Part shown: positions 1-64,000 of the stretch, piece by piece
How positions within the stretch are numbered: the first letter of the stretch is position 1
How the letters are laid out: each line of letters begins with the position of its first letter
DNA from: a virus
IMG/VR virus record: IMGVR_UViG_3300029811_000161
DNA length: 64,000 nt
Reading direction: 5' to 3' (one strand)
Notes under the pieces: model-generated
Seen by the model: the letters and a program-made list of their open reading frames with translations, nothing else
The model's database searches: none
Told to the model about the DNA's origin: nothing
Program-made: the position numbers and the translations under genes

Positions 1-64
1 CACCGATACATTCTTTACCTTGCACACATAAAACACCCGCTATAAACATCGTGGGGATCACATA

Positions 65-1321
65 ATGGCAAGAACACCTGGATCGAAAAACAAACTGAAG
101 ATTACTTATCGCTGCGAAGATTGTGGAGAGATCGGTTCATCGCCGAAGAAGTGTCCTGAGTGCGGGAGTCCGCATGTGCTCGAACTTAACAAACACGGCA
201 TACCGATAACTGACATGCAGAATGCCATCGGTGCACAACCAGAGATCCCGATGGTGATTGGCTCTGCGCCGGATATCATGGACCCTAACGCCGAGATGAA
301 GAAACTTGTCAGCGATGAGCAATCACAAGCAATCGCCGAGATGACGCTCGACAAGGTGAAAGCGAAGGCTGCTGAAGCTAAAGCGGAGAGAATACGTGCG
401 GAAGAAGAGCTCGGTCTAACTGAGAAAGGCTTCCGACCACCGAAAAAGGAAGAGCAAGAACAAGAAACGATGATGACGCCGCAGCGCACGATTGGTATGG
501 ATCCATCGATGTTGTTGCATGGGATTGGTAAGTGGGATCCAGAGGCAAGAAAGGATCTCTTCGATCGGTTGGCACAAGATGATGACTTCGCATTGAACTG
601 GTCAAGAGCATTCAACGCCATGCCACAGCAGCAAATGCCGATGAATGCCCAGCAGACGATGAATCCGTGGATGAACCCGATGATGATGGGACAACCGCAG
701 CAAGTGCAGCCGGAACCGGAATCAGCCTCATCGATGATGACTGCTGTTATCACTGCCGTGGCACAGATTCAGGAGCTATCTGGTGGGAAGGGCAACGATA
801 ACGCAGCACTTGAACGACTCATCGATAAGATGGATCGGATGGAGGAACGACATAATGAGCAAGCCGACGCCATGCGACAGCGAATCAGCGAGATCCAGCA
901 GAACCAGGGAAACAATCAGATCACACCACATGATGTACAAGCAATGATTCACTCGACAATCGCGAACTCGTCAACCGATCAACTTGCCGCAAGCATCGAA
1001 TCGATCAACGGGGTGGTAACGGGGTTACAAAGCCTCGGTGTTGTCCATCGTATTGACGATCGAGCAAGCGACAAAGAAGATTTTGAGCATGTGAAGTGGA
1101 ACAAGGAGTTCGAGCTCAAGAAATCGAAACACGAGTACGAGCGAAAACGTGAAGAAGACGAATCTTTGCAGCAAGCAAAAATCGAGCTCGCCAAGCAGGA
1201 GACGACGCAAGGGATGCTTAAGATGATGGTGGACGTGAACAAGGAGTCAGCGAAAGAGATCGACGAAGAGAAGGAGGAAGAGAAGCCAACATCGATGCCG
1301 ATGCGGTCGGTGGTATCATGA
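65..1321 (+). CDS. Hypothetical protein: N-terminal Zn-ribbon, Q/M/P-rich middle, coiled-coil C-terminal half
   Basis: CEDC..CPEC; MPQQQMPMNAQQTMNPWMNPMMMG; E/K/Q-rich helices. Confidence 0.8.
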   Translation: MARTPGSKNKLKITYRCEDCGEIGSSPKKCPECGSPHVLELNKHGIPITDMQNAIGAQPEIPMVIGSAPDIMDPNAEMKKLVSDEQSQAIAEMTLDKVKAKAAEAKAERIRAEEELGLTEKGFRPPKKEEQEQETMMTPQRTIGMDPSMLLHGIGKWDPEARKDLFDRLAQDDDFALNWSRAFNAMPQQQMPMNAQQTMNPWMNPMMMGQPQQVQPEPESASSMMTAVITAVAQIQELSGGKGNDNAALERLIDKMDRMEERHNEQADAMRQRISEIQQNQGNNQITPHDVQAMIHSTIANSSTDQLAASIESINGVVTGLQSLGVVHRIDDRASDKEDFEHVKWNKEFELKKSKHEYERKREEDESLQQAKIELAKQETTQGMLKMMVDVNKESAKEIDEEKEEEKPTSMPMRSVVS

Positions 1322-1998
1322 CCTCGATCACTGTATCCCCAGATGGACAGTGGTACATCGTGACGTTCTTCCCCGATGCGGTTGAGGAAAGCGTCGAAAC
1401 AAACGAGGAGAAAGGTTGGAAAGTGACAACCGGATTCCTCGATGGAGAGGGTGTGCCGATACGGGCGTACTACAGGCAGGACATGTACACACTCGATGAT
1501 GTCAAGAGATTCGCCGAAAACCTGCGAGAATGCGAGATCTGCAAACGACTCGGACGGGATATGAGCGTAACATCCATCGATGTTGCAAACAACTACAACC
1601 GTCGTGAACAACCCGCGTTTTCCGGTCCAGGAATCGGGTTGAACCGGAGACAGCAGCCAAGCGCACCGATCGGCGACGCCGGAAACGTGTTCATGGACAT
1701 GCTCTTCAACACGCTCGTAGATACGACTTTAACACCACTTGGTAAGATCATGACCGCCAAGATCACCGGGAACGATGCTCTGCTCGAGCAGGCACTTCCG
1801 AAGTCAGACGAAGAGGCGTTTAACATTACGGCAGACTACTTGTCAGCAGACACGCCGAAAAACATGATCTTCAGGAATCCGAAAGAGATGAAGGAGATCG
1901 CAACTGCCTTGCGGGCAAGAACACGGATGCCAGAAGAAGTCGAGGAGGAAGAGAAGAAGCCGGTGTATCGGCGTGCCCGAACAGTGATCATATCGTAA
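1318..1998 (+). CDS. Hypothetical protein coupled to the upstream ORF
   Basis: ATGA start/stop overlap, GGTGGT SD, 226 aa. Confidence 0.8.
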   Translation: MTSITVSPDGQWYIVTFFPDAVEESVETNEEKGWKVTTGFLDGEGVPIRAYYRQDMYTLDDVKRFAENLRECEICKRLGRDMSVTSIDVANNYNRREQPAFSGPGIGLNRRQQPSAPIGDAGNVFMDMLFNTLVDTTLTPLGKIMTAKITGNDALLEQALPKSDEEAFNITADYLSADTPKNMIFRNPKEMKEIATALRARTRMPEEVEEEEKKPVYRRARTVIIS

Positions 1999-2018
1999 AA
2001 CGGGTGCCCAGCGATGAA

Positions 2019-2282
2019 TCACTGAGCCGGTAACACGGTTTTCAATTTTGGATCATAAAAAACCTTTATGCCATTTATCCAAATTTCTCGTTTATTCCAA
2101 TCAACGAAAAAATGGCAGCATTGTTTAAATGTTCCATCTTCATGATGTTGTTTTGACCATCTGACAGTTGTACCCTTTTCAGGATATTCGTAGTCACTTA
2201 AAACTTCTTCGTTTGTAAGCAGTTCTTTAACAACCATGATATTATCTACTTGACCATCAAAAGGATGTTTGAGTTCTGTCAT
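2019..2282 (-). CDS. Hypothetical protein in AT-rich patch
   Basis: 87-aa ORF downstream of an RHH gene on the same strand. Confidence 0.6.
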   Translation of the reverse strand: MTELKHPFDGQVDNIMVVKELLTNEEVLSDYEYPEKGTTVRWSKQHHEDGTFKQCCHFFVDWNKREIWINGIKVFYDPKLKTVLPAQ

Positions 2283-2294
2283 ATCATCACCAAT

Positions 2295-2444
2295 TCAATC
2301 ATCTTGTCTCTCTTGTTCAAGTCTCTGTAACACCCATTGTCGCAATAACGTGCTGGTTGGTAGATACTTACTTTCAGCGATGTGTTCTATCTCGATGAGT
2401 CGATCGGTTTCTAATCGGATCGAAACGTTTTGTTTTTCTGTCAT
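2295..2444 (-). CDS. Ribbon-helix-helix (CopG-like) protein, 49 aa, below ORF-track cutoff
   Basis: Hand translation MTEKQNVSIRLETDRLIEIEHIAESKYLPTSTLLRQWVLQRLEQERQDD. Confidence 0.65.
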   Translation of the reverse strand: MTEKQNVSIRLETDRLIEIEHIAESKYLPTSTLLRQWVLQRLEQERQDD

Positions 2445-2509
2445 ATATCATAATTGTATTGCATTATACTTAAATGTGTCCATTGTCAAACCGTTGCATG
2501 AAATTGACG

Positions 2510-2528
2510 CAAACCTTTAAGTACCGTG
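2510..2528 (+). promoter_or_regulatory. Conserved promoter motif CAAACCTTTAAGTACCGTG
   Basis: Identical 19-mer on the minus strand at 26639-26657; near copy at 21061-21076; TATA-like TTTAAGTA core. Confidence 0.65.
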
Positions 2529-2728
2529 GCGACCAATCATAATATGTCGTCTGTGGATGGACGGCAAGCTCGTCGATGTGTTAATGCTTTCCGGCATTGT
2601 TGATGCCTTCCGGCATTTCTGTCCCCCTAAACCCCTAAACACATCGGCGAGCATACTTCGGCGCAGGTGCATCACAGGTCACCTCCTTACTGGCACCTGC
2701 GCCTTAAATTCGAGAGGAGACGCTCAAA

Positions 2729-3046
2729 ATGAACGACGAAGAATTGGAAGAACAGATTATTGCCGCGCTGCAAGACAAGCCGTTGCGCAGCGAGGAACTA
2801 TTATGCAGACTCGGGATAGAACCGGGTGGTGGTGAGTTGGTGCCTGCAATCCGGAACCTGATGAAACAGCGAATCATTAAAAGGCACGAAACATTCGTAT
2901 ACGAATTAAACGGAAAAATGTGTCGTTTATGCGGTGCGGATGTCATGGGTGACACTTCATTATTGAATTGTAATGATGTTGAGATCCCGGTATGCGATTC
3001 GTGCATCAGAGCGGTTCATCGTTTGTGCGACAGGAATCCCTGTTAA
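2729..3046 (+). CDS. Winged-helix-like protein with C-terminal Zn finger
   Basis: IIAALQDKPLRSEELLCRLG; CRLC...CDSC; GAGGAG SD. Confidence 0.65.
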   Translation: MNDEELEEQIIAALQDKPLRSEELLCRLGIEPGGGELVPAIRNLMKQRIIKRHETFVYELNGKMCRLCGADVMGDTSLLNCNDVEIPVCDSCIRAVHRLCDRNPC

Positions 3047-3113
3047 AATTTAGTAATGATTAGTTTTCATTAGCAGGTCTCCGAAGTTGGTAGACTTTGG
3101 TCGTTTTTGGTAG

Positions 3114-3395
3114 CTATTTCTTGATCCACCGATCGCCATCCGCATCGATCCAAACATCCCCATCCTTATGAAGCTTGAGCGATCCGAGGGGGATAAGCAG
3201 GTACAGATTGCCTTGGTCGATGTGGTAACTGCCACCGAACGCGTTCTCCTGATGCACGAAAAACGTTCTGTCGTCACCAAGGATCAAGTACTCATCTGGT
3301 TTGTCTTCGTGGACGTATGTGCCGGTTACGGACGACAGGCATCCACTCATTGATGCGGTGACGATTAGAAGTCCGAGGATGATTATTTTGTTCAT
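3114..3395 (-). CDS. Small lipoprotein
   Basis: MNK + hydrophobic stretch + lipobox-like SMSGC. Confidence 0.75.
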   Translation of the reverse strand: MNKIIILGLLIVTASMSGCLSSVTGTYVHEDKPDEYLILGDDRTFFVHQENAFGGSYHIDQGNLYLLIPLGSLKLHKDGDVWIDADGDRWIKK

Positions 3396-3589
3396 AACCT
3401 TGATAAAACCAGTTGTTTTTTTTCTGGGTTGTATGTTGCTATCACTTGATAACTTTTGAGCCGTCTTCCCATGTGATTATCATGTGGCAACAGGTCTACA
3501 ATATCATCTGAAAATTCTCTTGGAAAATAAATAGTTACTCCACCATCTTTAACTGGTGTTACACGGATAGCCAATTTATTTGCTTCCAT
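3392..3589 (-). CDS. AbrB/SpoVT-like small regulator (tentative)
   Basis: IRVTPVKDGGVTIYFPRE and YNPEKKQLVLSRL fit a swapped-hairpin pattern; divergent from the T4SS-like operon. Confidence 0.5.
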   Translation of the reverse strand: MEANKLAIRVTPVKDGGVTIYFPREFSDDIVDLLPHDNHMGRRLKSYQVIATYNPEKKQLVLSRL

Positions 3590-3632
3590 AGATACACAAT
3601 GATCCTAATCGCTTAAAAGTGTTTGTATTAGC

Positions 3633-3646
3633 AAAAGCTTTTATAC
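3633..3646 (+). promoter_or_regulatory. BRE/TATA-like promoter of the conjugation-like operon
   Basis: AAAAGCTTTTATAC about 24 nt upstream of ATG 3670. Confidence 0.5.
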
Positions 3647-3669
3647 TCTTACAAACATAACAAACTATC

Positions 3670-4089
3670 ATGGAGTTAAAAACACTTCAGAACCATGAAA
3701 ATCGGCGACCGTTGCTGATTGCAGTGAAATACTTGCTTGTGGCGGCGGTGATTTTCTGTTCGATTGGCATCGTGTCAGCAGCAAACGATACCAAGATCAC
3801 GTTGTACACGTCGGACGATATGGACAACGCGCAGAAGATCATCGATGACTCTGGCGTGGGTATCATAATCGCGCTTGTCGCGCTGACCGCCCAGTACGCC
3901 CCGATCTTGGCAGGCGTGCTACTCGTGATACTTGCCATAGTGGCGAGGATAGCAAATAACGCGGACGCCCATAAGGGAGCGCTCAAGGGAATCATGTTCA
4001 TAATTGGAATCATGTTTGTGTGGGTGATCTTCATCGCTATCGTGTCTCGCACAACCCCAGATATCAGCACGATCACATTCGGCGGGTGA
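3670..4089 (+). CDS. VirB2/TrbC-like pilin candidate
   Basis: Signal peptide (VSA-AN), two hydrophobic helices separated by a short basic loop; first gene of a VirB4 operon. Confidence 0.55.
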   Translation: MELKTLQNHENRRPLLIAVKYLLVAAVIFCSIGIVSAANDTKITLYTSDDMDNAQKIIDDSGVGIIIALVALTAQYAPILAGVLLVILAIVARIANNADAHKGALKGIMFIIGIMFVWVIFIAIVSRTTPDISTITFGG

Positions 4090-4099
4090 GTGTGATCTC

Positions 4100-5071
4100 A
4101 TGCGCCGAATGCTTCTTTTATTCATGCTGATCTTGATGCCGACGGTGATGGCAGAGATCGATGATTCGATCTTCGATGTACTCGACATGGATTTCTTCGA
4201 CGGTGACTGGAGCATCGTGTCGGGACATGGCACGCCAGTGAAAACCGTGCAGGCAAATGGCAATATCAGGGGATGGATCGACATTGTGGGGTTCGAGAAC
4301 ATGTGTAATATCGGTGGCAAGAACTACGTGGACGGCGATCCAGATGATTTGGCGATTGTGAAATACGGCGCATGGGACACGATCGATGGATGGAACTCGA
4401 ACGTGGACCACTTCAAAAAGACGCGTTCGGTCACATGCGACGGTGAGAACGTGACAGCGAAGCTTCATCTCGATCTGCTATGGCATACATCGAGGTTGCG
4501 TTGTTCATGCAGTCCGGAAGGTGGATGCCACTGCTGGATATCGAAGACCTATCATCGTGAGACCGCGAATTTCCATGTCAGCGAACCATGCCCGAACATG
4601 CTGACTCCAATCGAAAACGTAACCGCGAAAATAACATTTTACAATCATTCACGATCACCTGTGGCGTTCATCGATGTCGAACCCCCTGAATACGTGATCA
4701 AGACAATATTCACATACAACAACTCATCAATCACCAGACACGACCTTGTTGGATGGGTGCTGAGCACAACCGAAGGCACAGAGTATGTCGGTTTCTCAAG
4801 CAATTCGACAGTGTGGCAGATTGACAAAAACCAGAGTATGATAACCCGCCGAGGAAATTCAGTGGTCATCAGAGATCGGCACTTCAATCTGTCGAAACTC
4901 AACATTTCGATGGACACTCCGTACTCGCGGCATTATATCGGGAACCTGACAATGACCATGGTCGAACCCGCCAAGCCGAAAGTCGGGGTTCTCGCTAAAA
5001 TACTCATGGTATTGTCTGTATCGGTCATCGGAATAATCATGATTGTGGGGGTGGTCAGACGAAGTTTCTAA
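4100..5071 (+). CDS. Exported protein with C-terminal membrane anchor
   Basis: N-terminal signal peptide, Cys cluster CSCSPEGGCHC, C-terminal TM helix followed by RRSF. Confidence 0.75.
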   Translation: MRRMLLLFMLILMPTVMAEIDDSIFDVLDMDFFDGDWSIVSGHGTPVKTVQANGNIRGWIDIVGFENMCNIGGKNYVDGDPDDLAIVKYGAWDTIDGWNSNVDHFKKTRSVTCDGENVTAKLHLDLLWHTSRLRCSCSPEGGCHCWISKTYHRETANFHVSEPCPNMLTPIENVTAKITFYNHSRSPVAFIDVEPPEYVIKTIFTYNNSSITRHDLVGWVLSTTEGTEYVGFSSNSTVWQIDKNQSMITRRGNSVVIRDRHFNLSKLNISMDTPYSRHYIGNLTMTMVEPAKPKVGVLAKILMVLSVSVIGIIMIVGVVRRSF

Positions 5072-5079
5072 CGTCGTTT

Positions 5080-6012
5080 ATGATCTTGCTTTTGATATGC
5101 CCAATCGCATCGGCAGATCTCGACGGATCGACCGTAGGCGCAAGGATGGTGCAGAAGGGATTGGAGTTTTTCATGTGTGGACTCGCGGATGGTCTGTATG
5201 AAATTGGATATCGCCCCCCCGGACATAACGGAACAATGAACGGAACCACGACGGAGATGTACATCTATGAATTGAATACACACACTTATGATCCGTTCAA
5301 GCACGACACGGTGAACGCTTTCAGGGGAATGTGTTTTATTGTGCTCGTCGTCGCAGCAGTGCTGTATGCGGCGATCGGCGGGATGTATGTGATAGCGTGT
5401 GTGGTCGGAGCGGCGACCGTGGTCGATGGCGTTCTTAATCGCAGTTCATCATATCGGACGATGAGGATCAAGGAGTATTTCGAGAATCTGGCGGTTGCCA
5501 TAGGTGTGATAGCATTCACCGATCTGTATATCATCGCAATACTTATGATAAACTTTCTGATCGTGTCATTCTTGATGGTAGGGCTGATAACTACCACACC
5601 GATCGCAACATTCCAAGACAATGGTTGGTTGTACCTGTCGATGGCGGTAGCATACGTCACCGAGTTCGGGTTCATGATTGCCCGGGCGATACTCATATTC
5701 ATGTTCGCAGCATCGGGGCGACTGATCGGGGTGCTTCTAATCCCGAACAAAACACGGTCGTTCGGGATGTCGATTGTGTATTACCTCACTGGCATAGTGT
5801 TTCTACAAACTGTGCTCGTTGGAATCACAACGGTTGGATACATCGCCATCGACGCGATAGCGAAAGACAACTCGGTCATGCCCGGCTCTCCAGTCGAGGG
5901 ACTCATGTACTGCGTGCTAATCGTAATCCTGATCGTTGCGTCACTCCTGATCATGGTGGGGCTTGTCAGAATGAAGAGCACGGTGATGACAACAGTCAAA
6001 ATGGTGATATAA
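5080..6012 (+). CDS. VirB6/TrbL-like polytopic membrane protein
   Basis: About 6-7 hydrophobic segments; position in the VirB4 operon. Confidence 0.6.
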   Translation: MILLLICPIASADLDGSTVGARMVQKGLEFFMCGLADGLYEIGYRPPGHNGTMNGTTTEMYIYELNTHTYDPFKHDTVNAFRGMCFIVLVVAAVLYAAIGGMYVIACVVGAATVVDGVLNRSSSYRTMRIKEYFENLAVAIGVIAFTDLYIIAILMINFLIVSFLMVGLITTTPIATFQDNGWLYLSMAVAYVTEFGFMIARAILIFMFAASGRLIGVLLIPNKTRSFGMSIVYYLTGIVFLQTVLVGITTVGYIAIDAIAKDNSVMPGSPVEGLMYCVLIVILIVASLLIMVGLVRMKSTVMTTVKMVI

Positions 6013-6828
6013 ATGAGAACATCAAAATCAGTACGAAACAATGTGTTCGGGCGGCTAACCCTTGACCAGATGATCGTCGCGATAATCGCATTATCGATTG
6101 TCGTCGGATTCCTTAAGTTCGCAATAGCAACGAACGGAATGATCCGGCTTGGATGTTTTATAATTGCGCTGGCAATTCTGTTGCTGTACATCGGTTTCTT
6201 CATGAAAGAATCTGTCTTATACAACTCGCTCGCATTGATACGATATGGTTTCGATTATGCGAACGGCGGAACCGAGATCACGAAGCATTCGTGTAGCACG
6301 GCATACTTGAAGAAGAACGCCCGGCTGCCGATCGAAGGGATCAGGGAACGTGGGATCATAGAGTTCAGCGAGAAGCAATACGGGTTGTTGTTGCGGTTGC
6401 ACCCGCCGCGCAGAAACGACCAACTGCAAGCATATATAAATCGGCTTAAAATGGTCGTGGACTCGATCCCCGACGGAATAATGCTCAAGACGCACACATT
6501 CAGCGTTATCGAAGCGAAGCATCCGCTCATCGACCAGATACGAACCGCGATCATCGACAAGGGTACATCGAAAGAGAAAAAGAAGTATTTGCATTCCCAA
6601 CACACAGCGGCACGTAACCAACCACCCACGATCGGATGGATGAGCTACGGGGTCATCGGGTTCGGAAAGCACAAGAAAATGGACGCCGTGATAGCTGTAT
6701 ATGACACGCAGGCGGCGGGGGTCATGAAAGCACTTGCCGACGCAGGCATTCACGGCGACATAATCGACGACGAATACGACATCCTGCTTGCGTATCGTCA
6801 GATGCTATCGATGAGGAGGGTCTACTGA
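6013..6828 (+). CDS. VirB3/PrgI-like membrane protein with cytoplasmic domain
   Basis: Two N-terminal TM helices after FGRLTLDQ; directly precedes the ATPase. Confidence 0.55.
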   Translation: MRTSKSVRNNVFGRLTLDQMIVAIIALSIVVGFLKFAIATNGMIRLGCFIIALAILLLYIGFFMKESVLYNSLALIRYGFDYANGGTEITKHSCSTAYLKKNARLPIEGIRERGIIEFSEKQYGLLLRLHPPRRNDQLQAYINRLKMVVDSIPDGIMLKTHTFSVIEAKHPLIDQIRTAIIDKGTSKEKKKYLHSQHTAARNQPPTIGWMSYGVIGFGKHKKMDAVIAVYDTQAAGVMKALADAGIHGDIIDDEYDILLAYRQMLSMRRVY

Positions 6829-9308
6829 TGAATAAACTTTTCAGGAAAGTTCGCGACTATCAGAAGGCGGGGCAGTACAAAGCCCAAGTAAAAGAATTTG
6901 AGAAACTGGGGAGAGAGCGATGGCGGACGGTGGCACGAGACATTGCCCCATCACATATCAAATACCGCCCAACATACGTGAAATGCGACGACACGCTGAT
7001 CAAGTACATCTTGGTCGGCGTGACCCGGCACGGCACCCGAGGACTGCCTAAGAAGCTTACGCAGGACATTGTGAGCGACCTTCAGGATGTGACGCTTGGG
7101 AACTACACGATCGGAATCACGTCGTGCGTCGAACCGATCCCAGCACCCGAGACGAACCGGATGCTGGCAGAGGCTGAAGACATGAACCTCGGGAACCGCA
7201 AGGTCGAGCAGGAATCAAATAAGAGCACGTATGTTTCAGCGGACACTCGTTTTGATATGGACGACATCAACGAGACGATCCGAGCGATTCATGACAAGAC
7301 CGATAAGCTGATAGGATTCACTGAAATTATCTCGATCCGGGCAGAGGATGAAACCTCAATGCGTAATGCGATTGGGCATGTGCTTCAAGTTCTAGATAAC
7401 CACGGTGTCAGGGCGGAACAGCCTGTGGGAACTACGAAGGACATGCTGCAAACCTCGATGCCATTTCCGTTCATGCCGACATGGACACAATCAGAGTCTT
7501 TGAGCCATCAGGTTGCGACGTTCCTCGCGATCACGAACATCAACAGCGAGACAGACGAGCGGGGGCTTCGGTATGGCGACGACATGGTAACCGGCGACCC
7601 GATAATCGTCGATCTCGAAAGACTCCCAGCGATGCACCACCTATTTGTCGGCGAGACGGGGTCCGGGAAGACCACGGCGGTACTCGCGTATCTACAGCGG
7701 TTGTGCATCCAGCTCGGCTTTAATGTCGTTCTGGTGACTCCCAAGAAGGACGACCTCACAAACTACCGAAACGTCGCCGCATCGCTTGGTGACGATGCCG
7801 AGATCATCGACATCGGACCGAAGGCGGACAACATCAATCCGTTGCAGATTGTATACAATCCTGAATACATCGGTGATCATCCTTACGATTGGGCAGCAGT
7901 CGTGCACAACCATGTGAGCCTTGTTGTGCGGTTTTTCACAGCGTTCCTTGAAGACGGGATGACTGCCCCAAAAAGGAGCTACATCAACGAGTCGCTCATC
8001 AGACTATACAAGAATTGCGGCATCGATGTGAGCCGTCCTGAAACACTGAAGCAGTCGCTCGCCATTGGTAATTTCCCGTGCATGAATGATCTGATTGAGT
8101 TGTGGAAACAGGATCTCGGCGAAGCAGGATACACGGCGAGAGTACAGACGATTGACTCGATGATTTCAAACACGTTTCAATTATCATCAACTGGATCACT
8201 GGCGTACATGAATAAACCATCATCGATATCAGTTGATAAGGAGTTCACCGTGATCGACGTGTCCGGGGTTCCGCCGGAAGCCCTCGACGCCATGAATGTA
8301 TTTGTTACTGGGTTGATGTGGCAGAAGTTCAGGAACACTCGAAAGAGCGGAAAGCCGACCATGATCGTGATCGATGAGGCGAGGGTCTTCTTGCAGGATA
8401 AGACTCTGATGATGCAACTCACACAAGCAAGGTCAGAAGATGTTGGGATTGGGTTCTGCATCCAGCAGCTCGCGGATCTGACGATGCACAAAGTCGAGGA
8501 CATCGTGAAGACGAACGTATTTGTAAACGTCGTCTTCGGTCCTGGGGGCGATGCTGGCAAACTCTCGCTTGTATCCAAATATTTCAATCTTACCGATGAG
8601 GATGGTACACGGTGGATACAGTGCAACACCGGAGAGGCGATGTTGATAGTCCGGGGACGCAAGACGCCGATCAAAATCACCTTAACCGACTACGAGCTCG
8701 CGGTGATCAAGGGCACCGAAAAAACTAACATCGAAGATCCAGAATACCAACCGCCTGCTATTGCTTTCGGGATTGATGAGCAGGTGCGGGCATTGGTGGA
8801 TGAACACGACGTCTGCCTTGATTTGTGGACGTCCGGAGATGCCGGGCACTACTTCGGAGCGCTCGGATGGCAGACACACTCAACACAGGACGCGTTCTCT
8901 GCTGGAAAGGTCAGGACGTGGGTGAAGCCCGGCAAAATCAAGAACGGGCACATACTCAACCAGACTACCGATCACTACATGACCGTCGTTCAGATCGCTG
9001 GAAAACTGCTGGTATCGGGCATCGATGATGTGGTCGTGTCGCACCACGACAGCGTAGACGTGTCGGCGCAGATCCGCGATGAACGGATCGCGTTCGAGTA
9101 CGAACGTCCTAGCTCCCACACGAAGGATGAACTCACGGGCAAGCTTTTGGCGGCGGAAACCAACCACAGTCGCTGTTATTTCGTTGGCAGCACAGCGAAC
9201 GAAGGGTTGCTCAAAAACGCAGTCGGCGAGCACAATGTCATCAAGCGTGGTGCAAGCCTAAAACAGCTAATCGACATACTAACACACCAATCAAATCAGG
9301 AGGTATAA
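6828..9308 (+). CDS. virB4: VirB4/TraC-like P-loop ATPase with extra C-terminal PD-(D/E)xK-like domain
   Basis: Walker A GETGSGKT, Walker B MIVIDEAR, INPLQI motif, 826 aa; C-terminal VDV...IAFEYE. Confidence 0.8.
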   Translation: MNKLFRKVRDYQKAGQYKAQVKEFEKLGRERWRTVARDIAPSHIKYRPTYVKCDDTLIKYILVGVTRHGTRGLPKKLTQDIVSDLQDVTLGNYTIGITSCVEPIPAPETNRMLAEAEDMNLGNRKVEQESNKSTYVSADTRFDMDDINETIRAIHDKTDKLIGFTEIISIRAEDETSMRNAIGHVLQVLDNHGVRAEQPVGTTKDMLQTSMPFPFMPTWTQSESLSHQVATFLAITNINSETDERGLRYGDDMVTGDPIIVDLERLPAMHHLFVGETGSGKTTAVLAYLQRLCIQLGFNVVLVTPKKDDLTNYRNVAASLGDDAEIIDIGPKADNINPLQIVYNPEYIGDHPYDWAAVVHNHVSLVVRFFTAFLEDGMTAPKRSYINESLIRLYKNCGIDVSRPETLKQSLAIGNFPCMNDLIELWKQDLGEAGYTARVQTIDSMISNTFQLSSTGSLAYMNKPSSISVDKEFTVIDVSGVPPEALDAMNVFVTGLMWQKFRNTRKSGKPTMIVIDEARVFLQDKTLMMQLTQARSEDVGIGFCIQQLADLTMHKVEDIVKTNVFVNVVFGPGGDAGKLSLVSKYFNLTDEDGTRWIQCNTGEAMLIVRGRKTPIKITLTDYELAVIKGTEKTNIEDPEYQPPAIAFGIDEQVRALVDEHDVCLDLWTSGDAGHYFGALGWQTHSTQDAFSAGKVRTWVKPGKIKNGHILNQTTDHYMTVVQIAGKLLVSGIDDVVVSHHDSVDVSAQIRDERIAFEYERPSSHTKDELTGKLLAAETNHSRCYFVGSTANEGLLKNAVGEHNVIKRGASLKQLIDILTHQSNQEV

Positions 9309-9435
9309 GCATGGTATTAAAACAAAACAAGACACGAGAACCGGCGGATGCTGCCGGCACTATAGCCAGAGGCTACAGAAACACACGGCGAACACGGATA
9401 CGAAAGCTCGCATCGCTGATAGATGGTGATAACTG

Positions 9436-9942
9436 ATGCCAAACGATGATGTGCATAGCAGGTGGGCGTTCGGTGCATGCTGCATCGGTGCCTTGATACT
9501 GCATACATTAGGCGTGAGCATACTGAACATAATATATCTGTCAGTTATATTTATGTTCGGTACGAAATACGTAAGCCCAGACTTAGATATAAATAGCAAA
9601 CCATATCAACGATGGGGGATACTGCGGATATTCTGGCGACCATACACAGACTACGTGCCACACCGAGGGACGCTGTCACACAACATCATCGCCGGACCGG
9701 TTGTCTTGTGTCTATGGCTCACGCTTGTCGTGGCAATCGTGATCGGGTTCTTCATGGTCTTCTGGTTGCCAGTGATAGAACCCGCCATCGATGGAGCACA
9801 GAAGATCATCACGCAGATCATCGAGCTCAACCCAACCTCTGGGACGATCAAGATGTTCGCAGTGTTCTACGGCGTGGTGATGCTTTCTCAGGCATTTCAC
9901 ATACTGCTCGACAAGGTGATGAAAGGAGACCGACAGGCATGA
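9436..9942 (+). CDS. DUF2227-like metal-binding membrane protein
   Basis: H near N-terminus, SPDLD, RWGILRIFWRPY, HRGTLSH. Confidence 0.8.
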   Translation: MPNDDVHSRWAFGACCIGALILHTLGVSILNIIYLSVIFMFGTKYVSPDLDINSKPYQRWGILRIFWRPYTDYVPHRGTLSHNIIAGPVVLCLWLTLVVAIVIGFFMVFWLPVIEPAIDGAQKIITQIIELNPTSGTIKMFAVFYGVVMLSQAFHILLDKVMKGDRQA

Positions 9943-10151
9943 CAGAAAACAAAACAACAGCATCGATGATTAGATATTTTCGAGGCATACTAATGAAGAA
10001 AACAAAGAAACCCGATGAGTACGAATTTTATCAAGGCTACAGGATACGGGTTCGCTGCGAGTGTGGCGGCGAGTTTGTGAACGTTCGGAATGCGAGATGT
10101 GGCAACCCTGCAATCTGGGCATGTGCCGACTGTGCAAAACAAAAAGCTTGA
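9939..10151 (+). CDS. Small Zn-finger protein
   Basis: CECGG...CADC; ATGA overlap with upstream stop. Confidence 0.6.
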   Translation: MTENKTTASMIRYFRGILMKKTKKPDEYEFYQGYRIRVRCECGGEFVNVRNARCGNPAIWACADCAKQKA

Positions 10152-10619
10152 AACTCTATCTGCGCCACGGCGCCCTACAACTTTATTAGTCTTACCGGGG
10201 ATCGCATGGGCGAATGGTCTATATGGAATGAAAGTAGACCTTTATTAGGTTTAACTGGTCGGCAACCATCGTCTTCGTGCAAGTCAAAACAGTAGCGACA
10301 CGCAAAGCTTTGCGTGTCGCCTAGTCGCGTGATATTCCCCACCAATGAATGATCTTTATTATACCACACCGTCCCCCCCAGCTCCTCCTCAAATGCTGCG
10401 CAAATGATGTTGGGTGAACTTCCCCTTTCGATAGGCACCCCCGGTATTCTGGCGGTTATATATTTCATTTTTATTCACTGCGAACAATCATTCTATCTAA
10501 TAATTGAATGTTAACGGATCGTGTGCAATATCGGTATGCTGCAACAGATTGTTTATGGTATATACAGATACCGAAAGGTTTATATACTCTCATGCTAATG
10601 TACAAACGAGGAAAGAGAA

Positions 10620-10793
10620 ATGCCAAGACCGAAGAAGAAAAACGGAGACAGAAGGATCGCCAGGATCAGGATCTCAGCAGGAGAACAAATCCTAATCCTC
10701 GAAGCACTGGAAGACCTCCTAAACAGGCAAATGACAGAGGAAGGCAGGGCAGAGGCAGAAGAACTGAAGAAGAGAATGGACAGCCTCTACTAA
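10620..10793 (+). CDS. Small basic/helical protein, 57 aa, not in ORF track
   Basis: MPRPKKKNGDRRIARIRISAGEQILILEALEDLLNRQMTEEGRAEAEELKKRMDSLY; followed by a terminator. Confidence 0.6.
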   Translation: MPRPKKKNGDRRIARIRISAGEQILILEALEDLLNRQMTEEGRAEAEELKKRMDSLY

Positions 10794-10820
10794 GAGGCAC
10801 TTTTTTATGTTTTAGTTTTT
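10783..10820 (+). terminator. Hairpin plus T-tract terminator
   Basis: GCCTCT-ACTA-AGAGGC followed by TTTTTTATGTTTTAGTTTTT. Confidence 0.55.
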
Positions 10821-11427
10821 GGGACAAGAACACCTTTTTAGTTAAACTGGACGATTAATAGGCAGGTTGATATTCCATGAATAAAACAGGGAATCCGAAA
10901 TCACAATCTGTTCGCATCCAGTCAGCAAACAAACAATCCTTTCGCTGCGCACTTGTTTTTTACAGATTTGTGATCATGTAAACAGAAACCGATACCTTTA
11001 TATACTCACCACTCCTATTATACATTATGCGAAGAATCCGGCGCAGTGATGCGCTGGGGACTAATGACCACCCGCCGATGCAACTGTAAATCCTGACGTT
11101 CCGGGCAGGTAAATCAGCCCCTCGGTGACCACCCGCAAAAACAAAACCGGACTCGGAGAGATGAAGGTATCTACCAAGGACAGAGACTTCGAGAAGAATA
11201 ACATTATATTTATATCTGTGTAGTGGTTCAAACCATGCGCAGAGATCCCCAGAGTTTTCGGGACAGAAACGATATTGAAATTGAATGGGACTTGGCACCT
11301 ATCCCAGCGAGCTTATATCTATTCCAAGATAGGTAGGCAATGAGAAACTGGTATACGTTTCAATTTCGTTAGCATTCATCGATGGCGGTTCATTACCTCA
11401 TCGATGATTTAAGGAGATTAGGAAATC

Positions 11428-11580
11428 ATGGCACCAACATGGATTATTCAGGAACAGAGCCGACTTAAGCAGGTCGCAGAACATGACAACATCGAACGAC
11501 TACGGCAAAACGTAGACAATGCGAAAGCAGACCTTGTAGAAGCATTACTGAGACGAGAAAACCAGATTATGGAGGGATGA
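11428..11580 (+). CDS. Small coiled-coil protein, 50 aa
   Basis: Hand-translated MAPTWIIQEQ...; upstream AGGAG/AGGA. Confidence 0.55.
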   Translation: MAPTWIIQEQSRLKQVAEHDNIERLRQNVDNAKADLVEALLRRENQIMEG

Positions 11581-11583
11581 ATT

Positions 11584-11760
11584 ATGGATTACAACGATGT
11601 GGGTCACCCGCTCGACATCCGCAACGACCCGGCTATGAGAGATCCCGCGCTCGTGGATCTGACCGCATCGAAGGCACAGGCACACCGTGACCGCATCGAT
11701 GCAGACGCAAGGGCAGCAGAACGCAGGAGAGACCGCCTGCGAGCGAGATATGGGGTGTAA
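11584..11760 (+). CDS. Small hypothetical protein, 58 aa
   Basis: Hand-translated MDYNDVGHPLDIRNDP...; GGAGG SD. Confidence 0.55.
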   Translation: MDYNDVGHPLDIRNDPAMRDPALVDLTASKAQAHRDRIDADARAAERRRDRLRARYGV

Positions 11761-11886
11761 CACTCTGCGCCCCATCTATACAGATTTACTCGGATCTGTA
11801 TTTAGGCATTTAAATAAAAGTCCGAAATTTTCGCTCGCTACGCTCGGTGGCGGTTCTCGGGGATCGCCACCACCTCGGAGGTTAAT

Positions 11887-12354
11887 ATGAAATTGATGAT
11901 AACAGGTCACCGGCCAAATCGGCTCGGTGGATATAGGATGGATTCGGCAACAGTGAAGTCCATCGATGCTGAGTTACGCAAGATCGTGTCGGCACTTGAT
12001 CCAGACACAGACATTGGCATCTGTGGAATGGCTCAAGGAGTCGATCAAATGTTTGCCGAGATCTGCATGGAATTCGGAATTCCGGTACACGCGTACGTCC
12101 CTTTCTATGGACAGGAAATGAAATGGCCAGCCAGTGCCAAGTCTGCATATCGGTCACTGCTTCATCGATGCGATGATGTTGTGATTTGTTCAGATCATCC
12201 ATCGAAAGATGCGTTTCTGGTCAGGAATGCAACGATGGTAAAGGATTGTGACTCGGCAGTCGCGGTCTGGGACGGAAGATCAAGGTCAGGCACCGGTGCT
12301 ACGGTATCGATGATCAAGATTTCCGGGAAAGACTTGCATGTGATCAGTATTTAG
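11887..12354 (+). CDS. SLOG family (YspA/DUF1273-like) protein
   Basis: ITGHRP, GMAQGVD, RNATMV, AVWDG..SGTG. Confidence 0.85.
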   Translation: MKLMITGHRPNRLGGYRMDSATVKSIDAELRKIVSALDPDTDIGICGMAQGVDQMFAEICMEFGIPVHAYVPFYGQEMKWPASAKSAYRSLLHRCDDVVICSDHPSKDAFLVRNATMVKDCDSAVAVWDGRSRSGTGATVSMIKISGKDLHVISI

Positions 12355-12494
12355 TTCATCCGGGTATGTGGTGTGCCCGATGATAACTTAAAATGCCAGT
12401 GTCGCACGATTCGATGTCTGCAACTCATCGATGGCGTGATCTGCGGTCCGACTCCGTGGTGGCACATGCCAAACGGGCAAGGATGTGAAACAAT

Positions 12495-12671
12495 ATGACC
12501 GTAAAGATAGACTTCAAGACGAACAACGCAGCATTCGATGGCGACGATAAACCAGTGGAGATCGCTCGTATCCTTCGAGAGATCGCCAGTCGGGTTGTGC
12601 TTGGCAGCACTGAAGGAACCATCCATGACATCAACGGGAACAAGATCGGAAAGTACAGTGTCAAGAGGTGA
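12495..12671 (+). CDS. Small phage-type protein, 58 aa
   Basis: MTVKIDFKTNNAAFDGDDKPVEIARILREIA...DINGNKIG; pattern recalled from phage small proteins. Confidence 0.6.
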   Translation: MTVKIDFKTNNAAFDGDDKPVEIARILREIASRVVLGSTEGTIHDINGNKIGKYSVKR

Positions 12672-12677
12672 ACAACG

Positions 12678-14034
12678 ATGGCGACATGGAAACGTAAGAA
12701 ATCAGATACTGAGACGACACTGAAGATCGAAACCTGCCACGACTCAACGAATGTAACGATCTCAAGCACATCGTTGGAAACCGGGAAAAGGTTTGCATGG
12801 GATACTATCAATATCCCACTCGAAACGCTGAAGGAAATGGTGAATGCACAATGACTGAAATCACAATCGGTGATCACGTATCGATCCCTTCCCACGCCAG
12901 AGGAACGGTGTGGGAATCGGGATGGGTGCAGGACATCGACCAACGAGGTGCTCTGATCAAGTACGGAGCACGAGGAGACACTGGACTGTATGGGACTGGA
13001 CGGTATGTGCCGCTCGGTGAACTTGTGAAACTGGAGGGCTGAGATCATGGCACTTGAAATGACCAGAAACCGGCTGAAACATCTTGCCAAGTTTAACGGC
13101 GAGATAACAATCGAAGGCGAATATCAAAACGAGATCGTTGTACGGATCTCATTCGGTGACGGAACTACGAGCATCTATGCAGAGAAGATCTACAACAATC
13201 TTCTCGACATCGAAGATGAACGATGTGAGAATTGCGGGCGATACTGCCCAGAGGGACTCAACGATGGTCTCTGCGAAGACTGCTGGAAGTAGGGAGGACT
13301 GAGATCATGACCAAGATAATCTGCAAGAAATGCGGCAAGGAAACCGCCGTAAACACGCAGCGTAACGTCGCTGCCTGCAAGAACGTGGAATGCGACAACT
13401 ACAACACATTCTACACGATCGGAACAGAAGGTTTCGATAGACGATATTGGGAGGTGTAGCATGATACAAGAGATACAGCGAAAAATCGGTGTTGTCCTGT
13501 GGGACTCCGGCATGGATGTCCGCATAAACGGGACAGATCTGGTAGTGATCGATGATGGGCGTGAATTCAAAGTTATCGTCGAGGAGGTGTGATACGATGA
13601 TATTAGCAATGAATCGAAACGAATTGATATGTGATCTCCCGAGAGCGTTTCGGGAGCAAAACGACCTTGCCGCGATGACAGACAAAGCGCTAATCGCTCT
13701 ATGGAAGCGACAAGGAACCCACGCGGGTACGTGGGACTGGGATGACGTCGAAATCACGGAGGTGTGAACGATGACCAAACGAACATTCAAGAAACGAGCA
13801 GACGAAGCAAAGTATCGAGTATCGATGAAGCGCCGGCTAAGGTTAGTCGGCTGCCAATTCGATAACGACGAGACGACTGAGCAACTCGAGGAGATGATGC
13901 GTGTATGCGCTCCCCGGGTCGAGCAGTTCGATGGAGTTGTGGACAGAGCAAGTGATCACAGCGAGTACCTTGAGTACAAGCGTGAGATCATGGAGAACGA
14001 TGAAAGAAGCACAAAGGAGGAACCATGCCAATAA
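12678..14034 (+). other. Run of tightly packed small early-type ORFs (12678-12854, 12851-13042, 13047-13292, 13307-13459 Zn finger, ~13460-13590, 13603-13767, 13771-14034)
   Basis: Each preceded by GAGG/GGTGA SD with 0-15 nt spacing or overlap; several CxxC pairs. Confidence 0.7.
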
Positions 14035-14372
14035 CAGGAGATAAGCTGCCTGCCAAAGTAGATCGGATGGCGGAGATAGCTAAGAAGCTGCCGGACGGTT
14101 GGTTCGGCAGAGCAGTACTTGAAAAGGCGATCCGGAGCGCCGGGGAGCCTAAAATCAGGTCACGTCAAGCCGTGGACAACTACGTTGGCGAGATGCTACT
14201 TGCTGGATACACCGAGCAGCCGACGCCCAGGAAGTTCAGGCTGACAGATCGAGCGATGGAGACTGGAGAGATTCGGATACACGTCGATCCAGCGATACGG
14301 GTTCCGGAAGTGCGAGTGCTGATCGAGAAGGCACTCGCCAAGATCGATTACGTGAGCATCGAGGAGGTGTGA
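14025..14372 (+). CDS. Winged-helix-like protein
   Basis: Helical N-terminus, VDNYVGEMLLAGY..PTPRKFRLT wing-like pattern. Confidence 0.55.
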   Translation: MPITGDKLPAKVDRMAEIAKKLPDGWFGRAVLEKAIRSAGEPKIRSRQAVDNYVGEMLLAGYTEQPTPRKFRLTDRAMETGEIRIHVDPAIRVPEVRVLIEKALAKIDYVSIEEV

Positions 14373-14376
14373 AACT

Positions 14377-14586
14377 ATGGCAACAATCGACGAGATTCTG
14401 AAAGAAGCAAAGTTTGTTGAATGGCGAGGATCTGAACAAAGAGCATTGTCATCGATGATGCGAAACGTTGCGAAAGGGCAGTCAACAGCACCAATCATGA
14501 ATAAGACCGATCGGGTGAATGTAACGTTCATCAAGATACTTGACATGCACTTGCCAACATTGAAACACAACATCGAGGAGGAATGA
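14377..14586 (+). CDS. Hypothetical protein
   Basis: GAGGTG SD, 69 aa. Confidence 0.65.
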   Translation: MATIDEILKEAKFVEWRGSEQRALSSMMRNVAKGQSTAPIMNKTDRVNVTFIKILDMHLPTLKHNIEEE

Positions 14587-14649
14587 TACAGTTTTATACA
14601 ATTCGGTGAATTTGTATATTACTTACGTGTATATACGGAGTGATTAGGT

Positions 14650-15414
14650 ATGAATAATAACCAAAGACCACAAGGTATAAGTATCAAGAAGATCATAGAA
14701 GATTGTGGAGTTGATCCAATAAGATTCAAACGACTATCTAAAATGGACTTCAACGATGCAGTGATCTTGGGATACGACGATGTCAGAGAAGATCTGGTAT
14801 CAACGACTGTGCATCTACCACTGTGGCTGCGTAGTGAGGTTTCAAACATCAATCTCACTACGAACATATCCCAGGGCAAGATATTCACGGCGATGGTGAA
14901 TCATGGCTGCACGTTGATGAAAGACATCATCGATGAGCCAATGAAAGACATGGTCGGTGTGCTTGAGATCCTTGAGACATCCGACAACACGATCATCATG
15001 CACTTGATGCAAGAGTTCAGCATCAGTGTGAATGGTATAAAGCACGGAACCCGGCGAGCAGTGAGTATGCCTAAGTGGTGTAAAAGCTATATCGGGATGG
15101 TCGGTGGTCGTCTGCGCATGGATTTCTCAAGCGTGCTACGATTGGCGATGTATCTGTCAATCAGCAAGTATGACAAGCTGTTAGATCGAGATAAGCCGGT
15201 GTGTGCAAGCGAATTGGCTAACTTTGAGAAAGCACTCAGTGAGTACACATCGGTATGTGTAGCACTCGCTGAGATGGAGAAACGTAAGGAGGACGGAAAC
15301 GATGCGATGGCTAACAAATGTACACAAGACGAAGGCAAAAACCACGCTTTCACAGCTTTGTGCGGGGCACGAGGGAAAGCGCATGTTGGCAACTGGAGCG
15401 CCAAAACGAACTGA
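14650..15414 (+). CDS. Probable DNA-binding protein (RHH-like segments); paralog of 63767-64000
   Basis: TTVHLPLWLRSEV and AVSMPKWCKSY strand-helix patterns; C-terminal part aligns with the right-edge ORF. Confidence 0.7.
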   Translation: MNNNQRPQGISIKKIIEDCGVDPIRFKRLSKMDFNDAVILGYDDVREDLVSTTVHLPLWLRSEVSNINLTTNISQGKIFTAMVNHGCTLMKDIIDEPMKDMVGVLEILETSDNTIIMHLMQEFSISVNGIKHGTRRAVSMPKWCKSYIGMVGGRLRMDFSSVLRLAMYLSISKYDKLLDRDKPVCASELANFEKALSEYTSVCVALAEMEKRKEDGNDAMANKCTQDEGKNHAFTALCGARGKAHVGNWSAKTN

Positions 15415-15595
15415 TAAATACACAGGAGAAGATCTCAGAGATGTTGGATACGTGGGTATTTATGAGATGTTTCCGTGTGAATGCACAAGCTGTAAACGTG
15501 GTCAGAAAGCGACCAAGTTTTACAAGGCGCTGTGGGATTGGAGAGACATGAACAAACGCGTGATCAGAGAACGCGAAGAGAAAGAGAGAAACTGA
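15302..15595 (+). CDS. Hypothetical Cys-containing protein
   Basis: GGAGG SD; CECTSC. Confidence 0.6.
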   Translation: MRWLTNVHKTKAKTTLSQLCAGHEGKRMLATGAPKRTDKYTGEDLRDVGYVGIYEMFPCECTSCKRGQKATKFYKALWDWRDMNKRVIREREEKERN

Positions 15596-15613
15596 ATAAA
15601 GGAGGCTAAGAAG

Positions 15614-15928
15614 ATGAAACAACTAACCGACTTAACAGAAAGCGAGATCAAAGCACTCAGTAAGAGAATATCATCGATGATGACTGACGAGTTCGATATA
15701 GCACAAGATGATGTTGCATGGTTTTGGGGTGCACTGATGGAAGGATTACGCACAATATCCCCAAAGCCAAAAACACAACCATCGATTGTGTATGAAATTG
15801 TACTCGATCAAACGGCATCACCACCAATCGAGGTAGCGCAGGGCAAGTTCATGAGTGGTGTGTTCAAACTCTCTGAGGAGTCAAACATCATTGGGCATGG
15901 ATTGAACATCGTGAGAACGCGAGGGTGA
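15614..15928 (+). CDS. Hypothetical protein
   Basis: GGAGG SD, 104 aa. Confidence 0.65.
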   Translation: MKQLTDLTESEIKALSKRISSMMTDEFDIAQDDVAWFWGALMEGLRTISPKPKTQPSIVYEIVLDQTASPPIEVAQGKFMSGVFKLSEESNIIGHGLNIVRTRG

Positions 15929-15934
15929 ACAACG

Positions 15935-17137
15935 ATGACAACATATAAAACGAAATGGGAAGGATCGATAAAAGCCATCGACGCGACCGTCAATCAGAGC
16001 AAGAAGACGCAGGCAGGCGTAGAAGCAGAGAACTACGAGTTCGGGCAGATCCCGGAATCGGACTACATGACCTGCCTTGACACAAAGAACGATGCAGCGT
16101 ATGTGTTACTGCGCATCGGTGAAGGCACAGAGCAAGAGATCGGGTGCTCGTGTGACTACTTCAAGGAAAACCGGATGACCTGTGAGCATCTGTATGCACT
16201 CCGAGACATCGATGTGAGCAAGCTGGTCGCATCGCCAAACTGGCTTCTCGAATTCTTACAGGTTGACAACGGCTGGCACGTCGTCGATGGAAAGTTTCAA
16301 CCGCCATCGATGGATGATTCGGGTGAACCGATTCCTAAGCCTGAGAAGAAGCCGAAAGCACCCGTAGGCAAGAAGCCTGCGACACAAAAAGCGCCAGTGA
16401 TCCCACCGACCCCGGAAGTTGATATCGGTGTCGGTGAGAAGCCTATGAAGAAACACATCTGCAAACTGTGCGGAAAGGAATGCAAAAACATCGATGAGTT
16501 GTTGATACATCAAGAGAAGTGCAAGCAGAAGCAGGAAGACGCGAAGCTGCCAACACTCATCGATGAAGATATGACTTGGTCTGCATCACAGATCGAGGTG
16601 ATGAGGAAAACCGTTGCGATCGGAACGACAAACGAAGAGTTCGCATACTTCCTGAATGTTGCGAAAGCAGCAGGGTTGAATCCGTTTCTTCGGGAAATCT
16701 ACTGCTGGAAGACCGAGAAAGGTCAGCTCACAATCGCAACTGGAAGAGATGGTTATCTCGCAATTGCCAAGCGAGATCCTAAATTCCGTGGGATGCAGTC
16801 GATGGAGGTCTGCGAGAACGACGATTTCACGATCAGCAATGAGATCACGCCGGAAGGGATCAAGCAGACGATCACGCACAACATCACCAACTTCAAGGAT
16901 CGAGGTGTCGTGATCGGCGCATGGGCAAGGGCAGACTTCGATGATCAAGAGCCGATCATCGTGTACGCATCCGCTGAGGAGTACAACACGAAAAAGAACG
17001 TGTGGGCTCGAAATCCATCGGCGATGATGCGGAAAGTTCCTGAGGCGATGGCACTGAAAAGAGGTGCCGGGATATCTGGGCTGGTGACAGACGCGGAGGT
17101 TAGCGAGTCACACATAATCGATGCAGAGATGATCTAA
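15935..17137 (+). CDS. RecT/Bet-like single-strand annealing protein with N-terminal SWIM and C2H2-like Zn fingers
   Basis: CSC..CEH (SWIM); CKLC..H..C; GLNPFLREIY, GRDGYLAIA, W..NPSAMMRKVPEAMALKR. Confidence 0.85.
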   Translation: MTTYKTKWEGSIKAIDATVNQSKKTQAGVEAENYEFGQIPESDYMTCLDTKNDAAYVLLRIGEGTEQEIGCSCDYFKENRMTCEHLYALRDIDVSKLVASPNWLLEFLQVDNGWHVVDGKFQPPSMDDSGEPIPKPEKKPKAPVGKKPATQKAPVIPPTPEVDIGVGEKPMKKHICKLCGKECKNIDELLIHQEKCKQKQEDAKLPTLIDEDMTWSASQIEVMRKTVAIGTTNEEFAYFLNVAKAAGLNPFLREIYCWKTEKGQLTIATGRDGYLAIAKRDPKFRGMQSMEVCENDDFTISNEITPEGIKQTITHNITNFKDRGVVIGAWARADFDDQEPIIVYASAEEYNTKKNVWARNPSAMMRKVPEAMALKRGAGISGLVTDAEVSESHIIDAEMI

Positions 17138-17138
17138 T

Positions 17139-17618
17139 ATGGAAGAATTTGTAAACAAGCTTGCAGAACTGCAAGTGCAACTGACGATTGAAGAAGCAGC
17201 GGCGGACGGCGTTTCAATCTCCGTCGATGCGGAGATCAAGTCAACTGAACAACGACTTAGAGACCTGAAAGGAGATCGAGATATGATCAGACGGCCATAC
17301 GTTGAGGCTGCGCAGGAACTCAAAACCACGATCGGTGATCTACAGCAAACAATCATCGATGAGTGGGACGGCGATAAGAAGACGCTCAAGTTCGATGCCG
17401 GGACGCTCAAGTTCCGGACGACATCGAAGCTGGAGATCTATCACCCAGAGATCCTTCTTGCAGACATGTTCGTCCACCTGCAAACTGGGTCGGAGATGCT
17501 GAAGTATCTATCTGGTTTCAACAAAACCACTGTCAGGAAGTACATCGGTGTGCATCCGCAGGACATCGACATCGTTGAGCTGGTGCCGAAGACGACTGTG
17601 AGCTTAACGACAGAATAA
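17139..17618 (+). CDS. Mu Gam/Gp157-like coiled-coil DNA-end-binding protein
   Basis: Long N-terminal coiled coil, KKTLKFDAGTLKFR; follows RecT/Bet. Confidence 0.6.
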   Translation: MEEFVNKLAELQVQLTIEEAAADGVSISVDAEIKSTEQRLRDLKGDRDMIRRPYVEAAQELKTTIGDLQQTIIDEWDGDKKTLKFDAGTLKFRTTSKLEIYHPEILLADMFVHLQTGSEMLKYLSGFNKTTVRKYIGVHPQDIDIVELVPKTTVSLTTE

Positions 17619-17631
17619 GCGGTGATCTGAG

Positions 17632-17838
17632 ATGACACAACCCGCAGATGGCAGGATGTTTGCCAGAGCGACTCTGATCGTTGCGATCGAGGAAGAAATT
17701 CGAGACGCATTAAGTAATATGGCAACAAGCGATCTCGAAAAGCTACATGAGTGGTTTACTGTGAACGCATCGCCGGACATGGCGCTTGTAATTGCTCAGG
17801 ATGTGCCAACTACCATGAAACTGGAATTAAGCAGGTAA
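17632..17838 (+). CDS. Hypothetical protein
   Basis: GGTGA SD, 68 aa. Confidence 0.6.
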   Translation: MTQPADGRMFARATLIVAIEEEIRDALSNMATSDLEKLHEWFTVNASPDMALVIAQDVPTTMKLELSR

Positions 17839-18026
17839 CACACCCGCTTTTCATTTATGAAGGCTTGAGAACATGAACAGAGAAGAGAAAGCACATAGAT
17901 GTCATGAAACTCAAATAAAAGTAATCATGACCGATAAGAGCACACGTCTTATCTGCAAAGTTTATGGACGCAATGTTGGATTGTGCTCGGATTGCCCATT
18001 CGATACGCGACGCAATAGGTGATCAC

Positions 18027-18230
18027 ATGACACAAAGTAAAAACCCGTGGTTGAAAGGACCAATATTGGATTACATACGTGCAAATGATGGGAAAGTCGA
18101 TTCAATCGATGTCTGGGGGCACTTCAAACTGACACCAGATATCACTTTCCCGGAAGTACACGCGCTTGAATCAGAAGGAAAAATCCGGCGACTGACATGG
18201 GGAAATCGTCATGTCTTCGAGGTGGTTTGA
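18027..18230 (+). CDS. Small winged-helix protein
   Basis: ILDYIRANDG...LESEGKIRR; GGTGA SD supports start at 18027. Confidence 0.6.
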   Translation: MTQSKNPWLKGPILDYIRANDGKVDSIDVWGHFKLTPDITFPEVHALESEGKIRRLTWGNRHVFEVV

Positions 18231-19267
18231 TGCCAGCAAGACAATTCGCATGGCAGACACCAGAAGGAAAGTTCCACCGAGGCAGCAAGCCGATGGAGAC
18301 CGATGAGCAGATGCGGATGGCGGTAAAGCATCACTGGAACGGTGCTTGCTATCAGAGCGTGTATGCGTTCGAGGAATGGAAGGACGGTAGACCAGTGAAA
18401 GAGTCAGCGATCATCAAGGATATATTCTTCGACTTCGATGACGCGGAGAATCCACAAAACGCCATCGATGACGCTGCTAAAATCGCTTGCGATCACACTA
18501 CGCAGTGGTTCAGCGGAAAGAAAGGAATCGGGATGTTGGTTCACATCAACCCCGTGGATATCCACCCATCGATGAAAGCTGCTGTGCTTAAGCGGACGTG
18601 TAACGCGATGATTGAGAACTTTGATCTACAAACCGCGGATACTGCAGTGATCGGTGATCTGAACCGGGTATGCGGGATACCAAACACGCGACATCCAAAT
18701 GGACTATACCGGATTCCACTTGCACCGATTGAGTTGAGACACTTCCCGATTGACACGATTCGAGAGATGGCGAAGAACACGCGGGGCTTGGTGACCAATG
18801 TAACCCCATCGGAGATACACACCGACTATATGTTCATCGTTGAGAGAACGATCATCAAGGCACGGATGGAACAACTCATCAAACGTCGCATGTTATCGTG
18901 GAAATTCTACGAAGATCATCAAATAATACGATCCGTCGAGGAGAAATATGCCCTCGTTGCGACACTTGAATACATCGAAGCAGAAGCACGAAGGATCGAG
19001 GCAAAGAACACCCCAAGGACTGAAACAACGAACCAGTGGCTTGCAGAAGCCGAGGAAACGCTGTTAACTCGTGGGCAGCTAACCAACGGCAGAGACCGAG
19101 GCGAGGAGCACAAAGCCAGGGTGCACTTTTGCAAGTATGCCCACGAATGCGGCTGGACGTTCAAGCAGATCTGCGGGGCGTTTGTCAACATCGTTGATCG
19201 GAATGGAAAGCGATGCTACGACAAGAAGATGACTGAGGATCAAGTTAGGAGCTGCATAGGGAGGTGA
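18230..19267 (+). CDS. Archaeo-eukaryotic primase (AEP) with C-terminal helical domain
   Basis: DIFFDFDD (motif I), FSGKKG (motif II), DLNRVCGIPNTRH (motif III). Confidence 0.85.
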   Translation: MPARQFAWQTPEGKFHRGSKPMETDEQMRMAVKHHWNGACYQSVYAFEEWKDGRPVKESAIIKDIFFDFDDAENPQNAIDDAAKIACDHTTQWFSGKKGIGMLVHINPVDIHPSMKAAVLKRTCNAMIENFDLQTADTAVIGDLNRVCGIPNTRHPNGLYRIPLAPIELRHFPIDTIREMAKNTRGLVTNVTPSEIHTDYMFIVERTIIKARMEQLIKRRMLSWKFYEDHQIIRSVEEKYALVATLEYIEAEARRIEAKNTPRTETTNQWLAEAEETLLTRGQLTNGRDRGEEHKARVHFCKYAHECGWTFKQICGAFVNIVDRNGKRCYDKKMTEDQVRSCIGR

Positions 19268-19272
19268 TCTGA

Positions 19273-20760
19273 ATGCCGGTATACAAAGTGGTGTCCAAAA
19301 ACGGACGAAGCTATACGATTGGAACCGATAACATACTCGGTGTAACACGAACGATAGCGTGTGTAGGTGAATTCCCACCCGACGACATCGTTAAAATTGT
19401 CGAGGTCGAAGAGCGTGACGGTGTATGGCATGAGGTGACAACCGATGAATCTAACATGCACACGTAAAGGACACGACTTCGAGGAGATCTACCCGCTCAG
19501 GAGCGATCGGTGGATCAAGATCAACACCCGGTTTCTGCAATGTACTCGATGCGGCAAAGTCAAACGTGAAGGACCACCACACGACGAACTGAAGAACCGG
19601 CTCACTGGCGGCAAGATCTACGAATATCACAGGGAGATGTGCAAGGAGGAACCATGAAAGCAATAACAGAAGGAGACTGCCAGATCGTGCGTGATCTGCA
19701 CGACGAAGGGCTCAGCGATGGGATGATAGCGCATCGATTCGGCTGGACGACAACGCATGTGAGGAACATCTACAACGTGCCGGAAGGAATGTTTTGAACG
19801 GAGGATACAACGATGAACATAATGGATCACCCAAGGGTTATCGCAATATTGGATATATTGCAGGATCGACTGGACGAGGATGAAGAATATTTCGACACCG
19901 TGCTTGACGACATCGAGGATGGGTTATAATGGAACATGAAAACATCGGTATCAACATTGCCCAGTATGCGGAAAACTGGCAATCATCATCAATGGAGTGT
20001 TGATCTGTGATGACTGTGGACATCGGGAGCGACGATGAACGACAAGATCGAGAAGCTACTTGAGCAGATCAAGAAAGACTTTCCGGTTGGGTGTGATGGC
20101 ATCCTATGTGAGAACTGCCCACTCGACAATCACAGTGATGATGGCACGCCAGAATCTGCTGTATGCGAGATGCTGAGCATACTTGAATATCAGAAACAAA
20201 TAACCGAGAACCCTTAATTGGGATCTCGGTAACTCTTTTTTTGGAGGTGATATATTGGATAAGACAACGATAGACAAGCTGTGGAATGATAGCAAAGGAT
20301 TTAAGAAGTTTTGGAGAAGCTACTTTTTCATGGTGACCCATCCAAAACAATGCCTACGACTACTTAATTTTGCGTGTAAAGTGTTACGTGTTCACAAAAT
20401 CTCGATGGAGGACCAATGAACGGAGGAACACAAACATCGATGGATGAGATCAGAGCGGGCATGCGAACAGCGGGAGAAGCGCTATTCAAGAAGTGTGGAT
20501 CTTGCGGGAATTTCGACGACTGGAACGCAGCGGGAACCAACGAGTTCAAGTATCCGCATGAAGTTGAGATCAATGGAACATTGTACTCTTGGCGAGTCAG
20601 TGAATCACATAGAACTGGGCGGTGCTTGTGTACAGCGAGAGAGATGTGGGTGTGGGGTGGGCGGATACCCCAACGCACAAAGTTTTCAGTTGGAACCCAG
20701 CTAACCAAAACACATCTAAACAAGATCATCCAGATCATCAGCAAAGACCAAGACCTTTAA
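19273..20760 (+). other. Small hypothetical ORFs, several Cys-rich (19273-19467, 19445-19657, 20035-20217, ~20256-20420 TTG start, 20416-20760)
   Basis: SD-preceded tightly packed ORFs; CxxxxH/CxxC motifs. Confidence 0.65.
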
Positions 20761-21060
20761 CCGGGTCTTGGTCTCTTAATTTTTTTGGAGAAAATCGAGG
20801 CTACTCAGAAGCCCACAGAGCCACGATCTCAACCCAACCCACACACTACCATTCACAAAGAACAAACCGGAGCACACAGAGCGACAGAAGGCTTTAAGTA
20901 CAACGCCATCGATGGATGTTATTGTCTTCGTATGACACTCCTGATCGTGGCAGGCTAACCCCCAACACAGTCCTCCCGACTCCACAACTGCCACGACACT
21001 GCCGGCGCTTCAAAATCCGTTCGCAAACTCTTTTACAGCGCCGGTACAAGACCCTGAGTG

Positions 21061-21076
21061 CAAACCCTTAAGTACC
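21061..21076 (+). promoter_or_regulatory. Copy of conserved promoter motif (CAAACCCTTAAGTACC)
   Basis: 15/16 match to 2510-2525. Confidence 0.55.
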
Positions 21077-21334
21077 ACACAACACAAGAACTTACTGTTT
21101 CACCAAGCCTCACATCCCAAGCGGCACCGAGGGTTTACCTGTTCCTCCCGGTGCCGCCATCAAAAGCTACACCCGCAGCCGATGCTGGTTATATTTTACA
21201 CCAAGAGCGAATAGACCAAAACAACCGCATCGACGAGTGCGATTCATTTGTTTGTATACAAATCAAATTCATGATTTTTGGGTTCACTGGTACTAAATAG
21301 TTAATAGGGGTAATGGAAAAATAGACCTAAACCA

Positions 21335-21682
21335 ATGACCCTAAACTACGACCCGCCTGGAAAACCAACGCCAGCCGAACAAATACGCCAAGAAAGAGAA
21401 CTGATGGCGATACCACGGAATCTGACAAACAAACAAAAGTCCTGCCCAATCAAATCATCGCTACCTCCGAGCTACGCTGCAATCCTTGGTCCATGCATCG
21501 AGTACGCATATCGAAAAGTGATACAAGAGCCGGAACCACACCGATTAATCAGCCGCAAAACAGAGTATATGTTCGTTCAGAGGGCAGTAAAAGAATATAT
21601 GAACGCTATAGTGTTAGATGCACGCCAAAACGGCGTGTATATAGGACTGAAAGAGGAAAACCCCGATAATACAGACCCCTAA
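21335..21682 (+). CDS. Hypothetical protein, possible RHH-like C-terminus
   Basis: 115-aa isolated ORF; YMFVQRAVKEYM helix. Confidence 0.6.
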   Translation: MTLNYDPPGKPTPAEQIRQERELMAIPRNLTNKQKSCPIKSSLPPSYAAILGPCIEYAYRKVIQEPEPHRLISRKTEYMFVQRAVKEYMNAIVLDARQNGVYIGLKEENPDNTDP

Positions 21683-21991
21683 CCCTTAAGAAGCGATACG
21701 CCTCCTTCTTTAATCAGCCTAATTGCTACCCTTCACCTAAATTAGTGCTTACTGTACCTGTTTCTACAATAGTCACCATGTAGAATCGTGTACAATCATT
21801 GAGAATCATGTACAATCTTTTGGACTCCAATTCTCCCCGCGTGTAAGCTACAAACACGCTTGACTTGATAGTTGACTATGCCTCAGCCATCAAGTCCTCT
21901 CAGATCGCATGAGATTCGATCCTCAAGCGAATCCTGAGCACATCTGCAACCACATCGTGAGCAAACCCAACATCATCATCGATGCGGTCGT

Positions 21992-22147
21992 TCAACCATG
22001 CTTGTTAGCTGCCAACTCTAACGGACACGGCTCGTATGGCTCATCAAACACAATCGACCCAGTCAACACACATTCATCAAAATACCCACCAGTGACTAAC
22101 TTGCGTTGAATCAGATACTCACAACCATCACATTTTTTCGACATCAT
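21992..22147 (-). CDS. Small Cys-rich protein
   Basis: MMSKKCDGCEY...ECVLTG...PCP; GGTGA SD places the start at 22147, not 22312. Confidence 0.55.
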   Translation of the reverse strand: MMSKKCDGCEYLIQRKLVTGGYFDECVLTGSIVFDEPYEPCPLELAANKHG

Positions 22148-22249
22148 AATCACCAATCGATCAGTGCGCTTACAACCATGTAAAACCATCGATGCGGTCA
22201 TTCCTTCTCGCCAAATTCGAGCATAATTTTTCCCCTGGTCTCGGTACAC

Positions 22250-22540
22250 GTCCGGCATCATGGAAAAGAACCTTGAAGTACGTGACTGCTTTTCCATGCC
22301 GCAGGACTTCACCCCGGGCGCCTACACCCACGGCAGTCAGCCCCAGTACGCAACCATTGCCACCGCAAGTCCCGACAACGTCCGGCAATCAGACGCAGAA
22401 GTTTGAAGTACGTGACTGCTGCGTCTAATCACCAGACAACACCACGGGTGGGTAGACCACAACAGGTCTGTTCCTACGCAACAACAACCACCACACGGGT
22501 CAAAACATTAACAAACAAACGTCCGGCATTACAGCCAGAC
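22250..22540 (-). ncRNA. Candidate structured RNA: repeated stem-loops with conserved 20-nt loop
   Basis: Two 58-nt units (22250-22307, 22380-22437) with 19-bp stems of different inner sequence, shared loop; G-U pairs favour the minus strand; third short hairpin 22521-22540. Confidence 0.65.
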
Positions 22541-22725
22541 AACAACCCCAAACAACCTCAATCGAGACGATTGTTCAATTCCTTCAGTGCCTTCTCCATC
22601 GCTTTTCGTTCCAAAACACACGAACCACGATATCCATCCTCATCCACATCAAGCGCTGCACATAATTCATACTCAATTTTTGCATCGACATAATCAACGA
22701 TCGCTTTAACCTCGTTTGGTTTCAT

Positions 22726-23323
22726 TCAAATCACCTTCTCGACACTGGTAACCTTGCCATCCCGATCCACAAATGCCCTATACTCAACATCACCTGGTGT
22801 AATCACGGAGCATACATTGCACACAACATCGAATCCACCTCCAACCGGTTCTATGCTGTGCGCCTGAAATCCCATGACCGGGCACACCCCGGCTATTCCC
22901 TCGAAATACTCACGAACTTTGATCGCTGCTTGTGTAGCATCCAATTTAATCACCTCTCATCGATGGTCTTTTTGATTTCATCGATTGGATATTCATCTAC
23001 TTCGAGGTTGTAAACCCCAAAGCAAAGTGTATCGATGACATCATTAACCACCTTTCGATCGCCATGGATTGTTATCTGCACAGGACTGGACACCCCATCG
23101 TCTGTATCAACACGAAGATCGAAAACTCGTTCTATTTCATCCATTTCAATATCACCTCTCATCGACGGTTATACAATCCTCTCAACTTCTTTCGCTCAAT
23201 CTCAAGCTCCTTGGTCTGTGCCTGCAATGCCATGCTCACACTCGGCGATGCGTCTTTGATCTGCTTATGGAGTTCTTGGATCTCATCAGCGATCTCAACG
23301 ATGCGGTTGTGTATGAAACTCAT
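22726..23323 (-). other. Three small ORFs (22726-22953, 22950-~23144, 23159-23323 coiled coil)
   Basis: SD-coupled minus-strand ORFs. Confidence 0.65.
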
Positions 23324-23329
23324 CGTTGA

Positions 23330-23479
23330 TCACCACATCCGCACAAACATGAACCCGACCACAAACGAAAGGACACAGCAGAGCCAAAACCAAACCGCTC
23401 GGCTTTTCCTACCATCATCGTAACCATCATGGTAGCCATCCCAATATGCGATCTGTTTTGTTTCCCATTTATCATCCAT
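23330..23479 (-). CDS. Single-pass membrane microprotein, 49 aa
   Basis: MDDKWETKQIAYWDGYHDGYDDGRKSRAVWFWLCCVLSFVVGFMFVRMW. Confidence 0.65.
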   Translation of the reverse strand: MDDKWETKQIAYWDGYHDGYDDGRKSRAVWFWLCCVLSFVVGFMFVRMW

Positions 23480-23485
23480 CGATGG

Positions 23486-23614
23486 TCACCACCAACATCT
23501 GCATATCAACCAACCAGTCACATTACCAAGCAGAAACCCAGCGACTCCAACGGCAAAGATGATCATGCGCACCCATCCTTCATCGATTAGACTGGTCAGT
23601 TCTTTATCATCCAT
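23486..23614 (-). CDS. Single-pass membrane microprotein, 42 aa
   Basis: MDDKELTSLIDEGWVRMIIFAVGVAGFLLGNVTGWLICRCWW. Confidence 0.6.
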   Translation of the reverse strand: MDDKELTSLIDEGWVRMIIFAVGVAGFLLGNVTGWLICRCWW

Positions 23615-23620
23615 CGATGG

Positions 23621-23800
23621 TCACCACATATACCCAACAGTGAAGCCTGCGCCAAGCATGGCAATACCAACGAACACAAGCCAGTAAAACCATATTCGTT
23701 CATCATGGCATCCTTCCACATAACCAATTTTAACACCATCGAGGTGACCATCCCAATAACAAGCCGCTTGTTGCTGTTCTTCACATTCTTTCAAAGACAT
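23621..23800 (-). CDS. Single-pass membrane microprotein, 59 aa
   Basis: MSLKECEEQQQAACYWDGHLDGVKIGYVEGCHDERIWFYWLVFVGIAMLGAGFTVGYMW. Confidence 0.65.
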   Translation of the reverse strand: MSLKECEEQQQAACYWDGHLDGVKIGYVEGCHDERIWFYWLVFVGIAMLGAGFTVGYMW

Positions 23801-24040
23801 TCAATCACCACGCTCCTCGATTATTTTGGCTATCTCCTTCATCCTAACATCCGGACTGCGTTCCAAACCATGATCCCAAGCCTCAACAACATCGATGATC
23901 TTATCCAACGCCACGGAATCAATCGCAAGCCGCTCGTTCTCATGCTGGAGACGCACAACACCAACACTTTCCACGAAAACATCATGCACAACATCATCGA
24001 TGGTCTGTCCTTCCTCATCAACATGGATTATTATCTTCAT
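23801..24040 (-). CDS. Hypothetical acidic protein
   Basis: 79 aa, GGAG SD. Confidence 0.6.
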   Translation of the reverse strand: MKIIIHVDEEGQTIDDVVHDVFVESVGVVRLQHENERLAIDSVALDKIIDVVEAWDHGLERSPDVRMKEIAKIIEERGD

Positions 24041-24144
24041 CTTCTCAACTCCTTCATACAGCCGTTCTAAGGTGGGTCACTTCCAAAGACATACCAGCAT
24101 ATACCCTGTACCATGATCGTTGAACCACGGGGCTAACAGCACGT

Positions 24145-24453
24145 CTACAAAGCAACTGGATCACTTCCATCGGTGTGTTCATGATACCATCCAATCGTTT
24201 CAGCCGGAGCAACATACTCGTATGGATCACGAGTATCTGGGACACGTTCGATGATGCCACGGACAAACAAGCTTTTGAGACGCATCGGGTGACAGGAAAC
24301 ATTTTTCCATGTAAAACCATCGACATCAAGCATAAGCCCGTCTCGATGTAAGGCATCAAGCTTCAATGCCTCGACGCAGCAAGCAATCACCAGATCCCAG
24401 TTCTTGCCACGCAGGTTCTTCAGGTAAAGGTTTGACATGCTCACACCAAGCAA
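24145..24453 (-). CDS. Hypothetical protein, possible winged helix
   Basis: LKSLFVRGIIERV..YEY pattern. Confidence 0.55.
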   Translation of the reverse strand: MLGVSMSNLYLKNLRGKNWDLVIACCVEALKLDALHRDGLMLDVDGFTWKNVSCHPMRLKSLFVRGIIERVPDTRDPYEYVAPAETIGWYHEHTDGSDPVAL

Positions 24454-24641
24454 TTTTCTGCTTCTGTTGCAAGTCGCATAAATTCGTTAGCAAGCAACTC
24501 TTTACCTTCTCGTACACTTATAAGCGACTCCATCTGAAGACGAATAACGAGGAGGTTTTTCTGGTTTATGTCAGTTTTGAGTATGTATTCACCAGTCTCT
24601 TCATCCATTTATATCACAACCGAAAAAATAAAATGCAGACC

Positions 24642-24857
24642 TCAAAGGGTCTGCTGTGCATTCTCGCCGATGGTAAATGCCACGGTCTTACCGACTCCAC
24701 CGAACAGGTCATCAAACACATCCTGGGCATCAGCCGTGAACATCATCTTAACCTTCACATCGGTGCCCTGGTAGTTGAACTCGCCAGACAGAGGGCAAGT
24801 ATCGTCTTTCACTCTCGACGTCTTTATGTCGTCTACATTCATTTCAATTGTTGTCAT
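24642..24857 (-). CDS. Small beta-rich hypothetical protein
   Basis: ATGA overlap with upstream ORF. Confidence 0.65.
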   Translation of the reverse strand: MTTIEMNVDDIKTSRVKDDTCPLSGEFNYQGTDVKVKMMFTADAQDVFDDLFGGVGKTVAFTIGENAQQTL

Positions 24858-26026
24858 GGTTTATTCCTCTTGGATTCATTGGTATCGATGTGTTTTTCAA
24901 TCCGCTCAAGCCTGTCGTTGAGCTTGCATGAATCGTGACGAAGTCCATCGATGGTGTCTTGTTTTTCATGACGATCCTTTCGTAGAGACGAGATGATTGC
25001 ATCCCGGTCAGTAACTTCCTGCGTCAACCGATCGATGCGGTCATTATGTCTATCTTCGTTGCGTTTGCGCTCGACGATTTCATGCGCCAGCTTTTCGATG
25101 TGCCTGTCTCGCTCATCAACACGGTTCCGCTCATCATCGATGATCTCACGAAACCGGTCGATTTCCACATCCTTGAGCATCAGCTGAAGATTCTTTGAGA
25201 TGATTGTGTCATCCTTCTGACCGTGGAGATGTTTCAACTCATCGATGGTTTGTTGTTGCTGCTTAACCTCAACTACTTCCTCATCGGTGTACAACACCCA
25301 CATATCACAACTAAGGAGCAAGCGTACTGCCGCCGTCTTATCCTCATCGATGATGTGTACTCCATCTGTCTCATGCACAACTTGGATGCCAATGCTCGGT
25401 GCTTTGAGCGTGACAACTTGTTCATCATAACTACTCCAATCGTTTATGATGTTGCATATTTTACCGATTGCGCTACCATGATAAGTATTATGGCAGAAAG
25501 CATCGGTGACCTCTTGAATCGATTTAAGAGTAGCAAAACAACCATACACATCGATTGACATGTTCTCTGCAACAACCGGGCTTTCCGGTGCATCGCGGTA
25601 ATCTTTAACGATGACAGCTATTTGATATGCTGCATCAGAGTTCCGTATTTCTTCATCATTGATGATCTCGACAACCTGCATAAGCGTCCTGGAATCCTCT
25701 TTACGAGCAGAGAGTTCAGCTTCGAGAGCTTCAAACTCATGTTCTCTTGTGTCAAGCACTCCTTTGAGATATTTGATTGTGCCATCCCGCGTCATAACGG
25801 TCTGTTTGAGTTCATCGATGTATCCATCACGACCAGCAACATCCTCACGCAGTCCCTTGATCATCCGAGCATACATTTCATGATCGAGCGTTGTGTTCAC
25901 ATCAGCAGGTTTCGACTCATGTTTAAAACGATCGAGAACTTCTTGTGCATTGCGCTCCTTAATCTGCAAACGAAGCATCTCAACCTCGTTTTTCTTGTCT
26001 GCGATCTCGTTATCAGTTATTACCAT
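24854..26026 (-). CDS. Long coiled-coil protein
   Basis: Heptad-rich E/K/R/D helices at both ends, 390 aa. Confidence 0.75.
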   Translation of the reverse strand: MVITDNEIADKKNEVEMLRLQIKERNAQEVLDRFKHESKPADVNTTLDHEMYARMIKGLREDVAGRDGYIDELKQTVMTRDGTIKYLKGVLDTREHEFEALEAELSARKEDSRTLMQVVEIINDEEIRNSDAAYQIAVIVKDYRDAPESPVVAENMSIDVYGCFATLKSIQEVTDAFCHNTYHGSAIGKICNIINDWSSYDEQVVTLKAPSIGIQVVHETDGVHIIDEDKTAAVRLLLSCDMWVLYTDEEVVEVKQQQQTIDELKHLHGQKDDTIISKNLQLMLKDVEIDRFREIIDDERNRVDERDRHIEKLAHEIVERKRNEDRHNDRIDRLTQEVTDRDAIISSLRKDRHEKQDTIDGLRHDSCKLNDRLERIEKHIDTNESKRNKP

Positions 26027-26029
26027 TTC

Positions 26030-26233
26030 TCAGTCCTCCATAAATGTGTCATCATCAACGGATGTGTTTGTTTTTGGAGCATGTTTCTTGATGAAATCCA
26101 TAAGCTCCGTGTGTTCGTCTTCTGTTTCAGCGATTAATGTGAACGGCTGTTCAGGCATCTCCTCAAATGTGTCTTTCGATGCAACATACACAATCCTTGG
26201 GAAGTTGTTGGTTGCAATAGTGAATACCCTCAT
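26030..26233 (-). CDS. Hypothetical protein
   Basis: GGAG SD, 67 aa. Confidence 0.6.
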   Translation of the reverse strand: MRVFTIATNNFPRIVYVASKDTFEEMPEQPFTLIAETEDEHTELMDFIKKHAPKTNTSVDDDTFMED

Positions 26234-26384
26234 ACTTCCGATTCCTCCGTGATTTCATTGATTCTCTGTAGCATATCAATCAACTGTTCTTCACGAGTCC
26301 TGTAATGAACGATCTCCGCATCGAGCCGGTCGATCTGTGCATGTGCTGAATCCAAGTCGGGATACAAGCTACGATTGATTTTAC

Positions 26385-26621
26385 TCATCGTTGTTCACCT
26401 TTTTCTTCGAGATGCTCACGGTTTGTCACATCGATTGCCCACTTCATCCGGAGCTTATCAACTATGCCGGTTTCATCCTTTTCGACGAATGCTCGGATCA
26501 GTTCAACCGCTCGGTGAAATAGCACTGTGAATGTTGGACGGGACTTCTCCTCGATGTTGAAGAGTTTGATGAGGTATTCTGCATCTTCAGCCAGTATACC
26601 GATCCTACGTTTTTTCGCCAT
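26385..26621 (-). CDS. RHH-like regulator heading the minus-strand block
   Basis: KRRIGILAEDAEYLIKL...FTVLFHRAVE; conserved promoter just upstream. Confidence 0.6.
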   Translation of the reverse strand: MAKKRRIGILAEDAEYLIKLFNIEEKSRPTFTVLFHRAVELIRAFVEKDETGIVDKLRMKWAIDVTNREHLEEKGEQR

Positions 26622-26638
26622 GCACAGTAATCGGTATT

Positions 26639-26657
26639 CACGGTACTTAAAGGTTTG
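26639..26657 (-). promoter_or_regulatory. Copy of conserved promoter motif
   Basis: Reverse complement identical to 2510-2528. Confidence 0.65.
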
Positions 26658-26849
26658 TGTTGCGCGAGATAAGACACGATCGAAACATTTTTATACGATG
26701 GCGGTAGAGGTAAAAGTGGTGCTGATGCTAGGCGCGGTCTGATCCACTGCGCCGCACGTCCTTCCTACGAAGGATAAAGCAAGGTACATGGATAGGACGT
26801 GATTAAACGAGTCACAAAAACAATAGCAACAGCGCTCGTGGGGATCGGA

Positions 26850-28667
26850 ATGAACTCTGATCCAAGATACCTCGAAACAAAACACATACTGAAAGAGATC
26901 GATGATTATCTACCGACGAAGTTGTACAAAACCACGAGAGCTGGAGCAACGACGGGATTGTGTGCAAATGCGATAGATTCAAAACTACGGTTTGTTTTAT
27001 TTGCTCCGACGAAGGAGATTGCTCATAAAACTATTAAGAACTCGATAAAATACTCAAATAAAGCCGATGCAAACATTAAACTTCTTTTAAGCAACCACGC
27101 ATGTCTAAAAAATAAGAAGATGGTTGAGGAGTATCCAGATGTTGGGAAGATACCGATTCTACCGTTGCCGGGAAAATGTGAAGAATGTAAATACTTCCAT
27201 CGATGCCCAGTGACAGACTTCATAAGATCGAGTATTCGGGACATTAACGGTGTTGGGTTGACGTACCAGAAGCTTATGGCGATCATGTTTAGTGACTCGG
27301 ATACAGCAGACACGATAAAAAGACGATTGACACATGCAAAAGTGTTCATCTTCGATGAGGCGCATAATTATGAGACTCCTGATGTTGTAAGTATTCAGAT
27401 GTATCCACATCATGATTTGAGTAGATATCAAGAACTTTTTGAGAAAAATAAGAAGATTCTTCCGTTTTTGGAGAGATTCGCAGAGTTAAAACACCGATTG
27501 CAATCACATGTCATGGAATTGGTACAGGTTAAGGATGATGCATTGAAGAACCGGATGGCTATCGATCTGAAAGACCACAACGCTATGAACTTCAAGCAGA
27601 CGGTGAAAGCGTTGAAAGAGATCATTGATGTGATGAAGCATCGCGACGATTTTGGTCTATCCATCGAAGAGGTTTTATTCATATTCGATGTGATAATGGT
27701 TCTTTCGACTGATAAACTTGTTTTACACTACATAAAAACTGATAACGGGGATTCTGTACACCTGTCTGCAAAAGACGGTTTGCATCTATCAACAAAAATG
27801 TTTTTAGGGATGTTAGACCCGAAGAAAAAGAAAAAGATCATTTTCACGAGCGCAACTTTCGGAGATTATGATTATACACAGCTTGTTGGGTTTCATCATC
27901 AAGTTGTGATGCCTGATGTGATGAGCTCGAATGAGAAGATGACGATCTATCCAGACACGTTCAAGTTAGACGATATAAATTACAGCAAGCGATACGCCGA
28001 AAGGATCATCGATGAAGCAGAAATGTACGAGAAGAAATATCCAGGGATTAGGTTTGTGTGTATGAAGAAGAACGTTGCGTTCTGGCTGTACTACAGGCTC
28101 GAAGAGCGTGGATATAAGATCAATATTGATTACTACCGCAGTGATAGGACTCTCGGGGTATCATCTGATGAACGACGATGTATTTGTGTTGGTGCACCGA
28201 CTTCCCCGATAAATGCTTTCGATGGTATTGTTGATACTTTTGAGCAATCGCAGAAACGAAGGGTTGACGGGAACTATGCAGCGTTTTGGCAGGCGATAAG
28301 CAGGTTTAAAGATCCAGCCGGCATCGATAATTCGTTTATCCATTGTATTGGTGTGAAGGAATCGGAAATTAAGAAGATGATTACGTGGGGTATGAACCGA
28401 AAATTATATATGAAAGGAATCGTATGTTCGAGAGTTTTGGCAGACGACAATTTCGCTATGCCGCGGCTGTTATCCAAAAATCGGCTTCGCGTCATTAAAA
28501 TGATAAAACGATATAAAAATATCTCACATAACGATTTACGCAGAAGACTTGAGATGAAGGCGGACGAGCTTAACGGAATCTTATCTATCTTGAAAAAGGA
28601 CGGTACGATACGGAACGATGTTGTAAAAACAAAAACAAAACCCGTGAGGTCATATTCGATGGCGTAG
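26850..28667 (+). CDS. SF2 (XPD/DinG-like) helicase homolog with degenerate Walker A and C-terminal winged helix
   Basis: TTRAGATT, FAPTKEI, Cys cluster HAC..CEECKYFHRC, IFDEAH, TSAT, WQAISR; C-terminal HTH. Confidence 0.7.
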   Translation: MNSDPRYLETKHILKEIDDYLPTKLYKTTRAGATTGLCANAIDSKLRFVLFAPTKEIAHKTIKNSIKYSNKADANIKLLLSNHACLKNKKMVEEYPDVGKIPILPLPGKCEECKYFHRCPVTDFIRSSIRDINGVGLTYQKLMAIMFSDSDTADTIKRRLTHAKVFIFDEAHNYETPDVVSIQMYPHHDLSRYQELFEKNKKILPFLERFAELKHRLQSHVMELVQVKDDALKNRMAIDLKDHNAMNFKQTVKALKEIIDVMKHRDDFGLSIEEVLFIFDVIMVLSTDKLVLHYIKTDNGDSVHLSAKDGLHLSTKMFLGMLDPKKKKKIIFTSATFGDYDYTQLVGFHHQVVMPDVMSSNEKMTIYPDTFKLDDINYSKRYAERIIDEAEMYEKKYPGIRFVCMKKNVAFWLYYRLEERGYKINIDYYRSDRTLGVSSDERRCICVGAPTSPINAFDGIVDTFEQSQKRRVDGNYAAFWQAISRFKDPAGIDNSFIHCIGVKESEIKKMITWGMNRKLYMKGIVCSRVLADDNFAMPRLLSKNRLRVIKMIKRYKNISHNDLRRRLEMKADELNGILSILKKDGTIRNDVVKTKTKPVRSYSMA

Positions 28668-28830
28668 ATATAATAGGGTAATTGCCATAGTTAATAATAA
28701 CTATGTACAGAACCCTACTGTATTTGGCACACATTTATAAAAAATACCAAAAACAATCACCGATCAAAGTTATCAATCGCCCGATGATTTTATCGCGGTG
28801 GTCATAACAAAATCACATGAGGAATAAACC

Positions 28831-29178
28831 ATGAACAACGAAACAGAAAAAAACGATATAACCGAAGCAGATATCAATAAAGACGTTTTGATAGGCTATG
28901 CAATCGTTAAAGGGGTGTATGAAAAACAATACATCTACAAAGTGCCGATCGTTGGTTGGTGGGAAGAGTTCGACGATGATTCCATCGATTTAGAAGACGA
29001 TGATGAAGTTATCGGCGTGATTACCGCTATACCTGGATCATATAAGGTGTCTGGTGTTGATAGTGACGGAAGAACACTGATAGCACTGGGATACGAATTT
29101 CCCGGAGCATATCACCCAGACTGGATAGAAGAATTGAAACTTAGACGAAAAGCAAATGCGTTATCGTCCCAAAAATGA
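28831..29178 (+). CDS. Acidic hypothetical protein
   Basis: GAGG SD, 115 aa. Confidence 0.65.
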   Translation: MNNETEKNDITEADINKDVLIGYAIVKGVYEKQYIYKVPIVGWWEEFDDDSIDLEDDDEVIGVITAIPGSYKVSGVDSDGRTLIALGYEFPGAYHPDWIEELKLRRKANALSSQK

Positions 29179-29454
29179 AAAGCTACATCGCAACCTGCAC
29201 AGACTGCCAGGAATGCCGGAGAACACGCGATGAGCCATGCGAGGAACCGATGTCTTCGGGCGAGTGCGCGTTGATTGACAACAACCATCGATGATGTCGT
29301 TTGTTTTGCACGCGGACCGATGCCTTTAAATAACATCAATGGTAATGTTAATATTGCCTCTGTCAGACGACTCAGCCGTTGCGCGATATGCACTGAGTCG
29401 TTGTATTGCCGACAACGGGTTTGGCAGGGGCTACGAATCATCGGAGAAATCGAA

Positions 29455-30526
29455 ATGGATCAAGTAACAAATCTACAGACACCGGTAAGCTCTAAAACCC
29501 GGGCGTGGTTGAAGGGATACAAAGAAGCCAAAGGACTCGACACGGTGGGCGCAGCGATCGCAGCACTCATCGATGAGTTTGTTGAACTTAAGGCGCATGT
29601 CGCGTTCCTCGAGGAGGACTGAAGCATGTTTATCACAACCGGATCGACTGTTGTCGTCCGTGGAAAGACCGACGATGATAAGTATCATCTCGTTCGTGTG
29701 TCGGAAACCTGTTTGATACCGGAAAGCGAAGAAGACCATGACGCAATCGAAGCGTTTGTCAGTCAACATGTGCCCATCATCGAAGAGATTGATGATGAGG
29801 AGTATGATGAAGAATACGCACCGGGATTGCCGGAGCCTGAGGACTGAAACCATGAAAGTGTTAAAGAAAGGTAATGTGAAGCAAACCAATGAGGGCGTGG
29901 AACTTACCGGATGGGAATTTGATGCCGAAGGTGGTGCAATCGACATCGAAATGATGGTTGATGCTGCAAAAGAAGCTATCGGGGAGGACGTGAAAGCATG
30001 ACAGACCTATCCAGATGGAAGCTATACACGGTCAAGACATTCAAAAGCCTGACATACGACTTGGTCAAGATGATCCAGAGCGGCGAGATCGCTTTCATCT
30101 GCAAGAACGCTCATGGAGTATCGTTGATCAGAACCGATCCAAACGCTCGGTGCGTACCGGTTGTTGACACGTCGAGAGGCGCGTTCGTAAGGGATTGCAC
30201 ACCACATCGGTGAGGGTTAGGAGGATTAAATCATGTCAACATGGTTTCCAGATAAAGAAACTGCATTATTAACCGGGATGTACTACGTAGGAAGGAAGGA
30301 TTTGTTTGAGAACGAAAAGCGTTCCATACAAGAGATCATCGATAGTGGCAATGCTAAAATCGTTGATGGTGAGATATCACAATTCGGACATGTTCACCAG
30401 GGATGTATGATGATTGAGTTCAACAATATGGATGGTGTTCCAGTGAGGGTCGCATCAACTGCCTTCAGAAATGGCTTTGATTGCTGGTTGATAGACCCAA
30501 AATCGGGCGCTTGTGTTAGGGTGTGA
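29455..30526 (+). other. Small ORFs (29455-29622 RHH-like, 29626-29847, ~29852-30001, 29998-30213, 30233-30526)
   Basis: SD-coupled run. Confidence 0.65.
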
Positions 30527-30529
30527 ATA

Positions 30530-30865
30530 ATGGCTCTAAAACATATTCTCGGGGCGGTGCCAGTGATCAAGATACTAGACTTCCTGCTTGACCACCGAGG
30601 ACATGACTACCCAAAAAACGAGATCGCAGAGTACGCAGACGTTGGGCAGGCAGACATGAAGCGGGACTTTCACTGTCTCATCGATTGTGAGATGGTTGTT
30701 GAGACCCGGAAGATTGGCGGAGTTCAACTCTACAAGCTCAACGACATCGATGAAGTCACCAAAGCATTAATCGACTTTGACGAGGCACTTACGGCTTACT
30801 GGTCGGAGAAGATCGCTGAAGAGGAGATCAATCTGCCATTGATCGATTTGGCGGTGAGTCCATGA
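30530..30865 (+). CDS. Archaeal winged-helix DNA-binding protein
   Basis: KILDFLL...EIAEYADVG...L..CEMV..TRKIGGVQLYKLN. Confidence 0.75.
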   Translation: MALKHILGAVPVIKILDFLLDHRGHDYPKNEIAEYADVGQADMKRDFHCLIDCEMVVETRKIGGVQLYKLNDIDEVTKALIDFDEALTAYWSEKIAEEEINLPLIDLAVSP

Positions 30866-31030
30866 CATCCATCGAAATGGAGCTCGGTGTGCAGGATCGA
30901 TCGTACACCATACAACACTTCGATCCCAGCGTGCATATCGAGATCCGAGGCGATCACGCGTTGGCGATGGAGGTTCTCAAACATCTCGACACATTTACGT
31001 CGCCAGCCGGACAGATCGAGGTGAAGTGAG

Positions 31031-31249
31031 ATGAAATGCGTACACTGCAACTCAACGTTTTATGCTGATGTCGAGCTTAACGCGTGGGATGCGTGCCCGA
31101 TATGCAGCAAGCGGATGCTTGGCTTCAAGGATGACGCGCTTGACTTTGGTGTCGAGGTGCTGTTACAGGATGTAAAGGCTATCGAGAAGAAGCTCTACTT
31201 GTTCAGAGAGCGATTGCGGCAAAATCGGAGTGATCAAGATGAAACTTGA
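31031..31249 (+). CDS. Zn-ribbon plus coiled-coil protein
   Basis: CVHC...CPIC. Confidence 0.65.
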   Translation: MKCVHCNSTFYADVELNAWDACPICSKRMLGFKDDALDFGVEVLLQDVKAIEKKLYLFRERLRQNRSDQDET

Positions 31250-31808
31250 ACGAGCGCAGAGGATTGCAGAATCGTTGAAGCACGACCTCGAACCATTCTG
31301 TCACCGAATCGAGATTGGTGGTTCAATTCGGCGAAAGAAGCCAGAAGTGAAAGACATCGAACTTGTGTGCATTCCAAAGTTCGGCGACTACCCGACCGGT
31401 CAGATGTCTTTGGAAGGCGATCCACTAACAAGCTACGAGAACCTGTTATTCGAGCACATCGCAGCGAACCGCGATGATAAGTACGGAATTCACAAGATGG
31501 GTGATAAGTATGCACAGATTGAAGTACACCATGATCATGCAACCGGGGTCAGACAATACATCAAGGTCGATGTCTTCACAGCAACGCAGGAAACATGGGG
31601 ATACATCTTCATGATCCGAACCGGACCCGCTGAGTTCTCGAAGTGGGTCGTGACTGAACTAAAACGGAAGGGATACGTACCGAAAGATGGCGCGGTCTGG
31701 TTAGGTGGTAAGCCAATACCAACGAGGGATGAAACCGATGTGTTCCACCTGCTTCAGATCTCTGATATTTACCCAGAATACCGATTTAAGGACGTGATGT
31801 GGAAATGA
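31239..31808 (+). CDS. polX: Minimal family X DNA polymerase (palm and thumb only)
   Basis: GGSIRRKKPEVKDIEL, KVDVF, FMIRTGPAEF, ETDVFHLL..P..R. Confidence 0.8.
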   Translation: MKLERAQRIAESLKHDLEPFCHRIEIGGSIRRKKPEVKDIELVCIPKFGDYPTGQMSLEGDPLTSYENLLFEHIAANRDDKYGIHKMGDKYAQIEVHHDHATGVRQYIKVDVFTATQETWGYIFMIRTGPAEFSKWVVTELKRKGYVPKDGAVWLGGKPIPTRDETDVFHLLQISDIYPEYRFKDVMWK

Positions 31809-32247
31809 CCGATTCAGGCGCATATTCAGATGCATGTACCGCATACACCACGGTCGTCGAGATGCTGCCTGCCGATACTGTCGCACAGATCAGCGACATG
31901 ATATCTCGGTCGTGGATATGGGAACCGCCGAAACCATCGCCGGAGATACATGAACCACCATCGATGCCGATGGTTATCGCGCCACACATCCAGACGAGGC
32001 GATGCAAACCGTTCAGCGGGCACAATTTCAGACTCGGTGGGAATAAGGAATGACATCGACGAACGTGTTCGGTGAAAGAATCTGCGACAAAAACTGCCCA
32101 GCATATTTCAACGACGAAGAGTGTCTTGAATTCTGCAACGCAAAGCTTGATCGTATCGGGCGTGTTGGGATGGTTGATGGCGAGGTGCAATACGGGATGC
32201 TGTGCGGCTTGCCAATCGGCTTCAAGATCGTCGTGGACAAAGAATGA
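31805..32247 (+). other. Two small ORFs (31805-32053; 32050-32247 Cys-rich)
   Basis: ATGA overlaps. Confidence 0.6.
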
Positions 32248-32930
32248 TCAAAGAACAAGTCGTGGAACTGACAGTGGATTATCGAGAGGCTCCGAGCGGA
32301 CTTATCGATGAACTTGTGGCTTATGAGTACACGACTTCAACGACACACGTTTCGACGAAAGTGACGACGGCACAACTCCCGGTTGGCGACGTCGTGTGCT
32401 CAGACAGAGTTTGCATCGAAAGGAAATCTTGTGCAGACTTTGTTGACTCGTTCATAAACCGGGATCTTTTCGGGCAGATTGCGGATCTCGCAAGAGCATA
32501 TCAAAAGCCAGTGGTGATTCTTGAGGGCGATTCAGTATTCGGTATTCGCGATGTGCACCCAGAGGCACTCCGGGGAGCCCTGTCGGCAGTTGGTGTTGGT
32601 TGGGGTATTCCTATCATCCCGACGAAGAGCGTTGAGCAGACGGCGTCTATGGCTGTCACGATCGCAAGGAAAGAACAGTTTAAGATGAAACGCTCAGTGT
32701 CGATGCATGGGAAAAGATCATCGATGACGATGCCACAGAGGCAGATCTACGTGGTAAGTTCAATCGGAGAAGGAGTTGGGCCCGTAGTGGCAGAAGCGTT
32801 GCTGAAACATTTCAATTCCATCGAGGCAGTCATGACAGCTTCCATCGATGAACTGATTGAAGTCGAAGGAATCGGGAAGCCAACGGCTGAGAAAATTAGA
32901 ATGATTGTTGGAGGCGAGTATAAGGCATGA
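32244..32930 (+). CDS. ERCC4/XPF (Hef-like) structure-specific nuclease with HhH domain
   Basis: VDYRE, LPVGD, IERKS..DF..S, LEG; HhH GVGP...VEGIGKPTA. Confidence 0.9.
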   Translation: MIKEQVVELTVDYREAPSGLIDELVAYEYTTSTTHVSTKVTTAQLPVGDVVCSDRVCIERKSCADFVDSFINRDLFGQIADLARAYQKPVVILEGDSVFGIRDVHPEALRGALSAVGVGWGIPIIPTKSVEQTASMAVTIARKEQFKMKRSVSMHGKRSSMTMPQRQIYVVSSIGEGVGPVVAEALLKHFNSIEAVMTASIDELIEVEGIGKPTAEKIRMIVGGEYKA

Positions 32931-33427
32931 TCAAATCAATACAATTCACCAAACCATTTATTAAGGCAACCTCGCCGTTATACCTTGAGCTTTTCGAGAG
33001 AAAACTCACCGAGGTGCTGCCGAAGTTCCCAGAACTCAACGCGGATTTGTTGCATGTTGGATTGACCAATGGATTCTGCATCAATGCGCTGGCACATACT
33101 CAAGACAGCAGCAGAATTAAGATTTCGTGGAATCCAGTACATGCTCCTTACTACTTCACGATGGGGCACGAATTGACTCATTTCGTGCAAGAGATTTCAG
33201 ATGATGTACCACATGGTGAGACGCAATGTGATATCTGGACGATTGTACGGGATCGAATGTTTTTAGACCGACCGCCGGGGTATTTGCCTATGCCAAAAAC
33301 AGTGCGGGATAATTGGGGAGCACATGCTGATATGGTACGAGGGTTATGCATCGAGGCTATATCACAACGTAAAAACGGGATGCGTAGATACATCGTTTGG
33401 CTTAGAAAAGAGATGAGGAAACTGTGA
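32927..33427 (+). CDS. HExxH metallopeptidase-like protein
   Basis: MGHELTHFVQ, downstream E.QCD. Confidence 0.6.
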   Translation: MIKSIQFTKPFIKATSPLYLELFERKLTEVLPKFPELNADLLHVGLTNGFCINALAHTQDSSRIKISWNPVHAPYYFTMGHELTHFVQEISDDVPHGETQCDIWTIVRDRMFLDRPPGYLPMPKTVRDNWGAHADMVRGLCIEAISQRKNGMRRYIVWLRKEMRKL

Positions 33428-33786
33428 TGACGCTTAGTTTTATGATCAAGCGTAAGTACCTTGCCCAAAAGGTCGCCGAGCAAGAGGAAACCGGAACTTT
33501 CCACGAACGCCGAGCGTATAAACCATACTGGCGTGCTCGGATCGGATCGGTGAACCGGTATACATTCGTGTCATCTTATAAATTGGGACGTTTTGATCGC
33601 CGAGCGGTCTTTCTTTGTGGACGATACGCATTTGTAGCGGATATTCTGAACATCACCATCGATGAAACGCCACCCAGTATCGAGGATGTTGTGGCGAGCA
33701 AGTTCTGCTACAACATCGAATGCAAGTTCTTGAGCAGCGAGCTTGAAGGGTTGTCAATGTTTTTAACGGATAACACCGGAGATTAA
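33424..33786 (+). CDS. ASCH/PUA-like protein (tentative)
   Basis: LSFMIKRKY...ERRAYKPYWRARI...VFLCGR. Confidence 0.5.
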   Translation: MMTLSFMIKRKYLAQKVAEQEETGTFHERRAYKPYWRARIGSVNRYTFVSSYKLGRFDRRAVFLCGRYAFVADILNITIDETPPSIEDVVASKFCYNIECKFLSSELEGLSMFLTDNTGD

Positions 33787-33893
33787 AACCATGAACGAAT
33801 CGAAATACAGCAGATACCAGAACAGACACGACATCGAAGAAAACCGATTATGGGATTACCACATAGTCGGAGAGGCACTGCCGGAGGTCAACG

Positions 33894-34049
33894 ATGGAAT
33901 ATAGAGCAACGGTCGGCATCGATGATTGTAAAAGCTGCGGTGCACGATTGGCATTCACACCAAACATCGGCGAGGAAGCAGAGTGCCCGAACTGTCATAC
34001 GGTACACGAGATCATCGCGGGTGGATTGCTTAGATTGAAGTCACTGTAA
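33894..34049 (+). CDS. Zn-ribbon microprotein, 51 aa
   Basis: MEYRATVGIDDCKSCGARL...AECPNCHTVHEI; GGAGG SD. Confidence 0.65.
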   Translation: MEYRATVGIDDCKSCGARLAFTPNIGEEAECPNCHTVHEIIAGGLLRLKSL

Positions 34050-34484
34050 TGGAACGGTAAATAATGAAACACGCAGAATGTATAGATTGTGAAAATCGCA
34101 AAGTGGTCATTACTGGATACATGTCTGGATGTAACGACTGTGTTTTTAGGAATTGTTGTGATGGAAGTACGCATTATCAAAAAAGAACATCGCAAACAGT
34201 TTATCGTTGAAAGTGGTGGAGACAACGAACGCGTTGCGTTCTCTACCGTAAACGTAGGAGCCTCTACCCAACCTGCACATACCGGGGTTTGTGCTCGGCG
34301 ATGTAGCGATCAACACACCGACGCAAGACCTCTGTCATCTTTTCACCGTGTTGAACACAAAGACCGTGGAATTTCCTTTTTGTCTCCTCATCGATGATCA
34401 CCGGGATCGTTGTTGTGTCGCCTTTCATTTTTTAGACTTTTGTATGTTTATACATATAAGCTTTTGTTGTTTTATATGATGACC

Positions 34485-34492
34485 TTTATATA
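34485..34492 (+). promoter_or_regulatory. TATA box of the structural operon
   Basis: TTTATATA after T-rich tracts, about 50 nt before the capsid candidate. Confidence 0.6.
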
Positions 34493-34526
34493 GTATTGTT
34501 TCAAGACGTTTATCACAACCCAAAAA

Positions 34527-35705
34527 GTGTGGGAGTGTGATAAAATCGGAGAACTATTAGACATCCGGAAAAGAGATTTTGCGTTTGACTTGGCGACGTC
34601 GCCATATCTAACAGCAGGATCATCGATAGCGTCGGGTGACACAAACACCGATGACGCGTATGAACTCGACAACGATTCGGTGTTGGAGCTTGCGGGCATC
34701 GAATTGATAGGACCGGTGACGGTTGGTAGTGTAAGACAGAAGATCGAATCCATCAAGATCAAAGTTGATGGCGAGGAGATCTCGGACATCGTGTTCAACG
34801 AACTGATGTGTCCAGCATACAACCGTGCAACCGAGACAAGATACCCATTCTTCGGTGGCGCAGGTAAGTATGCTAACCAGCCAGAAGGATTCTGCTTCAA
34901 CCTTGGCGTACCGTTGTTGATGGGTGGATCACCTCTTGATGCATGTCCGAAGGTTGGACCTAAGGAGACGCTGGCATTCGAGGTGAAAGCACCACCCGAT
35001 GCTGAGGGTGGCGAGACGATCAACGAGAATTTGATCATACGTGCTTCACTCGTCGAGGCGAAGACAATCGAGGTTGTCGATAGAGTGCTGGCTGAGTACG
35101 GGACCGTCGCGGCTGGTGCGATTGATCAGTCCTTCTCGATACGCGACTTGTCAGGAAACAGAACTCTGTCAGTCACCAAGACCGTGCCACTTGCTCTGAA
35201 TAAGTGGACATCGTTATATGGTGGCGAGGCTGCCGCGAAGCCATACGTGAAGAACTACATCGTGTACGCGCAGAACAACCAAGCAACAACTGCTAACACC
35301 GCGTATCGGTTCACGCGTGATGGTAGGAACGTGCTGCGGGACTTCATGGATCTTGGCTGGAATCTTGACAAAGACGAAGCCATCCGGATCACCCGGGTCG
35401 GTGTTGTTGAGCACACGAACATCGAGTCAATGAGGATATGGGTGTCTGGACGCGAGACTCCTGGGAACGATTACCACGTTGTGAACGAAACCGAGAACAT
35501 GTTCCCGATGCCACTGGACTCGAATGCCGCGAACGCGACGTATGTTGGTCCAGCGGAGCTTCCGAGAGCCGAGCTTCTGTGGAACCAGAAAGCATACTTG
35601 GAGCTCAAAGACGACGGCACATCGGTGCCAGCGTGGGCAACCGGTCCAGTGAAAGGCGCGATGGTCATGTTGATGGGCAAGAAGTTTGAAGGACTGGAGG
35701 AATAA
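34527..35705 (+). CDS. Putative double jelly-roll-like major capsid protein
   Basis: About 390 aa, beta-strand-rich, two apparent domains, no TM or signal peptide; heads the late-type operon; fold inferred, not verified. Confidence 0.5.
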   Translation: MWECDKIGELLDIRKRDFAFDLATSPYLTAGSSIASGDTNTDDAYELDNDSVLELAGIELIGPVTVGSVRQKIESIKIKVDGEEISDIVFNELMCPAYNRATETRYPFFGGAGKYANQPEGFCFNLGVPLLMGGSPLDACPKVGPKETLAFEVKAPPDAEGGETINENLIIRASLVEAKTIEVVDRVLAEYGTVAAGAIDQSFSIRDLSGNRTLSVTKTVPLALNKWTSLYGGEAAAKPYVKNYIVYAQNNQATTANTAYRFTRDGRNVLRDFMDLGWNLDKDEAIRITRVGVVEHTNIESMRIWVSGRETPGNDYHVVNETENMFPMPLDSNAANATYVGPAELPRAELLWNQKAYLELKDDGTSVPAWATGPVKGAMVMLMGKKFEGLEE

Positions 35706-35707
35706 GC

Positions 35708-36007
35708 ATGGCACAAATAACCTTTGAGGTTGCTGTTGAGCAGACCACTGGTGATGTAGCCGCGGATGCAACGACAAGTGGACCGATCCAGATACCACAG
35801 TGGGCACCCGACATCGCATACATATCAACGACAACTGTGCATGACCATCAGTCGATATTGCTGGCTACAACTGGTGATATTATTCCACTTAGTCCAGACG
35901 GTGGGTATAACACCCGATGCTTTGGTCTAAAGACAGGTAGACACATGGAAGCCGGCAAGTTGATAACAATCGAATATCAAGCCGTTGGAGAGCTTGTAAG
36001 GACATAG
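35708..36007 (+). CDS. Small putative virion protein ending AVGELVRT
   Basis: Beta-rich; same C-terminal octapeptide as the next ORF. Confidence 0.6.
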   Translation: MAQITFEVAVEQTTGDVAADATTSGPIQIPQWAPDIAYISTTTVHDHQSILLATTGDIIPLSPDGGYNTRCFGLKTGRHMEAGKLITIEYQAVGELVRT

Positions 36008-36015
36008 GTGATACG

Positions 36016-36261
36016 ATGAGAATAGTAGACATAATGTTGGATACGACATGGACAGCGAGTACGAGTATCATACCGCTTCCGGATGGGATGGCTGACATTG
36101 CAGATGTGCCGACAACTCAATACTTGATTGGTATTGATCAAGTCCAAGAGGTACATGTTGTCAGGAACGATGCGGATGGTGTGCAGCTCGGGCAACTGGG
36201 TGTGAAGTACAACATCCTGCAACTGCGATACCGCGCAGTGGGTGAGTTGGTTCGCACTTAG
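36016..36261 (+). CDS. Small putative virion protein ending AVGELVRT
   Basis: Shares C-terminal motif with previous ORF. Confidence 0.6.
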   Translation: MRIVDIMLDTTWTASTSIIPLPDGMADIADVPTTQYLIGIDQVQEVHVVRNDADGVQLGQLGVKYNILQLRYRAVGELVRT

Positions 36262-36283
36262 GAGAGGTTCAAAACCTCTCTTT

Positions 36284-37201
36284 TCATTTTTTGAACCATT
36301 CGATGGTTTTATTTAAACCATCATCGAAGCTTGTTTTATAATCGAATCCAAGCAACATTAGCTTGTGATTATTGATGTCGAATGTGTTTTGCTCGTCGAG
36401 TTTCCAATCCTCATAAATAATATCACAAGTATGTTCACAAATCGACATTATCTTGTCAGCGAGTTCTTTGACTGTGGTATTGGTGCCAGATGCAACATTG
36501 AACACCTCGCCAAAACTTTTGTGATTGCATGCGACGAGCATATTGGCATCCACGACATCATCAACATAAGTAAACACTCGTTGCTGGCTACCATCTCCGA
36601 ATATTGTGATCGGGGCGCTGTTCAATATCCGATGTATAAATATCGACACGACACCACCAACATCTGACCAGTCTTGTCTCGGTCCATACACATGATGATA
36701 TCGCAGCACCGTCCAATCGATGTTATTCAGATCACCGAATACTTTGACATATTGCTCGCCAGCAAGTTTGCTTATCCCATAGTACGATTTTGGGTTTACC
36801 GGGTGTGTCTCATCGGTGGGGTAATATTGTGCATCGCCATACACAGATCCAGTCGATGCATGAATAATCCGGTTGCACCCGTGTTCAACCATTGCTTTGA
36901 GAACATTCAGCGTGCCGATCCCATTAACCTCCATATCCCGGCATGGATCAGCGAGACATACGGTTTTCTTCGATGCTGCATTGTGAAACACAACGTCGAT
37001 GTCTTCAAAACACAACGAGATCTCGTCATATTTAGAAACATCCGCCTTGACAAAGTTGGCGTTTGGATCAATCCTTTTACCAACTGACAAGTCGTCGATC
37101 GCAGTGACTTCCCAACCAGAGCAGATCAGTCTATCGGTGATATGGCTTCCTATAAAGCCTGCTGCTCCAGTGACGATTGCTTTTTTATTGATTTGTGGCA
37201 T
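36284..37201 (-). CDS. NAD-dependent epimerase/dehydratase (extended SDR)
   Basis: TGAAGFIG, ASTGSVYG, YGISK, RYHHVYGPRQ. Confidence 0.92.
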   Translation of the reverse strand: MPQINKKAIVTGAAGFIGSHITDRLICSGWEVTAIDDLSVGKRIDPNANFVKADVSKYDEISLCFEDIDVVFHNAASKKTVCLADPCRDMEVNGIGTLNVLKAMVEHGCNRIIHASTGSVYGDAQYYPTDETHPVNPKSYYGISKLAGEQYVKVFGDLNNIDWTVLRYHHVYGPRQDWSDVGGVVSIFIHRILNSAPITIFGDGSQQRVFTYVDDVVDANMLVACNHKSFGEVFNVASGTNTTVKELADKIMSICEHTCDIIYEDWKLDEQNTFDINNHKLMLLGFDYKTSFDDGLNKTIEWFKK

Positions 37202-37223
37202 AATCGGTTAGGCTGTTCCATTG

Positions 37224-38357
37224 TTATATGCTGAAATATGATCCATTTTGCATATACACCTCGTCCCAGTATCTGATCATCTTAACGCCCCATTTTACAT
37301 CGTCCTGTGTATCGGTGATCTGTTCACCCATCGCCAGTTTAACGGCGTTGTACACCATGTTAATGCCTGCCGCCGTGCACAAGACGATGGTTCCCTGTAC
37401 CCGCGGGTTAGATTCTATTATTTTTGGCACGCCGTCGGAATCCAGCTTGAATTGCAATCCTATATTCCCATGAAGTCTGAGTTGTTCAACAATTTTTTTA
37501 GAATGTTCAATGATTTCTTCATTGTTCTCGGTAACACCAACAAAACTTATACCGCCTTTTACCTTATCTCTGGATCTTGGAATAACAATTGTTGTTGTCC
37601 CGGTGTCAGCAAGAACATCGACCGAATACTCTTTTCCAGGAAGATACTCCATAACCAAGAGTTCGGGAAAAGGCACCACGTTTGGGTGAAGAGAGTAATA
37701 CTTTTTATTAATGTGTTTCCATCTGCCCGATATGCATGGGCCCAAGTCTTTAAGAGTTGCAGCTATTCCATTTAAATTTGTAAAAACATTGGTCGGTTTG
37801 TGATTTAGTAACATGTCCAAGCAATCGATGTTTTCATCTATGATTCTGAAACCGCGTGAACCATTTGATATGGGTGGCTTAAAACAGACCGGAACGTTTG
37901 GATAACCAAGATCGAATACCGCTTTTTCAAATTCATCCCACGATCGTGTTTTACGAAAATGCGGTGTTGGCACATCGATTTTCTCACATATACGCATAAG
38001 ATCGTATTTGTTGTTTGCTGAATGTAATCCACCGGGGCTTGACACAAGTACCTTTACATCAATCTCCGCAAATCCCGACTTGTTTTTCGCGAACTCCATC
38101 GACTCGTTTGTGACCAGCGGCATCACCACATCCACATCTTCTTTTTCACATATTTCCATAATTCGCGGTATAAAAGCATCGGATGTTGCTTTTTCTCCTA
38201 TGTACCATTTATCAACCATCGCAAAGCCGGATGATTCCGAATCCATGTCAACTCCGATTATCCTTATTTTTCTGTCATCGGCCGTCCGCAGGCTTTTGAT
38301 GATGCCGGGCGCACCCGGAGCTCCAGCACCGGTAATGAGAACTATTAGATCACCCAT
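37224..38357 (-). CDS. ATP-grasp enzyme
   Basis: ITGAGAPG, KPPISNGSRG, MEYLPGKEYSVD, IESNPR. Confidence 0.9.
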   Translation of the reverse strand: MGDLIVLITGAGAPGAPGIIKSLRTADDRKIRIIGVDMDSESSGFAMVDKWYIGEKATSDAFIPRIMEICEKEDVDVVMPLVTNESMEFAKNKSGFAEIDVKVLVSSPGGLHSANNKYDLMRICEKIDVPTPHFRKTRSWDEFEKAVFDLGYPNVPVCFKPPISNGSRGFRIIDENIDCLDMLLNHKPTNVFTNLNGIAATLKDLGPCISGRWKHINKKYYSLHPNVVPFPELLVMEYLPGKEYSVDVLADTGTTTIVIPRSRDKVKGGISFVGVTENNEEIIEHSKKIVEQLRLHGNIGLQFKLDSDGVPKIIESNPRVQGTIVLCTAAGINMVYNAVKLAMGEQITDTQDDVKWGVKMIRYWDEVYMQNGSYFSI

Positions 38358-38989
38358 CGTATCACCTCGAACGCTTCTGCATACTCTTCATTTATTTGCA
38401 CTCCTCTCGTCTTCGCAAGACCCTTTATAAAATCTTCATTTAGGTAGTTACGGTACATCTGCGTTTTATATTCTTTCAACGCATCTATTTTCTTCTGCAC
38501 ATGTCGTTCCTTAAGCGATACAAAAGAAGAGGTGTTAAAGCTTATATTGTTCCACGGTTCTTCATATCCCAGCAACGTTGCCATCTTAAATGCCCTGCAT
38601 CCTTCATCAGCAATTGTCTTGTGATCTTGGTGGAGGTCGTTTAAAGAGGGAATAAAAACTAATGTGGGTTCCAATTCCTTTTTTAACCTGATAAGGTCTT
38701 CGAGGATTTCTTGACGGTGATATGAGAATGTTCTGACCTTATATCGGTATATGAGTAAATGATCTTCTGAAACTCCAAGAATTTTCATCGCTCGTTTGAC
38801 TTCTATCTCCAGTTCATTCTTTGGGAACTCTTCTGGAACGGATTCTCCTGCTACTGAAAATGCCGCGTAATAAACATCCCCACCCTCCTCGATGAATCTC
38901 GCTATCGCCCCCCCACAGCCAAGCTCTCCATCATCCGTATGTGGAGCAATAACTAATATTTTTGAGTGAATCGTTTGTTTCACCACCAT
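38345..38989 (-). CDS. PIG-L/LmbE family deacetylase
   Basis: APHTDDGELGCGG, HQDH, YKTQ. Confidence 0.9.
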   Translation of the reverse strand: MVVKQTIHSKILVIAPHTDDGELGCGGAIARFIEEGGDVYYAAFSVAGESVPEEFPKNELEIEVKRAMKILGVSEDHLLIYRYKVRTFSYHRQEILEDLIRLKKELEPTLVFIPSLNDLHQDHKTIADEGCRAFKMATLLGYEEPWNNISFNTSSFVSLKERHVQKKIDALKEYKTQMYRNYLNEDFIKGLAKTRGVQINEEYAEAFEVIRWVI

Positions 38990-38990
38990 A

Positions 38991-39935
38991 TCATTGATTA
39001 GCAACGTGATCGATTAACTTATCCCATTGTTTTGCTACGTGCTCGGGTGTGTGGTGTTTCATAACATATTCGTGTCCTTCTTTGCCAAGAGCATCGATGA
39101 TTTCTGGATTTTCAATGACCCGTTTAACCTTGTCATACAATGCTTGCCGAGTTTGGATGTTCACAATAGGCAAGTCTGGACATGTAGAAAAAACCCAATT
39201 ATTAAGCTTCGATAGAACAGCGTGATTTAAGTACATACTTTCGATTGCACTGTTTGCATAGCTTGGAGTTAAGAATTGGTCAAACGTCAAATTGCACAGC
39301 GCCTTTGTTTCAACTGATTCTCTCCACGATTTGCCAGAAATCATGACATGAGAAATCTCATCGCCGAATTCGCTGGCCAATTTATTAATTGCCCATCCAA
39401 ACTCATCGACTCCCTTCTCTTTTTTGGTTGGAGAAAAACAGATTTTTATACCGCCGTTTGGTGGGTTTGGTTCCGGCATTTTATCGATTGGACAGATGTA
39501 ATCAACGGGGGCAATGCGGCCGATCAATTTGTAAAGTGTCCAATCATAAACCGGTCCTGCAAACACGGTGTTATTCTTAATCCACGATGTTAGGTACTTA
39601 TTGCTACGTGACCGAGAAATGGCTCCGGCTGTACGAATTATCATATTCGATGGGTTTATTTTGTTGTACACATGCAAGCGATCTAAAACGCTTTTGATAT
39701 CCGATGGAAAAACTTCAGAGAATACGAAGAAATCACAGTTCTCAACCTCATCGATGAGTTCTCTAAATATCTTGTAATCTGTTATTTCAGGCAGTTTCAC
39801 ATCGGCATCATAGTCGAGGTACGATTGCTGGGCACTGATGTGGAGGGCATCATGTTTTGTGTATCTACGGAGGGCTTCGGCAAGATTTTGTAGCTGTTGC
39901 CCATTATCCAACAGACTTACACATAGAACATTCAT
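38991..39935 (-). CDS. GT-B (GT4-like) glycosyltransferase
   Basis: FSPTKKEKG, DQF..SYANSAIESM, C-terminal LGKEGHEYVMKHH. Confidence 0.7.
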   Translation of the reverse strand: MNVLCVSLLDNGQQLQNLAEALRRYTKHDALHISAQQSYLDYDADVKLPEITDYKIFRELIDEVENCDFFVFSEVFPSDIKSVLDRLHVYNKINPSNMIIRTAGAISRSRSNKYLTSWIKNNTVFAGPVYDWTLYKLIGRIAPVDYICPIDKMPEPNPPNGGIKICFSPTKKEKGVDEFGWAINKLASEFGDEISHVMISGKSWRESVETKALCNLTFDQFLTPSYANSAIESMYLNHAVLSKLNNWVFSTCPDLPIVNIQTRQALYDKVKRVIENPEIIDALGKEGHEYVMKHHTPEHVAKQWDKLIDHVANQ

Positions 39936-39937
39936 AA

Positions 39938-41476
39938 TTATCTCTTAGAGCACTCTACAAACACGCTGGCATCGCGTGGCTTGTAACCGATTTCGCCCCA
40001 TCTGTTTATAATAAACACTGACCGAATCAGTTCAAGCAACGATTCGGTTGTCCATGAATGCATGTGGTGTGGGTTAGTACATCCTTCTTCGTGCACAGAA
40101 TTCCAAATGAATACCTTACCATCGCTTTTAACAACTCGTTTAGACTCTTCAAGTACGATACTCGGATTAATGAGATGGTCGAGAACAGATGAAATAACAA
40201 TTGCATCGAAGATGTTGTCTTGGAATGGAATATTATCTCCGTATGCAGAGACGACCGGGAATCTGTCTTCAGACGATGTAAGCGGATCAAGACCGATGAT
40301 AGTATTTTCACCATCGATGTATTCATATCCAATCGATTCGTATGTTCCACCGGCATATTTTCCATTACCACACCCAACATCGAGTACAAACCCGTGTACA
40401 CCGATGAATGCTTTGAATCTTGATGCAAGTTCTCTTGTAAGTCCGAGGTATCCATCTGGCTTTTTTTCACTTGTTCTATGTTCGTATCGATTCTGTATTT
40501 TTGACCAGCATTTTTCAGGGGAATCTGGTATGTCTTCGATAGCTTCAATCATTCGATTATAGCAGTTCTTCTGACTGTAATATCCAGCAGCCTTGTAAGC
40601 ATATTTGTAAATCTCGCTGATTTTACCCTCTTCATCGATCAGGCTCATGAATAGCTTATGTGCACCAGCGACATCAAACGGATCGATTGCAAGAGTCGGG
40701 AAGCATCTGCGCGCAGCTTCAATCGTGTTTGAGCAGACACATGGCACGGCAAGTGCAGCGAACTCTACAACAGCACGGCCGAATGTTCGTCCAGGATAGA
40801 GGTCGCATCCAAACGTGGCGGCACTCATCGTCTCGATCGCATTAATGAATGCGCGTGGCTTGTAGACAAAGTCGTACATCGATAGTGTTGGTACTTTTCC
40901 ACCGTAGCCAAGCAGGATTCTGTATAGGTCGATATCTTTCTGAGCAAAATACGGAATCGTGCAATCCGGGATGTAGCGGTGCCACATGGTAACAATCGTT
41001 GGCTCTCGTTCAGTTTTTTTGTATTTATCAAGACTATCAACATCGACCGGGTGTGGAAGAGTGTGAACCTTACGATTGAGAACGTGCTCAAGGATGTTAG
41101 CACCGGCGCTCTCGACGTGGAAGATCATATCAGCACAATCGACTGCGCTTGTAAGCAATGTTGGGTACTGCCAGTTGGCGCCCCACTGCATCACGTCGAA
41201 GTCCACGTTCACAACGAGTTTTGTGTCTGACCCATCGCCGATCTCATCACGAATCATCTGTGGAAGGGCGAGATTTCCAGCGGTCATGTTAATGTGGATC
41301 ACGTCGTACTCTTCGAGTTCTTCTTTTCGTCTAAGAAGTCGTACATCACCTTTTTTACCATATTTGTCGAAGACAAGGCTCCACTGCCAGAGACCTGAAA
41401 GCACGACTTCATCACGGTTCTTAACACCAGCGATGGCTTTAGGATCACCGATGAGAGCATAGCTTAGTTTATTCAT
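39938..41476 (-). CDS. Glycosyltransferase-like domain fused to class I SAM methyltransferase
   Basis: LPHPVD, FGRAVVEFAALAVPCV; VLDVGCGNG, FDAI..SVLDHL. Confidence 0.75.
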   Translation of the reverse strand: MNKLSYALIGDPKAIAGVKNRDEVVLSGLWQWSLVFDKYGKKGDVRLLRRKEELEEYDVIHINMTAGNLALPQMIRDEIGDGSDTKLVVNVDFDVMQWGANWQYPTLLTSAVDCADMIFHVESAGANILEHVLNRKVHTLPHPVDVDSLDKYKKTEREPTIVTMWHRYIPDCTIPYFAQKDIDLYRILLGYGGKVPTLSMYDFVYKPRAFINAIETMSAATFGCDLYPGRTFGRAVVEFAALAVPCVCSNTIEAARRCFPTLAIDPFDVAGAHKLFMSLIDEEGKISEIYKYAYKAAGYYSQKNCYNRMIEAIEDIPDSPEKCWSKIQNRYEHRTSEKKPDGYLGLTRELASRFKAFIGVHGFVLDVGCGNGKYAGGTYESIGYEYIDGENTIIGLDPLTSSEDRFPVVSAYGDNIPFQDNIFDAIVISSVLDHLINPSIVLEESKRVVKSDGKVFIWNSVHEEGCTNPHHMHSWTTESLLELIRSVFIINRWGEIGYKPRDASVFVECSKR

Positions 41477-41834
41477 CTTGTGTCTCCAAACATGCTCTTT
41501 TAAAGATCACAACACCATCGATGTTAGCGAGGTATTCAACACAGTCATCGATGATATTTAGAATGTAAACCTCTCCGGGGGCAAGGGTTTCAAATATCGG
41601 TGTTTGTCGTGTCATATTACTTGCCGTCTTTTATGTCGATTGTAATGATCAATGATTTTTTCAATTGCTTTCTCGTTCGTTATGCATACATTTCCCCCGA
41701 GATCGGATTTAGCAGATGTCCATTTTTTCCAAATTGTTCCTGAAAGATTGGCTCGTAGGGTTGGCACAGATGTAACGTATGTCACGATGACTATTTAACC
41801 TCATCGATGAAACATTCCATCAAACTCGTGGAGA

Positions 41835-42812
41835 GTGATTATCACGGCATTCCCAGTTGACCCAATGAAAACGAAATACTGGCCCGAAATCTTTGGAGAG
41901 GCGGGGTCGGTAACAACAACTTCAAGCGGCGCAGAAATCGCAGAATACAGCAGTTATGATGACTATATTGTCCAGCTTGTGAGTCTTGCAACGGCGCACG
42001 CTAAGGACGGCTCGACGAACGTGATGACATCGGCAATTCGCGTGAATACCGACGCAGGCGACAATCTAATCAACAGTATGTTGTCTGCGCGCGGGCACAT
42101 CGATAACCCGATACCAAATAAGGTAACCGGCAAAGAATCGCTATCGTTATATGGTTATTATCCGTCCGGTGGTGTTGCTGAATTGATGCGGGTTCGGCAT
42201 TGTCTGCGCATTACGAAGCCAACGGTTTACGAGAAGCTTCTGCATAAGATCGGTCTGAGTGATGAGGAAAAGGCACTTGACACAAAGTTCGAGATATTGA
42301 AGAAGATCAATGCTGGGATTCTGTCGGGTCAAGCAGAGCCACAGTTCACGAAGATATATGAAGTTGCTAAGAGCATCAGCGCAGCAAGCGGGGCAAATCC
42401 AACGATCGGCGCGGAGGTACATCCACTCGCAGGACAGAAAGCCGTGTTGCTTGGCATCGCGACCGAGGAGCACACCACAGCAAGCGAGGTGTTCATATCG
42501 GTGACCCGGGATCGTGAGCAGGTGATGAAGCTTGATTCGTATGCTTTCATGCAGAAGTCGATATCCACAACAAACTACATCGAGGAACTTAATTACGAAA
42601 TGCCTCTCCATGTTGTAGCACTCGACAAGCTCAAGGTTTGGATCGAGAACACTGGATCGGCAATCACATCATTCAAGGTTAGATTCAGATACGGGATCGC
42701 TCCGTTGACGATAATGGAGAAGATCCGGTGGGGGCTTTCGTTGACAGACGATGAGAGAGTCATCGCTACTGAGCTTGATTTAGTTGACAGTGTTGCTGCA
42801 GGAGTAATGTGA
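41835..42812 (+). CDS. Second putative capsid protein with internal two-fold repeat
   Basis: Two beta-rich halves ending PTVYEKLLHKIGLSDEEK..KKINAGIL and PLTIMEKIRWGLSLTDDER..DSVAAGVM. Confidence 0.5.
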   Translation: MIITAFPVDPMKTKYWPEIFGEAGSVTTTSSGAEIAEYSSYDDYIVQLVSLATAHAKDGSTNVMTSAIRVNTDAGDNLINSMLSARGHIDNPIPNKVTGKESLSLYGYYPSGGVAELMRVRHCLRITKPTVYEKLLHKIGLSDEEKALDTKFEILKKINAGILSGQAEPQFTKIYEVAKSISAASGANPTIGAEVHPLAGQKAVLLGIATEEHTTASEVFISVTRDREQVMKLDSYAFMQKSISTTNYIEELNYEMPLHVVALDKLKVWIENTGSAITSFKVRFRYGIAPLTIMEKIRWGLSLTDDERVIATELDLVDSVAAGVM

Positions 42813-42822
42813 GGGCACATCG

Positions 42823-43152
42823 ATGAAAGCCACTCCTTTCGAGCGACATCTGGAGTTTGTCGATGAAACAACGCTGGCAGCGAACGAAGAGAAGTATCTT
42901 TATATTCAAAACGATGATACGTGGGGTCTCAAAGTTCCGGCGGATTCTGGTTACATAAAAAACGATGGACCCGGAACTATCATTGTCCGTAACAGTGATG
43001 ATGGAGAGCATTACACACCAGATATCACTGTTAAACGTGGCGAGCAAGCAGTATGGGAAAACGATGACGATGTGTGGAATCACACTATCTACATCATTGC
43101 AGATGCATCTGGTGCCTCGTATCGTTCGAGATTTGCACGAAGCAGGTGGTAA
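42823..43152 (+). CDS. Small beta-sandwich (single jelly-roll-like) virion protein candidate
   Basis: 109 aa, mostly beta pattern, between capsid candidate and spikes. Confidence 0.45.
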   Translation: MKATPFERHLEFVDETTLAANEEKYLYIQNDDTWGLKVPADSGYIKNDGPGTIIVRNSDDGEHYTPDITVKRGEQAVWENDDDVWNHTIYIIADASGASYRSRFARSRW

Positions 43153-43153
43153 A

Positions 43154-43321
43154 ATGTTGGAACTGGCTCTTGCAACGGCGAACATCATTCTTGGTGTAGC
43201 GCTGGTGACATGTATATCGTGGATAAAGAAGATGAATGACTCGTTGCATCGTGTCAACAACGATATCGTTGGGGTGAAAACCGATATCGAGTGGATAAAG
43301 AATAATTTGGAGGTGCATTGA
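43154..43321 (+). CDS. Small membrane protein with coiled-coil tail
   Basis: N-terminal TM helix, DIVGVKTDIEWIK; GGTGG SD. Confidence 0.65.
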   Translation: MLELALATANIILGVALVTCISWIKKMNDSLHRVNNDIVGVKTDIEWIKNNLEVH

Positions 43322-45679
43322 ATGGTTAGAATGCATCTTGAATCAATTGCACAGGAGGCAATTGATCTAAACCTTGCTAAAGAAGGCTACACCGCGTTTT
43401 ATGTCGATGGGACAAACGGACTTGACACTTATCCAGGAGATTCTTGGGCGCAGCCATTCAAAACGATTCAACACGCAATCGATGAGGCGGGAAGCTGGGC
43501 TAAGATTTTTGTGAAGGCTGGGACTTACGCTGAAAACGTGGTGGTCGCAAAAACTGGAATATCTATCATGGGTGAAAAAAAAGAAACCACTATCATATCA
43601 CCATCAGCTGGAACCGCCATCCAACTGAATGCTGATAATGGATATGTAACGTGCATAACTGCTAAATCTGGAACCGGGTCATTTCCAGCTTCGATCGAAG
43701 TAAACGGTGTAGACCATTGCAAAATCCACGACGTATTTGTGGATGAGAATGGTGGAACGACACCATATGGTATATTAGTCGATCGTGGTGCTGGTGCATC
43801 ATCTATGTTTACAAAAATCAGTTATGTGGTAGCATCGGCATCTGGATTTGAGTATGCAATACGCGTTGCTGGGTCAGGAAAGTATACAGAAATTATAAAC
43901 TGTGTAATTGAAAATGGTGGGGCAAACGGCATCTCGCTGTCAAACACTTCAACTTATGGAAAAATACATGATTGCGAAGTAAGTGCTTGTGATTATAACA
44001 TCACAGTTCGTAGTGATTCTGATCATAACACCATTTTTCATAATAACCTACAAGCTGGAGTTCTTCACAATATCTGGGATGGCTCCAGTGGGTCAGACAA
44101 CGAAGCGATTGAAAACTTCTACGATGACCACACCACAGACACAAACAACGATGGTCTCTGTGATACCCCGTACGCATTCACGGGCGGCGTTGACTACCAG
44201 CCAGTCTCTCGGAGAAACGGCTGGAAACAAGAATCATTAGGTTATGATTCCGCTACTGTAAACTCGTTGGTATTCAAAGGCACAGTCACGACTGCAACAA
44301 GTTCAACAGTCTTCGCATCGACTGACCTAACAGGACATGGCAACGATGCGTTCATCAATGACTGGTATGTCTACGTCTTCCACGATGCTGGAGGCGCAGG
44401 AGCGGCACCGCAGGGTGAGTACAGATCAATCTCCGACTACGTCAGCAGCACAGGAACATTCACGCACACCGCGTTCTCGGCAGATCTTGCACTAACAGAC
44501 GAGGTTTTCATAGTTCACTCATCGATGCTGCCAGCAGACGGTAATGTCTTCGCACGAACCGGAGTCGTTTATTTCGTTGGAAAGGGTGGCAACGATGCAA
44601 ACAACGCTGAAACTTGGGAAACTCGACGACTAACGGTGGCTTCAGGCTACGGACTCTGCTCATCTGGAGACAATTTGATAATCGGTCCGGGGGCATTCGT
44701 CGAGGACATCAATTTCGACACCGACGGCGTGTTTGTGTTTGGTCGTGGTCAGGGGCCCGATGGTACAGAAATAAGTGGCGCATCGACCATGCCATGTCGG
44801 TCAAACCGATTCGAGGATATATTTTTCTATGACAACACTGGAACAGTCGTGAAAGTCGGGGCAGACACAAACGCTAATTATAACGAGTTCCCGAACTGTC
44901 GCATCGGTGGATCGGGATCAGCAATTCCACTCCACATCGATGCCAGCGTCGCGGGTGGTGGCAGTTACAACATCTTCGACAAGTGCAACGTCTATGAAGG
45001 GTCACAAGCCGCAGTTCTCATCGATGGCGGTGCTGCAATCGGCAACATATTCCGGGAATGTCGTGTCAGACCGCAGACTGGTGTAGCGAGTCACGGTATC
45101 CACGTCAATCATGCATCAACTCTACGAAATACTTTCATCGATTGTGTTGTTGTTGGTGCGGGTAGCACAGGCACAGGCATATACTTCCAAGCCGGTACAC
45201 ACAACATCGGCGATAACTGCTATGTAAACGACATCACAACGCCGTACAACATCGCAGCGAATAACTACATCGTTGGATGTCATGAAGGATCGTTGATAGC
45301 GACCAACAACACGACAGAAGACGACCTTAAAGCAATCCACGACAAACACACTGGTGGGGAGTACATAGACACAGTATCCGCAGGCACAGCCGCCAAAACG
45401 CTGATAAAGGAGATCACAACATCGACGAGAGTTGAAATCAAATCAATATGGCTCGACTTAACGCTTCTAGTCACCGCGGGCGCAACGGTCGAACTTGAGC
45501 ACAAGATCGATGGCACCAATTATCGTGTGTTTGAGACCGATTCGTGGGCACTTACAGATGACGATGGTGTTCTGATAAAGGGGTTTGACATCAACAACGA
45601 CTTCAAGATCAGTATAACCGGCGGAGAAGCGGCTGGGGTTGACATATACTACAATATCATCTATCAGAACATGGAGTGA
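43322..45679 (+). CDS. Pectin-lyase-like beta-helix spike/adhesin with two beta-helix modules
   Basis: FYVDGTNG.D..PGDSWAQPFKTIQHAID and YFVGKGGND..WETRRLTV caps; NosD-like Asn repeats. Confidence 0.8.
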   Translation: MVRMHLESIAQEAIDLNLAKEGYTAFYVDGTNGLDTYPGDSWAQPFKTIQHAIDEAGSWAKIFVKAGTYAENVVVAKTGISIMGEKKETTIISPSAGTAIQLNADNGYVTCITAKSGTGSFPASIEVNGVDHCKIHDVFVDENGGTTPYGILVDRGAGASSMFTKISYVVASASGFEYAIRVAGSGKYTEIINCVIENGGANGISLSNTSTYGKIHDCEVSACDYNITVRSDSDHNTIFHNNLQAGVLHNIWDGSSGSDNEAIENFYDDHTTDTNNDGLCDTPYAFTGGVDYQPVSRRNGWKQESLGYDSATVNSLVFKGTVTTATSSTVFASTDLTGHGNDAFINDWYVYVFHDAGGAGAAPQGEYRSISDYVSSTGTFTHTAFSADLALTDEVFIVHSSMLPADGNVFARTGVVYFVGKGGNDANNAETWETRRLTVASGYGLCSSGDNLIIGPGAFVEDINFDTDGVFVFGRGQGPDGTEISGASTMPCRSNRFEDIFFYDNTGTVVKVGADTNANYNEFPNCRIGGSGSAIPLHIDASVAGGGSYNIFDKCNVYEGSQAAVLIDGGAAIGNIFRECRVRPQTGVASHGIHVNHASTLRNTFIDCVVVGAGSTGTGIYFQAGTHNIGDNCYVNDITTPYNIAANNYIVGCHEGSLIATNNTTEDDLKAIHDKHTGGEYIDTVSAGTAAKTLIKEITTSTRVEIKSIWLDLTLLVTAGATVELEHKIDGTNYRVFETDSWALTDDDGVLIKGFDINNDFKISITGGEAAGVDIYYNIIYQNME

Positions 45680-45684
45680 TAATT

Positions 45685-47382
45685 ATGCCACGATATCCAA
45701 GACATCGCTTGTCAACAGCAACATTCATAGTCGCGGCATCGGATTCGTTGCATCCAGAGCGGGCAGATTACGTTTGTGATGGCACATCAGACCAAGTAGA
45801 AATTCAGGCAGCGATTGATGCATTACCCGCCGTTGGTGGAGTGGTTGTGTTGACTGAAGGAAACTACAACATCACAGCAGCAATAGAGGTTAGTGATGAT
45901 TGTGTTGGATTGATAGGTAGTGGACATTCCACGTGTATAAACCCAAGCGCTGCATGTGATTACGCAATTAAAATTAATCCAACCGGTGACGCCAGTAACA
46001 AACTCGAATCTAATCACATTGAGGCAATGCGCCTTGCACTAACGGGAACTGTCGGTGGTATAGACATCAACTACATAAACGAGGCATATTTCAGAGACTT
46101 GAAAATAACAACGGGTGGACGAGCTATAAACGCAACGCAGTTATGGGGAGGCCACTTTAATCAAGTGGATATATCGGATTGTACACATGGGTTTTATTTT
46201 AATACCCCAACCTCTGAGTGGAGCGCGGATGTATATCTTGCAAATGTGTTTACAGCATATTGCACATATGATCTATATGCAGAATCATCGTCGGTGAAAC
46301 ATACTAAGATGGTTGGTGCGTTGTGCGAAGGCAGCAAAATTCTGCTTCTGGGAGCGTCTACCATACGTATATCAAACTCGTATCTAAGTTGTCCCATTGA
46401 TGCATCTGACACCGATTCTCGCATCAGTATAAACAATTCATATGCGCTTGGGAAAATAGATTTGGGCAAACTGTGTTCGGTAACAAGATCAATCATTCGT
46501 GAAGTTGTTATCCACGATTCATATTGTGATGTTGCAGGCAACATCTTTGAAGGGACTGCTTGCGACACCGAGAAGCTGATAGACATACAGGGACACAAAA
46601 ATACCGTATCCAACAACATGTTTGTTCACAACGACGCTAAATATGCTGTGTACTGCGCAGGATACGGAGTGTCTATAAAAGATAATATATTCGATAATAT
46701 AAATTCACTAAATACGTGGGCGGACTCGTTCGATATTTACATCGATTGGAACGATAATATTATTATCACAGGAAATTGGAGAGAAGGAGCGAATTCTTCG
46801 TTCTTGGGTGGGGGTTATTCGCTGTCTATCATATACGATGCAAGATCTGATATGTTCATGGACGTTCTTGCGGTATCTGCGACACACGTTGCGAATGGCT
46901 GGGATGTAAGTGCCGCAGGTGACATATCACTAGAGCCTGTTGCCGGAAACCAGCCAGACGTGCCACGGACATTATCATGGAACTTTGCCCAACACACAAA
47001 TGTTACAGAATTCGATCTCGTGATTGCTGGTGTGGATGCTAAAGGAGAAGAACTCTATGAAACATTCGACGAAACGGGTGGTTGGTCAAGTGAGACAAGC
47101 AACGCTTTCGCAGTTATCGAATATCTAAAATACACAAGACAGGCAGGGGCAGGCGATGCAGGAAATATAATAAACGTCGGTATAACAGACGTTCTCGGGC
47201 TGTCGAGTATGATTTATGAAACGTCTGACATATTCAAGATCAAAAAGAACGCCGCAAACGAAGCCGTCGCCGCAGCACAAGTAGATGTGGATTATGATAC
47301 TTACGACATGTCAGTAATCGGGTTGGCAGCAACAAACGACTTCACGATATGGTTCAAATCGAACCTTAATATTATAACATGA
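45685..47382 (+). CDS. Pectate-lyase-like beta-helix spike
   Basis: ADYVCDGTSDQVEIQAAIDAL..GGVV.L.EGNY cap; repeated I..N.F. Confidence 0.8.
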   Translation: MPRYPRHRLSTATFIVAASDSLHPERADYVCDGTSDQVEIQAAIDALPAVGGVVVLTEGNYNITAAIEVSDDCVGLIGSGHSTCINPSAACDYAIKINPTGDASNKLESNHIEAMRLALTGTVGGIDINYINEAYFRDLKITTGGRAINATQLWGGHFNQVDISDCTHGFYFNTPTSEWSADVYLANVFTAYCTYDLYAESSSVKHTKMVGALCEGSKILLLGASTIRISNSYLSCPIDASDTDSRISINNSYALGKIDLGKLCSVTRSIIREVVIHDSYCDVAGNIFEGTACDTEKLIDIQGHKNTVSNNMFVHNDAKYAVYCAGYGVSIKDNIFDNINSLNTWADSFDIYIDWNDNIIITGNWREGANSSFLGGGYSLSIIYDARSDMFMDVLAVSATHVANGWDVSAAGDISLEPVAGNQPDVPRTLSWNFAQHTNVTEFDLVIAGVDAKGEELYETFDETGGWSSETSNAFAVIEYLKYTRQAGAGDAGNIINVGITDVLGLSSMIYETSDIFKIKKNAANEAVAAAQVDVDYDTYDMSVIGLAATNDFTIWFKSNLNIIT

Positions 47383-47460
47383 GATGATAAAAATCATGAA
47401 CATAGCAACAATCTACATAAGCAGCGGTGTGACATCAATAACGATAAGAAGTGATTTACA

Positions 47461-47634
47461 ATGCTAAAAGAAATCCTATCCGAAAACACGGACGAGATAA
47501 TAGCGATCTCAGTTGTTGTGCCAACAATCATTGTACTTGGTTACCAAGCGATTGTAGGAACCGACATAACGATGCCAACAGAGCCAGCGATGATCATACT
47601 TGGCTTTTACTTCGGCAAAAAGGTGGCATCATGA
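47461..47634 (+). CDS. Holin-like two-TM microprotein, 57 aa, not in ORF track
   Basis: MLKEILSENTDEIIAISVVVPTIIVLGYQAIVGTDITMPTEPAMIILGFYFGKKVAS. Confidence 0.55.
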   Translation: MLKEILSENTDEIIAISVVVPTIIVLGYQAIVGTDITMPTEPAMIILGFYFGKKVAS

Positions 47635-49085
47635 AACTAACGAACATCTTAATTGTCGCATTGGTCATCATCTCATCGATTGCTGTTGCGATGGCTTCTG
47701 AAGAATCCGAGAACCTGCGAGCGATACAACAAGAGATCATCATCGATGGTGTTGACTGGGAAGCCGGCATAACGAGTGTCTCTGGTCTTACCGATGCGGA
47801 GAAACGACGACTCGCGTTGCCAGGTAAAATCCCAAAGCCAGACGGCATGATTGTAACCGCACCATCGATGAGAGCACTATCCTACGAAGAGAGTTTTGAC
47901 TGGCGAGATCATGGTGGTGTAACCTCAGTGAAGAGCCAAGGATCATGTGGATCATGCTGGAGTTTCTCGGCGATTGCTGCGGTTGAATCGAAGTTCCTCA
48001 TCGATGCTGAAAAGAATCTCGACCTCTCGGAGCAACACCTCGTTTCAAGTTGTTGCAATGCCGGAAGTTGTAGTGGTGGATGGCCCGACTGGGCACTTGA
48101 GTACATCCAGAACACCGGTGTGCCAGATGAAGCGTGCTATCCCTACACGGCGAGAAATGGCGACTGCGATCCATGCGCTGGATGGGAAGACCGGGCAAAC
48201 CAGATCGAGGGATATGTCTACGTCGAACCAAGCACAGACAACTTCAAGTGGGCACTTAAAGAGTACGGCCCGATTAGCGTTGTGGTGACAGTTCCGGATG
48301 ACTGGTACTATTATCGATCCGGGATCTACACACCAACCTCCACGCCCAGCGATGGAGTGTGCTGGGCGAACCACGCAGTTCTCTTGACAGGATGGGATGA
48401 TTCTGATGGATGCTGGTTCATCAAGAACAGTTGGGGCGCAGGATGGGGAGAAAGTGGTTTTGCACGTGTAAAATGTGGGGATTTGGAACAATACCACTAT
48501 GCCTACGCAGTCACGGGCATAATCGACCACGGAGCATCACCCGACAATGGAACGTGGTTCAAGCCAATCTCTGCAATAGCATCGTCAGAATATAGTTCAT
48601 CTTACGCATCGATGAAATCCGTTGACAACAATACCGGCACATACTGGTTCTCGGCACGGAACGAAGAGAACCCCACAATCTCGTTCGACCTCGGACAACT
48701 CCTAACGATCGACAAAGTGCGAACGATGATCTTTCACCGAGACGTGCCAATGACCCTAAACATCGACGTGTCATGCGATGGAGAGCACTGGCACACCGTT
48801 GCAGAGGACTTCGTGATCGAGACTGGGTCAGAGTATGTCGAGATTCCGTTCGCGCCAGCACGATGCCAGTATGTCCGAATGACGCAGACAGAGACTGCCA
48901 GAGTATACGGCACTGTAACCGAATTCGGTGTCTTTGTCACCGAAGACGATCCAGAATATGATATGTCGGTGGTGCTACATTACGCAGGGTTGCCGAACAC
49001 AATCATCAACATCGATGAGGGTCTGACTTCGATTACGCTGCTTCGAGGCAACGAAACCGTTTTAGTTTGGTACAGCAACATTTAA
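47631..49085 (+). CDS. Secreted papain-like cysteine protease (C1A) with C-terminal discoidin (F5/8 type C) domain
   Basis: Signal peptide at 47631; QGSCGSCW, NHAVLLTGW, IKNSWG; ASSEY..W..FDLG..YVR. Confidence 0.92.
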   Translation: MKLTNILIVALVIISSIAVAMASEESENLRAIQQEIIIDGVDWEAGITSVSGLTDAEKRRLALPGKIPKPDGMIVTAPSMRALSYEESFDWRDHGGVTSVKSQGSCGSCWSFSAIAAVESKFLIDAEKNLDLSEQHLVSSCCNAGSCSGGWPDWALEYIQNTGVPDEACYPYTARNGDCDPCAGWEDRANQIEGYVYVEPSTDNFKWALKEYGPISVVVTVPDDWYYYRSGIYTPTSTPSDGVCWANHAVLLTGWDDSDGCWFIKNSWGAGWGESGFARVKCGDLEQYHYAYAVTGIIDHGASPDNGTWFKPISAIASSEYSSSYASMKSVDNNTGTYWFSARNEENPTISFDLGQLLTIDKVRTMIFHRDVPMTLNIDVSCDGEHWHTVAEDFVIETGSEYVEIPFAPARCQYVRMTQTETARVYGTVTEFGVFVTEDDPEYDMSVVLHYAGLPNTIINIDEGLTSITLLRGNETVLVWYSNI

Positions 49086-49113
49086 TATTGCGAATGATTA
49101 AACGGAGTAATAT

Positions 49114-49437
49114 ATGACTGCAAACTTACCAAACAAAGTTACACCAAATCCGACAGAGCCTCCATGTGAGCTATGCCAAGACGTTGAAGCAAGGTTGATG
49201 GCTGGATATGGCATGGCATCTGTAGCATGTAAGTTTCACAAGGGTGACGCACACAAGGCATGCCTTGCGTTAATTGTACCGCTTGAAAAAGGAGACGATA
49301 CCGTTGATCCCGTTGACGTTGTGAAAGATATTATGCTGCTCGGCGACCAGGGACGGTCTATCGATGAAACCGCTATGCTATTTACTTCAATCATCGAAGA
49401 GGCGGCAACAAAAGCAGCGAAAGAAGCAAATGATTAA
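49114..49437 (+). CDS. Hypothetical Cys-containing protein
   Basis: CELC; GGAG SD. Confidence 0.65.
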   Translation: MTANLPNKVTPNPTEPPCELCQDVEARLMAGYGMASVACKFHKGDAHKACLALIVPLEKGDDTVDPVDVVKDIMLLGDQGRSIDETAMLFTSIIEEAATKAAKEAND

Positions 49438-49446
49438 CCTATTTTT

Positions 49447-49653
49447 ATGCGAGGGAAAATCACCAAAGTTGATGTACGGTTGAATCAAACCGATGAAGAG
49501 AACCTACGTGAGATCATCAGGAAGTCGAAGTGGTCTCGCTCAGATGCAACGCGGTTTTGCATAAACTTCACACACATGATCTTATCAACAATGCCCGCAG
49601 AAACCATCGATGCTGTGTTATCTGAACAAGTCAACTTAGTAAACGATGAGTGA
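49447..49653 (+). CDS. RHH-like regulator
   Basis: KVDVRLNQTDEENLREI...SRSDATR. Confidence 0.65.
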   Translation: MRGKITKVDVRLNQTDEENLREIIRKSKWSRSDATRFCINFTHMILSTMPAETIDAVLSEQVNLVNDE

Positions 49654-49750
49654 ATTTGTCTGACATTTCTTTTTAAACACCCCTTGCGCATGTTAGATTA
49701 TCCCGTCCAGGAGTGGGCGTGGGAAATCATACAATCGGAGGTAAAGAGAA

Positions 49751-50074
49751 ATGACAAGTCTATCAATGTCAGACTTCACGACCAGGACAGTGCATTCATC
49801 GATGATGTTGCTCGGTGATGGTGTCGCTGGACCAGGATCGTATGTCCGTGGAAAGAAGAATGTGATCACATCGCCGACGCTTAAAGCGTGGCACAGGCGT
49901 GTTGCTACCGGAATGCAGGCGTGTTCGACACCGGATGCATGTACCAGAGATCCGAAACTCGTCGGAAAAACAAACGCGAAGGGCAAGATCTTCAGAATGT
50001 GCTCACTCGAAGAGTGTCGTGCGAAGCTCATTGAAGCGCAACAGTGCGGAAAGAGAACTCTGCCCGGTCTGTGA
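49751..50074 (+). CDS. Basic Cys-rich protein, possible virion DNA-binding protein
   Basis: K/R-rich, five Cys, 107 aa. Confidence 0.55.
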   Translation: MTSLSMSDFTTRTVHSSMMLLGDGVAGPGSYVRGKKNVITSPTLKAWHRRVATGMQACSTPDACTRDPKLVGKTNAKGKIFRMCSLEECRAKLIEAQQCGKRTLPGL

Positions 50075-50143
50075 AAACGTTGATTGGGGGGAGACCCCCT
50101 TTCTCCAAATCTTTTTTATCACATCGATGCTGATGTTTAAATC

Positions 50144-50863
50144 ATGTCATCGATAATGTTTGAGTCTGATCCGAGTGGCGCGACAGTTGAGATCGAGTTA
50201 ATTAGTGGTGGAGTATCGGACTTGGACGTGTTTAGAGCAGAGTGTATGAGTGGTGGCATGGTTGTATGTGATTGGGAAACACTCGAAAGTCGTCTAAATG
50301 ATCATACTGTAAGCACGTTGTGGTGGGAACTGATGGGAAGCGAACGACGTGCAATTGCTGAAATGGCGATCAAGAACACGTTGTTTTACACGATCAGCAA
50401 TTGGAGAGATGGAAAACAATATTGTGCAGGTGGTGAAGGCGATATACATGGTGCCGATTGTCTTCAAAATGCTATGGTGCGGTACTTAAAATTTGGATCT
50501 GATACACCACCATCTCTTGTGGTTGGTGATGGGAGTCCAGGAGGAAGCGCGTGTTATCATCAAAAGACGATGGCAAGCACTGAGTTTTGTTATGTTCCAG
50601 ATATAAAATATAATCTACCATGTAATTTAGTTGGATGTAATGGAGCCAATTATGGACATGCGATGTGTGGGATACGGGTGGTTAAAAACATCGATTCACT
50701 TGATAACTGGATTGTTTTTCAATACACAGATTTTGATATTAAGCCGGGGCACGCACAGATGCCAAATTTCAGGATCGATGATCTATGTGTAACTATTCGC
50801 ACACCATCAGCGATCAAGTGTACTGGGTATTCTTATAAAACCGTTGCAAGCTGGGCGATTTAA
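50144..50863 (+). CDS. Truncated PEGA start plus transglutaminase-like (Cys-His-Asp) domain
   Basis: FESDPSGATVEI; GADCLQNA; YGHAMCG; downstream D/Q. Confidence 0.55.
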   Translation: MSSIMFESDPSGATVEIELISGGVSDLDVFRAECMSGGMVVCDWETLESRLNDHTVSTLWWELMGSERRAIAEMAIKNTLFYTISNWRDGKQYCAGGEGDIHGADCLQNAMVRYLKFGSDTPPSLVVGDGSPGGSACYHQKTMASTEFCYVPDIKYNLPCNLVGCNGANYGHAMCGIRVVKNIDSLDNWIVFQYTDFDIKPGHAQMPNFRIDDLCVTIRTPSAIKCTGYSYKTVASWAI

Positions 50864-51050
50864 CCATGATCTATGAATATATAGAAACACTGATGAAAAA
50901 TCCAATATATGCGATCACTGGATATGCGATAGGTGAGGAAGAAGTCGAATTGCTTGTTGACATGATAACACCGTCTCAAGTAGGGATACCAAGAACAATA
51001 GATGGGAAAACAGTGTATATAAGGAAGAAAATCGTATAGTCAAACTGACA

Positions 51051-52181
51051 ATGACATCAATAACATTCACATCTGAGCCAAGTGGTGCCGAGGTCGAGCT
51101 TGATGGTGAGTATGTTGGGACAACGCCATGTGATGTTACGATTGGAAATGATATGGAGATCGGAGAAGATGTGAACATCGACATGGTTGTTTTCGTGTCA
51201 CCACAATACAAAAATGATACAGCAATTATAAACAGCATCAATGCGTATTCTGCGGCAGTAAAAGAAGATATTGGTTGGAACGTTGTAACCATGCCAATCA
51301 ACGATGTAGATAATCAATATACCACCATCGCAGGCATGATAAGTGATGTGTGCAGTAAAAACGACTTGAAAGCGTGTCTAATGGTTGGGGAGGACATGGC
51401 ACAGAACAATAACGTGTTTCACACATCGATATATAAGAAGTGTCAACAAGCGATTGTTTTTTGGCAGTCTTATGGTGGAAACATAACGACGTCGTGCGCG
51501 AATAAGGTTATTGTTGCTACTAATACAGTTCGTGTACCAACTTCATTAATGTATCCCAATTCAAACGATCCATATAGTGTAAAATCGAGTAATATTATAG
51601 CAGCGTTTAACAAATTCAGTACAGACAGGAGAAAAACACATATAAACAAGGTTATATCATTTTATGATACATACTTCGATTTTAGAGATATATTAACAAC
51701 CGAGACGAGCAAAGTTGGTGATGCAGAGGTGATCGGTTGTCCGTCGCAAGCAGTTGTTGACAGTATGCTCACTGGCGAATTTAAGTTGGTTGTTGCTGCT
51801 GGGCATGGTAGTCCAGGGACCGTGGCTGTAACACCATCAGTGACAAGGTTTAGAGCATCAACGCATGGAAAAACAACAAAAACGCCGATGTTGATCGTTT
51901 ATGGATGTTCAACGGCTGGATGGTACACCAACATCGAAAACGATTGTTTGTATCAACCACCATCCAATCGAGCAGCTTGGCATGGACATTGTATTTTTGA
52001 TAATCCATCGATTAGGGTTGTTATTGGTGGTTTTCCAATTGGTAGAGATGGAAACGAATTCATAGCCGCGGCGTGTTTATCAAAGATGGCGACTGGTAAA
52101 ACTGTCGCAGAGGCTATGCGTGGAATCAGTGTTTATGGTAGCAACACGACTTTACATGGGGATCCAACGTTTCATTATTAG
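51051..52181 (+). CDS. PEGA domain plus gingipain-like (C25, clan CD) cysteine peptidase
   Basis: FTSEPSGAEVELDGEYVGTTP; AGHGSP; YGCST; terminal LHGDP. Confidence 0.8.
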   Translation: MTSITFTSEPSGAEVELDGEYVGTTPCDVTIGNDMEIGEDVNIDMVVFVSPQYKNDTAIINSINAYSAAVKEDIGWNVVTMPINDVDNQYTTIAGMISDVCSKNDLKACLMVGEDMAQNNNVFHTSIYKKCQQAIVFWQSYGGNITTSCANKVIVATNTVRVPTSLMYPNSNDPYSVKSSNIIAAFNKFSTDRRKTHINKVISFYDTYFDFRDILTTETSKVGDAEVIGCPSQAVVDSMLTGEFKLVVAAGHGSPGTVAVTPSVTRFRASTHGKTTKTPMLIVYGCSTAGWYTNIENDCLYQPPSNRAAWHGHCIFDNPSIRVVIGGFPIGRDGNEFIAAACLSKMATGKTVAEAMRGISVYGSNTTLHGDPTFHY

Positions 52182-52189
52182 GTGTTATA

Positions 52190-52315
52190 ATGCCAATAAA
52201 AACAAAAGAATGCTGGGATGGAACGGAAATCGAAACCCATCGGTTGATACGTGGTGAATGGGTTGAAACTGGCATAGAATGTCCACATTGCCCACCTACA
52301 CAAGATATCACGTAG
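52190..52315 (+). CDS. Cys-rich microprotein, 41 aa
   Basis: ECWDGTEIETHRLIRGEWVETGIECPHC resembles the W.DTGIVC module in 54269-55234. Confidence 0.5.
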   Translation: MPIKTKECWDGTEIETHRLIRGEWVETGIECPHCPPTQDIT

Positions 52316-52393
52316 CACAATCTTTATATCATCGATGTTACCATATCATAGACTTGGAGAAAGGATTTCCCCCTATTCTACGTCGAGGTGTAC

Positions 52394-52627
52394 ATGTTTG
52401 AAATAGACCAAAGTGTTGCAGCGAGTGGTAAGCGAATATATGGTGAACTTGAATCGATGCTCGTGGCAACTTCACCAGGGCAATACGTTGCAATCGAGCC
52501 GGTGTCAAAGGAGTACTTCATCGATAAGTCGATGGGTGGAGCAATAGCAAAAGCGAAAGCGAAATACCCAGCGAGGACGTTTTACTCAACTGCAATCGGA
52601 AAGCTGGTACATGTGCCGGTGAGGTGA
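52394..52627 (+). CDS. DUF5678-like small protein
   Basis: PGQYVAIEP..YFI...AKAKAKYP. Confidence 0.65.
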   Translation: MFEIDQSVAASGKRIYGELESMLVATSPGQYVAIEPVSKEYFIDKSMGGAIAKAKAKYPARTFYSTAIGKLVHVPVR

Positions 52628-52629
52628 TC

Positions 52630-53040
52630 ATGCCAGTAATCTCTACCATCGATAGTGCGGGATCGGTGAGGATGAATGTGTCGATCATTGGGTCATGCAC
52701 GACATCTGAGCACTCGGCGATATTTGATTCCGGGTTTAGTGGAGACATTGTACTTCCGATCGAGATTGCTGTGCGCGTTGGTCTTGAGCATGGCGGAATA
52801 ACCACGGTAGAACTTGCCGACGGTTTTACACAGGATTTCCCGATCTTCTTGTGCGAGATTGACATCGGTGGAATAAAACAACATGCAGCGGTTATCGTGA
52901 TGGGCAACGAGGTGCTTATTGGCATGGGGCTGATGGAGCCGTTCAAGATGTGCATGCAGAAATCCACATCGGAGGTCATCTTTGAACCGGCGGGGTCGTA
53001 TGCAAACTTTGTCGGGATGATGGGGAGAATAACGAGGTGA
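52630..53040 (+). CDS. Clan AA (retropepsin-like) aspartic protease
   Basis: AIFDSGFSG, VELADG, VLIGMGLM. Confidence 0.85.
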   Translation: MPVISTIDSAGSVRMNVSIIGSCTTSEHSAIFDSGFSGDIVLPIEIAVRVGLEHGGITTVELADGFTQDFPIFLCEIDIGGIKQHAAVIVMGNEVLIGMGLMEPFKMCMQKSTSEVIFEPAGSYANFVGMMGRITR

Positions 53041-53041
53041 C

Positions 53042-53167
53042 ATGAGAATGTCAGACACCGATGGACACGAGGATGAAAACGTCCGTATATCAGTTGTTTC
53101 ACAATCATTCTCCGTGTCGTTCACGTCTGATCCAAATGGTGCAAACATAGCGTTTGAAAAGGTGTGA
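53042..53167 (+). pseudogene. 41-aa remnant ending in the start of a PEGA domain
   Basis: FSVSFTSDPNGANI then stop. Confidence 0.35.
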
Positions 53168-53171
53168 TAAC

Positions 53172-54266
53172 ATGGCAGTAACTCTTGAATGGGTACGTGA
53201 TAATTACGATACCAACAAAAATCGGTACATCGAGAAGGACGAGACTGCAAAAGCAGTCAATGACTATCTCCTTACAAATACGATAACAAAAGAACAATAT
53301 ATTGCTGTTCAAGCTGCGTATGAGAAACAAACGCAACTGCCGCCGTATACAACACCACCACCAACAACAGCGAGAGGTCAAATAGTCAGTATCGATCCGC
53401 CACCAAGTGCCAAGCACAACGAGCGTGCTGTGGTAAACGTAACAATCAAAAACATCGGTGGTTCGGATGGATCTTTTAAGGTGCAGGTTAATGTGACCGC
53501 AAGTTATACAAAGCTGATATCACCAGGGAACACGGCGGTATTCGCAGTGCATGCTTTAACCCCAAGCACTGGTACAAGTGCGACGTTCACATTGAAGTGT
53601 ATTATTGATGGGACAGTCGACGCCACGAAAACATTCACGATCACGCTAACACCACCACCGACAACTGTAACTCTTGAATGGATCAGAGATCGTTACGATG
53701 CCAACAAAGATAGTTATATTGATAAAAGTGAGACTGCAAAAGCACTGAACGATTATCTTTCAGCGAAGACGATAACAAAAGAACAATACGATGCCGTACA
53801 ATTGGCATACGACAACCAGACTTTATTACCGGCTTATCCAACTCCCCCCGTAAACGGCGACATCGACCCAGATTTAACAACTCCGGATGTGAGATCATTG
53901 GAAGCAGGAAAATACAATATTACAATAACGAAAAGCGGTTACAACACGGTGTACGCGACGATAACAGTTTCATCGGCGGGGCAAGTGTCATGTACCGATG
54001 CGGTTTGTCTTGCGTCTGGCTATCCACGTGTCGAAGCATCCGTCACATCGGTGAAGGTGTACATGGCGGCAGCGGCACCTCCAACAATTGCAAAATGTAC
54101 TTGGATAGCAACTAAAGACACATCAAAAGTTGCATTCATATCCGAGTTGATATTGGCATACAATCATATACCAGACTTGACATTCCCGGTATTATCAAAA
54201 GAAATCTCAGATGGTATTTTGATGTATAACAACTTAGGAACACCACAAACACTGTGGGGGTGTTGA
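53172..54266 (+). CDS. Surface/virion protein with two dockerin/EF-hand-like repeats, CARDB-like domain and PEGA-like segment
   Basis: Two VTLEW.RD.YD.NK..YI.K.ETAKA.NDYL repeats; VNVTIKNIGGSDG; YNITITKSGY. Confidence 0.75.
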   Translation: MAVTLEWVRDNYDTNKNRYIEKDETAKAVNDYLLTNTITKEQYIAVQAAYEKQTQLPPYTTPPPTTARGQIVSIDPPPSAKHNERAVVNVTIKNIGGSDGSFKVQVNVTASYTKLISPGNTAVFAVHALTPSTGTSATFTLKCIIDGTVDATKTFTITLTPPPTTVTLEWIRDRYDANKDSYIDKSETAKALNDYLSAKTITKEQYDAVQLAYDNQTLLPAYPTPPVNGDIDPDLTTPDVRSLEAGKYNITITKSGYNTVYATITVSSAGQVSCTDAVCLASGYPRVEASVTSVKVYMAAAAPPTIAKCTWIATKDTSKVAFISELILAYNHIPDLTFPVLSKEISDGILMYNNLGTPQTLWGC

Positions 54267-54268
54267 CA

Positions 54269-55234
54269 ATGACTCTAACAACGAATGGATTAAATTGGCT
54301 CGCTCAGAATGCAGGCATCGGAAACTGCTTCGCGTCGAGCGGGATAAATTACAGAGACGCCGATAACATCGCACAATCTGGTGGGACGAAAGATGTTGTG
54401 AACGCGTTTCTGACAGCGAATTTGGTTGGGAAACCAACGGCAACAATCATCGCCGGAACAAGTTATAATGGGTTCAAGTCGATCAACGATAACAGAGATC
54501 TTGCTTTCGGTGATGTCGGCGAGGCTGCTGATAGAGAAGCGGATGGTGGGACGTATCCACAGTACTGTGTTGGAGTAACGCCGACACCACCAGGGGGCTG
54601 CACACTCGGAACCCGCCGATGCGTTGGTAACAAAGTGGAAGAGTGTAGAACAGTTGCAGGACAAGATAATGCATGGTTCGACACCGGGATCGTGTGTGAA
54701 TTCGGGTGCACAAATGGTGTATGCAACCCTGCGCCCGGAGAACCTGGTGGAACTACAGAAACACCGCCGTTTGAGGTGGTCATCGTAGAAGGAAAACCGT
54801 GTCCAGCAGGTGCTCCAGATGTGTTACTTGACACCAGCGAGGCGTTTGCATACTTCAAAGCCGAGCCAGTGTTGTATGTTGGTGTGATGAAGATAGATGT
54901 GACCAATCGTGATCTCACTGGTAACGAATGTTACGCGTATTTCGCGTGGGAGATGCGGATGTGGCCAGGTGCAGCCGGTGCAACATGCCCAATCACCACG
55001 CCGGCACATCAAACGATCAGTCGTTTCCTTGGAGAGGTGTCTGCCAAGAAGGTGATCTCGGTAAAACTGTTGGGTGCAAACGAGAAAGCAATGATTGGTG
55101 GGTCGTTTGAGATACCATCGCACTTCAGGGGAAAGTACACACTATGCTTGACACTATGGGGCAACTTTAGCAAGCAAGCACTTCTTGATGAACTTCTGTC
55201 CGAGCGTGGATACGCAGAAGAGCTACCGTGGTGA
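54269..55234 (+). CDS. Cys-rich putative virion protein
   Basis: CTLGTRRC..C...CEFGCTNGVC module; beta-rich C-terminus. Confidence 0.65.
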   Translation: MTLTTNGLNWLAQNAGIGNCFASSGINYRDADNIAQSGGTKDVVNAFLTANLVGKPTATIIAGTSYNGFKSINDNRDLAFGDVGEAADREADGGTYPQYCVGVTPTPPGGCTLGTRRCVGNKVEECRTVAGQDNAWFDTGIVCEFGCTNGVCNPAPGEPGGTTETPPFEVVIVEGKPCPAGAPDVLLDTSEAFAYFKAEPVLYVGVMKIDVTNRDLTGNECYAYFAWEMRMWPGAAGATCPITTPAHQTISRFLGEVSAKKVISVKLLGANEKAMIGGSFEIPSHFRGKYTLCLTLWGNFSKQALLDELLSERGYAEELPW

Positions 55235-55237
55235 TCA

Positions 55238-55588
55238 ATGATGCCAGTACTACGCTACCCAAGGGTTCAACTGCGTCCGGTTGTAGCGGAGACTGGTCCG
55301 ATTGGCGTAGGAGCACCAACCCCAACACCAACACCGACTGTCCCGACAAGTCTGTTCGTGATCAAACACAACAACTTCATCGATCAGGTTGAATCGTTGA
55401 ACCGGGGCTTCACCAGAGCGGACATATTCGGGTTCACTCCGGAAGAGCTCGAAGACCATATCGCAGTTGCGCTACAGGACAATTACATCATCGAGGATGG
55501 TTCTAATACTGGACATTTCGTGAATGGTCAGGTTGCTTGGAGGCACCGGGAATACACGAAAGGATATGTGTATGAAAGGTTGTATTAA
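55238..55588 (+). CDS. Hypothetical protein with PT-rich linker
   Basis: APTPTPTPTVPT. Confidence 0.65.
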   Translation: MMPVLRYPRVQLRPVVAETGPIGVGAPTPTPTPTVPTSLFVIKHNNFIDQVESLNRGFTRADIFGFTPEELEDHIAVALQDNYIIEDGSNTGHFVNGQVAWRHREYTKGYVYERLY

Positions 55589-55593
55589 GTACC

Positions 55594-55848
55594 ATGCCAG
55601 TCATTGCACAGTTCGTGTTTACCGGGGATTTCAAAGAGGACGGGATAGTCGAGATTCTACGCGACGAGATCGACGAGTGTGGATGTGTGTCGCTACAGTC
55701 CGGTGTCGAGCGGTTCAAGGTGTCTATTGACCGTGTACGCAGCATCTTTGCTGAAATGGATGGTGTAACCTGTGATGAGGAAAAGTGCTGTGTGACTGAC
55801 CTCTCGGCGTTCTCGGCGAACATGAAGAAGCTTGCAGGTGGTGAGTAG
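55594..55848 (+). CDS. Hypothetical acidic protein
   Basis: 84 aa; in frame with the following giant ORF. Confidence 0.65.
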   Translation: MPVIAQFVFTGDFKEDGIVEILRDEIDECGCVSLQSGVERFKVSIDRVRSIFAEMDGVTCDEEKCCVTDLSAFSANMKKLAGGE

Positions 55849-55851
55849 AAA

Positions 55852-58800
55852 GTGGCTACCTGCACACAGTATTTCTATGCTGAAGATGATGCAGGCAATT
55901 CACTACCAGTCACGATCGACGCCACAATATCGAAGTACACTGCGGAAGGGTGGGTGCCTGACGGTGTTGTTAGCATCTCACCTGGTGGGCTGGGTTCGCG
56001 TACGTTGGTAAGTGGAAACAGTTATAAAGCGCTTCCGGTTACTATCCCAAGTGGCTATGAAACCCCGTCCGAGCAAATATTTACTGCGTGTGACAGAGAT
56101 GTAAAATTTGTTTACGAACGAATCTGTCCAGATCCAACCGTCTCGATAACATCAGTTTCAAATTATAATCCTGCATCTGGAGAGACCGTAAACTTCGAGG
56201 GTTATGCATCCGGAGGAACCGGGGAATCGATCAAAAGTGTGCGATGGGACTTCGGCGATGGCACGAGTTCAACAGCGTTGAACCCATCGAAGGCGTGGAC
56301 AAATACCACTGGCTCGCCGGTAACTTACACCGTCACGTTCACCGCTACGAACGACTGCAGAAAGTCGAAATCATCATCAACGACGATTACGGTTGCCTCG
56401 GCGATAGTAGAAACTGGGTTCAAGATACAACTTGCTCCATCACTAAGTGGCAAACAACTGATTGTTTGGCATGCCGTAAAGTTCCCGTTTATTGGATTAG
56501 TTGGACCAGATCCAAATCTATGGTTTTCGGCTTTTGGGTGGGTCAGAGGATCGTGGAACTCACCGGCGTCTGGTACATACAAAGTCGAAGTTGGTGACAT
56601 ACGCGAAACAGCAACACCACCTTTCGACGAAGTCCATCTCGGCACGCTTTTAGATGGACAGTTACACGACGGCGACGATTGTGTCGTGTTGGCAAGGGAA
56701 TCGCCATCGGTAATGGGGTTCGGGGTATTCAAAGGAGAGGACATATTCAAGATACACAGCGATTCGGTGACCGAGATCAATCTAACCACTGCATCAAGTG
56801 ATGTCATAACCGAAGCGATAATGGGACCGACGTGTGACTTCTTTAAAATACCGAGAGGACCCGAATGTGAGGCATTTTGGGCAGAGTTCTCGGATCATGT
56901 GTTTGTTGCTAACTACATCAGCATATTAACCACCGGAAAAGACACACTCGGCAACGCTCGAACTCTTGGATTCTTCGATCATATCGCACTGCCGTTTGCG
57001 ATGATCGGAGTCGTGGTTCCAGCGGTGCCGTTCAATCGGTTCTTCTCGCAAGGTCTCAGGGGACTGTGGAGAGGTGCAAAACCGTTCAGCGATGCGGCAG
57101 TTACTTGGATGGGTACAGTTGTTGTGAACGTCCCGGAGAGCAGGCTTGCCGCTATGGGGGACTGGAATTTCATGCAGGCGATCGTCCGTATCGATGCCGG
57201 TGGTGTTGGCGGGCACATGGATGAGATCATGGATCTCGTTGCCGACGAGAGATTCACCGAGGCACTTGCTAAACTCGAAGGATATCTTGACACCGACACA
57301 CCGCTTTCTTACTGGGACTGGAAAGTTTTCAACGATGCACTTAGAAAAGCTGTCGGGGACGCAGAGTTCAGTTGGCTGATGGATACGATTCATGCAACCA
57401 AAGCAACGGCTGATTCAGTACTCGATGTTGCTAAGAAATCAAGTTGGTCTGCAGACGACATTGCTAAAATCAACGATGCCGCGACAAATCCGAATATTGT
57501 AAAAGCCGCGTCTGATGCTATATCAAATTCGCTGAGAACGGCAGATGAAATAGCCGATCCGGTTGTGAGAGCAACAAAGCTTGGCGAGCTTGAGAACATC
57601 GCAGAGAGTTTCCCACAAGCGTTCGATGAAATAGCCAAAAAACCAATCGCTGAAGTCGGTGCGTTGGTCAAGCGTAGTAGCTGTGAAACTCTTGGAGTAA
57701 AAACCACAAAAGCAAATAAGCAACTGATTACTTACTGTTTCAAGAAACGGTTCGATAATGTTCTTCCGTACTCGCTTACGAAGGTAGAATGTGATGGCAT
57801 CATTTGGATGGTCAATCAAGACCCAATCGCAGCAGCAAAAGCGTTTGACGATTACACCGATTTGGCTGACAAGGAACGGTTGCTTTTATCTCTCAAACAA
57901 TCTGGCACAGACGGACGTTTAACTGCATCGTGGTTATCGGCGGCAAAAACAAACATCGATCTCGATGGTGTTTATGATCTGTATGGGATGAATGTGCACG
58001 AGGTCATGAATCATGTATCTCAAGCTGGCAACTATGCTCTTGGCGGGATATATGACAATCTTGGCGTCAAGGCTATGGACGATGCTGCAACAAGAATTCC
58101 AAGCTTCACACATGTAGAAGACGTAAACAAGTTCATTCAAGAAGTGTCGGATACAGTCAGAATATCATCGGTTGGGGACAACGCAGCGAAGATAGCACAA
58201 GACGCGATCGATGATAATCCGCGGAGCATCTCGCAGATATTCCAAAACGCCGGAGTTGATGTCATCCGCTCTGATGCACTCGGAAATGGAATCTACGATG
58301 TATCTGAGTTCATCGAAGTACTCGGAGACCATGTGAACTCGGGCGATGTTACAAAGATAGTGGCACGTATTATTGAAGACGACATCGTTGCAAACAAAAT
58401 TGTTATCAGGAACACAATTAATCGAATCGTTGGTGATGGGGCTATCAGCGATGATGGGTTGCAAGCAATATTTGATATTAGAAATCAAAGTCCAGAAGCA
58501 TGGAAACGTGTCATGAAAACGATTCCGGCTGACGTGGTTGCGACGCTTAACAACATCATGGATAGCAGTGGTAAGGGCAGAGCTTTTATCCAATTGGAAG
58601 ATTTATATAATGTTTTCCGATCAAAGATGGATTCTGCATATGGTGCAACTGTAGGAGAAGCTGCTGCAAGATTTAGATATCGGACTGCGCCACTCGCGTT
58701 GCGGTATGATCGAGCAACGGGTGGTTCTGGGTTTTTCAATTCTTTTGCAAGACATGGCGGTCTAAAAGGGATTCTTAGAAGCAAGTATGTTTTGGCATAC

Positions 58801-60324
58801 ATGGCAGCATCGATGGGGGTAACGGCTGGAACAGCAGTCGTTTTCTGGTATCTGTTCGAGTGGTCACCAATTCGATATGGACTTCAAAAAGCAGGTAGAT
58901 TACCATTGCCAATTGCCGATTGGTTTGGCAATGTTAAAAATGATAGCACCTTCACGACCGCGGAGTTCAGAAAGACTACCGACAGTGCAATGTATCAGAA
59001 TCTCATGATTGAGGTCGCTGGAAAGCTCTGCGAATTGGTGGATTATGGAAACAAAAATCCAGTAATCAACGATGATAAATGGCAGGAACTTGTAGATGGA
59101 TGGAATTTTTATTTTGGGATAGGGCAGGGTCCAACCACAACTTCAATGCATGAAGAGATGGTGGATACGCTTGAAACCCACTTGAAAACATATAATGAGT
59201 GGATTACCAATTGTGTAAACGATGGTGAATGCGTAAGTGGCGCCCCTCTATGCATCACCGCTGACATGATCTGGGCTGAGAGGGCAGGAAAGACCTATGC
59301 CTTGTCGTCTGCTGCTGAGTACAAGACAATCCTTGATGCAACATGGGCATGTGTTCCAGAACTGCCGGAGACTGGATCGGTCTTCTGCACAGTGACATCA
59401 TCGATGGGGCACGATGCTATAGTCACCGATGCATACGGTGTCAAGCTTGGCACAATCACGAATGCAAGTGGTTTCTGGGTCACAGGCTTGGCACTTAACA
59501 TAGATCATGTTTTAAAAATCGTTAAAGATGGGAACTATACCGAATGTGCAGAGACGTTTAGGTTTACTGAAGCAGATCCAGAGCAAGCGTTTCCATGTGA
59601 CATAAACTGCACCGATTGGGTTGATACCGTAACCATCGCAACGACGATGGAAGATGGCAGTCCAGCCGTTGATATCCAGCCTGGCGACACGCTCAAGTTC
59701 ATAGGTGCTGCGACAAGCGCAAGAGTAATCACTGATTGGTTGTGGAACTTCAACGATCCGCACTGTCCTACTGCTGACAACACGTCAACTCTTCAGAATC
59801 CGTCTCATCGATACGAGGGAGCCGGTATTTTCCCGGTGACGTTAACGGCTACAAATGTGTGTGGAAACCCGAAAGCGGGTGATGCGGAAGTGTGGGTGGT
59901 GGGTGAAGAACCTGCACCACCGGGAGTAGAATCAGCAACAATCGATGTGCTACTACCGATCGACTCACAAACCGGCAAGACAATTGTGTGGCCAGTCGAA
60001 GTACACATATTTGTCGATAACCAAACAATCGATGAAAAGGCACGGTATGCAATACCGTTTGGTGGATTCGGCGAGTTGCCAGTTAGAGACCCAACTAAGG
60101 TGACGGTTAAGGCAACCGGTTATCAGGACAAATCGGAAACATTTCACTTGTATGATGGATTCAGTGAGACATGGCAGCCGTACATGGACCCGGTAGGATA
60201 CGTGCCGCCGGTTGACAAGTTCGCAATTAATTTCTACATCCCCGATGGTGCATCACTGACAACAACTAAGATCACGACGGTTTCAAGAATCGTAACCGGA
60301 ATGCGAAGGATACAAGGAAGATGA
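55852..60324 (+). CDS. 1490-aa protein with two PKD domains, central helical region and TM segment
   Basis: WDFGDG and WNFND PKD motifs; YVLAYMAASMGVTAGTAVVFWYLF; no signal peptide. Confidence 0.8.
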   Translation: MATCTQYFYAEDDAGNSLPVTIDATISKYTAEGWVPDGVVSISPGGLGSRTLVSGNSYKALPVTIPSGYETPSEQIFTACDRDVKFVYERICPDPTVSITSVSNYNPASGETVNFEGYASGGTGESIKSVRWDFGDGTSSTALNPSKAWTNTTGSPVTYTVTFTATNDCRKSKSSSTTITVASAIVETGFKIQLAPSLSGKQLIVWHAVKFPFIGLVGPDPNLWFSAFGWVRGSWNSPASGTYKVEVGDIRETATPPFDEVHLGTLLDGQLHDGDDCVVLARESPSVMGFGVFKGEDIFKIHSDSVTEINLTTASSDVITEAIMGPTCDFFKIPRGPECEAFWAEFSDHVFVANYISILTTGKDTLGNARTLGFFDHIALPFAMIGVVVPAVPFNRFFSQGLRGLWRGAKPFSDAAVTWMGTVVVNVPESRLAAMGDWNFMQAIVRIDAGGVGGHMDEIMDLVADERFTEALAKLEGYLDTDTPLSYWDWKVFNDALRKAVGDAEFSWLMDTIHATKATADSVLDVAKKSSWSADDIAKINDAATNPNIVKAASDAISNSLRTADEIADPVVRATKLGELENIAESFPQAFDEIAKKPIAEVGALVKRSSCETLGVKTTKANKQLITYCFKKRFDNVLPYSLTKVECDGIIWMVNQDPIAAAKAFDDYTDLADKERLLLSLKQSGTDGRLTASWLSAAKTNIDLDGVYDLYGMNVHEVMNHVSQAGNYALGGIYDNLGVKAMDDAATRIPSFTHVEDVNKFIQEVSDTVRISSVGDNAAKIAQDAIDDNPRSISQIFQNAGVDVIRSDALGNGIYDVSEFIEVLGDHVNSGDVTKIVARIIEDDIVANKIVIRNTINRIVGDGAISDDGLQAIFDIRNQSPEAWKRVMKTIPADVVATLNNIMDSSGKGRAFIQLEDLYNVFRSKMDSAYGATVGEAAARFRYRTAPLALRYDRATGGSGFFNSFARHGGLKGILRSKYVLAYMAASMGVTAGTAVVFWYLFEWSPIRYGLQKAGRLPLPIADWFGNVKNDSTFTTAEFRKTTDSAMYQNLMIEVAGKLCELVDYGNKNPVINDDKWQELVDGWNFYFGIGQGPTTTSMHEEMVDTLETHLKTYNEWITNCVNDGECVSGAPLCITADMIWAERAGKTYALSSAAEYKTILDATWACVPELPETGSVFCTVTSSMGHDAIVTDAYGVKLGTITNASGFWVTGLALNIDHVLKIVKDGNYTECAETFRFTEADPEQAFPCDINCTDWVDTVTIATTMEDGSPAVDIQPGDTLKFIGAATSARVITDWLWNFNDPHCPTADNTSTLQNPSHRYEGAGIFPVTLTATNVCGNPKAGDAEVWVVGEEPAPPGVESATIDVLLPIDSQTGKTIVWPVEVHIFVDNQTIDEKARYAIPFGGFGELPVRDPTKVTVKATGYQDKSETFHLYDGFSETWQPYMDPVGYVPPVDKFAINFYIPDGASLTTTKITTVSRIVTGMRRIQGR

Positions 60325-60722
60325 GCGACGTCATCGGCTTAGGGCTCCACGTATGTTCAAACATCGATGAGAAGTCCCAGGGCATCGATTGCGATAAACC
60401 GTACTACGATCCGAACGAGCTGATCTTCTTACACGTTTCGCTGAAAGGCAGACCTGACGTGAAAGACCGGGTTCTTCGATTGCTTGTGAACGGAGTAGTA
60501 GCAGACAGCATCATCATCGATGAAGTTGTGTTGGATTTCATGCATGTCTGGGTGCTCGATGATAAGTACCTTGGCTTGCTGCGTGTGGAGTACGTTGAGA
60601 ACGGTCTGGCGTACTGGGCACGGACGTTTAGCCGGGGCAGGTGTGTGTTGCCTACCGATGTTAATCGACTGTCTGTAGAGCGGCTTATTTACAATCTCAT
60701 GCGAATGCGGGGGCAGATTTAG
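60321..60722 (+). CDS. Hypothetical protein, last gene of the structural block
   Basis: ATGA overlap with the giant ORF. Confidence 0.65.
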   Translation: MSDVIGLGLHVCSNIDEKSQGIDCDKPYYDPNELIFLHVSLKGRPDVKDRVLRLLVNGVVADSIIIDEVVLDFMHVWVLDDKYLGLLRVEYVENGLAYWARTFSRGRCVLPTDVNRLSVERLIYNLMRMRGQI

Positions 60723-60731
60723 GCTTCAATC

Positions 60732-60956
60732 TTAACTAATCGCAGTATATGGTTGTTTATCGGTAACGAGTTTAGACTTTTTACGCAGGTCGGCGACTTC
60801 TGCTTTGAGATCAGCAAGTTCCGAATTTATACGCCAATCATCAATCCAACAGCTTCCAAGCAGTATAAGTATGGAACCATCGATGTATTCACTTGTAAAA
60901 ACAAAACAAATACCAATGATCATGATACCTACCCCGATTACAAAGTCTATCCACAT
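60732..60956 (-). CDS. Small two-TM protein with coiled-coil tail
   Basis: Hydrophobic N-terminal hairpin. Confidence 0.65.
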   Translation of the reverse strand: MWIDFVIGVGIMIIGICFVFTSEYIDGSILILLGSCWIDDWRINSELADLKAEVADLRKKSKLVTDKQPYTAIS

Positions 60957-61469
60957 TTAATCCTCTTCTTTCCAATCCAAATTCTCAAGAGCGAGGATCA
61001 GAGATTTTCCGCTCATAACAATAAGTTCAGGGTTGTCTGGATTAGGCAAATTGAGGTTTAGACAGACCGCGTAAGAAACGTCGGCATCTATCGTGTGCAC
61101 GTCATCGTGTCGTGCATTAATCTCGTGTTCACTATCGAGTGTGGCGATGATGTTTTGTGCTATTTCGCAGAGCAATTCGTTGACAACATCATCACTAAAT
61201 TCGTTATAGTAAATATATCCATCTGATAGGTGTTCTTCATATTTCTTCAAAATGTCAACAATCGATTTTATGTATCTCTCTCGTTTTTCGGTTGTTGTCA
61301 CTTGAAGCTCAATTCCCATCCGTGGATTGCCGTGCTCATCATCCTCGATGTTTATCTGCATCGATGGGTAGTTGTACTCGTCGATGGCGTTTAACAGATC
61401 ATCAAGGGTGTTCACATCGAAGAACACTGGCTCGAAGCCTTTTTCCATTTTACAGATCATTGCTTTCAT
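60957..61469 (-). CDS. Mosaic hypothetical protein
   Basis: C-terminal 44 aa nearly identical to 63403-63765; N-terminus resembles 61711-61899. Confidence 0.75.
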   Translation of the reverse strand: MKAMICKMEKGFEPVFFDVNTLDDLLNAIDEYNYPSMQINIEDDEHGNPRMGIELQVTTTEKRERYIKSIVDILKKYEEHLSDGYIYYNEFSDDVVNELLCEIAQNIIATLDSEHEINARHDDVHTIDADVSYAVCLNLNLPNPDNPELIVMSGKSLILALENLDWKEED

Positions 61470-61475
61470 TCTTGA

Positions 61476-62645
61476 TCACTTCCATCCTTCATTATATGAC
61501 GATAAAATACCAGCACGTGTATGAAGAACACCTTTTGCATGTCTATCAATCTCGCTTAGAACACTTTCGAGGTGGTTTTCAGCATCATCGAGTCCTTGAA
61601 TATGTATCTTGGCAAGATCGGTTGCATCCTTCGCTTGTCTTACATGGTGTAGTGCATTGTGTAGTATGACGACGGTACTATGTGTAGAAGTGTAGCTCAT
61701 CGTTGATCACCTAATTTGGATAAATCCCGCTGTCCGTGCCGATTTCAATTCCACCGCCTCTTGACATCCGGTGCGTGAATATCGTGACGTAGCCCTTACA
61801 ATCATCATCGATGAAGGCTATCAGTTCTTCGAGCGTGTTGATTGTTATCTCGGCTGGCTCGACTTCCGGTTTGTTGACGTCTTCAAACAGCATTTTCATC
61901 TTGATTAACCTCGCTATGTGGAATCCGGTCGAGCAATATCTTCACGTTGTGCAGTTCATCGATTTGGCGAATGACTGCTTCATTGATCTTCGTACGGTTG
62001 TCCTCGTTACAAAGGATCTCATCGAGGAGGGCGTTGACCTTGTCAAGCACGATCTGCCGGGTGTTGATGTCGTTTATGAATGCGCTGCGCACAGCATCAA
62101 CCAGCGCGTATCTAAACGACGATGTTTCATTCATCAACCGATCGGTGATCAATTCTAAATCTCTGTCGGTGAGGTCTTCCGGTTTGTCTTTTCCAAGTAT
62201 CTTCTTCATTCAAATCACCTTTGAAAGTAATCTGCGTAATTGTGATGGCCATGCGATATAGAACATAAATAGTGCCCATATCAAGAGTGCTATTCTGATG
62301 ACGATGTTGTCAAATATCGCACATCCAATCACAATAGAAATCAAAAACAACATTTCTTCTTTATTCTTTTTAAACATCTTAATCATCCTTTGCAAAAGCT
62401 CGATCACGGGATATACCAACTTGTTTTCTGAGCATACCAAGTGAAATTCCAATCACTTTGAGCGGAACATCATATCCACCAAAGTAAGTTATCCACTTGA
62501 CAACATACTTTCTATTTGGTAAGCGACCTATCATGTATTCATGCCCGGGTTTTCGGATTAGCTCAACATCGTCTGCATCAGGGAAAAACGTCTCTGATAG
62601 ATCATAGTTGAGCACAAGTTCTTTTAGCATTTCAATCACATCCAT
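61476..62645 (-). other. Small ORFs (61476-61700, 61711-61899, 61883-62209, 62210-62452 membrane, 62379-62645)
   Basis: GGTGA SD-coupled run. Confidence 0.65.
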
Positions 62646-63216
62646 CTTTCATAGGCTCAGGGAAGAACGCTGTGTAGTTCCATTCTGTGCTTGACACCAT
62701 CGATGAGTATGCATCGATAAGTTGTGTTCCGAGTGTAAACGGGGTGTGTAAACGACGTCCGTGGTGTTCTCCATATCGATACAGCCGTATGGTCTGCATA
62801 TCTTCACCACGCAGCGTCTGAGCGACATAACAAAAAACATGATCTGGCACGATCTTCTTTACCGCTTCATCGACGCCTGCTGCAATCTTGTCAAGACACT
62901 CTTCACCGATTGATTTAAGATCGCCGTCCGGAGTGAAGCCGTGGTCTTTGTGCCAACCGTAAGCATGTTTGTGCCATGTGTTATCCCGATCTTTGTTGTG
63001 GTATTCTATCGTTGCAATCGGCGACTGTTGGAATGTTGGGAATTCAGCTTCGATCAGCAGGTCGTATATTGCGTTTCGATCGATTGTACCGGCTATGGAT
63101 CGCTCAATCTCAGAAAGGGTTTCATGGACGAGACGTTTCTGTGCCCAGATACCATCCATCGACTCTTCTAAAGACAGATCGTAGTCTTCGAGGTGTAATA
63201 GTTTATGTTGGTTCAT
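62632..63216 (-). CDS. Hypothetical protein
   Basis: GAGG SD supports start MNQHKLL at 63216. Confidence 0.65.
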   Translation of the reverse strand: MNQHKLLHLEDYDLSLEESMDGIWAQKRLVHETLSEIERSIAGTIDRNAIYDLLIEAEFPTFQQSPIATIEYHNKDRDNTWHKHAYGWHKDHGFTPDGDLKSIGEECLDKIAAGVDEAVKKIVPDHVFCYVAQTLRGEDMQTIRLYRYGEHHGRRLHTPFTLGTQLIDAYSSMVSSTEWNYTAFFPEPMKDGCD

Positions 63217-63217
63217 T

Positions 63218-63406
63218 TCAGTATCCTCTATCATACCGCGTAACGACTCGTAGTGCGACTGCTTTACCATCGTTGTTTCGGATAACGTGCAGTTCTTCAA
63301 CGACGTTGTCAATCGCATCCAAGTGTTTGTACTGGTAGTCCATGTCGTGTATGTTGTCCAAAATGGACGAAAGCGCGCTCTTGAGGTGGCTTGTCATTTC
63401 AATCAC
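63218..63406 (-). CDS. Small helical protein
   Basis: Loosely resembles 61476-61700. Confidence 0.55.
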   Translation of the reverse strand: MIEMTSHLKSALSSILDNIHDMDYQYKHLDAIDNVVEELHVIRNNDGKAVALRVVTRYDRGY

Positions 63407-63765
63407 TCATCGGTTTCCTTCCAGTCACACTCTTCGAGAGCAGCGATCAACACTTTTCCGCTCATGACGATAAGTTCTGGGTTGTCTGGATTAGGCAAAT
63501 TGTGGTTTAGACAGACAGTGTAAGACACGTCATCATCGATCGTGTGCATGGAATTATCTATCTCATCGATGATTTCTCCAAGTTTCGTAAGCAAACGCAG
63601 ATCAAAGTCGAGGTTCTCGCAGTGTCCACGTATGACTTTTTTACCCATTTCATCAGAGTATGGAACGCCGTCTACCAAATCAAGCAGATGTTGTTTATGT
63701 GCTTTTACATAGCGATCCATCAACTTGATTTGTTTTTTCATAGCTTCAATCGTTTTCGTATTCAT
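63403..63765 (-). CDS. Mosaic hypothetical protein sharing C-terminal module with 60957-61469
   Basis: HTID.DVSY.VCLN.NLPNPDNPELIVMSGK. Confidence 0.7.
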   Translation of the reverse strand: MNTKTIEAMKKQIKLMDRYVKAHKQHLLDLVDGVPYSDEMGKKVIRGHCENLDFDLRLLTKLGEIIDEIDNSMHTIDDDVSYTVCLNHNLPNPDNPELIVMSGKVLIAALEECDWKETDE

Positions 63766-63766
63766 T

Positions 63767-64000
63767 TCAATCATCTCCTTTTGCTTCGCGTTCTCCGAGT
63801 GTGAGGTACTTGCAGACATGCGCATACTCGTGAACCTTTTTCTCGAACCGGGCGATATCGGCGTCGCAAACCGCTTTATCGCTATCGAGGATACCGTCAT
63901 ACTCGCTGATTGACAGATACAACGATAGCCGGATCATCGATGAGAACTCCATTCGCAGGTGACCACCCGCCGATGCAAGGTATCCTTTGCACCATACCGG
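63767..64000 (-). CDS. 3' part of a paralog of 14650-15414, running off the window
   Basis: PVWCKGYLASAGGHLRMEFSSMIRLSLYLSISEYD aligns with PKWCKSYIGMVGGRLRMDFSSVLRLAMYLSISKYD. Confidence 0.85.
   Translation of the reverse strand, partial: PVWCKGYLASAGGHLRMEFSSMIRLSLYLSISEYDGILDSDKAVCDADIARFEKKVHEYAHVCKYLTLGEREAKGDD

Follow-up and report, generated by a model that had tools for sequence, protein, structure and literature searches.

Genes and features of the element

The window analysed here is a 64-kb stretch of a 66.8-kb contig; gene searches cover this window and leave 2.8 kb of the contig outside it. The features referred to below, including every copy of the palindromic octamer CATCGATG, are located as follows.

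6828..9308, plus strand: VirB4/TraC-like ATPase, the marker that defines the element family (weak Pfam matches to AAA_10, DUF87 and FtsK_SpoIIIE)
8715..9305, plus strand: C-terminal 197 residues of the ATPase, predicted nuclease-like domain (AlphaFold model, mean pLDDT 89.7)
15935..17137, plus strand: RecT-family single-strand annealing protein (Pfam RecT, 8.9e-31; PHROG RecT-like, 1.3e-33)
32202..32930, plus strand: XPF/Hef-type nuclease with ERCC4 and helix-hairpin-helix domains (Pfam ERCC4, 4.3e-25; HHH_5, 2.6e-12)
34397..39091: word-poor patch with a capsid-like gene and a low-GC glycan operon (minus strand); 0 copies in 4.7 kb
47451..49085, plus strand: papain-family protease (Pfam Peptidase_C1, 7.9e-54); 5 copies of CATCGATG
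52338..58807: longest word-free patch, 6.5 kb, with late or structural genes; no copy of CATCGATG
504..63942, palindromic and hence strandless: field of 80 exact copies of CATCGATG (exact match)
Starts 1–20: 504, 729, 1290, 1575, 3840, 4669, 8021, 9020, 9786, 9961, 11377, 11399, 11694, 11961, 12163, 12426, 14450, 14928, 15672, 16207
Starts 21–40: 16305, 16489, 16558, 17354, 18463, 18567, 20435, 20907, 21977, 22187, 22958, 23477, 23612, 23890, 23995, 24946, 25135, 25240, 25345, 25813
Starts 41–60: 27198, 28007, 29286, 29568, 30745, 31959, 32719, 32843, 33657, 33917, 34389, 39092, 39749, 40312, 41516, 41546, 41802, 42818, 44520, 44935
Starts 61–80: 45019, 47741, 47863, 47999, 48607, 49010, 49605, 49797, 50122, 52330, 58808, 59399, 60362, 60515, 60878, 61359, 61806, 62698, 63564, 63935

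The ATPase has 56 homologues, metagenomic without exception, and shares about 20% identity with VirB4-like genes of Firmicutes plasmids. Leading structural matches of its modelled tail are all PD-(D/E)xK nucleases (Can2, Nt.BspD6I, Hjc, HindIII, PspGI and XPF), at Z scores of 5.2–6.8 that are only middling, and residues D744, E757, E759 and K772 are invariant. The tail is a candidate DNA reader or cutter; it also occurs in relatives of the element that show no enrichment of CATCGATG. The transfer module is not the densest region of the window, with four copies in 5.7 kb.

The XPF/Hef-type protein matched Hef nuclease (4e-69) and archaeal Xpf (1.4e-28) in the scanned NCBIfam set. Such a nuclease is an archaeal hallmark and is predicted to act in recombination. 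An earlier note on this DNA had taken it for an archaeal element, a view upheld by this gene together with the composition and relatives that tie the element to ANME-2c archaea. Pfam and NCBIfam searches of the 93 window proteins detected no DNA methyltransferase family, in agreement with the same note, nor any restriction-modification methyltransferase or endonuclease family of the ClaI (ATCGAT) type.

Abundance of the word

The earlier hand count of about 80 copies proved accurate: CATCGATG occurs exactly 80 times between 504 and 63942 (1.25 per kb, or about one site per 800 bases). Strong over-representation was likewise borne out, with dinucleotide-preserving shuffles (n = 100) yielding a mean of 3.23 copies (sd 1.79, largest 8) and Markov models of orders 0 to 6 predicting 0.94, 3.2, 6.2, 13.8, 31, 53 and 75. 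Under the order-3 model CATCGATG is the top outlier among all octamers (z = 17.8). No octamer of any kind is more frequent in the window, and the next in rank are its own shifted forms. The word is sharply defined, each of its 24 one-letter variants being present in only 1–17 copies. Shorter palindromes (TCGA and ATCGAT) are nested inside it. On either side the palindrome continues weakly into the flanks, with T at position −1 in 46% of copies and A at position +8 in 50%, and the extended form TCATCGATGA occurs 22 times. Enrichment of GATC and CGATCG, also proposed earlier, exists only relative to base composition (493 and 41 copies against Markov expectations of 625 and 41), and GATC is equally dense in likely host genomes.

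Selection at the DNA level

With a greedy gene set, 65 copies fall within genes (1.14 per kb) and 15 between genes or on gene edges (~2.2 per kb), so the word does occupy both coding and intergenic DNA as first described. All three reading frames are used: 43 of the 65 genic copies are read as xxC-ATC-GAT-Gxx (Ile-Asp), 17 as xCA-TCG-ATG (Ser-Met) and five as CAT-CGA-TGx. The predominance of the Ile-Asp frame is what an artefact of codon or dipeptide usage (Ile-Asp, Ser-Met) would have in its favour. However, shuffling synonymous codons within each gene while holding proteins fixed gave 16.8 ± 3.3 copies (largest 28, n = 300) against the 65 observed, and shuffling codon order gave 3.7. The enrichment thus survives the codon-preserving null that had been suggested as its decisive check. 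Other frames and non-coding DNA are affected as well, and the excess of Ile-Asp dipeptides in window proteins (156 versus 98 expected) is itself part of the effect. We therefore reject the artefact and give it practically no credence.

Wherever proteins tolerate CATCGATG, the word is spelled. Among permissive peptide positions 63 of 108 carry it in the first gene set and 58 of 98 in a stricter set (58–59%); in the RecT-family gene the figure is four of six. The papain-family protease has homologues in 20 of 27 genomes of the likely host family (65–71% nucleotide identity). At its five word positions these homologues mostly encode different amino acids; only one of six host loci has any copy. 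New copies arise through point substitutions that alter codons and even amino acids. In these respects the word behaves as the highly iterated palindrome that the earlier note had supposed: selection acts on the DNA, in all frames and between genes, and bends the choice of codons and amino acids.

Spacing and word-poor patches

Copies of CATCGATG were not products of duplication, and their spacing is near random. A proposed clustering near promoters is not supported, since close pairs occur no more often than expected by chance (13 gaps <150 bases versus 13.5 expected). This bears on whether the copies are promoter-concentrated operator sites of a transcription regulator. Palindromes are read by dimeric regulators, the density is greater between genes, and there are pairs at 11377/11399 and 41516/41546. 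Nevertheless, 65 of the 80 copies are intragenic, the pairing is at chance level, and the distance to start codons is inconsistent in the regions read, leaving this explanation a very slight probability. The suggestion that the word sometimes supplies a start codon holds in part: its ATG is a plausible start in a few cases only, the best being 61806, 20435 and 42818, the last of which follows a Shine-Dalgarno-like match.

Spacing departs from random only through a few patches poor in the word (CV 1.26, P = 0.014). The largest gap, 6478 bases, is of a size found in 1.5% of random placements. Genes at 53154–55234 leave their single permissive position unused, and a 1490-aa gene uses two of eight. 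In the 34397..39091 patch, genes at 36284–38357 use none of three permissive positions and have a GC3 of 0.43–0.46 versus ~0.6 in word-rich genes; on these grounds the patch fits later-acquired DNA in which conversion to the word has not yet been done.

Because low-GC3, recently acquired-looking modules use the word least, as if conversion took time, and because the element carries its own recombination set, a mutational or repair bias of its enzymes (RecT, the XPF/Hef-type nuclease or a primase-like protein) might create or restore the word with no reader involved. We regard this as improbable. The transition neighbours CATTGATG and CATCAATG (four and five copies) are not depleted relative to other central variants, and the fact that amino acids are changed points to a stronger force than a weak bias. 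We also know of no polymerase and no annealing protein that would generate a single specific octamer.

Relatives of the element

Relatives were defined by the VirB4-like ATPase and are represented by partial contigs. Most share the enrichment of CATCGATG. Two close relatives lack it, as do the distant relatives from AT-richer DNA, and in one other close relative it has faded. At ATPase identities of 47–91%, densities per kb are 0.80 in L243, 0.37 in L244, 0.66 in L246, 0.78–0.91 in L002–L004, 1.28 in L277 and 1.42 in L280, and in each of these CATCGATG is the top palindromic octamer. Enriched relatives use 45% of their permissive positions, whereas L001 uses 14% and L268/L269 use 16%. Contigs that carry related transfer modules in ANME-2c genome bins are dense in the word too, with five copies in 3.5 kb (G464:C164) and four in 2.6 kb (G474:C129); on G437:C1, eight of ten copies lie within 11 kb starting at the module. 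The enrichment is a trait of the element lineage.

Individual copies turn over between relatives. Their sites show no clear excess of conservation: in the comparison with L243, five of ten CATCGATG sites are kept, versus 21% of octamers overall and up to 9 of 23 for similar control words. Close relatives of similar composition differ six-fold in density. L001 has lost the enrichment even though its ATPase is 87% identical and its composition still host-like, so the determinant must be something variable.

Likely host and its genomes

The element (~67 kb) most likely lives in methane-oxidising ANME-2c archaea (Methanogasteraceae), an assignment drawn from indirect evidence, namely transposase similarity, composition, binned related contigs and the shared protease gene. 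An IS605 TnpB in relative L244, 83–84% identical to ANME-2c proteins, provided the route to the host family, and housekeeping proteins of genome G407 cluster at an identity of at least 90% with Methanogasteraceae and ANME-2c ERB4 records. Depletion of GGCC and CTAG is common to the element and its likely hosts, and tetranucleotide correlations between them are 0.76–0.89 (0.85–0.89 in samples >17 kb) versus 0.56–0.74 with other sampled Halobacteriota genomes. A search for CRISPR spacers linking the element to a host found no match.

CATCGATG is present in all 27 genomes of the likely host family at 0.057–0.158 per kb, and likely host genes contain 14 copies versus 10.5 in shuffles, which is chance for their codon usage. 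A screen for the same enrichment in archaeal genomes, as the earlier note had recommended, returned none: among 597 Halobacteriota genomes, all species representatives of a single phylum, the maximum was 0.24 per kb. The element is thus about ten times denser in the word than its likely hosts or any of some 600 related genomes, which argues that selection maintains the word as the element's own mark. It also speaks against the signature of host methylation or repair that had been inferred.

The closest precedent is HIP1 (GCGATCGC) and the alternate highly iterated palindromes of cyanobacteria, octamers with shorter palindromes nested in them and ~1 copy per kb (Elhai 2015, PMC4390886). Like these, CATCGATG is a palindromic octamer far above composition, contains shorter palindromes (here TCGA and ATCGAT), is found in every reading frame and between genes, influences which codons and amino acids are used, and spreads by point substitution rather than transposition (PMC4390886). 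The true host might be full of the word, owing to methylation-linked repair or to selection, and the element could have taken over that signature, the more so as the host is inferred and the genomes searched represent one phylum's species. We disfavour this account and consider it highly improbable. HIP1-type palindromes are a chromosome-wide feature, which CATCGATG is not in the likely host family, whose chromosomes are at chance level; on this ground we read it as a word of the element lineage. The protease homologues mostly free of the word and the six-fold spread among close relatives tell against host saturation as well. CATCGATG is a different word from HIP1, in a different domain of life, and HIP1 accompanies orphan methyltransferases reading its inner words, whereas none was found in the window.

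A reader might still be encoded by the host. An ANME-2c nuclease, defence system or methyltransferase could recognise the word, so that word-rich elements are spared or quickly modified, on the model of Chi (GCTGGTGG) and Chi-rich phages, where an incoming element rich in the word could be shielded from a host nuclease (RecBCD). Such selection would drive the density of the element far above that of the chromosome, and a palindrome would function from either DNA end. Enrichment appears in two ATPase branches only 29–31% identical, both binned with ANME-2c and both ANME-2c-like in composition, while branch members from AT-richer DNA have none; the loss in L001 would fit a strain-variable host factor. 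Yet host chromosomes show no excess over codon usage, although self marks such as Chi or DUS are normally enriched in the host too. L321, a mobile element with an integrase and the same ANME-2c-type transposase, has only 0.09 copies per kb. Chi is in addition asymmetric and orientation-dependent, and RecBCD and AddAB are bacterial; we know of no archaeal system of this word-sparing, host-encoded kind. On balance a host-encoded reader seems unlikely.

A probable selected word of the element lineage

It is very probable that CATCGATG is a selected, element-specific word. The fuller explanation we favour, if tentatively, is that it is a recognition word under selection on one VirB4-type element lineage of ANME-2c archaea and not a property of the host genome. 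It is also possible, and we hold this more loosely, that the element itself encodes the reader, for use in DNA transfer, packaging or partition. Our best reading, offered as an alternative in the earlier note, is that the word would be a binding site for some function in DNA handling. The symmetry of the word and of its weak flanks suggests that a symmetric, dimeric protein would read it on double-stranded DNA; as a palindrome it could be read from either direction. A site every ~800 bases would most plausibly mark element DNA as its own for a DNA-handling machine. Foremost among candidate readers is the machinery for transfer or packaging that centres on the VirB4-like ATPase and its nuclease-like tail; the alternative candidate is a small DNA-binding protein that travels with it.

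By analogy, the word may act like those used in DNA uptake and translocation. Our working analogy is DUS of Neisseria and USS of Pasteurellaceae, short words at about one per kb by which a DNA-transport machine discriminates preferred DNA; the contrast between the window (1.25 per kb) and likely hosts (0.06–0.16) is of the kind such words show. DUS and USS differ in being asymmetric, enriched on the chromosome of the competent cell and recognised by pilus-associated receptors. In Streptomyces conjugative plasmids, the TRS repeats of the clt locus are an 8-base word read by the FtsK-like translocase TraB, the DNA-translocating ATPase of the element, a role for which the ATPase here is only a candidate. 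TRS are clustered in one short locus, whereas CATCGATG is dispersed almost at random over 64 kb, and TraB reads through a winged-helix domain where the extra domain of this ATPase looks like a nuclease fold.

We hypothesize, as a rather doubtful extension, that CATCGATG is an archaeal DNA-transport "self" word at which the ATPase with its restriction-endonuclease-like tail, or a partner, loads or cuts, so that only element DNA would be moved between ANME-2c cells or packed into particles. If true, the element would be the first archaeal mobile element with a sequence-tagged system of DNA transfer, one directly parallel in function to DUS/USS and to the uptake role recently proposed for HIP1 (PMC13756078).

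Implications

Within the element, word-poor modules flag recent arrivals. The natural contrasts between L243 and L001, and between L002 and L268, may lead to the responsible gene once complete genomes are compared. CATCGATG also makes it simple to recognise, from sequence, a family of ~65 kb elements of ANME-2c methane-oxidising archaea that had not been described before.

HIP1 and similar iterated palindromes, known for three decades, still lack an agreed function and have been regarded as belonging to cellular genomes. In the present case the phenomenon appears on a mobile element, strong enough to rewrite amino acids, with the likely host chromosome at chance. This separates the word from general host mutation and repair, and points to a reader acting on the element.

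Copy number and sharpness of the palindrome

An exact count gives 80 copies of the 8-letter palindrome CATCGATG in the 64-kb window, and both this count and the coordinates agree with the roughly 80 copies claimed in an earlier note. Dinucleotide-preserving shuffles of the window gave 3.2 copies (largest 8), and Markov models of orders 0, 1, 2 and 3 gave expectations of 0.9, 3.2, 6.2 and 13.8; only models that already include its 6- and 7-letter components predicted a count near that observed. Under the order-3 model it was the top outlier among octamers (80 vs 13.8, z = 17.8) and it was also the commonest octamer of any kind, with shifted forms of the same word ranked after it, so the exact count against a Markov null bears out the claimed excess. 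The word is sharply defined because each of its one-letter variants has just 1–17 copies in the window, while its flanks weakly and symmetrically lengthen the palindrome (T before 46% and A after 50% of copies). Copies are not duplication products and their spacing is approximately random, save for a few word-poor patches. Local duplication is hinted at by just one pair of copies, 135 bases apart with about 25 bases of conserved context (23477–23647).

Selection at the DNA level

Coding effects were evaluated on 93 greedily called genes, which together cover 89% of the window and include at least one wrong call near 9360–10150, where the true gene encodes a DUF2227 protein (9436–9942). The earlier note had named as a refutation the case in which enrichment disappears under a codon- or dipeptide-preserving null, for example through Ile-Asp codons in one frame. 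That refutation fails on several grounds. Shuffling synonymous codons while keeping every protein left 16.8 ± 3.3 copies against 65 observed in genes, and shuffling codon order in the window genes left 3.7 against the same 65. All three reading frames are used by the genic copies (xxC-ATC-GAT-Gxx 43, xCA-TCG-ATG 17, CAT-CGA-TGx 5), the distribution that the note had suggested checking. At permissive positions, meaning peptide positions able to carry the word by synonymous choice, the word was present at 63 of 108, or at 58 of 98 with a stricter gene set, and Ile-Asp dipeptides are themselves in excess in the window proteins (156 vs 98 expected). A codon artefact is thus disfavoured; the force behind CATCGATG acts at the DNA level and extends into protein sequence. 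The remaining 15 copies, intergenic or at gene edges, are about twice as dense as those in genes. A role as a promoter operator is likewise disfavoured.

Gene content of the element

The window carries a mobile genetic element with the following features:
6828–9308, plus strand, VirB4/TraC-like ATPase (the family marker), with conserved genes beside it
36284–41476, minus strand, glycan operon
47451–49085, papain-like protease (papain family with a discoidin domain), five copies of CATCGATG
elsewhere in the window, RecT, a primase-like protein, a helicase, an XPF/Hef-type ERCC4 nuclease, a YpsA/DprA-like SLOG protein and beta-helix proteins

Family searches of the 93 window proteins found no DNA methyltransferase or restriction enzyme families, as the earlier reading had noted for methyltransferases; the sole methyltransferase domain (39938–41476) is part of the glycan operon and has a glycosyltransferase-like gene as its neighbour. 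This operon looks like a later insertion. Its GC3 is lower (0.41–0.46) and it uses the word less than elsewhere, with 0 of 3 permissive positions occupied in the three epimerase-side genes (36284–39004) and 3 of 4 in the two genes at 38991–41476.

All 56 homologues of the ATPase come from metagenomes, and the window makes up 64 kb of the 66.8-kb contig on which the ATPase itself lies. ATPase-based searches found no relative in species genomes and one distant relative among viral contigs. Phage and plasmid collections held no near-identical DNA, and the only protein matches in them, about 20% identical, were VirB4-like genes from Firmicutes. Two other genes were rejected as host clues: a structure-based look-up of RecT returned phage RecT only, and the epimerase's closest named homologues come from mixed taxa.

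ANME-2c archaea as likely hosts

The decisive lead to a putative host is an IS605-family TnpB inserted upstream of the transfer module in a relative's contig (L244:4794–5948). It is 83–84% identical to proteins named Candidatus Methanogaster sp. ANME-2c ERB4 or ANME-2 cluster archaeon. A TnpB of this sort also lies on a chromosomal contig of NCBI genome bin G407, whose housekeeping proteins cluster at 90% or more with Methanogasteraceae and ANME-2c ERB4 records. The element and the 27 genomes of this family have in common a GC content near 50%, high GATC and TCGA, and scarcity of both GGCC (about 0.2 per kb) and CTAG (about 0.1). Tetranucleotide correlations with the element were 0.76–0.89 within the family (0.85–0.89 in samples over 17 kb) vs 0.56–0.74 for other sampled Halobacteriota, most of which also avoid CTAG. 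ATPase homologues were present in 2 of 401 Halobacteriota genomes in a first sample and in 3 of the 27 family genomes, and a contig of family bin G464 has 67% DNA identity to the window's first 1.9 kb. We found no CRISPR spacer match to the element in host-family genomes, where short DNA matches were ruled out as spacers because they lack flanking repeats. Taken together, sequence comparisons indirectly suggest that ANME-2c archaea are the likely hosts.

Within the window GGCC and CTAG are nearly purged (17 copies vs 190 expected and 7 vs 246), and GGTACC, GCTAGC, CCTAGG, AGGCCT and ACTAGT are absent altogether. Since the double depletion occurs in all sampled ANME-2c family genomes, it is lineage-wide, in chromosomes and elements, and more than an avoidance of restriction on the element's part. 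At DNA level, the gene of a 111-residue protein (30530–30865) matches at least seven family genomes with 72–75% identity, and at protein level there are matches to relative L001 and to G437:C1, a contig binned to ANME-2c; judging from these matches, it is a small gene widely common to elements and putative hosts.

The word is at chance level in likely host genomes

A host-wide signature of HIP1 type, one of the readings that the earlier note had offered, would predict the same excess in host chromosomes, and a screen of archaeal genomes did not reveal it. Densities of CATCGATG were 0.057–0.158 per kb across all 27 family genomes, at most 0.158 in 251 genomes of the host order and at most 0.24 in the first sample of 401 Halobacteriota. 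Host-family genes (128 kb) contained 14 copies vs 10.5 in synonymous and 9.7 in codon-order shuffles; by the same comparison the window had 60 vs 13.9 and 3.0, and enriched relatives 40 vs 8.0 and 3.2. In host genes 14% of permissive positions carry the word. A host-wide origin is therefore disfavoured: scarce GGCC and CTAG and abundant GATC are host-like features of the element's composition, but the CATCGATG excess is not.

The protease gene has homologues in 20 of the 27 ANME-2c family genomes at 65–71% DNA identity, a further tie of the element to this family, and we infer from them that the gene has passed between element and likely hosts. No CATCGATG is present in five of six host homologues, and at the five word positions of the window protease hosts mostly encode other amino acids (for example Ile-Ile-Asp-Gly in the window vs Asp-Glu-Asn-Asn in a host, and Pro-Ser-Met-Arg vs Pro-Pro-Leu-Arg).

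Broader searches for pairs of TCATCGATGA within 30 bases gave unrelated bacteria among the matches listed for species genomes and chance matches only for viral contigs. Thermoanaerobaculia were rejected as word-rich genomes because their clusters are local only, with 0.05–0.09 per kb genome-wide. Local stretches in their genome bins (L124, L125, L171, L191) have 1.0–1.4 CATCGATG per kb, in one genome partly a 21-base periodic array.

Enrichment is a lineage trait

Density of CATCGATG in relatives' contigs fetched through the ATPase (ATPase identity to the window; copies per kb)
L243: 91%; 0.80
L244: 78%; 0.37
L002–L004: 53%; 0.78–0.91
L246: 48%; 0.66
L277 and L280: 47–48%; 1.28 and 1.42

In every contig tabulated CATCGATG is the top palindromic octamer, and its enrichment is a lineage trait of the element. 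Exceptions occur: L001 has 87% ATPase identity yet only 0.22 copies per kb, with the word at 14% of permissive positions, and L268 and L269 (46–48% identity, GC 38–42%) show no enrichment. None of about 45 distant relatives (27–42% identity, mostly GC 36–45%) was enriched or had another iterated palindrome. One distant relative lies in an NCBI genome bin (L245:19931–22463), with Cas6b and RAMP genes adjoining on the contig.

Where the window and L243 can be aligned (9.9 kb, 78% identity), five copies are common to both, five are window-only and three L243-only, several of the differences being single letters. Sites of the word were not clearly better conserved between relatives than those of similar control words. 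Individual copies thus come and go through substitution, and enrichment decays once its maintaining factor is gone.

The transfer module and a candidate reader

Contigs binned to ANME-2c that carry related modules are also word-dense:
G464:C164, 5 copies of CATCGATG in 3.5 kb
G474:C129, ATPase 29–31% identical, 4 copies in 2.6 kb
G437:C1 (44 kb), 8 of 10 copies in the 11 kb starting at the module, two in the other 33 kb

L321, another element with the ANME-2c type of TnpB but with an integrase and no such module, has 0.09 per kb. The last 197 residues of the ATPase (window 8715–9305) form a domain of about 190 residues with a high-confidence predicted fold (pLDDT 89.7). Structure comparison put only PD-(D/E)xK nucleases among its leading matches, with both type II restriction enzymes and Holliday junction resolvases represented; this fold assignment is tentative because scores are middling (Z 5.2–6.8). 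The tail carries an invariant D...E-x-E...K set and is conserved across the whole ATPase family, distant members included. The predicted fold makes it a natural candidate for reading or cutting the palindrome; it also occurs in relatives without enrichment and so cannot be the whole answer. When the gene content of partial contigs was compared, no gene was both common to all enriched relatives and missing from the rest. The DUF2227 protein, the sole candidate near the ATPase, was rejected as a reader because it is also in the faded relative L001, and small proteins near the module yielded no convincing match to a DNA-binding family.

Interpretation

The evidence shows that CATCGATG is a selected, element-specific iterated palindrome. 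In the literature searched we found no report of it as an enriched motif, its many mentions being a fungal ITS primer. The closest described phenomenon is HIP1 (PMC4390886), recently proposed as an uptake word (PMC13756078). The main rival to our favoured reading is that a host-encoded reader would make the word protective for incoming elements. We favour instead a mechanism in which a symmetric DNA-binding protein would read the dense CATCGATG sites, so that the element's own DNA may be marked or handled during its transfer, packaging or partition.

Follow-up and report, generated by a model that had tools for sequence, protein, structure and literature searches.

The window, meaning here the whole analysed stretch of 64,000 nt, comes from a single 66.8-kb JGI metagenome contig. 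Its genes include those for a VirB4/HerA-like ATPase, RecT, an SF2 helicase, and glycan and surface proteins, the VirB4-like ATPase being part of an operon, and no tRNA gene was found in it. The element also encodes a rich DNA-processing set, with an ERCC4-HhH (XPF/Hef-type) structure-specific nuclease, a small protein with a Pol-beta-thumb-like match and a YspA-SLOG protein (genes at 32202–32930, 31230–31808 and 11887–12354). The features of the hairpin locus and its surroundings are as follows.

18197–19267, plus strand: AEP-fold primase of 356 aa, with a catalytic and a C-terminal helical domain (AF2 pLDDT 88)
21335–21682, plus strand: convergent 115-aa gene, coding for the sole neighbour protein conserved in all syntenic array loci (AF2 pLDDT 74)
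21992–22201, minus strand: leaderless ORF downstream of the array, coding for 69 aa and rich in Cys; a variable cassette that relative L014 lacks at this place
22202–22249, minus strand: nearly invariant block directly 3′ of unit a, almost invariant in eight loci (alignment A3)
22223–22231, minus strand: A/T-rich TATA-like box, some 26 nt upstream of the start codon (22201–22199)
22250–22307, minus strand: proximal hairpin (unit a) with a stem of 19 bp and a loop of 20 nt, variant of loop class 1 (covariance model R1, 70.7 bits, E = 4e-16)
22308–22379, minus strand: spacer of 72 nt between units b and a, G+U-rich
about 22310–22320, minus strand: mini-hairpin just 5′ of unit a, 4 bp with a 3-nt loop, showing covariation
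22380–22437, minus strand: hairpin unit b, continuous 19-bp stem with four G·U pairs, loop as in unit a (covariance model R1, 78.6 bits)
22438–22520, minus strand: spacer on the 5′ side of unit b, comprising a conserved block rich in G+U and a U-rich tail after the short hairpin (alignments A3 and A4)
about 22440–22450, minus strand: mini-hairpin in the spacer 5′ of unit b (alignments A3 and A4)
22521–22540, minus strand: short 7-bp hairpin followed by a U-rich run, terminator-like in a terminator scan and resembling a truncated unit
22558–22725, minus strand: 55-aa gene, the last of the upstream minus-strand operon, not conserved in relatives

The hairpins are placed inside a minus-strand block, beginning 17 nt after the stop codon of the 55-aa gene and ending 49 nt before the start of the 69-aa ORF. 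The intergenic gap of 578 bp proposed by the first-pass annotation is reduced to about 356 nt (22202–22557) once the leaderless ORF is counted as a gene. The small genes on either side of the array are variable cassettes that differ between relatives. The 69-aa ORF, which is an insertion relative to L014 (site 13860–13900), is flanked by 17-nt direct repeats (21977–21993 and 22187–22203) containing CATCGATG, and what happened at these CATCGATG-bearing junctions looks like cassette exchange. The block at 22202–22249 is read, from its sequence, as the putative promoter of a leaderless mRNA, and the start-codon column that follows it holds ATG, GTG or TTG depending on the locus (A3).

The primase matched a PHROG primase family and no Pfam family, and its best Foldseek matches were S-2L PrimPol and then RSF1010 RepB′, the latter being a fold-level match only (TM ~0.4). 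The 115-aa protein had no Pfam, PHROG, PDB-sequence or Foldseek match. Its gene is followed by some 300 nt of strongly conserved non-coding sequence (21683–21990), which includes a conserved hairpin with 14-nt arms (12898–12932 in L013) and which, together with the array, makes up a conserved non-coding region of nearly 900 nt. In this convergent zone there are also four tandem 10-bp repeats with the palindrome TGTACA (21777–21817), about 430 nt from the array, that are kept in some relatives (L031 at 1039–1088, and L029; alignment A8) and replaced in others.

Each window unit (a or 1, 22250–22307; b or 2, 22380–22437) was delimited by a repeat finder as an inverted repeat of 58 nt, with 19-nt arms and 20 nt between them, the two unit starts being 130 nt apart, and a 24-nt direct repeat spans both loops. 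On the minus strand, unit b forms 19 continuous pairs, 15 of them Watson-Crick and four G·U, with an RNA minimum free energy (MFE) of –31.6 kcal/mol (z = –7.0), and an equally good fold was found in none of 200 shuffles. Unit a forms 17 of 19 pairs in the register of unit b (16 Watson-Crick, one G·U and two mismatches), with an RNA MFE of –20.8 kcal/mol (z = –2.8), and the short hairpin at 22521–22540 reaches –13.0 kcal/mol (z = –4.6). The plus-strand folds of these hairpins are weaker than the minus-strand ones. The two 20-nt loops match at 18 positions, and the stem base is common to both units and the short hairpin. On the plus strand, a motif of 10–11 nt begins 2 nt before each of the three hairpins, its copies being spaced 130 and 141 nt apart; its 10-nt form has exactly three copies in the whole window, at the hairpins only. 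The loop 17-mer is otherwise unique within the window, where 0.15 matches would be expected with up to 3 mismatches allowed. The alignment of the three repeats revealed that the window units are two copies of a diverged tandem repeat of about 130 nt rather than isolated hairpins. The two phased 58-nt units with 19-bp minus-strand stems, and the 7-bp hairpin sharing their stem base, were recovered in every detail that the first-pass annotation had given.

A lone unit of this kind is no evidence, since hairpins with at least 17 of 19 pairs (G·U allowed, loop of 16–24 nt) occur as often in shuffled sequence: the window has them at three loci, and block-shuffled copies of it have a mean of 3.3. 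The significance of the observation is in two hairpins sharing loop, base and register and, above all, in the relatives. These were reached through two window proteins, the primase and the convergent 115-aa protein, and the metagenomic contigs were then compared; they measure up to 58–67 kb, and at least two of the samples behind them come from a study of South China Sea cold seeps (PMC9357000). By means of a mechanical hairpin scan, the same 19/20/19 geometry (arm, loop, arm) was found in the syntenic gap of every relative and, outside that gap, at another locus of L017, a relative with a primase of only 34% identity to that of the window; the strand was always the one equivalent to the minus strand of the window. 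Sixteen distinct units could be aligned without a gap anywhere (alignment A2), and the covariance model R1 built from them detected 24 units at E < 1e-6 in 12 metagenomic loci, all on one strand. These units comprise about 15 different stem sequences and keep the register, the loop length, the loop core, the wobble position and the spacing, even though some of the elements bearing them have primases only 34–50% identical to that of the window. Short or variant hairpins homologous to the one at 22521–22540 were present in L013, L014, L019, L028, L029 and L030.

Some arrays contain additional sequence. For example, the array of L014 is split by an insertion of about 200 nt that brings an extra short hairpin with the stem base of the family (14074–14092; region 14074–14270), and in L028 (4909–5505) the insertion is a plus-strand gene of 198 aa, which separates the proximal units from the distal unit at 5491–5560 and indicates that the array can be interrupted. 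Other conserved non-coding blocks, at 12050–12360 in L016 and 5720–5900 in L030, include repeated motifs of about 30 nt and are common to distant relatives that lack the array or flank it; several conserved non-coding modules are thus carried by these elements.

Direct searches of sequence collections did not extend the family. The loop 17-mer pattern was found among viral contigs in six contigs of one unrelated virus, without a hairpin and thus by chance, and the combined stem-base and loop pattern was found in metagenome and genome contigs only in coding DNA of high-GC bacteria, also by chance. The promoter-block pattern had no match in viral contigs and blastn of 21000–24000 had none in phages and plasmids; as searched by exact patterns and blastn, the family was not found in the IMG/VR, phage and plasmid collections. 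The neighbour proteins present in the protein collection were all in single-member clusters, a 390-aa neighbour had no relative in viral contigs, and a 75-aa neighbour gave only weak, small matches in an exhaustive search.

The stems of the relatives are almost wholly different in sequence and fold into the same hairpin, which bears out the earlier suggestion of selection on a minus-strand structure around a conserved loop. In A2, which is ungapped and was therefore not fitted to a structure, 95.1% of the stem cells are paired, against 68.2% in column shuffles, with none of 500 shuffles reaching the observed value, and only 40–49% are paired when the 3′ partners are slid by 1–3 columns. Compensatory changes are abundant, with double changes at 16 of the 19 pairs (81 cells), and RNAalifold recovered the same helix independently. 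Moreover, nearly every array has stops in all six frames, the exception being one frame of L028 that stays open over its 193 nt, and so the region is non-coding in relatives as well; this, the compensatory changes and the conservation of a loop core were the points examined on which the earlier reading could have failed, and all three came out in its favour.

The departures from Watson-Crick pairing are informative about the strand. They comprise 44 G·U cells, no A·C cell and 15 others, the latter clustering at pairs 5 and 9, where the recurrent non-canonical cells are single (U·C at pair 5 and A·G at pair 9). Because 44 G·U cells stand against 0 A·C cells, the fold of only one strand is maintained. 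Wobble pairs account for 14.5% of the stem cells and for 40–90% at four positions; 14 of 16 units retain the G·U of pair 8 regardless of the stem sequence around it, and pairs 4, 7 and 11 are wobbles in 40–55% of the units. With RNA parameters, the minus-sense fold is the more stable one in 22 of 24 units (mean MFE –28.7 versus –20.1 kcal/mol), and with DNA parameters the minus strand is favoured in 23 of 24 (mean MFE –13.8 kcal/mol). This structural signal excludes chance, neutral palindromes and models that need both strands to fold, and it fits RNA and single-stranded DNA alike. The G+T richness of the minus sense could, as a mutational or compositional bias, account for part of the G·U excess.

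Beyond the stems, the loop is always 20 nt long, and its conservation is limited to a UUUCAA core in the 3′ half and a few 5′ positions. The proposal of a fixed 20-nt loop was thus correct for its length and core and too broad for the rest, as the family has three loop classes, one of which pairs within itself, and the window stands out among the loci because both its units carry the same loop. Hardly any variation is seen among the 16 units at the closing G-C pair, at the first G-C of the stem or at the GU of the 3′ flank. Arrays consist of two or three units per element, and full units lie exactly 130 nt apart, with a 72-nt spacer in 10 of 10 adjacent pairs. These spacers have a median ungapped identity of about 47%, and such exact spacing in spite of it indicates that spacer length is itself constrained. 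All spacers are rich in G+U, and at the end of each stands a 4-bp mini-hairpin that shows some covariation. At the 5′ side of the array, in the minus sense, there is a truncated or variant unit and then a U-rich run, flagged by the terminator scan; a U run directly after a G+C-rich stem is present at 22521–22540, while the full units have GU and mixed sequence in its place.

As these sequence comparisons show, the hairpins belong to a conserved family of strand-specific modules in a non-coding control region of related mobile elements, which are probably archaeal, of about 58–67 kb and from cold seeps. The data require a single-stranded, minus-sense hairpin that is recognised by a protein. The best reading, to which we would give a probability of roughly 0.45 and which is accordingly tentative, is that of protein-bound RNA hairpins in minus-sense read-through transcripts. 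Transcription from the upstream operon of small genes would run through the array, or in L017 from dedicated upstream promoters, and each unit would fold into a very stable RNA hairpin, in which a protein of the element or of the host might read the core of the loop, the wobble motif, and the base of the stem together with the GU on its 3′ side. The fixed phasing of the units suggests that one multimeric factor may bind two or three of them together. The likely effects would be that the 3′ end of the upstream message is defined and protected (marked, protected or processed) and that the leaderless promoter downstream is insulated from read-through, and the bound hairpins could persist as stable small RNAs.

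RNA is favoured because of the frequent wobbles conserved in position, the co-orientation with transcription and the promoters into the L017 array. Frequent wobble pairs are typical of RNA helices, whereas in DNA they are mismatches. In all syntenic loci the genes to either side point the same way as the array, and L017, the one independent context, has its array at another place, between plus-strand genes, with consensus-type promoters directed into it from 230–350 nt upstream. Against this reading, less transcription would be expected to enter the array past the terminator-like hairpin just upstream of it, and in the window no promoter was recognised between the short hairpin and unit b; nor was any RNA-binding protein identified near the array. 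A simple role as stabiliser or insulator would not require 130-nt phasing or a conserved loop, and the likeness of the plus-strand loop to a promoter hints at a role at the DNA level.

It is quite possible, if not the reading to be preferred, that the hairpins act as signals on a minus strand exposed as single-stranded DNA by origin unwinding, strand-displacement synthesis or T4SS-type transfer, in the manner of ssi-type or stem-loop-origin signals, the AEP primase or a host enzyme starting the complementary strand beside the hairpin. The element has its own stand-alone AEP primase with a helical domain, RSF1010 RepB′ being among its best structural matches, and its VirB4-like ATPase operon would be fitting if the element transfers one strand. 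Moreover, each element has a single array, set in a large non-coding region at a distance of a few kb from the primase gene, and arrays were seen only in contigs recovered via the primase family or the 115-aa gene, although a primase relative of 38% identity, L016, had no array in its 21 kb examined. The nearly invariant stem base, closing G-C pair and 3′ flank correspond to the region that an ssi-reading primase uses, a hairpin is maintained on one DNA strand only, and the units are still stable as DNA, at the energies given above. The frequent and conserved G·T mismatches, some of them in tandem, would on the other hand be costly in DNA helices, all units are on one strand whereas RSF1010-type replication needs one site per strand, and neither the 130-nt phasing nor the conserved G+U-rich spacers are required by such a model.

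The surroundings of the array can be argued in both directions. In the window, the array is near a convergent gene junction in a transcribed block, and not at a divergent, AT-rich, origin-like site. In L017, two units are found in a 1.6-kb gap together with five 32-bp tandem repeats, about 370 nt away, that would stand as iterons, and in L030 an AT-rich tract (27–34% GC) lies about 200 nt from the units; comparison of L017, L030 and the window shows that iterons or AT-rich tracts are not adjacent to the array in all loci. The L017 gap, with features at 1686–1849 and 2590–2730, also contains two tandem promoter modules, each after the same motif of about 20 nt, and its layout is origin-like or control-region-like. 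The stem-loop origin of pRN1 and the ssi sites of RSF1010 offer good precedents for the single-stranded DNA reading (PMC4234260).

The likeness of the loop to a promoter brings in two further explanations. A 14-nt BRE/TATA-like consensus, the strongest promoter motif of the element, is exact at 2511–2524 (plus strand) and at 26643–26656 (minus strand), with the same 4 nt following, the latter site being the start of the minus-strand block; it is near-exact at 21062–21075 and 20888–20901 (plus strand) and 50482–50495 (minus strand), and is also found in distant relatives such as L017. Read on the plus strand, class-1 loops match this 14-mer at 11–12 positions, always with TTGAA where the promoter has TTTAA, and a match of at least 11/14 occurs in about 0.3% of random 28-nt segments. 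The rarity of such a match by chance suggests that the loop is related to the promoter motif by descent or function, whereas the likeness is far lower in loops of classes 2 and 3.

One explanation is that the array works as double-stranded DNA, the 20-bp centre of each unit being a disabled BRE/TATA copy between inverted repeats that binds a promoter-recognising factor or extrudes a cruciform, and thereby regulates the leaderless promoter or organises a phased nucleoprotein complex. The class-1 match, at a chance level of about 0.003, the exact 130-bp phasing and the end of the array 49 nt upstream of the next start site are all consistent with it, and it is nevertheless improbable. Only the fold of one strand is maintained, when a cruciform needs both; the TATA-like core always has the G that should block TBP; the two other loop classes are much less promoter-like; and no single dimeric protein could read the arms, because these differ between units. 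Rather less probable still is that the array serves as a promoter mimic or decoy, in which the loop would show a template-strand copy of the BRE/TATA consensus with one TATA-disabling change and the phased scaffold would capture the host transcription or priming machinery or a promoter-binding factor encoded by the element. Analogues for such a decoy are 6S RNA and the promoters or origins that act as hairpin-form single-stranded DNA, as in mitochondrial OriL and phage N4.

A guide-RNA array, of the TIGR-Tas stem-loop or box C/D type, in which the variable stems or loops would carry the targeting sequence, is very unlikely. Tandem stem-loops with variable but palindromic stems, poorly detected by repeat finders and placed in DNA of phage or archaeal-virus type, do have the look of the second type of TIGR array, and TIGR loci are known in archaeal viruses (PMC12045711). 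However, no Nop-domain protein such as Tas was found by sequence in Pfam scans of 40 window ORFs, whether among those of at least 150 aa or among the neighbours of the array. The TIGR loop has two 8–12-nt spacers flanked by box C/D-like motifs (PMC12045711), and the 20-nt conserved loops seen here are too short for the order box C, spacer, box D′, linker, box C′, spacer, box D; there are neither box C/D motifs nor dual spacers, the stems are continuous without a k-turn bulge, and only two or three units occur, with 72 conserved nt between them. Finally, a neutral tandem duplication without function, whose palindromes arose by chance or template switching, is hardly credible, given that the ordinary frequency of such hairpins in the window, its one point of agreement, has to be set against 24 units in 12 loci with about 15 stems that retain register, loop length, core, wobble and spacing, even in elements whose primases are 34–50% identical.

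The motif family is new, previously undescribed and well supported, with an unusual phased architecture. To our knowledge, hardly any structured nucleic-acid signals have been described from archaeal mobile elements, and the comparative support is in this case unusually clean, with about 15 unrelated stems sharing one geometry, one wobble, one loop core and one 130-nt phase; the motif is also small enough for oligonucleotide tests. If the hairpins act as RNA, they would be a new protein-binding module organising the boundary of a transcription unit in uncultivated cold-seep elements. If they act as single-stranded DNA, a priming or origin signal of a stand-alone AEP primase would for the first time have been defined in elements of this kind, and it would show how these replicate or establish themselves after transfer. 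In both cases, covariance model R1 provides a marker for the element family in metagenomes.

As for known families, the whole window gave no Rfam 15 match at gathering thresholds, the four sub-threshold matches in 21700–22800 (E up to 10) were of snoRNA type and none was on the hairpins, and no description of the motif family was found in the papers searched. Nothing supports the ribozyme-like element that the first-pass annotation had entertained. Several other identities were considered and rejected. A k-turn/L7Ae site or a box C/D sRNA, which would need C and D boxes with tandem sheared G·A pairs beside a 3-nt bulge, is at odds with helices that are continuous and have no bulge, and an integron attC with a stem base that misfits the attC core (R″/L″–L′/R′), with conserved non-coding spacers in place of cassettes and with the failure to find an integrase. 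A pseudoknot between the 5′ half of the loop and the spacer was good in the window and in L029 and inconsistent in other loci (A4, by eye). The likeness to a T-loop or tRNA 3′ half fails at an invariant G where an essential C is needed, that to a CRISPR 5′ handle is on the wrong strand, and TR/VR repeats of a diversity-generating retroelement (DGR) are contradicted by the absence of a reverse transcriptase and by differences that are not adenine-specific. An Frpo-type single-stranded DNA promoter for the downstream genes was ruled out, since the strand of the hairpins is the sense strand of these genes and therefore cannot be their template.

Among the known systems that do bear comparison, bacterial REP/BIME elements and lambda sib-type retroregulators are intercistronic hairpins that end or stabilise the upstream mRNA, and are dispersed and conserved in stem sequence. 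The hairpins described here resemble them in being clustered, stable, imperfect palindromes between co-directional units, with wobbles on the transcribed strand. They differ in having variable stems around a fixed loop core, with one wobble and the spacing also fixed, in occupying a unique locus and in probably belonging to an archaeal host.

The ssiA and ssiB sites of RSF1010, as summarised elsewhere, are signals of about 40 nt on opposite strands, beside 20-bp iterons inside oriV, that are read by RepB′ (PMC4234260). Like them, the units are short hairpins, strand-specific and conserved at the base and in the 3′ flank, in an element whose AEP primase has a catalytic and a helix-bundle domain (compare structure 3h20). 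Unlike them, they lie on one strand, are longer, have 20-nt loops and a 130-nt phasing, and are unrelated in sequence.

The origin of the pRN1 family of Sulfolobus plasmids is a stem-loop conserved in structure and not in sequence, with conserved flanks and a terminator hairpin before it (PMC4234260). All of these traits are shared by the array, together with the AEP prim-pol and the single locus. The pRN1 origin, however, is one hairpin of about 100 nt placed directly after the primase-helicase gene, with no tandem phasing, no loop core and no reported wobble bias towards one strand, whereas the candidate origin of the present elements would consist of two or three 58-nt units in phase, 3 kb from a helicase-less primase and on the opposite strand.
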